64,000 nucleotides of DNA from Antedon mediterranea (Eukaryota > Animalia > Echinodermata). Location: contig NC_092676.1 of assembly GCF_964355755.1 (NCBI RefSeq), forward strand, positions 4,255,888 through 4,319,887, written 5' to 3'. The position numbers were made by a program, and so were the translations under genes. Below the pieces are notes generated by a model. The model had not been told where the DNA came from. It ran no database searches and saw nothing but the letters and a program-made list of their open reading frames with translations. Shown piece by piece: positions 1-64,000 of this stretch; within the stretch, counting starts at the first letter, position 1; every line of letters starts with the position of its first letter.

Positions 1-2339
1 AAAAAGAAGAAAATATAAAGATATTTAATCATTGCGACATTCAAAATATCAGAAATATCATAATTTACAGGATGTAGCAAAATGGTTTTTAGTTAATAAT
101 ATTTGTTACCAATGAATTATAAAAATTGTAATTGTCACCCAAAATCATTGTTTTCCTGACACATTTTCAGGGAAGGAAATATATCTTGAAACAACATATA
201 TTAAATCATTTTATATGGATAGAGTTACAATTAATTTAATGTAAACAATTAAAATTGTAATTGAGTTGTTTAAATATCTGAGAGAAGTCCTCCTGTTGTC
301 GATCATGCTAGTAATTCTGTAGAAAGTGAGTTTATATTTTTTATCTGGAGATGTGAATTACATTGTATATTATATAATTTTGTTATATAAAATGTTGGTT
401 TATAGATCAACAAATTATTCGTGTGTTTATACTATGATGCTAACACGATACATTGTGAAATGGAAATATGAATACATGTAACAAATATGTATTTCATAAT
501 AAATGAAAGAGTAAAACTAAAACATAAATGCATTTATTTAATTAATTTGTTTTTCTTATTAAAATGAAATTAAAATTAAAGAGATATATACATTTGATAA
601 ATTTGTATTTCATAACAAATGAAATAGTATAATTACAATATTAAAGGGACAACCATAGGACCCAAGAAAGTGTCCCTTTAATTTGGGGTGTCCCCTAAAT
701 AGGGGTGTCCCAAAGAAGGGGTTCATACTTTATGTATATACATTAAATCATATAAGGAATAGCCAACGTCTCTCATACAGTTGTTATTTTATTGTTATGG
801 TCATAGTATAAACACATTTTAGGAATTAAATTTTCATTTTTTTTTAAATAATTCCGAAAATCTTTATTTTATTTATTTCTGATTCTTCATATTTCTTGTT
901 TAATTGCTGCCATTGTTTTAAAAACATGAACCAAATACTTTGCCACCTGCAATACTGACCACATGTGCTCAATATGACCCCAAGTGACCCCATATTAATT
1001 AGTAAATTCAGTAACTGATTCATAATTGCAGAATAATTAACAGTTTTTTAACGAGCAATAGACGGGTTACAAACAATTATTTGTTTATGAAACTTATATA
1101 TAAAGAAAATTATCAATTTTTCCTTCGGTCCTATATTTTTATTTTTGTTATTATATGTTTTTGTTTATTATAATAATATATAATTATAAATGTATAATAT
1201 TACTGTACTAAGACTATAAACATGTTTAGTATAATAGTATTGCATGCTATGTTGAACTCTATCCGTGTTTATATACAAGTATGTGTACCACTTATACAAT
1301 AGACTATATGTTCAAACATTGTTGTTATGCCTTCATCTTTTGTAGACATATGGCTACTGATTTATTCTGAATAAGACAATTGAGCAGAGGTGTTTTTATA
1401 GTCCTGGTTCACGCTAGAAATTGTAATGGAATCATGGTTCACGCTAAACAGTTGTTATTGGGAGAAACCAATCGTGTCAGTCTGTGTAAGAAATTATCGA
1501 TGTGATAGGGCGATCTCAATCTTCATGCTTGGTTCCCAAGATGAAACACAAGGACGTAACGCAAGTGATTTGACCAATCACAAGCGTTGGATTATTCGAA
1601 CTGTCGCTTGTCATTGGTTAACTTGCTTGCTGTGCGCCTCTAGTGTGAACCAATAGTCCACTAATCTTAATCTGGTTATTATGATTGGAAACCGATTTTG
1701 ATCAGCCCTAGTATGTATTGCAAATCAGGGTTACCGGTAAAATGACGTCAGTAATTTTGTGCGTGTGAACAGGGAATTTATTAATGCCCGTGATTGGTGA
1801 CCGTGTGTAAACAGAGCCTTGGCAGTGGCATACTCATTGGGCATACGTATGTTTAGCATAATTTACATTAAAGTGCGCAATATGTATTGCGACAACTGTA
1901 TTATTCACTTACTCTGTTCGCTATCAGATTTACTTTACATTATATCGGATATCGCCCTGAGTTATATCGGATTTATTAATCGGATATCCTGTAAGTGGTC
2001 ACCTCCCGTACGCGGCCACTTTTCCTGGTACCAAGGGTGGTCGGTTACGGGAGGTTCAACTGTATAAGCCTCATATTGTTATTGTCCGATTTTTGTAACG
2101 AATATTACATTTTGTTTGACGAAATCTGGCAATTAAACATTTAATATAATAGTACTATATGCACATATTATTAAGGTATCATTGTCTTATGGAGTCATAT
2201 TAAGCAATTGTGTCAACAAACAAAATGGTTAAAATTTAATTATGCCATAATATTCTCGTAACATGCGTCTTATATATTATATATATATATTTAAAAAAAT
2301 TCTATCTACTATAGTATAGAAATTTTCGAAAAATTGAAA

Positions 2340-3200
2340 TACTAAAATGTCGACCCTTTTTGACGTTACATTGACATGCGCAGAATCGCATAAAATTTCG
2401 ACCTTTTTCTGTTTTGAGAAAAAGTCTGTAAAATATGGAAATATACATGCATATATAGCAATATTAGGGCATATTAAAAGAAATTAAAAAACGCCATATT
2501 TTGGGTGATTTTGTTGGTTACTATGACTCTATAAGATGATGATAACGCAATATAATATGTGCATATATGGCAATATTATTGCAGGATAATTTAATTTTAA
2601 ATAGTCGATATTTTGGCCATTTTAAAAAAAATCCCTGTTTTCGAAAAATTACCAAATTTCGACCCTTTTATTTTCTGCCATAACTAGTTACTATGACTCT
2701 ATAAGACGATAATAACGCAATATATGTGCATATATGGCAATATCATTGCATAATAATTGAATTTTAAAAAGTCGATATTTTGGGCATTTTTCGAAAAAAT
2801 TCCTGTACTATAGAACAGGTTTTTTTTCAGAAAATGGCAAAATTTCGTCGATCCTTTTATTTTTCGACAAAACTGTGTATTATGGCTCTGTAAGTTGTTG
2901 CAAAGCAATATATGCGTATATATAGCGATATTATCGCATAATTATTGAATTTTAAAAAGTCGATATTTTGGGCATTTTTCGAAAAATGGCAAAATTCGAC
3001 CCTTTTATTTTTCGACAAAAGTGTGTATTATGGCTCTATAAGTTGTTGCAAAGCAATATATGCGCATATATAGCAATATTATCGCATAATTATTGAATTT
3101 TAAAAAGTCGATATTTTGGGCATTTCAAAAAATGACCAAATTTCGACCCTTTTTTTTGGTCTAGTTACTATGACTCTAAAAGATCATGATAACGCAATAT
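2340..3200. repeat. Degenerate tandem repeat, ~150-180 bp units
   Basis: Recurring TATAGCAATATTATCGCATAATTATTGAATTTTAAAAAGTCGATATTTTGGGCATTT and TTCGACCCTTTT blocks. Confidence 0.75.
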
Positions 3201-3881
3201 ATATTGATTTATTACCTTTTACACTACACTGAACAACAACTGTGTTTTTTTTTATGAATGAGATGACTCCGAATCAGGCTTTTTTTCCCCAAAAGTCGTG
3301 TCTGGTTATTATAGGCTAATGAAAGTTACGATGTCAAAATTAACATTTAAGTAAAATTGTGTACAATTTATTATCTGGCATAAGATCTTTGTCAATAGTA
3401 AGTGAGTAACTAGTCTAGTTACACACTTGCCCCAAGTCCCTCTTTTTTATGTTAGTCCACCAGTTGGCTCTTTCGATGTTTGTCTGAAATAGTTTCAAGT
3501 CAAGTAGTATACGTATGAAACGCCAAAAGATATATCCTTTTATTAATATTCAGTAAAACTCCGCCTATAACCTCGACCTTACATTCATCAACTTGTTTCC
3601 CATTAATTAAGTATGAAACTAAATAAAAAATTTTTCTCTCTTTGGTTTGGTGTGTGCCTCTCATCATATACATATATATATATATATATATATGTTGGGG
3701 CGACTTTTTCTCATTCTCCCAGATTTCCTCATCTTTATCGTTTCAAAAATTAATTAAATAATTTTCAGTGTATCACCGGGCGGTTTGGAATTTATTTCTA
3801 TGCCTGTTGTGTTTATAATATATATATATATATAAGTTTAGAATTAATGTTCTGTGCCTGATTTGTTTATATATATATATA

Positions 3882-6031
3882 TTTATTCTGACTTGTCAAG
3901 CCTCCACTGATTGTGAGGGCGTTTGTTGTATGAGAGAATGTATCTGGTGGGTGAAAATCTGTGATAATACCATACATGGCTCTGTGGTCTAGTGGTATGA
4001 TACTCGCCCTGTAAGCGAGAGGTTGCAGGTTCGAATCCAGCCAGAGACATTTGTTCATACAACTAAAAAATACGGAACTTTCGCCAATGAGCTATGCTCG
4101 ACGCGATTATGAGATCATGTTCCGAATATGAGCACTGTTTCTATAATTTACAGTATGATTTATATATAATTTACACAGTGCTACGCAACATCATTGATTT
4201 ACATATACACAATATTATTTAAAAAACCGTTGCGAATTAAAGTTGGAATTTATTCTGACTTGTCAAGCCTCCACTGATTGTGAGGGCGTTTGTTGTATGA
4301 GAGAATGTATCTGGTGGGTGAAAATCTGTGATAATACCATACATGGCTCTGTGGTCTAGTGGTATGATACTCGCCCTGTAAGCGAGAGGTTGCAGGTTCG
4401 AATCCAGCCAGAGACATTTGTTCATACAACTAAAAAATACGGAACTTTCGCCAATGAGCTATGCTCGACGCGATTATGAGATCATGTTCCGAATATGAGC
4501 ACTGTTTCTATAATTTACAGTATGATTTATATATAATTTACACAGTGCTACGCAACATCATTGATTTACATATACACAATATTATTTAAAAAACCGTTGC
4601 GAATTAAAGTTGGAATTTATTCTGACTTGTCAAGCCTCCACTGATTGTGAGGGCGTTTGTTGTATGAGAGAATGTATCTGGTGGGTGAAAATCTGTGATA
4701 ATACCATACATGGCTCTGTGGTCTAGTGGTATGATACTCGCCCTGTAAGCGAGAGGTTGCAGGTTCGAATCCAGCCAGAGACATTTGTTCATACAACTAA
4801 AAAATACGGAACTTTCGCCAATGAGCTATGCTCGACGCGATTATGAGATCATGTTCCGAATATGAGCACTGTTTCTATAATTTACAGTATGATTTATATA
4901 TAATTTACACAGTGCTACGCAACATCATTGATTTACATATACACAATATTATTTAAAAAACCGTTGCGAATTAAAGTTGGAATTTATTCTGACTTGTCAA
5001 GCCTCCACTGATTGTGAGGGCGTTTGTTGTATGAGAGAATGTATCTGGTGGGTGAAAATCTGTGATAATACCATACATGGCTCTGTGGTCTAGTGGTATG
5101 ATACTCGCCCTGTAAGCGAGAGGTTGCAGGTTCGAATCCAGCCAGAGACATTTGTTCATACAACTAAAAAATACGGAACTTTCGCCAATGAGCTATGCTC
5201 GACGCGATTATGAGATCATGTTCCGAATATGAGCACTGTTTCTATAATTTACAGTATGATTTATATATAATTTACACAGTGCTACGCAACATCATTGATT
5301 TACATATACACAATATTATTTAAAAAACCGTTGCGAATTAAAGTTGGAATTTATTCTGACTTGTCAAGCCTCCACTGATTGTGAGGGCGTTTGTTGTATG
5401 AGAGAATGTATCTGGTGGGTGAAAATCTGTGATAATACCATACATGGCTCTGTGGTCTAGTGGTATGATACTCGCCCTGTAAGCGAGAGGTTGCAGGTTC
5501 GAATCCAGCCAGAGACATTTGTTCATACAACTAAAAAATACGGAACTTTCGCCAATGAGCTATGCTCGACGCGATTATGAGATCATGTTCCGAATATGAG
5601 CACTGTTTCTATAATTTACAGTATGATTTATATATAATTTACACAGTGCTACGCAACATCATTGATTTACATATACACAATATTATTTAAAAAACCGTTG
5701 CGAATTAAAGTTGGAATTTATTCTGACTTGTCAAGCCTCCACTGATTGTGAGGGCGTTTGTTGTATGAGAGAATGTATCTGGTGGGTGAAAATCTGTGAT
5801 AATACCATACATGGCTCTGTGGTCTAGTGGTATGATACTCGCCCTGTAAGCGAGAGGTTGCAGGTTCGAATCCAGCCAGAGACATTTGTTCATACAACTA
5901 AAAAATACAGAACTTTCGCCAATGAGCTATGCTCGACGCGATTATGAGATCATGTTCCGAATATGAGCACTGTTTCTATAATTTACAGTATGATTTATAT
6001 ATAATTTACACAGTGCTACGCAACATCATTG

Positions 6032-6035
<4 letters not shown>
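3882..6035 (+). repeat. Tandem array of ~6 near-identical 367-bp units, each with a tRNA-like sequence, bounded by (TA)n
   Basis: tRNA-like starts at 3978, 4345, 4712, 5079, 5446 and 5813 (367-bp period); (TA)n at both ends. Confidence 0.95.
3978..4049 (+). tRNA. tRNA-like cloverleaf (tRNA-Pro-like body, anticodon TGT), first of six copies; probably a pseudo-tRNA or Pol III promoter
   Basis: GGCTCTG/CAGAGAC acceptor (one mismatch), A box TGGTCTAGTGG, CTCGC/GCGAG anticodon stem, loop CCTGTAA (C33 instead of U), B box GGTTCGAATCC, one T-stem mismatch. Confidence 0.7.
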
Positions 6036-6087
<52 letters not shown>

Positions 6088-6147
6088 CCGTCTCACAATG
6101 GACTTTTTACTGCCTGTGTGAGCGCACAATGGCATGCGTTCTGCCAT

Positions 6148-6195
<48 letters not shown>

Positions 6196-6199
<4 letters not shown>

Positions 6200-7040
6200 A
6201 AATCAGGCACAGAACATTAATTCTAAACCGCCCAGTGATATACTGAAATTTAATTAATTAATTTGAAACGATAAAGATGAGGAAATCTGTGAGAATGAGA
6301 AAAAGTCGGTTTAGAATTAATGTTCTGTGCCTGATTTGTTTATATATATAAAAGTATCTCTTCTGAGATCCCGCCTCGTGAATAAAAATACTGTAAGATG
6401 AGGGCGTATCAATTTGATCTCTGGTGCGCGTGCGTACAACCGAGGACTAGTGCTGTTCCGCCGTTCCACGCCGAGAATGTTAAAGAGTCGCTATCCAATC
6501 GAGTTCGAACAATACCATGAAAGCCCCAGTGGTCTAATGGTTAGGACATCTGCATATCAAGCAGACGGTCCGAGTTCGAGTCTCGGTTGGGGCGACTTTT
6601 TCTCATTCTCACAGATTTCCTCATCTTTATCGTTTCAAATTAATTAATTACATTTTAGTATATCACCGGGCGGTTTAGAATTAATGTTCTTTGCCTCTTG
6701 TGTTTATATATATAAAAGTATCTCTTCGGAGATCCCGCCTCGTGAATAAAAATACTGAAAGATGAGGGCATATCAATTTGATCTCTGTTGCGCGTGCGTA
6801 CAACTGAGGACTAGTGCTGTTCCGCCGTACCACGCCGAGAATGTTAAAGAGTCGTTATCCAATCGAGTTCGAACAATACCATGAAAGCCCCAGTGGTCTA
6901 ATGGTTAGGACATCTGCATATCAAGCAGGCGGTCCGAGTTTGAGTCTCGGTTGGGGCGACTTTTTCTCATTCTCACAGATTTCCTCATCTATATCGTTTC
7001 AAATTAATTAATTAAATTTTAGTATATCACCGGGCGGTTT
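6196..7040 (+). repeat. Second tRNA-containing family: two tandem 364-bp units preceded by an inverted partial copy (6196-6308); further fragments at 3693-3868
   Basis: 6309-6672 is repeated at 6673-7040; 6196-6308 is the reverse complement of the unit 3' part; (TA)n at unit junctions. Confidence 0.9.
6523..6594 (+). tRNA. tRNA-like cloverleaf with anticodon ATC; second, mutated copy at 6887-6958
   Basis: GCCCCAG/TTGGGGC acceptor, TCTGC/GCAGA anticodon stem, loop ATATCAA, CCGAG-TTCGAGT-CTCGG T arm, followed by a T5 Pol III terminator. Confidence 0.7.
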
Positions 7041-7420
7041 ATTCCCATTATATTCATTTTCTCATTTAGAATGTTCAATTCTTGCAAACATTCTTAAACA
7101 ATATGTTACCTTCAATTGCATTTATCCTTTGTTCTAAAAAACCTTTCTATACACTTTCTTAGAAAATAATCAATAGTACAAATAGTAAATTCACATTCAT
7201 TACTGTTTATCTTCAATCTATATATGCAATTACTTAACAAAAACAATTAAATATTAATATCAACCACTAAGCAAAGTAATACACCTGGTGAACTGATTTA
7301 TCTTAATTATTTAAACTCTTTTGCAACAATACTAAAAGAAACAATATTATGTCAAACGTTGAGATGACTTTGGGAGATAAAGTTTACTACGCACATCACG
7401 GTACTGAATTGCGTAAGAAG

Positions 7421-7496
7421 ATGTTTGTCTTTAAAGTGGTAATCATATTGATGGAGTTATCGTTTTCTAGTTGTGCTGATGTTGATTCAAATTCCG
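7421..7496 (+). CDS. Putative first coding exon, signal peptide [25 protein letters not shown]
   Basis: ATG in AAGATGT context, hydrophobic core ending S-C-A, phase-1 donor TCCG|GTATGA matching the phase-1 SRCR acceptors. An in-frame upstream ATG at 7349 is an alternative start. Confidence 0.6.
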
Positions 7497-10400
7497 GTAT
7501 GATTACTTCTCTTAATATTTATCATTTCTAATAGATTTTATAATATAGTAGGGCATTATAATAATTGATGACCTTTTCAGAATTTGTGGCAGGTCTAACC
7601 ATCCTTATTTTACAACATTTATTATTCTATAATGTTTTATTGAAATGAAATGAAAATATTGTTTCGAACTAAACATTTTACCTTTATCATAATTATACTG
7701 TGATCAAATTCTTTAGTTAATGTTGTCAATAGTTTACCTTTCAGTGAACAAATAGTAAAATTTGAATTGCAAGAATTTTTCCCATTTGTTCATAAACTAA
7801 TATTTTGCTCTATTTTGTCCACCTTTCGATGTATTCACACACTTAAGGCCGGTTCACACTGAGCGCTACACGCGCGTCAAGCGTCAAACCGAAACAACTC
7901 GCGACTAAGCTTGAAAAAGTTGCCTATGTTGGGGAGCAACAACTGAAAATATAACATACACTATATACCGTATTTATAAGCTGTCTGCGAGCTGTACAGT
8001 CTTAAGATCATTTCATAAATTTGTCAAAACACATTAAAGTATTATTGTATTTCCCAGAATATATAACATTTTATCATTATTGTTATTGGTGCAGAATATT
8101 TCCCATAGATCTAACTCATTATGCTAAATTAAACAAAACACGTCTCAATTTCCCCGCATCATCATCATCATTTCGTCGTCGGTCGTCGCAATCCGTCGCA
8201 GAGACAGTACATTACATTTTCTGTGTAGGTCTAGGCCTATATGGTTACAAGAGACACGGAGACAATGGCTATATGAAACTAATTTACATATTATTCAGGT
8301 GTAAGCAAACATAACATCTAACTCATTATTCTAAATTAAATCTTTTGTTTTTAGTCATTAGTTTTAGAACATTAGTTCTTCTCTTATACATTGCAATGCA
8401 TCTCAACTAAATATAAAGTGAGATATGTCCTCCATGCTTCCACATTTCCATAATGTAGATAATTTTCCTCGGTACATTTTCTTAATAATTTAAAGGTATA
8501 TATAGTATTGGAACGGACTTCACATTTAAGACAATAAAATAAGTCTTCGATTTTAATTTCACATACAAATTGTTGATTACCTAAAATATTTTGTTTTAGT
8601 AAATTAAACAAACATTGGTTCGAATGTTAGTAACAATTAACTGAAGCGAATTTATACGCGCAGAGGCTCCGCAAGTTCAGCATTCTCCACGTTTAGAGTT
8701 AAAAATCGACTGACGCTTGTCACATTCGATTTCATGTTCCCCCTGATGATATTGTTTTTTGCCATTTGGTGTGTGTTCTTTCGCGTGTGGATTGCTCAGT
8801 GCGTGCACAATACGTAGCAATATGGAGCTTTGATTTGCGACGACCCAATTAGGTCAGGTCAATCGATGTGTCGTCGATCGCCGCCTCCTGGACCTACAAA
8901 CCATTATAATGTGTGTAGGTGGGGAGCGTCCCAATTTCACCGCATGCGAACAATGAATAAAATGACATCATTTCGTCGTCGGTCGTCGTATAGCTCCCTA
9001 TACCCTCGCAAAGACAGTACTTTTAATATTACAAGAGAAACGGAGACAATGGCTACTATTATGAAGCTAATTTACATAATATTAAAGTTAAGGTAATACA
9101 ATTAACATTTTCCTTTCCTTGACATAATTTCATTAAACATCCACATACAGTACAACTCTTCTTAACAACATTTTTTTCAATCTTCTATCAACTAAAAGTC
9201 GTAGTTAGTCATGTCTCGGGTCACATTCTATGGTCACCGTACAGATAGGCTACTACATCAGTACTTCTATGAATGGATGACTAGTTGGTGACAAGAACGC
9301 TAGTTGGTCATACCCAGTACCGTTTTGATTTTACGATCATTCGGGAAACCACCTCACGACGATACTATTATTCAAATTAAACACTCTCTTTTCGTTAAAG
9401 TAATACAATTAACATTTTCCTTTAGTGTCAAATTAAATTTCAACTTCGTATTATCACATACGATTGTTAGGTCACACTTTATAAGATTTGACTGGTTTTA
9501 ATCGCCGGACATCACTTCCATTTTGTATGCGTATTATCACATACGATTGTTAGGTCACACTTTATAAGATTTGACTGGTTTTGATCGCCGGACATCACTT
9601 CCATTTTGTATGCGTATTATCACATACGATTGTTACGTCACACTTTATAAGATTTGACTGGTTTTAATCGCCGGACATCGCTTCCAATTTGTATGCGTAT
9701 TATCACATACGATTGTTACGTCACACTTTATAAGATTTGACTGGTTTTAATCGCCGGACATAACTTCCATTTTGTATGCGTATTATCACATACGATTGTT
9801 ACGTCACACTTTATAAGATTTGACTGGTTTTGATCGCCGGACATCGCTTCCATTTTGTAAGCGTAATATCACATACGATTGTTACGTCACACTTTATAAG
9901 ATTAGGCTGGTTTTAATCGCCGGACATCGCTTCCATTTTGTATGCGTATTACCACATACAATTGTTACGTCACACTTTATAAGATTAGGCTGGTTTTAAT
10001 CGCCGGACATCACTTCCATTTGGTATACGTATTATCACATACGATTGTTACGTCACACTTTATAAGATTAGGCTGATTTTAATCGCCAGACGTCACTTCC
10101 ATTTTGTATGCGTATTATCACATACGAATGTTACGTCACACTTTATAAGATTAGGCTGGTTTTAATCGACGGACATCGCTTCCATTTTGTATGCGTATTA
10201 TCACATACGATTGTTACGTCGCACTTTATAAGATTTGGCTGGTTTTGATCGCCGGACATCACTTCCATTTTGTATGCGTATTATCACATACGATTGTTAC
10301 GTCACACTTTATAAGATTTGACTGGTTTTAATCGCCGGACATCGCTTCCATTTTGTATACGTATTATCACATACGATTGTTACGTCACACTTTATAAGAT

Positions 10401-13400
10401 TTGACTGGTTTTGATTGCCGGACATCACTTCCATTCTGTATGCGTATTATCACATACGATTGTTAGGTCACACTTTATAAGATTTGATTGATTTTAATCG
10501 CCGGACATTGCTTCCATTTTGTATGCGTATTATCACATACGATTGTTAGGTCACACTTTATAAGATTTGACTGGTTCTGATCGCCGGACATCACTTCCAT
10601 TTTGTATGCGTATTATCACATACGATTGTTACGTCACACTTAATAAGATTGACATCGCTTCCATTTTCGTTGCTTATTATTACTAACCATTGCTACGTCA
10701 CACTTTATAATATTTGGCTGGTTTTGTCGCCGGACATCGCTTCCATTTTGTATGCGTATTAGCACATACGATTGTCTTTATAAGATTTGGCTGGTTCTGA
10801 TCGCCGGACATCACTTCCATTTCCGTTGCATAGTATCACATACGATTGTTACGTCACACTTTATAAGATTCGGCAGGTTTTGATCGGCGGACATCGCTTC
10901 CATTTTCGTTGCATAGTATCACATACGATTGTTACGGCACACTTTATAAGATTCGGGAGGTTTTGATCGGCGGACATCGCTTCCATTTTCGTTGCATAGT
11001 ATCACATACGATTGTTACGTCACACTTTATAAGATTTGACTGGTTTTGATTGCCGGACATCACTTCCACTTTGTATGCGTATTATCACATACGATTGTTA
11101 GGTCACACTTTATAAGATTTGACTGGTTCTGATCGCCGGACATCACTTCCATTTTGTATGCGTATTATCACATACGATTGTTACGTCAAACTTTATAAAA
11201 TTCGGCAGGTTTTGATCGGCGGACATCGCTTCCATTTTCGTTGCATAGTATCACATACGATTGTTACGTCACACTTTATAAGATTTGACTGGTTTTGATT
11301 GCCGGACATCGCTTCCATTTTCGTTGCATGTATCACATACGATTGTTACGTAGCACTTTATCAGATTTGACTGGTTTTAATCGCCGGACATCACTTCCAT
11401 TTTGTATGCGTATTATCACATACGATTGTTATGTCGCACTTTATAAGATTTGACTGGTTTTAATCGCCGGACATCACTTCCATTTTGTATGCGTATTATC
11501 ACATACGATTGTTATGTCGCACTTTATAAGATTTGACTGGTTTTAATCGCCGGACATCACTTCCATTTTGTATGCGTATTATCACATACGATTGTTACGT
11601 CACACTTTATATAAGATTTGACTGGTTTTAATCGCCGGACATCACTTTCATTTTGTATGCGTATTATCACATACGATTGGTAGGTCACACTTTATAAAAT
11701 TTGACTGGTTTTGATCGCCGGACATTGCTTCCATTCTGTTGCATATGATCACATACGATGGTTACGTCACACTTTATAAGATTTGACTGGCTTTGATCGC
11801 CGGACATCCCTTACATTCTGTATGCATATGATCACATACGATTGTTACGTAACACTAAGATTCGGCAGGTTTTGATCTCTGCACATCACTTTCATTTTCG
11901 TTGCATAGTATCATATTACTATTTTATCTAATTGTCGCATTTGATAATTTAAAGATTATAAGCAGTAATTACTATAATTAAGTAATAATAATTTAATTTA
12001 AGGCTTCAGTAAACATTTTCCGCAAACTATATATTTACTTATTTGTAGGGCAGAATATTATTACCCCTCACTTTAAGAATACCGTGCAAAAGTACTACTA
12101 CTACTGCACCACTACCACCCCTACCACCACTACTACTAACATTCAGTAGGATTAATAGCAGTATACATTTAAATAAAGAAATGTTTTAAACTATATTGTA
12201 ATTGTTGTTATGCAGACATTAGACTTGTGGATGGCAGCAATATTTATGAGGGGCGAGTTGAAGTTTACGATGGTACAGAATGGGGTACAATATGTGATGA
12301 TGACTGGGACAATACACACACACAATACAAACTTCGAATTCAAATTCATTTATTGCAACTGAGTAAACATTGTTGAACTTACAAAAGTACTGGTAAAACA
12401 TTAATAAATATGAAAAATACAAATTCACATACATGAAAAATACATCAACATATTTACAAAGGCAAAAGTAAATTATATAGTTATCTAATAGTTATTTTTA
12501 TTTATTTATTTTGGTTCAAGTTCCGGTACATTTATTTATCATAATTTAATATATATTATACAGTAATAAAGTACAGGAGGAGTGTTATTTATCTAATTGT
12601 CATTATTGGATAATTTAAAGATGATAACAGTAATTAATATAATTAATTAATATTACATTTATAAAGAAACTTGTACATTTGTTTAATTTTAATAGTAAAC
12701 ATTAGACTTGTGGATGGCAGCAATATTTATGATGGGCGAGTTGAAGTTTACGATGGTACAGAATGGGGTACAATATGTGATGATGACTGGGACATTAACG
12801 ACGCTCAGGTTGTATGTCAACAATTAAGACTAGGACAAGCTATCCAAGCTCCAGGGCAAGCTCATTTTGGTCAAGGGACTGGTCCGATTATGCTTGATAA
12901 TGTTCGGTGTTCAGGAAATGAGACATCTATCACAGACTGTCCTAATAATGGAATGAGGGCACACAATTGTGGACATTCTGAGGATGCTAGTGTTGTTTGT
13001 GGTAGGTAAAGTAGAAACTGTATAAAAAGGATCACTAAATACAGACAACAACAATACTCTAAGGCCAAGACACTTTTTTAACTAGGAAATGTCAATATGT
13101 TTATCTCAGTTTAAAAAGAAAATGTGTTTTTTTTCATATTTTTGTTCATTGCCACCATTCAGACTTTGTGTCCTTTGTATCCTTACTTTGTGAGTGGCCG
13201 AGCGGTTAAGACAGTCGAACCGTAATTACGTAGCCATAACATCGGCAGGGGTTCGAGGCTCACTCACTCCATGGTTCTGGTGGTAGAACGAGTCTTCTCG
13301 GATAAGGACTATAAACCGTAGGTCCAGTGTACACAACTAGCTCGTGTGCACTTTAAAGAACCTAGTACATCTTTCGAGACGAGTAGGGGGTTACCCCGGT

Positions 13401-16400
13401 GTACTAGTACGTCACAGCCACGGATCACCAGCTGGACACTCTGGGAGACCAGTCTTTGACTGAAGAGGTCACCCAGTATAAATATATATTTCAATCAATC
13501 AATCCACGTCCCAGTTATATTACTCATTAAATGTTAAAATAAAAACGTTAAGCAATTTCAAGTTGTTACTCATCTTATAAAATAATGGGCAGTTTGTCAG
13601 AGTTGGAAAACAGAACCAGTTGTTATTTTTATTTGGTTTCAATCTCAAAATCATAATTTGAAATTTATTATCCATTTACACATTTTCATTCATCATTTAA
13701 TTTTATATCTGTTCATTTTATATCTGTTCATTTTATATCTGTTCATTTTATATCTGTTCATTTTATATCTGTTCATTTTATATCTGTTCATTTTATATCT
13801 GTTCATTTTATATCTGTTCATTTTATATCTGTTCATTTTATATCTGTTCATTTTATATCTGTTCATTTTATATCTGTTCATTTTATATCTGTTCATTTTA
13901 TATCTGTTCATTTTATATCTGTTCATTTTATATCTGTTCATTTTATATCTGTTCATTTTATATCTGTTCATTTTATATCTGTTCATTTTATATCTGTTCA
14001 TTTTAGTTCATTCAATTTTTACAAAACAGTAGACATAAATGTTAAAAGGTACCAGAAAATAATAAATAATAATGAAGATAATGTTATTTAGTGATGAAAG
14101 CTTAAAATGTTTCTATGGGCAGATATTATCTCATATTAAGATATACCTCATCATTTAATTATTCTTTATATTGAACAGATTTTAAATTTAGGAATAAAGT
14201 GTTTAATAGCAGTAATTAATAATACTATATTAGGTACCCTTACAATGGACGGGCGCCATCTTATGATTATTTTAAGGTTCGGGAATCAAAAAGATATTAC
14301 AGTAATATAATGTAATGTCCTGAGATACTTGTGTCAGATTTACATCAGCTATTCAAATAGACTTAACGAGAGTATAGCTTCACAGTGAGAGATATATCAA
14401 TATAAGAACTGATTTTAACTTGTACCTTTTGTTTCATTTAGTAAACATTAGACTTGTGAATGGCAGCAATATCAATGAGGGACGAGTTGAAGTTTACGAT
14501 GGTACAGAATGGGGTACAATATGTGATGATGGCTGGGAAATCAACGACGCTCAAGTTGTATGTCGACAATTAAGACTAGGACCAGCTACACAAGCTCCAA
14601 GGCAAGCTCATTTTGGTCAAGGGACTGGTCCGATTATGCTTGATGATGTTCAGTGTTCAGGAAGTGAGACATCTATCACAGACTGTCCTAATAATGGAAT
14701 GAGGGTACACAATTGTGAACATTCTGAGGATGCTAGTGTTATTTGTGGTAGGTAAAGTAGTAACTGTAAAAAGGATTAACACAGAAAACAACAATACTGT
14801 AAGGCCAAGACAACTTTTTTAACTAGGAAATGTTTATCCCAGTTGAAAAGGAAAATCAATTTTGTTTTGTTCATAAGCTAATCTTTTTAATATTTTTGTT
14901 TATTTCCACCATTTAAATTTTTATTCACGTCCCAGTTATATTCATTAAATGTTAAAATAAAAACGTCAAGAAATTTCAAGTTGCTACTCATTTTATAAAA
15001 TAATGGGCAGTTTGTCGGAGTTGGAAAACAGAACCAGTTGTAATTTTTATTTGGTTGCAATCTCAAAATCATATTTTGTTTAAGAAATGTATTGTCCATT
15101 TACACATATTCATTCATCATTTAATTTTATATCTGTTTATTTCAGTTCATTCAATTTTTACAAAACAGTAGACATAAATGTAAAAAGGTACCAGAAAATA
15201 ATAAATAAACTAATAATGAAGATAATGTTATTTAGTGATGAAAGCTTAAATGTTAAAAATATTTCTAAGGGCAGATATTATCTCATATTAAGATATACCT
15301 CATCGTTTAATTATTCTTTATATTGAACAGGTTTTAAATTTAGGAATAAATTGTTTAATAGCAGTAATTAATAATACTATATTAGGTACCCTTACAATGG
15401 ACGGGCGCCATCTTATGATTATTTTAAGGTTCGGGAATCAAAAAGATATTACAGTAATATAATGTAATGTCCTGAGTTACTTGTGTCAGATTTACATCAG
15501 CTATTCAAATAGACTTAACGAGAGTATAGCTTCACAGTGAGAGATATATCAATATAAAGAATTGATTTTAACTTGTACATTTTGTTTCATTTAGTAAACA
15601 TTAGACTTGTGAATGGCAGCAATATAAATGAGGGACGAGTGGAAGTTTACGATGGCACAGAATGGGGTACAATATGTGATAATGGCTGGGACATCAACGA
15701 CGTTCAAGTTGTATGTCGACAATTAAGACTAGGACCAGCTATCCAAGCTCCAAGACAAGCTTATTTTGGTCAAGGGACTGGTCCGATTATGCTTGATGAT
15801 GTTCAATGTTCAGGAACTGAGACATCCATCACAGACTGTCCTAATAATGGAATGAGGGTACACAATTGTGGACATTATGAGGTTGCTAGTGTTATTTGTG
15901 CAGGTAAAAACACACACACTAAATACAAACTTCGAATTCAAATTAATTTATTGTAACAAAGTAACCATTGTTGAACTTACAAAAAGTACAGGTATATAAA
16001 TATGAAAAATATAAATTCATGTACATCACCACCAAAATACATCAACATATTTACAAAGGCAGAAGTACATTATATAGTAATCTAATAGTTATTATTTTTT
16101 ATAAATTTATTTTGGTTCAAGTTCCAGTATTTATCTATCATAATTTAATAGATATTATAATAAAGTACAGAGTAGTGTTATTTACCGTGATAATCTAAAT
16201 ATAATAACAGTAATTATTATAATTAATTAATATTACATTTATAAAGAAACTTGTACATTTGTTTAATTTTAATAGTAAACATTAGACTTGTGGATGGCAG
16301 CAATTTCTATGAGGGGCGAGTTGAAGTTTACGATGGTACAGAATGGGGTACAATATGTGATAATGGCTGGGACATCAACGATGCTCAAGTTGTATGTCGA

Positions 16401-19400
16401 CAAATAAGACTAGAACAAGCTATCCAAGCTCCAGGGCAAGCTCATTTTGGTCAAGGGATTGGTCCGATTATGGTTGATAATGTTCAGTGTTCAGGAAGTG
16501 AGACATCTATCACAGACTGTCCTAATAATGGAATGAGGGCACACAATTGTGGACATTCTGAGGATGCTAGTGTTGTTTGTGGTAGGTAAAATAGTAACTG
16601 TATAAAAAGGATTAATAAATGCAGACAACAACAATACTGTAAGGCCAACACACTTTTTAAACTAGGAAATGTTAATATGTTTATCTCAGTTTAAAAGGAA
16701 AATGTCTTTTTTCATATTTTTGTTCATTGCCACCATTCAGACTTTGTGTCCTTTGTATCCTTACTTTGTGAGTGGCCGAGCGGTTAAGACAGTCGAACCG
16801 TAATTACGTAGCCATAACATCGGCAGGGGTTCGAGGCACACTCACTCCATGGTTGTGGTGGTAGAACGAGTCTTCTCGGATAAGGACTATAAACCGTAGG
16901 TCCAGTGTACACAACTAGCTCGTGTGCACTTTAAAGAACCTAGTACATCTTTCGAGACGAGTAGGGGTTACCCCGGTGTATTAGTACATCACAGCCACTG
17001 ATCACCAGCTGGACACTCTGGGAGACCAGTCTTTGACTGAAGAGGTCACCCAGTATAAATATATATTTCAATCAATCAATCCACGTCCCAGTTATATTAC
17101 TCATTAAATGTTAAAATAAAAACGTTAAGCAATTTCAAGTTGTTACTCATCTTATAAAATAATGGGCAGTTTGTCAGAGTTGGAAAACAGAACCAGTTGT
17201 TATTTTTATTTGGTTTCAATCTCAAAATCATAATTTGAAATTTATTATCCATTTACACATTTTCATTCATCATTTAATTTTATATCTGTTCATTTTATAT
17301 CTGTTCATTTTATATCTGTTCATTTTATATCTGTTCATTTTATATCTGTTCATTTTATATCTGTTCATTTTATATCTGTTCATTTTATATCTGTTCATTT
17401 TATATCTGTTCATTTTATATCTGTTCATTTTATATCTGTTCATTTTATATCTGTTCATTTTATATCTGTTCATTTTATATCTGTTCATTTTATATCTGTT
17501 CATTTTATATCTGTTCATTTTAGTTCATTCAATTTTTACAAAACAGTAGACATAAATGTTAAAAGGTACCAGAAAATAATAAATAATAATGAAGATAATG
17601 TTATTTAGTGATGAAAGCTTAAAATGTTTCTATGGGCAGATATTATCTCATATTAAGATATACCTCATCATTTAATTATTCTTTATATTGAACAGATTTT
17701 AAATTTAGGAATAAAGTGTTTAATAGCAGTAATTAATAATACTATATTAGGTACCCTTACAATGGACGGGCGCCATCTTATGATTATTTTAAGGTTCGGG
17801 AATCAAAAAGATATTACAGTAATATAATGTAATGTCCTGAGATACTTGTGTCAGATTTACATCAGCTATTCAAATAGACTTAACGAGAGTATAGCTTCAC
17901 AGTGAGAGATATATCAATATAAGAACTGATTTTAACTTGTACCTTTTGTTTCATTTAGTAAACATTAGACTTGTGAATGGCAGCAATATCAATGAGGGAC
18001 GAGTTGAAGTTTACGATGGTACAGAATGGGGTACAATATGTGATGATGGCTGGGAAATCAACGACGCTCAAGTTGTATGTCGACAATTAAGACTAGGACC
18101 AGCTACACAAGCTCCAAGGCAAGCTCATTTTGGTCAAGGGACTGGTCCGATTATGCTTGATGATGTTCAGTGTTCAGGAAGTGAGACATCTATCACAGAC
18201 TGTCCTAATAATGGAATGAGGGTACACAATTGTGAACATTCTGAGGATGCTAGTGTTATTTGTGGTAGGTAAAGTAGTAACTGTAAAAAGGATTAACACA
18301 GAAAACAACAATACTGTAAGGCCAAGACAACTTTTTTAACTAGGAAATGTTTATCCCAGTTGAAAAGGAAAATCAATTTTGTTTTGTTCATAAGCTAATC
18401 TTTTTAATATTTTTGTTTATTTCCACCATTTAAATTTTTATTCACGTCCCAGTTATATTCATTAAATGTTAAAATAAAAACGTCAAGAAATTTCAAGTTG
18501 CTACTCATTTTATAAAATAATGGGCAGTTTGTCGGAGTTGGAAAACAGAACCAGTTGTAATTTTTATTTGGTTGCAATCTCAAAATCATATTTTGTTTAA
18601 GAAATGTATTGTCCATTTACACATATTCATTCATCATTTAATTTTATATCTGTTTATTTCAGTTCATTCAATTTTTACAAAACAGTAGACATAAATGTAA
18701 AAAGGTACCAGAAAATAATAAATAAACTAATAATGAAGATAATGTTATTTAGTGATGAAAGCTTAAATGTTAAAAATATTTCTAAGGGCAGATATTATCT
18801 CATATTAAGATATACCTCATCGTTTAATTATTCTTTATATTGAACAGGTTTTAAATTTAGGAATAAATTGTTTAATAGCAGTAATTAATAATACTATATT
18901 AGGTACCCTTACAATGGACGGGCGCCATCTTATGATTATTTTAAGGTTCGGGAATCAAAAAGATATTACAGTAATATAATGTAATGTCCTGAGTTACTTG
19001 TGTCAGATTTACATCAGCTATTCAAATAGACTTAACGAGAGTATAGCTTCACAGTGAGAGATATATCAATATAAAGAATTGATTTTAACTTGTACATTTT
19101 GTTTCATTTAGTAAACATTAGACTTGTGAATGGCAGCAATATAAATGAGGGACGAGTGGAAGTTTACGATGGCACAGAATGGGGTACAATATGTGATAAT
19201 GGCTGGGACATCAACGACGTTCAAGTTGTATGTCGACAATTAAGACTAGGACCAGCTATCCAAGCTCCAAGACAAGCTTATTTTGGTCAAGGGACTGGTC
19301 CGATTATGCTTGATGATGTTCAATGTTCAGGAACTGAGACATCCATCACAGACTGTCCTAATAATGGAATGAGGGTACACAATTGTGGACATTATGAGGT

Positions 19401-22400
19401 TGCTAGTGTTATTTGTGCAGGTAAAAACACACACACTAAATACAAACTTCGAATTCAAATTAATTTATTGTAACAAAGTAACCATTGTTGAACTTACAAA
19501 AAGTACAGGTATATAAATATGAAAAATATAAATTCATGTACATCACCACCAAAATACATCAACATATTTACAAAGGCAGAAGTACATTATATAGTAATCT
19601 AATAGTTATTATTTTTTATAAATTTATTTTGGTTCAAGTTCCAGTATTTATCTATCATAATTTAATAGATATTATAATAAAGTACAGAGTAGTGTTATTT
19701 ACCGTGATAATCTAAATATAATAACAGTAATTATTATAATTAATTAATATTACATTTATAAAGAAACTTGTACATTTGTTTAATTTTAATAGTAAACATT
19801 AGACTTGTGGATGGCAGCAATTTCTATGAGGGGCGAGTTGAAGTTTACGATGGTACAGAATGGGGTACAATATGTGATAATGGCTGGGACATCAACGATG
19901 CTCAAGTTGTATGTCGACAAATAAGACTAGAACAAGCTATCCAAGCTCCAGGGCAAGCTCATTTTGGTCAAGGGATTGGTCCGATTATGGTTGATAATGT
20001 TCAGTGTTCAGGAAGTGAGACATCTATCACAGACTGTCCTAATAATGGAATGAGGGCACACAATTGTGGACATTCTGAGGATGCTAGTGTTGTTTGTGGT
20101 AGGTAAAATAGTAACTGTATAAAAAGGATTAATAAATGCAGACAACAACAATACTGTAAGGCCAACACACTTTTTAAACTAGGAAATGTTAATATGTTTA
20201 TCTCAGTTTAAAAGGAAAATGTCTTTTTTCATATTTTTGTTCATTGCCACCATTCAGACTTTGTGTCCTTTGTATCCTTACTTTGTGAGTGGCCGAGCGG
20301 TTAAGACAGTCGAACCGTAATTACGTAGCCATAACATCGGCAGGGGTTCGAGGCACACTCACTCCATGGTTGTGGTGGTAGAACGAGTCTTCTCGGATAA
20401 GGACTATAAACCGTAGGTCCAGTGTACACAACTAGCTCGTGTGCACTTTAAAGAACCTAGTACATCTTTCGAGACGAGTAGGGGTTACCCCGGTGTATTA
20501 GTACATCACAGCCACTGATCACCAGCTGGACACTCTGGGAGACCAGTCTTTGACTGAAGAGGTCACCCAGTATAAATATATATTTCAATCAATCAATCCA
20601 CGTCCCAGTTATATTACTCATTAAATGTTAAAATAAAAACGTTAAGCAATTTCAAGTTGTTACTCATCTTATAAAATAATGGGCAGTTTGTCAGAGTTGG
20701 AAAACAGAACCAGTTGTTATTTTTATTTGGTTTCAATCTCAAAATCATAATTTGAAATTTATTATCCATTTACACATTTTCATTCATCATTTAATTTTAT
20801 ATCTGTTCATTTTATATCTGTTCATTTTATATCTGTTCATTTTATATCTGTTCATTTTATATCTGTTCATTTTATATCTGTTCATTTTATATCTGTTCAT
20901 TTTATATCTGTTCATTTTATATCTGTTCATTTTATATCTGTTCATTTTATATCTGTTCATTTTATATCTGTTCATTTTATATCTGTTCATTTTATATCTG
21001 TTCATTTTATATCTGTTCATTTTATATCTGTTCATTTTAGTTCATTCAATTTTTACAAAACAGTAGACATAAATGTTAAAAGGTACCAGAAAATAATAAA
21101 TAATAATGAAGATAATGTTATTTAGTGATGAAAGCTTAAAATGTTTCTATGGGCAGATATTATCTCATATTAAGATATACCTCATCATTTAATTATTCTT
21201 TATATTGAACAGATTTTAAATTTAGGAATAAAGTGTTTAATAGCAGTAATTAATAATACTATATTAGGTACCCTTACAATGGACGGGCGCCATCTTATGA
21301 TTATTTTAAGGTTCGGGAATCAAAAAGATATTACAGTAATATAATGTAATGTCCTGAGATACTTGTGTCAGATTTACATCAGCTATTCAAATAGACTTAA
21401 CGAGAGTATAGCTTCACAGTGAGAGATATATCAATATAAGAACTGATTTTAACTTGTACCTTTTGTTTCATTTAGTAAACATTAGACTTGTGAATGGCAG
21501 CAATATCAATGAGGGACGAGTTGAAGTTTACGATGGTACAGAATGGGGTACAATATGTGATGATGGCTGGGAAATCAACGACGCTCAAGTTGTATGTCGA
21601 CAATTAAGACTAGGACCAGCTACACAAGCTCCAAGGCAAGCTCATTTTGGTCAAGGGACTGGTCCGATTATGCTTGATGATGTTCAGTGTTCAGGAAGTG
21701 AGACATCTATCACAGACTGTCCTAATAATGGAATGAGGGTACACAATTGTGAACATTCTGAGGATGCTAGTGTTATTTGTGGTAGGTAAAGTAGTAACTG
21801 TAAAAAGGATTAACACAGAAAACAACAATACTGTAAGGCCAAGACAACTTTTTTAACTAGGAAATGTTTATCCCAGTTGAAAAGGAAAATCAATTTTGTT
21901 TTGTTCATAAGCTAATCTTTTTAATATTTTTGTTTATTTCCACCATTTAAATTTTTATTCACGTCCCAGTTATATTCATTAAATGTTAAAATAAAAACGT
22001 CAAGAAATTTCAAGTTGCTACTCATTTTATAAAATAATGGGCAGTTTGTCGGAGTTGGAAAACAGAACCAGTTGTAATTTTTATTTGGTTGCAATCTCAA
22101 AATCATATTTTGTTTAAGAAATGTATTGTCCATTTACACATATTCATTCATCATTTAATTTTATATCTGTTTATTTCAGTTCATTCAATTTTTACAAAAC
22201 AGTAGACATAAATGTAAAAAGGTACCAGAAAATAATAAATAAACTAATAATGAAGATAATGTTATTTAGTGATGAAAGCTTAAATGTTAAAAATATTTCT
22301 AAGGGCAGATATTATCTCATATTAAGATATACCTCATCGTTTAATTATTCTTTATATTGAACAGGTTTTAAATTTAGGAATAAATTGTTTAATAGCAGTA

Positions 22401-25400
22401 ATTAATAATACTATATTAGGTACCCTTACAATGGACGGGCGCCATCTTATGATTATTTTAAGGTTCGGGAATCAAAAAGATATTACAGTAATATAATGTA
22501 ATGTCCTGAGTTACTTGTGTCAGATTTACATCAGCTATTCAAATAGACTTAACGAGAGTATAGCTTCACAGTGAGAGATATATCAATATAAAGAATTGAT
22601 TTTAACTTGTACATTTTGTTTCATTTAGTAAACATTAGACTTGTGAATGGCAGCAATATAAATGAGGGACGAGTGGAAGTTTACGATGGTACAGAATGGG
22701 GTACAATATGTGATGATGGCTGGGACATCAACGACGTTCAAGTTGTATGTCGACAATTAAGACTAGGACCAGCTATCCAAGCTCCAAGACAAGCTTATTT
22801 TGGTCAAGGGACTGGTCCGATTATGCTTGATGATGTTCAATGTTCAGGAACTGAGACATCCATCACAGACTGTCCTAATAATGGAATGAGGGTACACAAT
22901 TGTGGACATTATGAGGTTGCTAGTGTTATTTGTGCAGGTAAAAACACACACACTAAATACAAACTTCGAATTCAAATTAATTTATTGTAACAAAGTAACC
23001 ATTGTTGAACTTACAAAAAGTACAGGTATATAAATATGAAAAATATAAATTCATGTACATTACCACCAAAATACATCAACATATTTACAAAGGCAGAAGT
23101 ACATTATATAGTAATCTAATAGTTATTATTTTTTATAAATTTATTTTGGTTCAAGTTCCAGTATTTATCTATCATAATTTAATAGATATTATAATAAAGT
23201 ACAGAGTAGTGTTATTTACCGTGATAATCTAAATATAATAACAGTAATTATTATAATTAATTAATATTACATTTATAAAGAAACTTGTACATTTGTTTAA
23301 TTTTAATAGTAAACATTAGACTTGTGGATGGCAGCAATTTCTATGAGGGGCGAGTTGAAGTTTACGATGGTACAGAATGGGGTACAATATGTGATAATGG
23401 CTGGGACATCAACGATGCTCAAGTTGTATGTCGACAAATAAGACTAGAACAAGCTATCCAAGCTCCAGGGCAAGCTCATTTTGGTCAAGGGATTGGTCCG
23501 ATTATGGTTGATAATGTTCAGTGTTCAGGAAGTGAGACATCTATCACAGACTGTCCTAATAATGGAATGAGGGCACACAATTGTGGACATTCTGAGGATG
23601 CTAGTGTTGTTTGTGGTAGGTAAAATAGTAACTGTATAAAAAGGATTAATAAATGCAGACAACAACAATACTGTAAGGCCAACACACTTTTTAAACTAGG
23701 AAATGTTAATATGTTTATCTCAGTTTAAAAGGAAAATGTCTTTTTTCATATTTTTGTTCATTGCCACCATTCAGACTTTGTGTCCTTTGTATCCTTACTT
23801 TGTGAGTGGCCGAGCGGTTAAGACAGTCGAACCGTAATTACGTAGCCATAACATCGGCAGGGGTTCGAGGCACACTCACTCCATGGTTGTGGTGGTAGAA
23901 CGAGTCTTCTCGGATAAGGACTATAAACCGTAGGTCCAGTGTACACAACTAGCTCGTGTGCACTTTAAAGAACCTAGTACATCTTTCGAGACGAGTAGGG
24001 GTTACCCCGGTGTATTAGTACATCACAGCCACTGATCACCAGCTGGACACTCTGGGAGACCAGTCTTTGACTGAAGAGGTCACCCAGTATAAATATATAT
24101 TTCAATCAATCAATCCACGTCCCAGTTATATTACTCATTAAATGTTAAAATAAAAACGTTAAGCAATTTCAAGCTGTTTCTCATCTTATAAAATAATGGG
24201 CAGTTTGTCAGAGTTGGAAAACAGAACCAGTTTATTTTTTATTTGGTTGCAATCTTAAAATCATAATTTGTTTAAGAAATGTATTATCCATTTACACATA
24301 TTCATTCATCATTTAATTTTATATCTGTTTATTTCAGTTCATTTAATTTTTACAAAACAGTAGACATAAATGTAAAAAGGTACCAGAAAATAATAAATAA
24401 TAATGAAGATAATGTTATTTAGTGATGAAAGCTTAAAATGTTTCTATGGGCAGATATTATTTCATATTAAGATATACCTCATCATTTAATCATCCTTTAT
24501 ATTGAACAGGTTTTAAATTTAGTTTTAAACTGTTTAATAGCAGTAATTAATGATACTATATTAGGTACCCTTACAATGGACGGGCGCCATCTTATGATTA
24601 TTTTAAGGTTCGGGAATAAAAAATATTACAGTAATATAATGTAATGTCTTGAGATACTTGTGTCAGATTTACATCAGCTATTCAAATAGACTTAACGAGA
24701 GTATAGCTTCACAGTGAGAGATATATCAATATAAAGAACTGATTTTAACTTGTACCTTTTGTTTCATTTAGTAAACATTAGACTTGTGAATGGCAGCAAT
24801 ATTTATGAGGGACGAGTTGAAGTTTACGATGGCACAGAATGGGGTACAATATGTGATAATAGCTGGGACATCAACGACGCTCAAGTTGTATGTCGACAAT
24901 TAAGACTAGGACCAGCTATCCAAGCTCCAAGGCAAGCTCATTTTGGTCAAGGGACTGGTCCGATTATGCTTGATGATGTTCAGTGTTCAGGAAGTGAGAC
25001 ATCTATCACAGGCTGTCCTGATAATGGAATGAGGGTACACGAGTGTGGACATTCTAAGGATGCTAGTGTTATTTGTACAGGTAAAAATACACACACTAAA
25101 TACAAACTTCGAATTCAAATTAATTTATTGCAACAGATTAAACATTGTTGAACTTACAAAAGTACAGGTAAAACATTAATAAATATGAAAAATACAAATT
25201 CACATACATGAAAAATACATCAACATATTTACAAAGGCAAAAGTAAATTATTTAGTAATCTAATAGTTATTATTTTTTATTTATTTATTTTGGTTCAAGT
25301 TCCGGTATATTTATTTATCATAATTTAATAGATATTATAATATAGTACAGAAGTAGTGTTATTTATCTAATTGTCATATTTGATAATTTAAAGATTATAA

Positions 25401-28400
25401 CAGTAATTAATATAATTAATTAATATTACATTTATAAAGAAACTTGTACATTTGTTTAATTTTAATAGTAAACTATATTAGATTTGTGAATGGCAGCAAT
25501 ATCTATGAGTTGAAAAGTAAAATCAATTTTGTTTTGTTCATAAGCTAATCTTTTCAATATTTTTGTTCATTGCCACCATTCACACTTTGTATCCATGTCC
25601 CAATTATATTACTCATTAAATGTTAAAATAAAAACGTTAAGAAATTTCAAGTTGCTTCTCATCTTATAAAATACTAGGCAGTTTGTCAGAGTTGGAAAAC
25701 AGAACCAGTTAATTTTTTATTTAGTTGCAATCTCAAAATCATAATTTGGTTAAGAAATTTATTATCCATTTACACATTTTCATTCATCATTTCATTTAAC
25801 TAAGTACAGAGTAGTGTTATTTACCGTGATAATCTAAAGATAATAACAGTAATTATTATAATTAATTAATATTACATTTATAAAGAAACTTGTACATTTG
25901 TTTAATTTTAATAGTAAACATTAGACTTGTGGATGGCAGCAATATTTTTGAGGGGCGAGTTGAAGTTTACGATGGTACAGAATGGGGTACAATATGTGAT
26001 GATGACTGGGACATCAACGACGCTCAGGTTGTATGTCGACAATTAAGACTAGGACAAGCTATCCAAGCTCCAAAGCGAGCTCATTTTGGCCAAGGGACTG
26101 GTCCGATTATGCTTGATAATGTTCAGTGTTCAGGAAGTGAGACATTTATCACAGGCTGTCTTAATAGAGGAATGAGGGTACACAATTGTGGACATTCTGA
26201 GGATGCTAGTGTTATTTGTGGAGGTAAAGTAGCAACTGTAAAAAGGATTAACACAGAAAACAACAATACTCTAAGGCCAAGACACTTTTTTAACTAGGAA
26301 ATGTCAATATGTTTATCTCAGTTTAAAAGGAAAATGTGTTTTTTTCATATTTTTGTTCATTGCCACCATTCAGACTTTGTGTCCTTTGTATCCTTACTTT
26401 GTGAGTGGCCGAGCGGTTAAGACAGTCGAACCGTAATTACGTAGCCATAACATCGGCAGGGGTTCGAGGCTCACTCACTCCATGGTTGTGGTGGTAGAAC
26501 GAGTCTTCTCGGATAAGGACTATAAACCGTAGGTCCAGTGTACACATCTAGCTCGTGTGCACTTTAAATAACCTAGTACATCTTTCGAGACGAGTAGGGG
26601 GTTACCCCGGTGTACTAGTACGTCACAGCCACTGATCACCAGCTGGACACTCTGGGAGACCAGTCTTTGACTGAAGAGGTCACCCAGTATAAATATATAT
26701 TTCAATCAATCAATCCACGTCCCAGTTATATTACTCATTAAATGTTAAAATAAAAACGTTAAGCAATTTCAAGTTGCTACTCATCTTATAAAATAATGGG
26801 CAGTTTGTCAGAGTTGGAAAACAGAAACAGTTGTAATTTTTATTTGGTTTCAATCTCAAAATCATAATTTGTTTAAGAAATGTATTATCCATTTACACAT
26901 TTTCCTTCATCATTTAATTTTATATCTGTTCATTTCAGTTCATTCAATTTTTACAAAACAGTAGACAGAAATGTAAAAAGGTACCAGAAAATAATAAATA
27001 AACTAATAATGAAGATAATGTTATTTAGAGATGAAAGCTTAAAATACAAAAAATAGTATTTTTCTATGGGCAGATATTATCTCATATTAAGATATACCTC
27101 ATCGTTTAATCATCCTCTATTGAACAGGTTTTAAATTTAGGAATAAACTGTTTAATAGCAGTAATTAATAATACTATATTAGGTACCCTTGCAATGGACG
27201 GGCGCCATCTTATGATTATTTTAAGGTTCGGGAATAAAAAAGATATTACAGTAATATAATGTAATGTCCTGAGATACTTGTGTCAGATTTACATCAGCTA
27301 TTCAAATAGACTTAACGAGAGTATAGCTTCACAGTGAGAGAGATATCATATATCATATAGTACAGTAGTTGTATTAGTGTAGTCGCTAACGTCCTGAATT
27401 GCTTACGTCAGATATACATCAGCAATTCAAATAGACTTAACGAGTGTATAGCTTCACAGTGAGAGATATATCAATATAAAGAACTGATTTTAACTTGTAC
27501 ATTTGTTTCATTTAGTAAACATTAGACTTGTGAATGGCAGCAATTTCTATGAGGGACGAGTTGAAGTTTACGATGGCACAGAATGGGGTACAATATGTGA
27601 TAATGTCTGGGACATCAACGACGCTCAAGTTGTTTGTCGACAATTAAGACTAGGACCAGCTATCCAAGCTCCAGGGCGAGCTTATTTTGGTCAAGGGACT
27701 GGTCCGATTATACTTGATAATGTTCAATGTTCAGGAAATGAGACATCTATCACAGACTGTCCTAATAATGGAATAAGGGTACACGATTGTGGACATTATG
27801 AGGATGCTAGTGTTATTTGTCAAGGTAGGGAAAATACACACACACACAATACAAACTTCGAATTCAAATTAATTTATTGCAACTGAGTAAACATTGTTGA
27901 ACTTACAAAAGTACTGGTAAAACATTAATAAATATGAAAAATACAAATTCACATACATGAAAAATACATCAACATATTTACAAAGGCAAAAGTAAATTAT
28001 ATAGTAATCTAATAGTTATTTTTTATTTATTTATTTTGGTTCAAGTTCCGGTACATTTATTTATCATAATTTAATATATATTATACAGTAATAAAGTACA
28101 GGAGGAGTGTTATTCTAATTGTCATTATTTGATAATTTAAAGATTATAAAAGTAATTAATATAATTATTTAATATTACATTTATTAAGAAACTTGTACAT
28201 TTGTTTAATTTTAATAGTAAACATTAGACTTGTGGATGGCAGCAATATTTATGAGGGGCGAGTTGAAGTTTACGATGGTACAGAATGGGGTACAATATGT
28301 GAGGATGACTGGGACATTAACGACGCTCAGGTTGTATGTCAACAATTAAGACTAGGACAAGCTATCCAAGCTCCAGTGCGAGCTTATTTTGGTCGAGGGA

Positions 28401-31400
28401 CTGGTCCGGTTATGCTTGATGATGTTCAATGTTCAGGAAGTGAGACATCTATCACAGGCTGCCCTAATAATGGAATGAGGGTACACAAGTGTGGACAATA
28501 TGAGGATGCTAGTGTTATTTGTGGTAGGTAAAGTAGTAACTGTAAAAAGGATTAACACAGAAAACAACAATACTGTAAGACCAAGACAACTTTTTTAACT
28601 AGGAAATGTTTATCCCAGTTTAAAAGGAAAATCAATTTTGTTTTGTTCATAAGCTAATCTTTTCAATATTTTTGTTCATTGCCGCCATTCACACTTTGTA
28701 TCCATGTCCCAATTATATTACTCATTAAATGTTAAAATAAAAACGTTAAGAAATTTCAAGTTGCTTCTCATCTTATTAAATACTAGGCAGTTTGTCAGAG
28801 TTGGAAAACAGAACCAGTTAATTTTTTATTTAGTTGCAATCTCAAAATCAAAATTTGGTTAAGAAATTTATTATCCATTTACACATTTTCATTCATCATT
28901 TCATTTTATATCTGTTCATTTTATATCTGTTCATTTTATATCTGTTCATTTGATATCTGTTCATTTTATATCTGTTCATTTTATATCTGTTCATTTTATA
29001 TCTGTTCATTTGATATCTGTTCATTTGATATCTGTTCATTTTATATCTGTTCATTTTATATCTGTTCATTTTATATCTGTTTATTTCAGTTCATTCAATT
29101 TTTACAAAACAGTAGACATAAATGTAAAAAGGTACCAGAAAATAATAAATAAACTAATATTAATGAAGATAGCATTATTTAGAGATGAAAGCTTAAAATG
29201 TTAAAAATGTTTCTATAGGCAGATATTATCTCATATTAAGATATACCTCATCGTTTAATCATCCTCTATTGAACAGGTTTTAAATTTAGGAATAAACTGT
29301 TTAATAGCAGTAATTAATAATACTATATTAGGTACCCTTACAATGGACGGGCGCCATCTTATGATTATTTTAAGGTTCGGGAATCAAAAACATATTACAG
29401 TAATATAATGTAATGTCTTGAGATACTTGTGTCAGATTTACATCAGCTATTAAAATAGACTTAACGAGAGTATAGCTTCACAGTGAGAGATATATCAATA
29501 TAAAGAACTGATTTTAACTTGTACATTTGTTTCATTTAGTAAATATTAGACTTGTGAATGGCAGCAATATCTATGAGGGACGAGTTGAAGTTCACGATGG
29601 CACAGAATGGGGTACAATTTGTGATAATGGCTGGGACATCAACGACGCTCAAGTTGTATGTCGACAATTAAGACTAGGATCAGCTACCCAACCACCAAGG
29701 CAAGCTCATTTTGGTCAAGGGACTGGTCCGATTATGCTTGATAATGTTCAATGTTCAGGAAATGAGACATCTATCACAAGCTGTCCTAATAATGGAATGA
29801 GGGTACACAATTGTGGACATTATGAGGATGCTAGTGTTATTTGTACAGGTAAAAACACACACACTAAATACAAACTTCGAATTCAAATTAATTTATTGTA
29901 ACAAAGTAACCATTGTTGAACTTACAAAAAGTACAGGTATATAAATATGAAAAATATAAATTCATGTACATTACCACCAAAATACATCAACATATTTACA
30001 AAGGCAGAAGTACATTATATAGTAATCTAATAGTTATTATTTTTTATAAATTTATTTTGGTTCAAGTTCCAGTATTTATTTATCATAATTTAATAGATAT
30101 TGTAACGAAAATCCGTCCTCGGGTTCGTTCCCTTTTGGGGAAAGGTCTGCGGTACCACGAATGAACGAAACACACAAATCAATTACTGTACAATCTTAGG
30201 AGTGGCCTCCTTTATTCTTCTATGATTTCTAATTTATTGGTACAAGTGATTATAATAATTATTCTGATTAGTTCTGTTATTACGCCGGACTTGGAATAGT
30301 AGCGTAACCACCGCCCGCACGTAACCTCCACAGCAACGCACACCAACACAATGGTGTAACCTCCAACTGCACGTAACCACCAACACAATGGTGTAACCTC
30401 CAACTGCACGTAACCACCAACAAGGGTGTAACCTCCACAGCGCGTAACCACCAACACAATGGTGTAACCTCCATAGCACGTAACCACCAACACAATGGTG
30501 TAACCTCCACAGCAACGTACACCAACACAATGGTGTAACCTCCAACTGCACGTAACCACCAACTATGGTGTAACCTCCAACTGCACGTAACCACTAACTA
30601 AGGTGTAACCTCCAACTGCACGTAACCACCAACAATGGTGTAACCTCCACAGCACGTAACCACCAACACAATGGTGTAACCTCCAACCGCACGTAACCAC
30701 CAACTAAGGTGGAACCTCCAACTGCACGTAACCACCAATAATGGTGTAACCTCCAACTGCACGTCACCACCAACTAAGGTGGAACCTCCAACTGCACGTA
30801 ACCACCAACTAAGGTGTAACCTCTAACTGCACGTAACCACCAACTAAGGTGTAACCTCTAACTGCACGTAACCACCAACAAGGATGTAACCTCCACAGCG
30901 CGTAACCACCAACACAATGGTGTAACCTCCATAGCACGTAACCACCAACACAATGGTGTAACCTCCACAGCAACGTACACCAACACAATGGTGTAACCTC
31001 CAACTGCACGTAACCACCAACTATGGTGTAACCTCCAACTGCACGTAACCACCAACTAAGGTGTAACCTCCAACTGCACGTAACCACCAACAATGGTGTA
31101 ACCTCCACAGCACGTAACCACCAACACAATGGTGTAACCTCCAACCGCACGTAACCACAAACTAAGGTGTAACCTCCAACTGCACGTAACCACCAACTAA
31201 GGTGGAACCTCCAACTGCACGTAACCACCAATAATGGTGTAACCTCCAACTGCACGTAACCACCAACTAAGGTGGAACCTCCAACTGCACGTAACCACCA
31301 ACTAAGGTGTAACCTCTAACTGCACGTAACCACCAACTAAGGTGTAACCTCCAACTGCACGTAACCACCAACTAAGGTGTAACCTCCAACTGCACGTAAC

Positions 31401-34400
31401 CCCCAACTAAGGTGTAACCTCCACAGCACGTAACCACCAACACAATGGTGCAGCCTCCACAGCAACGTACACCAACACAATGGTGTAACCTCCAACTGTA
31501 GCGTAACCACACACAATGGTATAGCCTCCAACTGTAGTGTAACCACCAACTATGGTGTAACCTCCAACTACACGTAACCACCAACACAATGGTGTAACCT
31601 CCACAGCACGTAACCACCAACTATGGTGTAACCTCCAACTGCACGTAACCACCAACACAATGGTGTAACCTCCACAGCATGTAACCACCAACTATGGTGT
31701 AACCTCCAACTGCGCGTAACCACCAACACAATGGTGTAACCTCCACAGCACGTAACCACCAACTATGGTGTAACCTCAACAGCAACGTACACCAACACAA
31801 TGGTGTAACCTCCACAGCAACGCAACCACCAACACAATGGTGTAACCTCCACAGCAACGTACACCAACACAATGGTGTAACCTCCAATACAAAACAGTGA
31901 GCGTTGCCTCGGGCTAACCTGTCACTTTCTCACTGTTAATTTTGTAACAAGAAATCACGAAACAATACACTTACTACTTACTGTTTCTGTAATTCTCTCT
32001 TTTATTACTCAACTTTAGTTTCCTCATGGACACTTGTTTTCTTTTTAATCTCTCTAATATCTCTGCTCTAAATTATACGTCTGCTCTCTCCTTCCTCTCC
32101 TTTCCAACTCCCAGCTCATCTTTTCTTCCACTCCCTGCTCCTCTGCTGCCCTCTATGTTTTCTATCTTCCCCCAAAATCATTACATCACCCCCCTCCTAA
32201 AATGATCGGTCCCCGATAATAATCCAAAATAATCACCAAAAACAAACAACATTAGGTCAAACATAGAACATAGCTGGTTATTGTTCGTAACGTGCAGGTC
32301 TCCGCCTTACACGTCTCCTGGGATACCTTTTCTCTGGGGGGGGGGGGGTCTGTGGAGATACAGGCGTATTGCCCTGATCACCGGGCTCCTCTGGGATAGT
32401 AAGCAACGGGCCTTCTTCAGGCGTTTCCGGCCGTTGGAGTTCTTCGTCCATTTCCTCCGGGACTGTTGGCGTCTCGTTACCTCCGGCAAGGGTCTCTTGT
32501 GCCACCCGAGCCAACGGACTCTCGTCTCCGGGGAGGATGTCCCAGTGGGCGATCTCCGCGCCCTCATATGGTTTCAGTCGATCCACATGCACGACCTTTG
32601 GTTTCTTTCTCGGTCCCTCTTGGATGCGGTACACCACTTCAGATAGTTTTGTTTTAATTATGTATGGTCCATGCCACTTACACTGAAGTTTCGGCGATTT
32701 TCCTACGGTCTTCGCCGAATTATATAACCACACATATTTCCCTGCCTTGAGATCCTGCTTCTGGGCCTTCTGGTCGTAAGTCGCCTTCTGACGGCAGGCA
32801 CTACTCTTAAGCGTTTCTCTGGCTCTCCCGTGGGCCGCCCGAAGCCTTGCCCTCAACTGCTCCGCGTAGTCGGTCCTCATTTCTCTGTCCTCTGTCTCCA
32901 TTATCGGCATGGTCAAATCAACAGGGAGGGACACCTCTCTCCCAAGGACCATCATGTTTGGTGTCTCTCCCGTCGAGGCATGCGGAGTGGATCGATATGC
33001 GAACGTGGCATACGGCACGTGAACATCCCAGTCTTATTGGTTACAGTGGGGTTCTATCATTATCGCCACCATGTTGACCAAAGTGCGGTTGAACCTCTCG
33101 ATCATCCCGTCTGATTTGGGATTATAGGGCGTCGTCCGAGTCTTGTCTATTCCCAATATCTCGCACAACTCCTAGATTAGGTCAGACTCAAAGTTCCTCC
33201 CCTGATCGGTGTGGAGCTGTCGAGGAACTCCGAATCGCAAAACAAAATTGTCCACGAAACATCTCGCAACGGTTTCCGCCCTCTCGTTGGGAATAGGGTA
33301 TGCTTCTATCCATTTCGAAAAATAGTCGCCTACGACTACAATGTATTTGTTACCTCTGTCGGTCTCAGGCAGTGGGCCTAATATGTCCATAGCAACCCTT
33401 TCCATAGGGTTTCCTACGGGTTGTTGCTGGAGGGGGGCCTTCTTTCTTGGTTGTGTCTTGGTTGTGTCTTCCGCCGAGCACAACCGTCGCATTTACGTAT
33501 CCAGCTCCGGACCCAGGCACCCATTTTTGGCCAGAAATAGCGTTGGACCAACCTTCCGGTAGTTTTAGCCACTCCCAAGTGTCCACTAGTCCTTCCTCCA
33601 TGGAGCTCTTCGAGAACCGTCGGCCTCATTGCTTCAGGAAGCACTAGTCGCCAGGTTATTTCTTTACCATCGTCGGATTCCCACCGGCGATATAACACAT
33701 CATCTCTTACTTCCAACAGGTTCCAGTTCTGCCAGTAACTCTTATAATCAGTTTGCAACCCGGCGATCTCTTCGAACTTTGGTTGGGGCTCTCCTCTCTC
33801 TAGGAATCCCATGACCCATCGGATGGCATCATCTGTCATCTGGGACTGTCGGATGTCTGCGTTCTTCCACGTCGGCTGAAATTGGACTAGCCGTAACGAG
33901 GACCGTGCTCTCGCTTCTTCCTTCCAGGCCAGCTCTTTTTTTCTCGCCATCGTCTCGTCAATTCCGCACTGCACACACGGTTTTCTGGACAGCCCATCTG
34001 CATTGCCATGTTTTAACCCGGGACGGTGGACGATCTTAAAATTATATTCTCCTAGAACTTGAAGCCACCGGGCAAGCTGTCCTTCGGGTTCTTTGAAACT
34101 CATTAACCAACGCAGGGAGGCGTGGTCCGTGCGTACTGTGATCGATTGTCCATACAAGTACTGTCGGAAGTGTTTGAGGTAAGTCACTACGGCCAGCAAT
34201 TCTCGGCGCGTAGCGCAATAGTTTCTCTCCGTCTTACTTAGAGTCCGACTTGCGTAACATATTACATGTTCCTCTCCGTCCTGTTCCTGGGATAATACAG
34301 CGCCGATGCCAACGTCACTCGCGTCGGTGTCGAGAACAAAACGTCCCTCGGGGCGAGGGTAAGCGAGAATTGGTGCCTGTATTAATCGGTCCTTCAGTTC

Positions 34401-37400
34401 TTGAAAGGCCTGCTCACACTCCAGGTCCCAGGAAAATCGTCTGGACTTCTCTGTCAATTTGTGCAGTGGGGCAGCTATGGATGCGAACCCATTTATGAAT
34501 CTCCTATAATAGGACGCCAATCCTAAGAAGCTGCGAACGTCCCGGACGGTAGCTGACGTTGGACATTCTTTTACAGATTCTATCTTCTCAGGATCGGTCA
34601 TCACCCCGGCATGGGAAACTCTGTGTCCGAGGTACGAGACCTCCTGTTTAAATAAGGTGCACTTCTTGGGCTTTAATTTTAATCCGGCCGTTCGTAAGCG
34701 GCAAAACACTTCCTCCAGGCGGTCGATCTCTTCTTCCACCGTCTTTCCATAAACAATCACGTCATCCAAATACACAAGAAGCACTTTCCACTGCAAGCCG
34801 GACAGCACCCGCTCCATGAGCCGCTCAAACGTAGAAGGGGCATTGCAGAGTCCAAATGGCATTACCTTCCAACGATATAAGCCGCCTTGCACGGTGAACG
34901 TGGATTTATCCTTAGCATCGTCATCTAACTCCACTTGCCAGTATCCCGAAGCCAAGTCCAGCGTCGAGAACCATTTGGCACCCGAAAGCGCATCTAAGGA
35001 GTCATTGATTCTAGGGATTGGGTAAGCGTCCTTGATCGTAACCGAATTCAGCCGCCGGTAGTCCACACAGAACCGCTTGGTGCCGTCTTTCTTGGTGACC
35101 AATACGACGTTTGACGCTCACGGACTGTCGGAGGGTTCGATGAGTCCTCTCTCTAGTAAGTCCTCGACTTGACGTTCTATTTCCTTGCTGGCTTTTGCCG
35201 CCTGACGTCTTGGCTGTTCCTTGACTGGCCGAGAAGTTCCAACGTCAATGTGGTGTTTTACTTTATTCCTCCTTCCAAGGTCCGAATCTCCTTCCGAGAA
35301 GACGTCTTGGAACCTACTTAGTAAAGACGCCACCTGCCTGCGATGTTGCGGCTCTAAATCGGTTACGCTTCGGCTTAAGAGGTCCACCAGGTGTTCTGGA
35401 AAAGGTCGCTGGCAGGGCTCGGGGTCCTCCGGATGAAGGGCATTGGCTTCGACCTGGTCTGCAGATACCGGATACAGCTTTCCGACTTTAGTCCCAGCGC
35501 GTAGTACCCTCTTTTCGCCACCAGGATTAAAGATTCTTAGTGGTAGCGCCTGTTGCTTTGCATTCACTAGCGTTCTTGCCATAATGAGTCCTTGTCCAGC
35601 TAGTTCTCCTTCACGATCCGGCTCTATCAGGCCTGTTTCCGTGTTGGTAGGTTGGGACTGGATTAGCCCCAGGATTATGTGTTCGTGCCCTGGCAGGATA
35701 ACCGAAGTGTCCCGTACGATTGTGTTAGGCGAGAACCGTGTCTCATCAGATCCCAGCAGTTCGATCACCTCTCCACCCACCTTCATTTGTAGCCTACAAA
35801 GTAGTCCAGTCAATCTAGTGATATTTAGAGGTAAACCCACCACAAATTGCAATAGTAACGAAACATTGATTTTTTCATTCCAAATGTACTTTAGAATGAC
35901 ATATTAAAAGTCACCGAAAATTGAAGCATTGGAACACATTATTTTTTACGTAATCTCAACAACTATATAGCGATTTTATTCCGTAAATATTTTTGGGGTA
36001 GGGGGTAACATTTATGCCCATAACTTGTGGTTTTTATAATCCAATCTCAATAATCTTGATATCAATGTGTAGAATATATAATTATTTCTTTCTGATATGC
36101 AATTAAAAAAAAACAAAATACAACACCTATTTATATAACTAGAGGTCAAAAGGTTATTGACCTTTTAAAAAAACTCATTTTTTCCATAAAAAAATGATTA
36201 ACTGTAATATCGTATGCCATAATTGTGGATGCATTTAATCAAAATTGTGTTTTTTCTGTACCTATCGATATATAAAATAGGAAACATGATGTTAACTAGA
36301 AAAATTTTAAAAGTAATGATGTACTATTCTTATTGAAATTGATTCTTGATCAAATGTAATGTAAACAATTTTGTGGTAGGGGGTAGCGTTTATGCCTATA
36401 ATCCATTGTTTTATAATCATATCTAAATAGCTTTAGTACCAATGTGTATAGTATATATATCCTACTAATATACATTAAAAAAACAATTAATACAACAGTT
36501 ATACGTAACTAGAGGTCAAAGGGTCATTGACAAACAAAAATTATTAACTGCAATGTCTTATTCCATAATTGCCAATACATTTGATGAAACTTGTGTTAAC
36601 ATTTATGCCTGCCAATAACATCTAAATAACTACAAATGTGTATAATATGTATTTCTTACTCTAAAACCTAATTGATACAACAGTTGTTATGTAACTATAG
36701 AGGTCAGTGACCGTTTACGAAAACTCAAATTTTCTTAAAATAGCGTAAAACTAAATTATGTTTATTTATATATTGGAAGTATTTGGTGAAAATAATGTTT
36801 TCCTGTACATATTGTATCGTCATGAAATAGGAAAAATGCTAGCTAGAAGAACATTGAAATTCATTAGCGGTATGTACTATTGCTGATTAATTAATGAGTC
36901 TTGATAATTTGGAATCAACTCATGATTTACTATAGATAGATTTTTGATGATTTTAGTATCAACGAATGTACGTAATGACAAGTATTGGATCTCCCCAGGG
37001 TTGCGTTCTCTCTCCTCTCCTGTATATTATATACACGGATGAATGTCGCAGCAAACAGGACAATATTCATCTTGTCAAATTTGCTGACGACACTGTCTTG
37101 CTGTCTCTCCTTAAAAATTCACAGGACGGTCATGGTTCCACATTAGATGGAACTCAATGTGACCAAAACCAAGGAGATGATTGTAGATTTTAGGAAGGAG
37201 AAAGGATGCAGCCCTCTGGTATCCCTCATAAATGACGAACCAGCAAAATTGTCCATTCCTTTAAATACCTAGGACAATATCAGCTGGGAATTAAATACAG
37301 AGGCAATAGTAAAGAAAGGGCACCAGAGACTTTATCTGTTAAGGAAGCTGAACCATTTTAATGTCGATAAAGTAATTCTCAGGGTTTTTTATAATTCCTT

Positions 37401-40400
37401 TATTGAGAACGTTTTAACTGTTTTACTTTATATGCTGGTTTTGTATTCTTAGGGCCAAAGAGAGAAACTCACTACAAAGAATTGTTAATTTAAGTTCTAA
37501 ATTAATAGGTTGTCAACTTCGTAGCTTATCTTCCTTCTGTGACATGCAAACTCTAGAAAAAAGTAGAGCTATTCTAAAAAATGTTAACCATGCCTTGTTC
37601 AGTGATTTCGAGCTCATGCCTCATGGGCGTCGCTTTCGGTACCCGGCATGTAGAACACACCGTAAAAGTCATTCTTTTTTGCCAGTTGCCACCCGACTCT
37701 TAAATTCTTGAACTTTGACTCTTGTTATATTGTACCGTGTATTGTGATATTTTTTTATATTTTGTAAGATCATTTTAATCCAGACTTTTTTATTTCAATT
37801 GCCCCGTGTGGGATGATATTGATTAATCCTTGAAATAGAAAAGGACTCAACTATGTCATCAGTATCACTTTCTTGTTCGGGTATCAGTACAGTGCAATGA
37901 CGTTGCATTCACCACATGTAGTTATAGTTACCCCTGAAGGCTTCATGAAGATACTCAGGTGCTGGCTTTAAGTCTGTGTGTAGAGGAACCATGTTTCCAT
38001 CATCTGATCTTCCATCCCCAATCCTCGGTACACATATCAACCCCACTCTCCATTGCTAAAAGATAACTTGAACTTGAACTTGAACATGATGTTATGTACC
38101 TTGGTTGTGGTACGATTATGAAGTTATTATGCGAGGTTGTACTTTTAGATGGGATGGAGTCAAAGGCATTCCACGTTGTCCAGGTCGTCCATTGTACAGA
38201 CACACTAAATCATTTTCTCTAGCAACCACAATGTCATCCTTTGTAGCTTGTTTGCATCTGAAGACTACAGCATAATGTCAGAAATAAGTGCAATGACAAG
38301 CCACTTGTTTTCCAATTCCGAAACTCTGGATGTTTTGTCACCAGTATCGCATGAGCAAACAGAAGGTTATCACAGATGTCTCTCAAAAGTACTGTTTGAA
38401 CCAGTTTGATAGTCCAGCATCTCAGTTCCAGTCTAAAGAATATCACAAGATTTTTTAAATGATTGACTGCAGAGGAGCACTACTAGATAGATCCGTGTCA
38501 TCGGATAATGACCGATGTTTTCCTGTTTGCTGATTCAATGGTTTTTTGTACTATCCGAAATAACATCTGCATCAGCAGCTGCATTCACTCATTGCCATTT
38601 TGTTCAAATACTAATTACGAAGATTTATAAATTGTTGTTTGTTACAGAAAGTGATCCTATTTTGTGGAACATGTCACTGGTAAAATGTACAGGGATACTA
38701 CCACCTGACCCGCCTTACCATGTGCGCCGTCTTTGGTGGATGAGCCACTTTCATAATCATCAAAGACTATGATGGCAGAGCAATATTTGTTACAGATCGC
38801 ATTATAAGTCTCTACACTATTCCATGGAATGCTGTGCAGTAGAGCACTACCATCTAGAATGTAGGCCTACTGGACATAATTCAGTGAGTTGGATGTGTTA
38901 GACTATTCATTGTTTCCACATGGCATCATGTTGGTTTATTAGCTGAAAGTATTGTAAGTTGGTTGTTTCAAAAAGTGCTGGTGGATAACAAAGTTCATGT
39001 TCAAAAACTTCCTTGTTATCACCTCGAGTCTTCTCTGGAACTGTAGGATCGATGCACACATATTTATGTATGTACTTTATTGCCAGGATCTTGAATACAT
39101 TGCAAGACTTTCTGGCCTAACATCCGTCCAAAATATTCAATGAGTCACCTGCAGTAACTCCCGTACCAATGGTATGAAGTCTCTGAGTCGTAACCAAATG
39201 GATTTTTCCATTGCTATTGTGTTCCTGACGTGTGGCCATAAGTTCTTATGTTGGCCGCTGCTGGAGTAACGCCCTGATACTATTGCGAGGCATTACATTC
39301 AGCGCAGATTTTGTCTGGATGTACTCATTCCTAAATCTCTTGTCAAACCTCTGGTTTTCTTTGCGGTTTCTCATAGAAACCTTTTCAATCACCAGGTCTG
39401 TTGACAATCCAGCCCAGATGGTCCGAACGTCATACAACATGGAGGTCATTGTCAAACTGCTGTTGAACATCTTTGTATTTCTACTGGTTAAAAAATCGTT
39501 AAAATACTTACACATCCCAATATAAATACTGTAACCATGGCAACATAAATGCCATCTGGAAAAAATGGAATGTAGATCATCCAGAAGCAACAGAAACAGG
39601 AACTCATCTGCATCTTGAGCTGGTCATGTGTATCGCTTTGGACTGAAATGTTCACCCCAGGGTATCCCTGTGTGTAAACCATTGTTGTTTACAGCGAAAA
39701 CAACATTTTTAGCCAAAATTGACACATTATGTTGTGTTTTTCCGCAAAAATGACATGCTAAATAAAATTTTATGACTATAAGTTTGATATCACTGAATAG
39801 GAAATTTAATAAGCTTTTGGATGACATAAATCACACTTGTATATAATGTATTTCAAATGGTTAAATATATGTAATTAATGGGGCGCAATTAATTTTGACT
39901 TAAAATGACCTTTATAGACCTCTGACCCTTGACCCAATGCTTGGATTTTCGGTGACTTTTAGTATGTCGTTCTACACTTTATATGGAATTCAAAAATACT
40001 TGCTTTGTTACTATTGCAATTTGTGGTGGGTATATCATTAGATTGACTGGACTAAAGGTCTAGTGCCGCTCCTGTTCCTAGTAGATAATTCATCCCAAGT
40101 ACTCCTGAGACTTTTATATCTGCAAACACCACTTCCGTCACCCTAAAAGTGTGGCCAACCTGTAATCCCACCCAGGTACGTCCTCTAGTGTTTAAGCGAC
40201 TGCCGTCCGCTTGTTGGCATTCTCGAGAATCTCGTCTGAGCTCCGGTCGGCGTTCCGTCGGTATTTCGTAGTACAATCGGGATGATAGAACTGTATCCGA
40301 CGCTCCAGTATCAACCAGTAGTGTTGTTCTTGTCCCGTTGACAGTGGCTCCTACGTAATGACCTTCGCTAGGGTGGTATTTGGAGTAATCCGTTTTTTCA

Positions 40401-43400
40401 AGTTGGTTTACTGTCTGGGTGGGGGTGTGGTTTGTGGTTTGTGTGGAGGAGTAGCTCCTCTTTCTCTTTGGTTCACTGGGCCTTCGGTCTCTTCCAGCCT
40501 CCTCTCGACCCCTTGAGTCGGCTGTTCCTCGTTTCCCGAATCTGTCGCTCTGTTACGGCACTGTCTGGCGAGATGGCCCTTCTGTTGGCAATTGTAACAG
40601 ACACTCTTACGCACTCTCTCCTGTCTTTCTTCTCCCGTTTCCCATGGTTTGTCCCGCCTCCTCGGCGTCTGCTGTTCTGTCGAGTGGGGCAGCATGCGTG
40701 CCTCTACCCGTGCCATCCATCTCCCCATTCTTTCTTCAAAATCGTCCTGCCTTTGACGAGGCTCGTTTGTGATCGGCCGTAGGTATTTCGGGGGTGCTCG
40801 TGGGTTCCGTTGCTCCTCCAGCTTGAGGAAACTGTCCGTGGATAGTGCTGCTCTGAGGGCATCATCCAGCGTGGCCGGAGACGCTTTGAAGATTCCTTCT
40901 CCAATCTCTGCTCTCCCCACGGCGTCGCTAAAGTGTCCTTTTGCCAACCGTTCTACTCCTGCTTCTGGAAACTCCGGGTATGCCAGGTAGGATAACTCTC
41001 GGATGGCCTGCCCGAGCTCTTGTAATGTCTCGTTGGGTTTCTGTCTCCTAAGGGCCTGTTTCTGCTGCAACTGCTCAAAATACGGTATAAAATACGGTAT
41101 TTTTATACCGTATTTTTTAGTACCCCGTTTCTGCTAACAATACTTCTTGGGTGGTCGTGTTAAATTTCATCTTTTTTACCCAAATTGCCATTCATTTATT
41201 TGATCGATAATTAAAAGTCGCAATAAAGGAAGTTTTACGTCTCACTTTCAACAGCCTAGCCCTAGTGATAGAGATGTTGTGAGAGCACAGAAACATCGTA
41301 ATGGGGACAATTAATTCGTTCCCTCCCCGAGTTATTGTATTTTGCAATGTTGTACTGCTTTCGCAGGCTCTTCAGCTTTGAGTTTACTTGCTTTGGAGAC
41401 AAGTCTATTCCATACTCCTGCTTTTTTATTTTAGAAATGTCTTTATAAATGTGGTTGTTCCTTTTATTACCTTTTAGTTGGCCAGACATTTTAGCTTCCC
41501 CACACAAATTTATTTAGTAAAACTGTGACGTCTTCGCTTCATATTTTCGCCGAATATATATACACGTGTGTAAAACAGCTGACAGCGACAGAAAATAAAA
41601 ACACGAATGTTGACCTTTTGTCATGTAAAAAAAAAAAACGGTATTTGTTATTGGCAGCAGAAACGGGTACAAAAAATACGGTATAAATTTGTAAATACCG
41701 TATTTTATCCACAAATTTTGTGGGGAAAATACGGTATACAAAATACGGTATATTTTTTATGAGCGCAGTTTCTGCTGCCAAAAATATACCGTATATATAC
41801 GGTATTCAAAAAATGGTTCTAGGACACCTACCCCCTAGACAGTTACCCCCCGGATGTTTACCACCCGGACAACTACCCCCTTAGGACAACTACCCCCGGA
41901 CAACTACCCCCCGGACAACTACCCCCTTAGGACAACTACCCCCTTAGGATAACAACCCCTCGGACAACTACCCCCCGGACAACCACTCCCTTAGGACAAC
42001 TACCCCCTTAGGATAACTACCCCCCCCCCCCGGGTAACTACCCCCCCCCCCTGGGGGTCAACTACCCCCTTCCCCCATCCAAAAGTAGACAAATATATAG
42101 GACCGGTTTCTGTAAAAATGAAATCATCTGTTTTTAACGGGTGTTTCGAAACTAGAGACCCGAGACCAGAGACCTGACACGAGACCCAATACGAAAAGGG
42201 AGACCTATATTTGGGTCTCCCTTTTCGTATATTAGGGTCTCCCTTTTCTTATAGTGGGGTCTCCGTTTTCTTATAGTGGGTCTCCCTTTTCGTATATTTG
42301 GGTTTCCCATTTTGTATATTTGGGTCTCCCTTTCGTATAATTGGGTCTCCCTTTTCGTATATTTAGGTCTCCCTTTTCGTATATTAGGGTCTCCCTTTTT
42401 GTATAGTGGGGTCTCCCTTTTCGTACGTGGGTCTCCCTTTTCGTATATTTAGGTCTCCCTTTTCGTATTGGGTCTCGGCTCTCTGGTCTCTGGTCTCGGG
42501 TCTATAGTTTCGAAACACCCGTTTTTAACCGATTATTCTGTTTAACAGCACGCTAGACCCTAGATGTGCTAGATTTAAAGTACCGTATTTATTGAAAAAA
42601 CGGCCTGGGCTGTTTATTGTTTAGGTGGTTTTAAGGTGGACATTTATTGGAAGAAAGTTGTTTATTCAATGGGAGGGGGTATAATCTAATGGAAATAGAC
42701 GCCGATTATTCCATATGATGTTTCATGGGAGTGACATGGTCACCGTTTATTTGACGGGAATTTATTTAAAGATCGACGTTTATTCGGTGAGTGAACATTG
42801 AGGTCAAATATCAAAAGTGATATTATTCTTCTAGTGTACAAAAATACATATATGACAAATTTGAGACAAAAATTAATTCTTTTAAGACCAGTGGTTATCG
42901 AAGCATTGTCCTGACGCAAAAATTATTATTATTATTAGCGAACCCAGTCTTTACAGTAAATACAGGGAGTACTATATAATACGTTCAACTATCCTATGAT
43001 CATGTGTGACAATCTTCAGTTTATACCAGGCTATATTTATGTTCAATCTTTTACTTTTGTTTACAATAATGAATAGTAATTCGTCAAAGTAACGAATTAA
43101 AATATAGTTATTAATTCCTATTATACACTGTTGCAGAGTCAGGTTGTTGAATGGTCTGGGTGGTTAGGGTGTTCTAAAGGGATAGTTTTCTGGGTGGTAA
43201 TTATCCGGGGGGTAATTGTTCCTAGGGGGTAATTGTCCGGGGGGTAGTTGTCCTAAGGGGGTTGTTGTCCTAAGGGGGTAGTTGTCCGGGGGGTATTTGT
43301 CCGGGGGGTAGTTGTCCTAAAGGGGTAGTTGTCCTAAGGGGGTAGTGGTCCAGGTGGTGGTTGTCCGGGGGGTAGTTGTCCGGGGGGTAAATGTCCAGGG

Positions 43401-46400
43401 GGTGAATATCCGGATACGCAAAAAATACCGTATAATATACGGTATTTAGTTGGCAGCAGAAACAGGGCCTAAGTCTCAGTTCCATTAGGAAGTTTTTTGT
43501 TTTCTTTTCTGGACCGAATCTGTGTTCCAAGGCCGCAATCAGTTCTACGTAGGTTAACTCCCGCTCTGGGGCCACAGCCAATACCTTCAAGGCTGGTCCT
43601 TTTAGGCTGGCTTTGAGGAATGCTCCAGCTTGTTCCTCCGTCCATCCGTTCGCCTCCACGCAGGCCCGAAAATGTTGGAGATAATCCCTCCAAGGCGCCT
43701 TTCCCTCAAACCTATCGGGATGTATGACTGGTCTTTGGCATCGGAGGTTCTTTCCAAACCTCTTCTGCATCGCTTCTGCTCCGCTTATCCTCGGTTCCTG
43801 GGTCAACGGCCATGGTGGAGTAAAGGTGTCAACTTCGGTCGACTGCGACCTTCTCTTTCCTGTTGACTGTCCAACAGGGGACCCTAATACCTCCAGACTA
43901 TCGGTTTCCTCCGCCCTCTGCTCCGAACTATCTCTATCTAAAGGTGCACGTCCGCTACCACCAGTACTCCTCTGGGGCGGGGAGCCGTGTCCAATACTGG
44001 AGCTTAACGGCTGCGCCGGGTCCATGTCCGTCACCTCGTTCTCCAGTCGGTTTATCTCCCTCTGGATAGCATCTAATGACTCTTGTAATTGTTCCATCGT
44101 GTGAGTAATTCCTTCCGCAACACGACCAAATCCCACCGCTGCCACCAATGTAACGAAAATCCGTCCTCGGGTTCGTTCCCTTTTGGGGAAAGGTCTGCGG
44201 TACCACGAATGAACGAAACACACAAATCAATTACAATCTTTGGAGTGGCCTCCTTTATTCTTCTATGATTTCTAATTTATTGGTACAAGTGATTATAATA
44301 ATTATTCTGATTAGTTCTGTTATTACGCCGGACTTGGAATAGTAGCGTAACCACCGCTCGCACGTAACGCAATGGTGTAACCTCCAACTGCACGTAACCA
44401 CCAACACAATGGTGTAACCTCCAACTGCACGTAACCACAAACAAGGGTGTAACCTTCACAGCGCGTAACCACCAACACAATGGTGTAACCTCCACAGCAC
44501 GTAACCACCAACACAATGGTGTAACCTCCACAGCAACGTACACCAACACAATGGTGTAACCTCCAACTGCACGTAACCACCAACTATGGTGTAACCTCCA
44601 ACTGCACGTAACCACCAACTAAGGTGTAACCTCCAACTGCACGTAACCACCAACAATGGTGTAACCTCCACAGCACGTAACCACCAACACAATGGTGTAA
44701 CCTCCAACCGCACGTAACCACAAACTAAGGTGTAACCTCCAACTTCACGTAACCACCAACTAAGGTGGAACCTCCAAACTGCACGTAACCACCAACAATG
44801 GTGTAACCTCCAATTGCACGTAACCACCAACTAAGGTGGAACCTCCAACTGCACGTAACCACCAACTAAGGTGTAACCTCCAACTGCACGTAACCACCAA
44901 CTAAGGTGTAACCTCCAACTGCACGTAACCACCAACTAAGGTGTAACCTCCACAGCACGTAACCACCAACACAATGATGCAACCTCCACAGCAACATACA
45001 CCAACACAATGGTGTAACCTCCAACTGTAGCGTAACCACACACAATGGTATAGCCTCCAACTGTAGTGTAACCACCAACTATGGTGTAACCTCCAACTGC
45101 ACGTAACCACCAACACAATGGTGTAACCTCCACAGCATGTAACCACCAACTATGGTGTAACCTCCAACTGCGCGTAACCACCAACACAATGGTGTAACCT
45201 CCACAGCACGTAACCACCAACTATGGTGTAACCTCAACAGCAACGTACACCAACACAATGGTGTAACCTCCACAGCAACGCAACCACCAACACAATGGTG
45301 TAACCTCCACAGCAACGTACACCAACACAATGGTGTAACCTCCACAGCAACGCAACCACCAACACAATGGTGTAACCTCCACAGCAACGTAGACCAACAC
45401 AATGGTGTAACCTCCAATACAAAACAGTGAGCGTAGCCTCGGGCTAACCTGTCACTTTCTCACTGTTAATTTTGTAACAAGAAATCACGAAACAATACAC
45501 TTACTACTTACTGTTTCTGTAATTCTCTCTTTTATTACTCAACTTTAGTTTCCTCATGGACACTTGTTTTCTTTTTAATCTCTCTGATATCTTTGCTCTA
45601 AATTATACGTCTGCTCTCTCCTTCCTCTCCTTTTCAACTCCCAGCTCATCTTTTCTTCCACTCCCTGCTCCTCTGCTGCCCTCTATGTTTTCTATCTTCC
45701 CCCAAAATCATTACAATATTATAATAAAGTACAAAGTAGTGTTATTTACCGTGATAATCTAAAGATAATAACAGTAATTATTATAATTGATTAATATTAC
45801 ATTTATAAAGAAACTTGTACATTTGTTTAATTTTAATAGTAAACATTAGACTTGTGGATGGCAGCAATTTCTATGAGGGGCGAGTTGAAGTTCACGATGG
45901 TACAGAATGGGGTACAATATGTGATAAAGGCTGGGACATTAACGACGCTCAAGTTGTATGTCAACAATTAAGACTAGGACAAGCTGTCCAAGCTCTAGTG
46001 GGAGCTTATTTTGGTCAAGGGACTGGTCCGATTATGCTTGATAATTTTCGGTGTTCAGGGAGTGAGACATCTATCACAAGCTGTCCTAATAATGGAATGA
46101 GGTTACACAATTATTGTGGACATAATGAGGATGCTAGTGTTATTTGTGGTAGGTAAAGTAGTAACTGTAAAAAGGATTAACACAGACAACAACAATACTG
46201 TAAGGCCAAGACAACTTTTTTAACTAGGAAATGTTTATCCCAGTTTAAAAGGAAAACCAATTTTGTTTTGTTCATAAGCTAATCTTTTCAATATTTTTGT
46301 TCATTGCCACCATTCACACTTTTTATCCACGTCCCAGTTATATTACTCATTAAATGTTAAAATAAAAACGTTCAGCAATTTCAAACTGCTACTCATCTTA

Positions 46401-49400
46401 TAAAATAATGGGCAGTTTGTCAGAGTTGGAAAAAAGAAACAGTTGTAATTTTTATTTGGTTTCAATCTCAAAATCATAATTTGTTTAAGAAATGTATTAT
46501 TTACACATTTTCATTCATCATTTAATTTTATATCAGTTCATTTCAGTTTATTCAATTTTTGCAAAACAGTAGACATAAATATAAAAAGGTACCAGAAAAT
46601 AATAAATAAACTAATAATGAAGATAATGTTATTTAGTGATGAAAGCTTAAAATGTTAAAAATGTTTCTATGGGCAGATATTATCTCATATTAAGATATAC
46701 CTCATCATTTAATTATTCGTTATATTGAACAGGTTTTAAATTTAGTTTTAAACTGTTTAATAGCAGTAATTTATAATACTATATTAGGTACCATTACAAT
46801 GGACGGGCACAATCTTATGATTATTTTAAGGTTAGGGAATCAAAAAGATAGTACAGGAATATAATTTAATGTCCTGAGTTACTTATGTCAGAATCACATC
46901 AGCTTTTATAACTTAACGAGAGTATAGCTTTACAGTGAGAGATACTGTATATCAATTATAAAGAACGGATATTAACTTGTACATTTGTTTCATTTAGTAA
47001 ACATTAGACTTGTGAATGGCATCAATATTTATGAGGGACGAGTTGAAGTTTACGATGGCACAGAATGGGGTACAGTATGTGATAATGGCTGGGACATTAA
47101 CGACGCTCAAGTTGTATGTCGACAATTGAGACTAGGACAAGCTACCCAAGCTCCAGGGCAAGCTCATTTTGGCCACGGGACTGGTCCGATTATGCTTGAT
47201 GATGTTCAGTGTTCTGGAAATGAGACATCTATCACAGACTGTCCTAATAATGGAATAAGGGTAGGCCTACACGATTGTGGGCATAATGAGGATGCTAGTG
47301 TTATTTGTCAATGTAAGAAAAAATTGACACTAAATACAAACTTTAGTACTAACAGACGATATTACAATACACTATGGACTAAGAGAGAGATTTATCAAAA
47401 ATTATATAAAATTTAAAGAAAAAAAGAGGTTAAAGCTACATTTGGCATTTTTTATTCTCCTTGTATATTAACCAGAGGAAACAAACAATACCATTAAATT
47501 AAACAGTGTAATATTGAAGCTTAAATATAATACGCCGTGGTTAGGATTCCGGCACCGGAACTCAACTGCCCAGCGTTAGGGATTCCGACACGCTATTGCG
47601 CATGCCCAGAGCGAGGTAATCGGCGACTCTATACTTATCAACAGCGATGGATTATTTCATAGCTGCGCCACACGGCGAACTAGCCTAGATGCCTTCTAAT
47701 ATGGGATCCACTAATCTAGGCTAGGGCTACCAGTTAGACTACGTGACCAGTGGGCCTATAGTATTTATTTTGTAATTAAAAAGTGGTTGCTTCATTCATA
47801 TATAAAATTCATATCATTATGAATTATATAATTACATGACTAGTTTTTTGATTTTTCATAACGCATTATACTGTACATATACAACATGCAATCACAAGTT
47901 GATTTGTTGACGGTGTTCTAAAATTTTAGGTACCCCCGTAACTGAGTGCACCCCCTATTGAATTACAACAGTAATACGTTGCATGCTCCGCCTACTTTAT
48001 GTTTATTCAACGAATTTTATGCATCACTAACTCTCGCTTCTTTTCCGGGATACAGAATATTTTAGCTTAGTTAAAATTTTCAGTACCCCGTGACAAATTG
48101 CACCCCCTACTCTACGTATTATAAAGTTTTGTCTACGTACTCCCACTTGCACTGATGAAGGGGTAGTGTTTTCCAAAAGCTCTGCTAAGTGTTCAGGCTG
48201 TTTTAATTTATCGTTTTGATTTAGCTTTTTCTTTATTTTATTTTGTATCCAGAGATCCTGTCACTGAAACCCACAACAATTCAGTAATTGTCCGATGTAT
48301 TATATAACTCGATCCTTGGACTATACACTTATTAGGCCTATGATTATTCATTATTATTATTTATTTATTAATAATGAAGTCATGGCCTGTATACGGGCCT
48401 GTATACTACGGTTATATACTGTTTATTTTTCATATGAATCAATGATTTTGATTTGAATGTTCATAACCGTTCTAAGCACCCTAGCGCTCTCCTAATTTTA
48501 TCTATAATATATTTATTTAATCTCAAGTTGTTTTAGGCCCATATAACATTATGTTTAGTTGTCTTATGATTATTTTACGAAGGAAAACGGACACACGCCA
48601 ATTGAACAGGAATACAAGCCCAAAACACCGGGCATTATGCACCAAAAATAAATCACATTGCACCCCCTATATTATAACAGTTAATAACTATATACTATAG
48701 GGGTTGCAATATATTACGGACTGTCTAGAATATTAGGTACCCCGTGACAGATTGCACCCCCTATATTATAACAGTTAATAACTATATACTATAGGGGTTG
48801 CAATATATTACGGACTGTCTAGAATATTAGGTACCCCCGTGACAGATTGCACCCCCTATATTATAACAGTTAATAACTATATACTATAGGGGGTGCAATA
48901 TATTATGGTCTGTCTAGAATATTAGGTACCCCGTGACAGATTGCACCCCCTGTAATATAACAGTTAATAACTATCTATTTTAGGGGTTGCAATATATTAT
49001 GGGCTGTCTAGAATATGAGGTACCCCCGTGACAGATTGCACCCCCTATATTATAACAGGTAATAACTATAGGGGGTGCAATATATTATGGTCTGTCTAGA
49101 ATATTAGGTACCCCGTGACAGATTGCACCCCCTGTAATATAACAGTTAATAACTATCTATTTTAGGGGTTGCAATATATTATGGGCTGTCTAGAATATTA
49201 GGTAACCCGTGACAGATTGCACCCCCTGTAATATAACAGTTAATAACTATATACTAAAGGGGGTGCAATATATTACGGACTGTCTAGAATATTAGGTACT
49301 ATACCCCGTGACAGATTGCACCCCCTATAATATAACAGTTAATAACTATATATTATAGGGGGTGCAATATATTACGGACTGTCTAGAATATTAGGTACCC

Positions 49401-52400
49401 CCGTGACAGATTGCACCCCCTGTATTATAATAGTTAATAACTATATACTATAGGGGGTACAATATATTATGGGCTGTCTAGAATATTAGGTACCCCTTTA
49501 CAGATTGCACCCCCTATATTATAACAGTTAATAACTATATATTATAGGGGGTGCAATATATTATGGGCTGTCTAGAATATTAGGTACCCCCGTGAGAGAT
49601 TGCACCCCCTATATTATAACAGTTAATAACTATATATTATAGGGGGTGCAATATATTATGGGCTGTCTAGAATATTAGGTACCCCGTGACAGATTGCACC
49701 CCCTATATTATAACAGTTAATAACTATATATTATAGGGGGTGCAATATATTACGGACTGTCTAGAATATTAGGTACCCCCGTGAGAGATTGCACCACCTG
49801 TATTATAATAGTTAATAACTATATACTATAGGAGGTACAATATATTATGGGCTGTCTAGAATATTAGGTACCCCGTGACAGATTGCACCCCCTATATTAT
49901 AACAGTTAATAACTATATATTATAGGGAGTGCAATATATTATGGGCTGTCTAGAATATTAGGTACCCCCGTGAGAGATTGCACCCCCTATATTATAACAG
50001 TTAATAACTATATACTATAGGGGGTACAATATATTATGGGCTGTCTAGAATATTAGGTACCCCCGTGACAGATTGCACCCCCTATATTATAACAGTTAAT
50101 AACTATATAATATAGGGGGTGCAATATATTATGGGCTGTCTAGAATATTAGGTACCCCGTGACAGATTGCACCCCCTATAATATAACAGTTAATAACTAT
50201 ATACTATAGGGGGTGCAATATATTATGGGCTGTCTAGAATATTAGGTACCCCGTGACAGATTGCACCCCCTGTAATATAACAGTTAATAACTATATATTA
50301 TAGGGGGTGCAATATATTACGGACTGTCTAGAATATTAGGTACCCCCGTGACAGATTGCACCCCCTATATTATAACAGTTAATAACTATATATTATAGGG
50401 GGTGCAATATATTATGGGCTGTCTAGAATATTAGGTACCCCCGTGACAGATTGCACCCCCCTATATTATAACAGTTAATAAATATATATTATAGGGGGTG
50501 CAATATATTATGGGCTGTCTAGAATATTAGGTACCCCGTGACAGATTGCACCCCCTATATTATAACAGTTAATAACTATATACTATAGGGGATGCAATAT
50601 ATTACGGACTGTCTAGAATATTAGGTACCCCGTGACAGATTGCACCCCCTGTATTATAATAGTTAATAACTATATATTATAAGGGGTACAATATATTATG
50701 GGCTGTCTAGAATATTAGGTACCCCGTGACAGATTGCAACCCCTATATTATAACAGTTAATAACTATATATTATAGGGGGTGCAATATATTACGGACTGT
50801 CTAGAATATTAGGTACCCCGTGACAGATTGCACCCCCTATAATATAACAGTTAATAACTATATACTATAGGGGGTGCAATATATTATGGGCTGTCTAGAA
50901 TATTAGGTACCCCGTAACAGATTGCACCCCCTGTAATATAACAGTTAATAACTATATATTATAGGGGGTGCAATATATTACGGACTGTCTAGAATATTAG
51001 GTACCCCCGTGACAGATTGCACCCCCTATATTATAACAGTTAATAACTATATATTATAGGGGGTGCAATATATTATGGGCTGTCTAGAATATTAGGTACC
51101 CCCGTGACAGATTGCACCCCCTATATTATAACAGTTAATAACTATATACTATAGGGGGTGCAATATATTACGGACTGTCTAGAATATTAGGTACCCCGTG
51201 ACAGATTGCACCCCCTATAATATAACAGTTAATAACTATATACTATAGGGGGTGCAATATATTATGGGCTTTCTAGAATATTAGGTACCCCGTGACAGAT
51301 TGCACCCCCTGTAATATAACAGTTAATAACTATATATTATAGGGGGTGCAATATATTACGGACTGTCTAGAATATTAGGTACCCCGTGACAGATTGCACC
51401 CCCTATATTATAACAGTTAATAATAACTATATATTTTAGGCGATACAATACAATACAATTTTGTTGTTTATTAATTTCATACATGCATTTCAAATTCACA
51501 AATGTCCCGCCCGCGACGTTTTAGGTGGTTTTTTATATTTATTTAAAAAGTAATGATGCAAAAATCATATTTCAAAAATATATTGTTACGGACGGGACAT
51601 TTTTTTTACGGACGGGACATATGATTTAAATCCTAATTATTTCACAAACCATGAATGTTTTAAACATTTTTTGACAGATATAGTTACACTATGACCCTAT
51701 ATTGTACATAGTCAAGCATTTTATAACACATATTTTGTTTATTAAATTTTATATATACATTTCAAAATTCATAATTGTCCCATCCACGACATTTAATAGT
51801 AGTTTTATGGTGTTTTTTACATTTCAGTTAACGTATTGATACCACAATTTAATATTTAGTTTTTTCCTTTTAAAAACTATATGCAGTACATTATAAACAA
51901 ATATTTTGAAACTTTTGGTGAACATATCGTATTTCAAAAATATATTGATGACATTTTTTGTAGGAACGGGACAGACATTTTTGTTAAGGACAGGACATAT
52001 CATTTAAATCCTTTTCATTTAATAAAACCATGCATCTTGTTAACATTTTCCCCATAAATATACTGTAGTTAACTTTTTATTTCACAGTAAGCTCCAATTG
52101 TTCATAATCAAGTACAGTATTTTATTATTGTTTATTAATTTCATACTTGCATTTCAAAATTCATAATTGTTACTTCTGAGACATTTCGATTGAGGTTTTT
52201 TCCTCACTTGTGTTTATTGAAGTAATGGCTCCAAAATTGTTATTTAATTCTTAATTTTCAATTGCAATAGATTTAAACAAGTTTTTTTAATATAAAAAAC
52301 ATTACTATCAAAATTTAGTGAATGTTACGGATGGGAAATTTTTGTTAGGGATGGGATGGCATTATTTTAAGAATTAAAACGTGTTTTTGTACTGTAGGCT

Positions 52401-55400
52401 GGACAGTACTGTACAAAGGTGTTAACTGCTGTTTATTAATCACAAAACATTGTGGTCTGTATTTAAAAAAACAATCCACAAAAGAACAATACCGAAATCC
52501 AAAACAACATGAAAAGTATGAAAGGGAGTATTGGGTGTGGTCATCACTTTGTAGATTTTGTGAATTTGCAACCAAGAATCTTTAAATATCAGATACTAAA
52601 TAATTAAGATTGAAGTTTAATAGAAGTAGGCCTACAGTAACATTAAATCCAAGCAAGGATGCAACTTGGATCCACTTTCTAACAAATTCAGACGTCAAAT
52701 GCCAACGACAATTTTTAAAGATTCTCCTTAAATGTGTTAATAGCTTGAAGTCTTGTGTAATATGCCAAGCACAACTTTTAAATTAGTGTAAATATTATTT
52801 TGATAGCATTTAACAGTATTGCTTCTCTTTATAACTCTTCGAATAATTAATTTTATAAATAAATATTTCATATTTATGAATTTTAATATTTTCACTTGAC
52901 ATAAACTTTTATACAGTGTTTCAAAGGTTGAATTATATTTTGATTTGTAAATAAAGGAGTAAATTGATGTAAAAAACCTCAGAAAAAACTAATTATAAAT
53001 TTTGTTTAACCTGGACAAAAGTGTCCTGTCCGCGATGTTAGAAATGTCCCGTCCGTAACGACATATAAATCATTTTATTAATAAATTTGCAGTTAAAATT
53101 TTATAATTAACAGTCAGTCATCTAAAACAACTATCTGGCAACATAATAATACAAAACAAATTTTAAAATCTCTTTTAAATGAGGAGAAATATTACAATAC
53201 GTAAACCTTCTTAAAACTCATTTCCAATTTGCCGTCATCCACGACGCATACAATTTTCATAATAAAAATATTTTTGTACAGTTTTTTTTTTCTTTTTTTT
53301 TGACTTCATAATTAACATTGGCCACATATGTATACATTCATTCTACTTTGAATCTTGTATTGTTTTTAATTTAAAGATAATGTCACAACAACTAGTTATA
53401 TTCTCAATTCCCTAATATATAGTTATTAACTGTTATATTATAGGGGGTGCAATCTGTCACGGGTTACCTAATATTCTAGACAGGCCGTAATATATTGCAC
53501 CCCCTATAGTATATAGTTATTAACTGTTATATTACAGGGGGTGCAATCTGTCACGGGGTACCTAATATTCTAGACAGCCCATAATATATTGCACCCCCTA
53601 TAATATATAGTTATTATTAACTGTTATAATATAGGGGGTGCAATCTGTCACGGGGTACCTAATATTCTAGACAGCCCATAATATATTTCACCCCTATAAT
53701 ATATAGTTATTAACTGTTATAATATAGGGGGTGCAATCTGTCACGGGTTACCTAATATTCTAGACAGCCCGTAATATATTGCACCCCCTATAGTATATAG
53801 TTATTAACTGTTATATTACAGGGGGTGCAATCTGTCACGGGGTACCTAATATTCTAGACAGCCCATAATATATTGCACCCCCTATAATATATAGTTATTA
53901 TTAACTGTTATAATATAGGGGGTGCAATCTGTCACGGGGTACCTAATATTCTAGACAGCCCATAATATATTGCACCCCTATAATATATAGTTATTAACTG
54001 TTATAATATAGGGGGTGCAATCTGTCACGGGTTACCTAATATTCTAGACAGCCCGTAATATATTGCACCCCTATAGTATATAGTTATTAACTGTTATATT
54101 ACAGGGGGTGCAATCTGTCACGGGGTACCTAATATTCTAGACAGTCCGTAATATATTGCACCCCCTATAGTATATAGTTATTAACTGTTATAATATAGGG
54201 GGTGCAATCTGTCACGGGTTACCTAATATTCTAGACAGCCCGTAATATATTTCACCCCTATAGTATATAGTTATTAACTGTTATATTACAGGGGGTGCAA
54301 TCTGTCACGGGGTACCTAATATTCTAGACAGCCCATAATATATTGCACCCCCTATAATATATAGTTATTATTAACTGTTATAATATAGGGGGTGCAATCT
54401 GTCACGGGGGTACCTAATATTCTAGACAGCCCATAATAGGCCTATATTGCACCTCTATAATATATAGTTATTAACTGTTATAATATAGGGGGTGCAATCT
54501 GTCACGGGTTACCTAATATTCTAGACAGCCCGTAATATATTGCACCCTTATAGTATATAGTTATTAACTGTTATATTACAAGGGGTGCAATCTGTCACGG
54601 GGTACCTAATATTCTAGACAGCCCATAATATATTGCACCCCCTATAATAAATAGTTATTATTAACTGTTATAATATAGGGGGTGCAATCTGTCACGGGGG
54701 TACCTAATATTCTAGACAGCCCATAATAGGCCTATATTGCACCTCTATAATATATAGTTATTAACTGTTATAATATAGGGGGTGCAATCTGTCACGGGGG
54801 TACCTAATATTCTAGACAGTCCGTAATATATTGCACCCCCTATAATATATAGTTATTAACTGTTATAATATAGGGGGTGCAATCTGTCACGGGGGTACCT
54901 AATATTCTAGACATTCCGTAATATATTGCACCCCCTATAATATATAGTTATTAACTGTTATAATATAGGGGGTGCAATCTGTCATGGGGGTACCTAATAT
55001 TCTAGACAGTCCGTAATATATTGCACCCCCTATAATATATAGTTATTAACTGTTATAATATAGGGGGTGCAATCTGTCACGGGGGTACCTAATATTCTAG
55101 ACAGTCCGTAATATATTGCACCCCCTATAATATATAGTTATTAACTGTTATAATATAGGGGGTGCAATCTGTCACGGGGGTACCTAATATTCTAGACATT
55201 CCGTAATATATTGCACCCCCTATAATATATAGTTATTAACTGTTATAATATAGGGGGTGCAATCTGTCACGGGGGTACCTAATATTCTAGACAGCCCATA
55301 ATATATTGCACCCCTTTAATAGATAGTTATTAACTATTATATTAGGCCTATAGGGGGTGCGTCACGGGTGTACCTAATATTCTAGACAGTCCGTAAAATA

Positions 55401-58400
55401 TTGTATCCTACTATAGTAGGCCTATTAACTGTTATATTAGGGGTATAGGGGTGCAACCTGTCACGGGGTACATAATATTGTAGACACCGAGGTTATAGGC
55501 CTACCTAAGCCTACTAGAGTGATTACCGTACTGTTATATTGTACCCTGTCACGAGGGTACAGACATTTGTCACAATATTGGGAATATTAACTCGTCAATT
55601 GCCGTGTATTAGATTATGTCATTCACATGGTTACAGATTAGTTTTTACGGTGCGTTTTTTATATTGTCTATCGTAGGCCTAAAGAATTAGCCACAATTCA
55701 TGATTTATAGTAGGCCTATAATAATGTATTACAGGATGTGAGAAAACTGTTCAATTTTATATTCTTAAGTTGGTCTATTTCGTAGGGAGGCGTGGATCAT
55801 TATTTTAAAAGAGTTACTATAAATGTATCTCCACAATCGGTCGCTATTGGCCAGGCTAGCCAGCCTAGTTCACATCACAGCTATATAAGCAGCTACAGCA
55901 GGCTCGGCTGTTTCGATTCAGAGATATCGGACTTCCGCGTCAGAGGCCTAGGTTATTTTCTCGATAAACAATCATTGCATGGTACATTTATGGATAATGT
56001 AGGTACATGAACAGTAGTATTTTTGTTATTATTACTGTACTAAAGACCTATAGGCTACATAAGTTGTGCGGGAGCGGTAGACATCTAAATATAAAATGTT
56101 ACTTAACATTACGTACGAGCGAGAGGGGATACTAAAAATTATGGGCGGATACAGTATGCTAATTATGTTGTGACGTTATTTGTAATTCAATAGGGGGTGC
56201 ACTCTGTTACGGGGGTACCTAAAATTTTAGAACAACGGCAGCCACCGCGTGGATGTGAAAAAACTGTTCGGGAAGTCAGGGTCACAACGCTAAAAACAGC
56301 ATTACGATTCTTAGATAGATAGGCCTACTGATACTTATTAATATCATTATAATTATTTTAACGCGTGGCGTAGTCATATTTTAATTATTAATTCATGTAT
56401 GGCATAGGCCAAGTTTCATCCATCGCTCTCTCGCTCGCGCAACGACTATCTAGGCTACAGTAAATCCCTATAACACTCCGACTCTCCGTGGTGTGGCACT
56501 ATTAATTATTAGTGCAAGCTATAATTCACTTCCCAGAGCTCTGGACATGCGCAATAGCGTGTCGGATTCCCTAATGATGGGCAGTTGAGTTCCGGTGCCG
56601 GAATCCTAACCACGGCGAATATAATATGTTTTTATTTCACCTGTATCGAATTATAAGAATTTATTTTCATCTTTAAAATACTCATTGTTATCACACCACC
56701 AGTATTCATCATTATCGTAGTGTTCTACTATGTAATTGTAATATAGAAATACATGAATTACTGAATTGTATTATTTACTGCTTGTGTTTTTTTTATACAA
56801 AACCATTATAGTCGGATGCCCAACATATTGCACATGTAATGTCTGGACGTGTGAAGATGATTGTTATAATCTCACTACATGTACTGGATGGAATACAAAT
56901 ATACATACAGAGCTTGTTGACTACAATGTGTATGATCCAATAACAACATTGTAAGTAGAACATTTTTTATCGATATTTTGAAATCTAACTAAATTTATGT
57001 CATACTGTGAGCAAAATCTACAATTTATATTTCTTTGATAATAGGTTCATGCTATTTATACAGCAGGATCATGATAATATTTAACAGAGGGGGAGTGGGT
57101 GGATTTTGTTAATGTGGAACTACTGGTCTTGTGCCGGTCTACAGTATATTTAGGTCGTTTCAGTCAGTTTACGGGCTCATCAGTATTCTGGTCAATTTCC
57201 GTATACGACATTTTACGTAAGAATGTGATAGTAGACTAAAAATTAAAATTATTTATCCACCATGATTGAACTATTTATTTTTGTAAGATCTAAGAATTGA
57301 AACTGAATCTGTATTACATATTAGATAATACATTTATTATAATATGGTTGCTATCAAACAATTACATTTGGTGAAGACATTTTATTTTAAGAAAATAAGT
57401 TATTAAATTATATTTATATTTATAATAATATACCACATTTTAATAAAAAATGACAAAATGTTAATAAGTAGGCCTAATCATGGATTAATAATATGTACCT
57501 TTTGATTCCATGATTATTTACAGTAAACCCAATTTTAAAATCAACATTTTTAAAATTTATCAACCATGATTGAACTATTTATTTTTGTAAGATCTAAGCA
57601 TTGAAACTGAATCTGAATTACATATAGATAATACATTTATTATATGGTTGCTATCAAACAATTTTAATTAGTTGTAGACATTTTATTTTTTAATAAAATA
57701 TACATTTTTATTTTAACATAGTATATTTTGTAAATCACTAAAGTACATACAATAGAGTACATGCAGTATAACTACTGTATAATGTACAGGAATATAGACA
57801 TTTCAACATTTGAGGTGACAGAAAAACTAAAATAATTTAAAAACAGCTTGGATATTGTGATTTACTTATACTGTGGATTCATTTTACTTTTAAGGATTTT
57901 CCCCACTGAACAAATAAGTACATTGCAAGCCAATGCATTTGCTGGTTTGACAGCATTGGAAACACTGTAAGTGTATTGCTTATGTTTGCTTACTTTTACC
58001 AATTTGGTTTTAGATTAGAAATTAAACTAAAAATTATTTTACATTGTTGGTTAAACAATGATAATTGATTAATATTATTGTATAATTTTACAATTTGTGA
58101 TCTTATAAAAATATCTTTATAAATCACTAGTTTTTAGTTTATCCACCATGAATGAACTTTATTTTTTCTGTAATATATATAATATAGGCTTAATATATAT
58201 TAATTCAATATATTCACAATATAAATATCATTATAATGAATGTTACTAAATAATAATATTTGTTTATTTATTAATTTTGTCTTATAAGAATAAAAATTAT
58301 TAAAATTTATATATATATTGTATATTTGTATACATTAAAATGTTGATACAATACAATGCATTGTATTTGTAGGATCAATTATAATAATGGACTAATATGT

Positions 58401-60696
58401 AACTTATGATTTCATGATTATTTACAGTAAAACAAATTTAAAAAGCAACAATTTTTTAATTTATGCACCATGATTGAACTATTTACTTTTGTAAGATATA
58501 ACAATAGAAATTAAATCTGTATACATATTAGATACTACATTTGTTATATGGTTGCTAACAAACAATTTGAAATTCGTGTAGAAATTTTCTTTTAGGAAAA
58601 TAAGTTATTAAAATATATTTATCACATTTTTATTTTAACTTAGTATATTTTGACATATAAGACATGCAGTATAACTACTGTATAATGTACAGGAATGTAG
58701 AAATTTCAACATTTAATTTAGAAACAGCTTGTGATTTACTTGTACTGTGCATTCTTTTTACTTTTAAGGAATTTGAACAATAACCAAATAAGTACATTAC
58801 CAGCCAATGCATTTGCTGGTTTGACAGCATTGGAAACACTGTAAGTGGTGTATTGCTTATGTTTGCTTACTTTTACCAATTTGGTTTTAATTTAGAAAAT
58901 AAACTAAAAATTATTTTACATTGTTGGTTAAACAATGATAATTGATTAATATTATTGTATAATTTTACAATTTGTGATCTTATAAAAATATTTTTATAAA
59001 TCACTAGTTTTTAGTTCATCCACCATGAATGTTTATGTAGTGAGTTTGTTTTATGAGAATAAAAATTATTAAAATATAAATATATTTTATATTTTGACAT
59101 TAAGATGTTGATACAATACAGTGCATGTATTGTAGGATCAATTGTAATAATGGACTAATATGTACCTTATGATTTCATGATTATACAGTCAAACAAATTT
59201 TAAAATCAACATTTTTAAAATTTATCCACCATGATTGAACTATTTATTTTTTAGATTACCGGGTGTCACGAAACCTAAGACCACGAAAGCTAAGACCTCC
59301 TAAGACCTAAGATCACGAAAGCTAAGACCCAAGACCTAAGATTACAAATATTTATCTTTCGCACCTGCCTTGTATTTTAACTCCCAACATTTATTCTGAA
59401 TACCACACCTTAGAATTGGCACTTTCATGAAAAATAATCACATAAAAAGTAACAAATACATTTTTAAATTGATGATTTTACAGACGTTTTTCTCGCACAC
59501 AAAATGACTAGCCTACACTAGTAGGCCTACCCCATGTTCAATGTTTTTGTTTATATGGAATGTCAAAAGAGCAAAAATTATATAGAGGGCTGAAAACTCT
59601 GTGGAGTCCATCTACAGTGTGGATGGAACAATGTAAAATTAAAATTGTAATGATAATAGTATAATCATGCAAGTACGAAGAAATAAATATTGGCAAATAA
59701 ATTTTAACTTAAAAATCATGATAAGTTTTTTTGTTTCGTTTTCTTTCTGTTTTATACTTGTACTATTATTGTTGCTCTTTTGGCGCTCCATAGAAACAAA
59801 AACATTGAGCATGTGGAGCTCGAGGAGTTACATTACAGTATACAAAGAAACACGTCTGTAAAATCATCAATTTAAAGGATTTATTTATTTGTTATTATGT
59901 GTTTCTCCTTCTGAAAGTACTTATAAGTCCTAATTTTAAAGTGTGGTATTCAGGATAAAGTTAGTCAACAAATTTGAAGTCAAAATACAAGAAAGGCAGG
60001 TGCGTAAGAAAAACATCCTCTGAACCAACACATTGGAGTAAATATATACCAACAAACAACCCGTCAAGTTTGTTTGTTGTAAAGAAAAAATATACATTTA
60101 CTCAACGGGTGAAAATAATGTGAGTTTATCTATGTTTTGCGGTAGTATTAAATTATATTTATGGTAATAAATGAAACCTACTGTGTTTAAAATTATGTAT
60201 GGATAAACAAGTATTGTTTTTAAGCTGTAGTATACCTTAGAATTTGTAATCTTAAGTCTTGGGTCTTAGCTTTCGTGATCTTAGGTCTTAGGGGCTCTTA
60301 GCTTTCGTGGTCTTAGGTTTCGTGACACCCTTAGATTACCAATTGAAACTGAATCTGTATACATATAGATAATACATTTATTATATGGTTGCTAACAAAC
60401 AATTTTAATTTGATGTAGACATTTTATTTTTATAAAATAAGTTATTAAAATATACATTTTTATTTTAACATAGTATATTTTGACATAACTAAAGTACATA
60501 ACTACTGTATAATGTACAGGAATGTAGACATTTCAACATTTGAGGTGACAGAAAAACTAAAATAATTTAAAAACAGCTTGGATATTGTGATTTACTTATA
60601 CTGTGGATTCATTTTACTTTTAAGGTATTTGGACAGGAACCAAATAAGTACATTACCAGCCAATGCATTTGCTGGTTTGACAGAATTGGAAAGACT
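7421..60696 (+). CDS. Spliced gene model (3' incomplete): signal peptide - 17 x SRCR - LRRNT - at least 3 x LRR; putative scavenger/pattern-recognition receptor
   Basis: The exons listed below have AG/GT boundaries with compatible phases (1, 1-1 x17, 1-2, 2-2) and join into one open frame. Whether all are in one transcript is inferred. Confidence 0.7.
7846..7920. mobile_element. Harbinger-type MITE end fragment
   Basis: TAA followed by GGCCGGTTCACACT; partner end not found. Confidence 0.35.
9447..11915. repeat. 83-bp satellite, ~30 copies, in the first intron
   Basis: Unit CGTATTATCACATACGATTGTTACGTCACACTTTATAAGATTTGACTGGTTTTAATCGCCGGACATCACTTCCATTTTGTATG; unit starts at 9447 and 9530. Confidence 0.95.
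12216..12310 (+). pseudogene. 3'-truncated SRCR pseudo-exon
   Basis: TGCAG|ACATTAGACTT acceptor, encodes [31 protein letters not shown], then jumps into the intron sequence that follows exon 13 (27832 onward). Confidence 0.85.
12696..13001 (+). CDS. SRCR exon 1 (group A, 6 Cys)
   Basis: TTTTAATAG acceptor; [34 protein letters not shown]; donor G|GTAGGT; 306 bp. Confidence 0.92.
13190..13504 (+). mobile_element. tRNA-derived SINE with Deu/Nin-like core; duplicated copies at 16768-17081, 20285-20598, 23802-24115, 26401-26715
   Basis: A box TGGCCGAGCGG, B box GGTTCGAGGC, core GGATAAGGACTATAAACCG..GTGCAC..TAAAGAACC, 3' stem-loop and (CAAT)n tail. Paralogous introns (e.g. ~28700, ~46325) show the empty site. 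Confidence 0.85.
13700..14005. repeat. 15-bp minisatellite (TTTTATATCTGTTCA)n; also at 17278-17522, 20795-21040, 28903-29080
   Basis: Direct reading; present as a single unit in the other paralogous introns. Confidence 0.95.
14442..14747 (+). CDS. SRCR exon 2
   Basis: Same motifs; CATTTAG acceptor; G|GTAGGT donor; 306 bp. Confidence 0.92.
15595..15903 (+). CDS. SRCR exon 3
   Basis: Same motifs; CAG|GTAAAA donor; 309 bp. Confidence 0.92.
16276..16581 (+). CDS. SRCR exon 4
   Basis: Same motifs; 306 bp; phase 1-1. Confidence 0.92.
17959..18264 (+). CDS. SRCR exon 5 (same protein as exon 2)
   Basis: Exon 2 shifted by 3517 bp. Confidence 0.92.
19112..19420 (+). CDS. SRCR exon 6 (same protein as exon 3)
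   Basis: Exon 3 shifted by 3517 bp. Confidence 0.92.
19793..20098 (+). CDS. SRCR exon 7 (same protein as exon 4)
   Basis: Exon 4 shifted by 3517 bp. Confidence 0.92.
21476..21781 (+). CDS. SRCR exon 8 (same protein as exon 2)
   Basis: Exon 5 shifted by 3517 bp. Confidence 0.92.
22629..22937 (+). CDS. SRCR exon 9 (exon 3 type with CDN to CDD change)
   Basis: Exon 6 shifted by 3517 bp, with two substitutions. Confidence 0.92.
23310..23615 (+). CDS. SRCR exon 10 (same protein as exon 4)
   Basis: Exon 7 shifted by 3517 bp. Confidence 0.92.
24772..25080 (+). CDS. SRCR exon 11
   Basis: Same motifs; CAG|GTAAAA donor; 309 bp. Confidence 0.92.
25470..25510 (+). pseudogene. Remnant of an SRCR exon 5' end
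   Basis: TTTTAATAG|TAAACTATATTAGATTTGTGAATGGCAGCAATATCTATGAG fused directly to downstream intron sequence. Confidence 0.75.
25915..26223 (+). CDS. SRCR exon 12
   Basis: Same motifs; GAG|GTAAAG donor; 309 bp. Confidence 0.92.
27516..27824 (+). CDS. SRCR exon 13
   Basis: Same motifs; AAG|GTAGGG donor; 309 bp. Confidence 0.92.
28218..28523 (+). CDS. SRCR exon 14
   Basis: Same motifs; G|GTAGGT donor; 306 bp. Confidence 0.92.
29540..29848 (+). CDS. SRCR exon 15
   Basis: Same motifs; CAG|GTAAAA donor; 309 bp. Confidence 0.92.
30101..32185 (-). repeat. 3' LTR (2085 bp) with internal ~35-bp minisatellite (30303-31887)
   Basis: Matches 44149-45715; polypurine tract AGGAGGGGGGTGA adjacent on the - strand (32186-32198). 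Confidence 0.95.
35802..40054 (-). mobile_element. Decayed Academ-type DNA transposon nested in Gypsy pol
   Basis: TIRs start TAGTCCAGTCAATCTA and are ~120 bp imperfect; 3-bp TSD AAG; removal restores LDLCRLQMK. Broken - strand motifs [61 protein letters not shown] and WGWK resemble Academ transposase/XPG-like domain (recognised from memory). Confidence 0.8.
36975..37830 (+). mobile_element. 5'-truncated CR1-group LINE (Rex1/Babar or L2-like) inside the Academ element
   Basis: [17 protein letters not shown] and KFADDT RT motifs, then frameshifted [24 protein letters not shown]. Confidence 0.85.
41815..43418. mobile_element. MITE/foldback element with (GGACAACTACCCCC)n inverted arms, nested in the Harbinger
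   Basis: 8-bp TSD CAAAAAAT (41807-41814, 43419-43426); arms ~41815-42075 and ~43160-43418. Confidence 0.75.
42139..42520. mobile_element. Mutator-like MITE nested in the previous MITE
   Basis: TIR GGGTGTTTCGAAACTA(G/T)AGACCCGAGACCAGAGACC; 9-bp TSD GTTTTTAAC; internal GGGTCTCCCTTTTCGTATA repeats. Confidence 0.88.
44130..44147 (-). promoter_or_regulatory. Primer-binding site complementary to tRNA-Leu 3' end
   Basis: TGGTGGCAGCGGTGGGAT one base after the 5' LTR; matches the ..ATCCCACCGCTGCCA-CCA end of eukaryotic tRNA-Leu. Confidence 0.85.
44149..45715 (-). repeat. 5' LTR (1567 bp) with a shorter minisatellite (44346-45417)
   Basis: Same unique ends as 30101-32185. Confidence 0.95.
45840..46148 (+). 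CDS. SRCR exon 16
   Basis: Same motifs with a one-codon insertion (HNYCG); G|GTAGGT donor. Confidence 0.9.
46998..47312 (+). CDS. SRCR exon 17
   Basis: Same motifs with an in-frame 6-bp insertion (RVGLHDC); CAAT|GTAAGA donor; 315 bp. Confidence 0.9.
48144..48191 (+). ncRNA. Degenerate minimal type I hammerhead ribozyme (Penelope pLTR-like)
   Basis: CACTTGCA-CTGATGA-AGGGGTAGTGTTTTCC-AAAA-GCTC-TGCTAAGTG; stem I pairs, but the conserved GAAA reads AAAA. Confidence 0.55.
48657..51440 (+). repeat. 94-bp satellite arm, ~29 copies
   Basis: Unit CGGACTGTCTAGAATATTAGGTACCCCGTGACAGATTGCACCCCCTATATTATAACAGTTAATAACTATATACTATAGGGGGTGCAATATATTA. Confidence 0.95.
53412..55489 (-). repeat. Same 94-bp satellite in inverted orientation, ~22 copies
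   Basis: Reverse complement of the 48657-51440 unit. Confidence 0.95.
56812..56950 (+). CDS. LRR N-terminal cap (LRRNT) exon: [46 protein letters not shown]
   Basis: CPxxCxC motif; ATAG acceptor in phase 1; TT|GTAAGT donor in phase 2. Confidence 0.8.
57895..57966 (+). CDS. LRR exon 1 (72 bp): [24 protein letters not shown]
   Basis: TTTTAAG acceptor, CT|GTAAGT donor; 24-aa typical-class LRR; phase 2-2. Confidence 0.85.
58769..58840 (+). CDS. LRR exon 2 (72 bp): [24 protein letters not shown]
   Basis: Matches LxLxxNxIxxLPxxxFxxLxxLxxL; canonical splice sites. Confidence 0.9.
59261..60330. mobile_element. Mutator-like MITE between LRR exons 2 and 3
   Basis: TIR GGGTGTCACGAAACCTAAGACCACGAAAGCTAAGA; 10-bp TSD TTAGATTACC; long imperfect inner inverted repeats. 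Confidence 0.9.
60625..60696 (+). CDS. LRR exon 3 (72 bp): [24 protein letters not shown], weakened donor
   Basis: Paralogue of LRR exons 1 and 2; donor is GTGTAT because GTAA is missing relative to GTAAGTGTAT. Confidence 0.75.
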
Positions 60697-61143
60697 GTGT
60701 ATTGCTTATGTTTGCTTACTTTTACAAATTTGGTTTTAATTTAGAAATTAAACTAAAAATTATTTTACATTGTTGGTTAAAAAATGATAATGGATTAATA
60801 TTATTATATAATTTCACAATTTGTGATCTTTTAAAAAATATCTTTAAAAATCAATAGTTTTTTGCTCATCCAACATGAACATATTTTTTTTGGAATAATA
60901 TTATAATAATTCAAAATAAATTTTTATTGTAAATTCCACAATATAAATATTATTATAACAAATGTTAATAAATAATTAGTATTTGTTTATGTAGTGATTT
61001 TGTTTGATTTTTGAGAATAAAAATTATTAAAATTTAAATATATATTTTGACATTAAAATGTTGATACAATACAGTGCATGTATTGTAGGATCAATTGTAA
61101 TAACGGACTAATAATATGTACCTTATGATTCCATGATTATTTA

Positions 61144-63461
61144 CAGTCAGTCAGTCAGTCAGTCAGTTTAGCTGTATCATCCCCTGTCGGATGTAGCCCT
61201 CCTCATGCTTCTGCCAATCCCGTCTGTTCTGTGCTGTCCTCGCCCACGTGATACCTGCATACTTTGTGATGTCGTCCCTCCATCGCCGTTTCTGGCTTCC
61301 CCTTTTTCTTGTGCCGGTTCTTGGTTGCCATCTGTCATACGTTTTGTCCACCTGTTGTCATCCCTTCTTGCCAGGTGTCCCGCCCAACGCCATTTTGCTT
61401 CTTTTATTTTGTTCATTATATCTTTGACTTTAGTCAATTTCCTTATTACTGTGTTTCTGATTTTATCCCTATTTGTCACTCCGAGCATCTGCCTTTCCAT
61501 AGCTCTTTGTGCAGTGGTTAGTTTTTGTTCCAAAAATGTTTGTTGTTGTCCATGTTTCACAACCATAAGTCATTGTAGGGAGTACACACTGGGTGAAAAC
61601 TCTTCTCCTGTGAACTATTGGGATTTTCTTGTCGCAAAGGATTTCTCTATATCTGCCAAAGCAGCTCCATCCCGCCTTAATTCTTATGAGAATTTCGTCT
61701 CTTGTGTTGTCAGCCATTTTCACTGTTTGGCCCAGGTACTTGTAGCTATCAACTTGTTCGATCCTATCATTTTCAATTTCTATGGACTCATTGTTATGAA
61801 AGTTTGTCATGAACTTTGTCTTTCCTTTGTGTATTTTCAAACCAATCTTCTTGCTCTCTCTGTTCAGATCATTTAACTGTTCCTCCATGTCTTTGACTGT
61901 TTTGGTTGTCAAAGCAACGTCATCTGCAAATCTAAGGTCAGTTAAACTCTCTCCATCAATGTTGACGCCATGTCTTTCCAGGTTTAAATGTTTGAAAATT
62001 TCTTCCTCTATGGTTGTAGTGAATATTTTTGGTGATATTGTGTCCCCTTGTCTGACACCTCTGTTTATGTGGATGAGTTTAGATACATCTTTGTCAAGGT
62101 GTATTGTTGCAGTGGCATCTGTATAAATGTCTTCAATTATCTGAACATAGCCTTCATTTACTACAGTTTTCCTCAGGGCTCTAAACAGATCAGCATGTTC
62201 TACTGAGTCAAATGCCTTCTCGTAGTCTATGAACCCTACGCATAGATGCAGTTGGTATTCATTTGACTTCTCTATTAATTGGTTTAAAGAATGTAGATGG
62301 TCTGTTGTTGAGAATCCCTGCCTGAATCCAGCCTGCTCTCTTGGTTGGTTTTCATCGAGGATTTGTTTTAGTCTGTTTTGAATTATCCTTGTGAATATCT
62401 TGTATGCATGTGATAAAAGACTGATTGGTCTATAATTCTTGATATCGGCTTTGTCTCCCTTCTTGTGTAATATTATGATTTTTGCCTCTTTCCATTTTAC
62501 TGGTATTCTCTTTTCTCTCAAGATATGATTGCACAGCATAACTTGATAGTGGCAAACACACTATTTAAGAAAAATAAGAATAAATATTGGACCTGGGAGA
62601 GCCCAAATGGAAGAACAAGAAATCAAATAGACTTTATTTTAACCAGCCAACGGGGAATTGTAGAGGACTGCAGTGTAATAACAAATGTAGACATTGGTAG
62701 CGACCACAGGATGGTCAGAGCAAAAATACATCTGAAAAGGAAGCTTGAAAGACTAAAGATCATCAAAAACCAAAAGAAACCAAAACTGAACATATTGAAA
62801 CTGAAAAACAGAAAGGAGGAGTTCCAGTTGGAACTTAAAAATCGATTTGCAAGTCTAGACATTGAAGATGCAGATATAGACACCAAATTTGATCTGATAT
62901 CTTCAACAGTGATTGAGGCAGCTGAAGAAATAGCACCTTTGAACAGAGAGACAAAGCTGACATCTGAGGAGGACAGACTGATTGAGGAGCTTGATATAAA
63001 ACGAAAAGAACTTAGAGAAATTGAAAACAAATCAACATCACAACGAATAGAATATACAGAGTTAGTAAAAACAGTGAGAAAGATGAGAAGAACTAGAAGC
63101 AGAAAAAGGAAGAGAGAGCAAATTGAAACCATCTTGGAAAGTGGTAAAGGACCAAAACAGATCACAAAACTGAACCATAAGAAAACTAGAATTAACCAAA
63201 TGAGGAAGAAAGATGGTAACTTAACCACAGATAGAAAGGAAATCCTAAACATATGCGCAGACTTTTATCAAGAGCTGTACAACTCAACCAAGACAGAAAC
63301 CACAATGGATATCAAGAATAAATCTGTAGATGAAACAGAACTTCCAAAAATAACAGCTAGGGAAGTGGAAAAGGCCATCGAACAGATGAAAGATAATAAA
63401 GTACCAGGCTTAGATGACTTAGCCAGCGATATATTTAAGATAGGAGGGGAGGAGATAAACA
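61144..63461 (-). mobile_element. RTE-clade LINE, 5'-truncated, with an inverted 5' segment
   Basis: - strand RT at 61469-62539 (NYRPISLL, QAGFR, GVRQGDTISP, LRFADD), C-terminal WAGHLAR, (ACTG)n tail at 61144-61166; + strand 62540-63461 encodes the APE endonuclease end (WTWESP, QIDFIL, SDH) and linker. Confidence 0.93.
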
Positions 63462-64000
63462 TTATTAGTTATCCGCTTAGTAGCGGATAACTCCTTGTAA
63501 TCGTCCTGTTACTTTTTTTTTTTTTCTTATTTCTTTCTCCCCCATTTTTGTGTCTCACGTATCTCAAAAACTTGTAAACATAACATTTCATAATTTTGTC
63601 AACATATGGGCATATACGTGAAGTTGTGCACCTCCTATTTTTGAATGACGTCAGAGTTGCGCAACGTGACTTACGCGCGATTTTATGATTTTTTATGATT
63701 GACCATAGATTAAAAACCAAGCGTAATTTTGTTTTGACACTTTGTGAAAATTTAAGTCATATCAAGTGCAAATTTTCTATGGATTAAAAATGGCATGTTT
63801 CACAAGAAGTTACGCGCGCACGCGCATTTAAAATTTCAAAATGCGCAAAATTAATTTCTAATCAACTTTCTACGCTGATCATGACATTTTGAGCTTGTCA
63901 AAAATTCCCACGCGCGCGAAAAAAATTACGCGTAAGGTGCGCACGGAGCATGAAAATCATGTGTTTTTATCTTGAATTGTAATTTTCCAGCCTTTCCTAG
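63462..64000 (+). mobile_element. Probable Helentron/DINE-1-like non-autonomous element (runs off the window)
   Basis: Starts TTATTAG with hairpin AGTTATCCGC-TTAGTA-GCGGATAACT, then a pyrimidine tract and TATCTCAAAAAC. Family assignment from general architecture only. Confidence 0.45.

Follow-up and report, generated by a model that had tools for sequence, protein, structure and literature searches.

Exon chain and intron content

The window, that is, the whole 64,000-nucleotide stretch of Antedon mediterranea DNA analysed, contains a forward-strand chain of SRCR, cap and LRR exons interspersed with transposable elements.

7421-7496, + strand: signal-peptide-like first coding exon (phase 0-1; 9-residue hydropathy up to 3.0; also used by RefSeq model P0057)
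~12213-12311 (ends approximate), + strand: truncated 18th SRCR pseudo-exon, a 5' third fused to intron sequence (SRCR profile positions 1-32, E 1.8e-7)
12696..29848, + strand: SRCR exons S1-S15 (306 or 309 bp, phase 1-1; S1 starts at 12696)
30102..45715, - strand: Gypsy-type LTR retrotransposon in intron 15 (TG...CA ends, 5-bp target duplication, interrupted gag/pol ORFs)
45840..46148, + strand: SRCR exon S16 (phase 1-1)
46998..47312, + strand: SRCR exon S17 (phase 1-1; donor AAT/GTAAGA)
47533..56617, no strand assigned: foldback transposon filling the S17-cap intron (TIRs 92% alike, inverted 94-bp satellite arrays, 9-bp target duplication AATATAATA)
56812-56950, + strand: Cys-rich cap exon, likely LRRNT (6 Cys, CPxxCxC, phase 1-2)
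57895-57966, + strand: LRR exon 1, an atypical first repeat (72 bp, phase 2-2)
58769-58840, + strand: LRR exon 2 (72 bp, phase 2-2)
59261..60330, no strand assigned: inverted-repeat element in the LRR2-LRR3 intron (10-bp target duplication)
60625-60696, + strand: LRR exon 3 (72 bp, phase 2-2, degenerate donor)
61145..63490 (ends approximate), - strand: LINE after LRR3 (reverse transcriptase on the - strand, endonuclease-side fragment on the + strand, (CAGT)n tail)

Every exon of the chain has AG/GT ends and the phases given above, and joining the signal exon, 17 SRCR exons, cap and three LRR exons by coordinates yields 5666 nt, or 1888 amino acids, without a stop. The single reading frame described in the initial annotation is thereby confirmed. 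Its 17 SRCR exons are all present, only 12 of them distinct in sequence, and its LRRNT exon is borne out by pattern and position but not by a profile match.

All transposons found are intronic and together amount to about 28 kb. Joined, the flanks of the Gypsy-type element form a 372-bp sequence 84% identical to a 393-bp paralogous intron. The S17-cap intron spans 9499 bp, of which 9085 bp belong to the foldback element, which we take to be Mutator-like; contig depth climbs steeply at the left end of this element, and loose ends fall there. The remaining ~405 bp resemble the 372-393-bp short introns of the SRCR array. This short transposon-free remainder, together with the matching phases, favours a single gene, and it is likely that the SRCR exons and the cap belong together. 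A distinctly improbable alternative is a pair of genes: one, with its end at S17, would encode a secreted SRCR agglutinin of DMBT1-like type, and the other, an LRR-GPCR independent of it, would begin upstream of the cap. Consistent with two genes, the RefSeq models of the SRCR array are named 'DMBT1-like' and not joined to LRRs, read-through of S17 produces a 34-residue tail and then a stop, a weak signal-exon-like candidate (56007-56112, donor 5/9) lies in the right arm of the foldback transposon, and three LRR-7TM ORFs of another assembly (L002, L004 and L015) have their signal peptide immediately ahead of the cap. However, the ~405 bp of non-transposon DNA contain no candidate signal exon, the phases match, the S17 donor is good, and the RefSeq models, which divide the array by stopping after S5 and S12, are visibly faulty in that they include the pseudo-exon and intron read-through.

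Searching sequencing runs with the cap/LRR region yielded seven from three studies, none of them RNA, a result with no bearing on expression. Contigs of four runs over 46160-48600 showed no S17-to-cap joint or loose end among those listed, with 460 loose ends and 3747 pieces unlisted. One loose end at 47307 (X1) reads into another SRCR start, unlike that of this gene; X4 and X6 give inconsistent contig depths, which are not taken as copy numbers.

SRCR array, splice donors and constraint

The two SRCR exons scanned, S1 and S17, match Pfam SRCR (E 9e-33 and 2e-31), all 17 encode six Cys, and the acidic cation-site residues of DMBT1 recur at equal spacing (D/E in 17/17, D in 17/17 and E in 16/17, placed by spacing from the first Cys; DMBT1 reference, PMC7043408), a combination that assigns the domains to the SRCR superfamily. 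The D1020-equivalent is D in seven exons, N in nine and K in one. Judged by eye, 4 of 13 variable columns fall at the cation site, a suggestive observation only. An LRR motif occurs in none of the 114 SRCR-bearing proteins fetched, and no LRR Pfam family appears among the 120 matches listed (of 498) in the SRCR protein search, two of which are near-identical Antedon models.

Both this array and that of the LRR exons have grown in tandem. Identical SRCR exons (S2=S5=S8, S4=S7=S10 and S3=S6) account for the reduced number of distinct sequences, and S2-S10 form three tandem units of 3517 bp, the first two identical over the 3064 nt compared and the third differing at five sites, with 15-bp microsatellites of 20.4, 16.4 and 16.4 copies; this triplication may yet be an assembly artefact. 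These tandem duplications demonstrate that exons have been gained in the genome. Skipping is a separate matter: Dscam-like receptors owe their isoform diversity to cassette or mutually exclusive exons, whereas the SRCR and LRR phases here permit skipping without demonstrating it, and free skipping is a putative, unproven mechanism of diversity. The cap exon cannot be skipped in frame. Moreover, nine of the 17 SRCR exons have twin donors offset by 4 nt, of which the upstream one (GTG/GTAGGT) alone keeps the frame and the other gives ...CGSKH or ...CGSKY followed by a stop, so that many splice variants would lose the frame and yield a truncated product. The twin-donor form is also found in contigs from two other runs (X2 and X6) and is thus not a private lesion.

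The LRR3 donor is degenerate (ACT/GTGTAT), having lost 4 nt relative to LRR1 and matching 3/9 consensus positions, versus 6-7 for the other 21 exons; its read-through leads to a short hydrophobic tail and a stop. This weak donor and the heavy transposon load indicate that the present copy may be damaged, and we regard full function as an even prospect. It is unlikely that the copy, though of the same architecture, is a decaying or truncated paralogue with a transcript ending at or after LRR3 or mostly SRCR-only, intact receptors lying elsewhere in the cluster. Besides the lesion at LRR3, the LINE right after it and the intronic transposons, decay would fit the dead SRCR exon, the twin donors and the near-neutral pN/pS of 0.86 among SRCR exons. 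Against decay, none of the at least 87 substitutions among the 12 distinct exons creates a stop or removes a Cys (P about 5e-4 if neutral), both indels preserve the frame, the transposons spare the exons, LRR3 skipping would keep the frame and twin donors recur in X2 and X6.

LRR exons and the Antedon 7TM paralogues

LRR2 and LRR3 match Pfam LRR_8 below the curated cut-off (E 6e-5 and 1e-3), and LRR1 and the cap have no Pfam match. The cap likewise found no match in PDB or Atlas, no candidate among proteins of 80-2000 aa in a word-index search and, against the 50% library, five matches, all to unrelated repeat proteins (two of the five clusters with bacterial- or archaeal-named members); its single-sequence structure model (pLDDT 42) was not used. 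Its arrangement equals that of the L002 cap, albeit at no significant similarity. An LDLa-like reading of the cap (WxCExxC) was dropped, having neither motif nor profile support. The assignment to a Cys-capped LRR ectodomain is drawn from the LRR_8 matches and from identity to P0145, an Antedon protein, with the cap recognized by pattern only: P0145 is the best match of each LRR exon among 165 fetched proteins (18/23, 19/23 and 17/23 residues for LRR1, LRR2 and LRR3, versus 13, 16 and 14 of 23 for the best non-Antedon matches). Concave-face positions vary at 2.0 bits, compared with 0.9 elsewhere (13 distinct repeats, not independent of one another; 1 of 4368 permutations), a variability general to LRR proteins, and all six nucleotide differences between LRR2 and LRR3 are non-synonymous.

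An LRR profile search returned 16 matches among 1146 candidates, the top bit scores belonging to bacterial or metagenomic multi-LRR proteins (13/16) and two matches being Antedon GRL101-like LRR+7tm_1 proteins. The clusters of these two comprise eight Antedon proteins (nine accessions, the two of P0145 perhaps being one gene), all with 7tm_1 and 90-100% identical over 339 aa of hinge and 7TM. Six of the nine accessions map to the 30,557,870-bp contig that also carries the split SRCR models. If accession order is assumed to reflect position, the window's ...195 and ...197 lie between ...189/192 on one side and ...203 and ...207 on the other. None of the eight models contains LRR1-3 exactly, or the cap. 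Residues 2-20 of P0142 match the translated LRR intron repeat of the window at four places (up to 12/19; at most 9 in 200 shuffles), so the P0142 gene model begins within that intron unit and its genuine N-terminus is missing; the corresponding match of P0145 (five residues) is weak and equalled by 12/200 shuffles. By sequence, the LRR exons and their introns are closest to these GRL101-like LRR+7TM models, several of them on the same contig.

The eight paralogous models possess a rhodopsin-type 7TM closest to relaxin receptors, the best solved relative of their hinge and 7TM being RXFP1 (E 1e-47 versus 2e-30 for LH/FSH receptors), and carry DRA and NPYLY motifs. Their hinge, a region absent from the window, spans 34 aa from SEYSSL to TM1 in 8/8. 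The LDLa core motif occurs neither in the six frames of the window nor in the eight N-truncated models, and Pfam LDLa matches neither the window exons scanned nor the paralogous models. A metagenome scan with P0144 recovered 20 loci from one assembly, 7TM relatives of 28-42% identity with mostly long uninterrupted LRR frames; none of the 20, most of them on short contigs, had an SRCR match.

Taken together, these observations suggest that the exon chain is probably the 5' part of one type C LGR gene of the RXFP1/GRL101 class. The gene is incomplete in the window, because the chain ends there without a C-terminal cap, membrane segment or stop; the 64 kb contain no 7TM exon, and the 7TM part, the remaining LRRs and the hinge probably lie beyond. 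If the SRCR exons and cap do form one gene, its linkage to a 7TM is very probable. A single SRCR-LRR gene with a different ending (single-pass, TIR, GPI or secreted), sharing its LRR exons with the GPCR family through exon shuffling, would suit an array of mobile symmetric exons and a gene end beyond the window, yet 7tm_1 is present in every Antedon protein retrieved with these LRRs (5/5 LRR-bearing models), and we consider this reading very improbable. In the type C LGR reading, the SRCR array is best seen as occupying the place usually held by LDLa modules; having no LDLa, the receptor would function in the manner of GRL101 yet falls outside GRL101 proper.

A putative SRCR-armed receptor and its known relatives

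The initial annotation proposed a chimeric SRCR and LRR receptor, of which the union in one gene is favoured here, but it missed the receptor class: the LRR cassette is that of an expanded GRL101-like family of type C LGRs, a known kind. The further claim of an undescribed immune system was overstated, and the locus does not represent a new immune system: LGR clusters with lectin-type modules are tied to parasite resistance in snails (PMC12297450), and LRR_1 and 7tm_1 are listed among the partner domains of sea-urchin SRCR (PMC2575513, supplement 3).

Immune sensing is an evenly balanced proposition for this receptor. The linker-less SRCR rod could bind repetitive anionic surfaces, such as microbial walls or large glycoproteins, with high avidity via its cation sites, with the variable LRR concave face adding specificity; binding would shift the ectodomain and free the hinge/ECL2 self-activation known from RXFP1, leading to G-protein signalling. 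Diversity would be mainly genomic, generated by unequal crossing-over of symmetric exons, gene duplication and concave-face substitutions, and the twin donors might additionally yield truncated, secreted SRCR-only products or decay. Should the architecture be as proposed, a ligand other than microbes (a relaxin/insulin-like peptide, a pheromone or a large (lipo)protein) has only slightly less than even prospects. In vertebrates, type C LGRs act as receptors for peptides, the sensory tentacles of a starfish are enriched in a GRL101 (PMC6267866) and lipoprotein ligands have been proposed for LDLa-rich LGRs (PMC2396169); conversely, a recent multi-copy expansion with near-identical 7TMs and variable LRR faces suits changing ligands better than one hormone, and the LDLa core motif is missing from window and models. 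More speculatively, and with doubtful prospects, crinoids may possess a young multi-copy immune GPCR family in which an SRCR rod providing avidity and an LRR array with a VLR-like variable concave face sit directly on a relaxin-receptor 7TM, the 4-nt tandem donor toggling each gene between a receptor that signals and SRCR agglutinins or decoys that are secreted and vary in length.

If confirmed, the locus would indicate that type C LGRs acquired a new pattern-recognition array in an event separate from the CTL-LDLa case of snails. It would also connect binding by scavenger domains directly to G-protein signalling; to our knowledge, most SRCR proteins have no signalling domain of their own. Standard annotation would then be dividing such genes between 'DMBT1-like' models and headless 'GRL101-like' ones, so the family may have gone unnoticed in the genomes of other echinoderms, and the receptor would be a test case for relief of RXFP1-type autoinhibition without LDLa. 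Neither an SRCR-LRR-7TM receptor nor GRL101 together with SRCR was found in a literature search thin on subscription papers.

Among SRCR proteins, DMBT1/SALSA is characterised by 8-Cys group B domains with spacers and C-terminal CUB and ZP; the Antedon domains have six Cys and abut one another, and the window ORFs include no CUB or ZP exons. The array resembles those of DMBT1/SALSA, CD163 and sea-urchin multi-SRCR proteins (PMC7043408, PMC3308324) in its length, its near-identical single-exon domains and its cation-site spacing, and differs from them in its Cys number, in the lack of visible spacer, CUB or ZP exons and in that it likely runs on into LRRs and a GPCR. The amphioxus SRCR GPCRs (PMC2246102) also carry SRCR in the ectodomain, but are of the adhesion class (GPS, 7tm_2) rather than the LRR rhodopsin class. 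Toll-like receptors combine LRRCT, a single TM and TIR; the C-terminus of the Antedon gene lies outside the window, and the closest relatives of its LRRs are 7TM proteins. Human RXFP1 (PDB 7tmw; bioRxiv 2022.01.22.477343), the best solved relative of the paralogues' hinge and 7TM, has two essential hinge leucines whose apparent counterparts are the LL of CEDLL, and is set apart by its one LDLa, hormone ligand and single-copy gene. The GRL101 (type C2) LGRs of Lymnaea and starfish (PMC4079206, PMC6267866) share tandem N-terminal modules, LRRs, a short hinge and a rhodopsin-type 7TM (hinge and 7TM here known only from the paralogous models, which RefSeq calls GRL101-like), while the Antedon modules are 17 SRCR domains with no LDLa motif found and the LRRs reside on near-identical 72-bp tandem exons. 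The SudRes2 GRL101-like cluster of Biomphalaria sudanica (12 genes, CTL-LDLa-LRR-7TM; PMC12297450) is likewise a set of clustered, recently expanded and under-annotated type C LGRs with an N-terminal pattern-recognition module; in this mollusc the module is a C-type lectin with LDLa rather than an SRCR array, and the cluster shows presence/absence variation, is linked to parasite resistance and has genetic evidence of an immune role, a role that is putative in Antedon.

Exon chain and coding constraint

Six-frame translation and splice-site mapping confirmed, with qualifications, the arrangement proposed in the initial annotation, in which a signal exon, 17 phase 1-1 SRCR exons, a cap exon and LRR exons join in one frame. 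All 17 SRCR exons have AG/GT boundaries and phase 1-1, and the chain joined by coordinates encodes 1888 aa with no stops.

Exons of the chain and the elements in its long introns (window positions)
7421-7496, + strand: signal-peptide-like first exon
12696-47312, + strand: 17 full SRCR exons (S1-S17)
30102-45715: Gypsy-type element inside intron 15 (15991 bp)
47533-56617: foldback element, 9.1 kb, in the S17-cap intron (9499 bp)
56812-56950, + strand: Cys-rich cap exon, 139 bp, phase 1-2
57895, 58769 and 60625 (starts), + strand: three 72-bp LRR exons (LRR1-3), phase 2-2

Pfam confirmed the SRCR domain in both SRCR exons scanned (two of the 17) and yielded sub-threshold LRR_8 matches for LRR2 and LRR3. 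The exon annotated as LRRNT stands, as does its phase 1-2, but neither this cap nor LRR1 had a Pfam match. Among 12 distinct SRCR exons, no stop and no loss of a Cys was seen in 87 or more substitutions (P ~5e-4), so the coding constraint is real, although the pooled pN/pS was 0.86 (55 pairs of 11 exons, S9 being excluded as near-identical to S3). A 3517-bp unit is present three times across S2-S10, and therefore S2=S5=S8, S4=S7=S10 and S3=S6. An 83-bp satellite array occupies part of the first intron (9447-11913). Upstream, a 367-bp tandem array (3881-6042; 99% alike) holds six tRNA-Thr(TGT) calls, and a 364-bp pair (6307-7041) holds two tRNA-Asp(ATC) calls; these arrays, either a tRNA cluster or tRNA-derived repeats, stop ~460 bp short of the start codon.

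Transposon-filled introns and integrity of the copy

Both long introns are transposon insertions. The flanks of intron 15, when joined, form a 372-bp sequence with 84% identity to a paralogous 393-bp intron. The LTRs of the Gypsy-type element hold 35-bp satellite arrays and differ at four sites in the last 286 nt, and further insertions break its gag and pol ORFs. The foldback element has terminal inverted repeats 92% identical, inverted 94-bp satellites in two arrays and a 9-bp target duplication, and its left end coincides with a steep rise in contig depth. Minus this transposon, the S17-cap intron measures ~405 bp, 17 nt of which match the array's short introns (E 0.006); a scan that recovered the true first exon as a control found no signal-exon candidate in this residue. 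These observations favour, short of proof, a single gene joining the SRCR array to the cap and LRR exons; no transcript spanning S17 and the cap turned up. Outside the satellite arrays, the scan also picked up one weak signal-exon candidate, inside a transposon arm. Two separate genes, one for the SRCR and one for the LRR part, seem distinctly improbable. If there is one gene, the foldback element could form a large pre-mRNA hairpin bringing the S17 donor to the cap acceptor.

Nine of the 17 SRCR exons (S1, 2, 4, 5, 7, 8, 10, 14 and 16) end in twin donors, GTG/GTAG/GTAAA, both of which, by inspection, agree with the consensus at 6 of 9 positions. The upstream site keeps the frame, the downstream site leads to a stop five codons later, and reading through into the intron gives CGR*. 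The twin form also occurs in contigs of two other sequencing runs (X2 and X6), and a single-donor form, GGAG, in X2. An 18th SRCR exon (~12213-12311) is truncated, the LRR3 donor has lost the TAAG of the LRR1 donor, and a LINE insertion lies ~450 bp past it. These features would fit a damaged window copy; with the SRCR exons under constraint, we regard that reading as unlikely, though it and the two-gene reading are the main rivals. Read-through of the damaged LRR3 donor (60697-60736) gives a short hydrophobic tail, possibly a chance anchor-like end, and then a stop. In the LINE (61145-63490), which has a (CAGT)n tail, the RT (- strand) and an endonuclease-side fragment (+ strand) face opposite ways, an internal inversion resembling twin priming.

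GRL101-like paralogues and probable receptor class

Within the window the exon chain has no end. The matches listed by an SRCR search include two RefSeq proteins from the crinoid Antedon mediterranea that are the window locus itself (97-100% match). A three-LRR-exon profile search of 1146 candidates gave 16 matches, of which 13 are LRR proteins from bacteria or metagenomes, one is from amphioxus and two are Antedon 'GRL101-like' GPCRs. The clusters of the latter two hold eight Antedon proteins (nine accessions), six on the same 30,557,870-bp contig as the locus models, with 7tm_1 in all eight and LRRs in five.

RefSeq models of the locus and its paralogues
XP_071956195: signal exon to S5, including the pseudo-exon at ~12213-12311
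XP_071956197: S6-S12
XP_071956189/192, 203, 207, XP_071955986, XP_071956107, XP_071950792, XP_071961247, XP_071959788: GRL101-like Antedon models

The hinge+7TM regions of the eight are 90-100% identical; none of these models has the cap or, by inspection, a clear signal peptide. Among 165 fetched proteins, one LRR+7TM paralogue (P0145) was the best match of LRR1, LRR2 and LRR3 (18, 19 and 17 of 23), and none held an exact copy of them. The N-terminal residues of another, XP_071956203, match the translated intron repeat preceding the window LRR exons (12/19 residues at two sites and 10 at another two, against a maximum of 9 in 200 shuffles), and therefore the headless GPCR models and the window LRR array share one exon-intron unit. 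From accession order, XP_071956203 is a candidate 3' half of the window gene. The XP_071956195, XP_071956197 and XP_071956203 models variously include a pseudo-exon, read through introns or start in intron-derived sequence, and annotation of this cluster is unreliable.

For the paralogues' hinge+7TM, the nearest solved structure is human RXFP1 (E 1e-47), with LH, FSH and TSH receptors at E 2e-30 to 2e-27; LRR-7tm_1 clusters head the Atlas feature matches, and the one ranked third is named relaxin family peptide receptor 1. The hinge has 34 aa, with CEDLL before TM1. The reading towards which we lean makes the window chain the 5' part of a type C LGR (the class including RXFP1, C1, and GRL101, C2) armed with SRCR domains, in a young crinoid gene cluster.

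Proposed ligand binding and known relatives

DMBT1 SRCR domains bind ligands via cation sites (D1019, D1020, D1058, D1059, N1081 and E1086; PMC7043408). Equally spaced residues in the window SRCRs are D/E in 17/17, D/N/K in 7/9/1, D in 17/17, N or less often D, and E in 16/17, so the array would likely bind anionic repetitive surfaces with mixed affinities. Across 13 distinct LRRs (two of the window's own and 11 of paralogous models, with LRR1 omitted as off-pattern), the five concave-face positions reach 2.0 bits versus 0.9 at other non-framework positions (1/4368 permutations), and LRR2 and LRR3 differ by six non-synonymous and no synonymous changes. Concave-face positions follow established LRR structure, and such variability is common in LRR proteins. 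In RXFP1, the ectodomain holds the receptor off, and self-activation proceeds by way of ECL2 and a pair of leucines in the hinge (bioRxiv 2022.01.22.477343). In the simplest model we infer, the SRCR rod would capture a target, the LRR face would supply specificity and the bound ectodomain would release autoinhibition. An immune role stands at about even odds with peptide, pheromone or lipoprotein sensing.

None of the papers surfaced by full-text searching describes an SRCR-LRR-7TM receptor; surveys of the sea-urchin immune repertoire (Hibino 2006), LGR classification (Van Hiel 2012) and hemichordate GPCRs (Krishnan 2013) may already mention one. The diverse SRCR architectures in the cited parts of PMC11797021, PMC7308585 and PMC3308324 do not include it. 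A 2008 table gives LRR_1 and 7tm_1 as partner domains of sea-urchin SRCR and LRR_1 for Nematostella, and is silent on whether LRR_1 and 7tm_1 share one protein (PMC2575513); SRCR with LRR therefore has precedent. The proposed chimeric receptor is partly supported: one gene is favoured, whereas calling it an undescribed immune system overstates the case. SRCR occurs in adhesion GPCRs of amphioxus (PMC2246102), and in Ciona, LDLa-GPCRs that lack LRRs have expanded (PMC2396169). Biomphalaria sudanica has 12 clustered GRL101-like genes (C-type lectin, LDLa, LRR), associated with schistosome resistance and mostly overlooked by automatic annotation (PMC12297450). In one other assembly, 20 loci hold LRR-7TM relatives with long uninterrupted frames and similar caps, with SRCR matches in 0/20; this family, four loci of which are listed below, is another expansion of LDLa-less LGRs.

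LRR-7TM receptors of the other assembly (signal peptide and Cys cap; no LDLa, no SRCR match)
L002:634-3480
L004:268-3141
L015:3644-6013
L016:376-6500

In type C LGRs, LDLa modules occur singly (C1) or as several copies (C2, GRL101) (PMC4079206, PMC6267866). A motif search found no LDLa core motif in the window or the eight GRL101-like models, which places the window gene outside GRL101 proper. It would work like GRL101, but with SRCR domains occupying the LDLa position.
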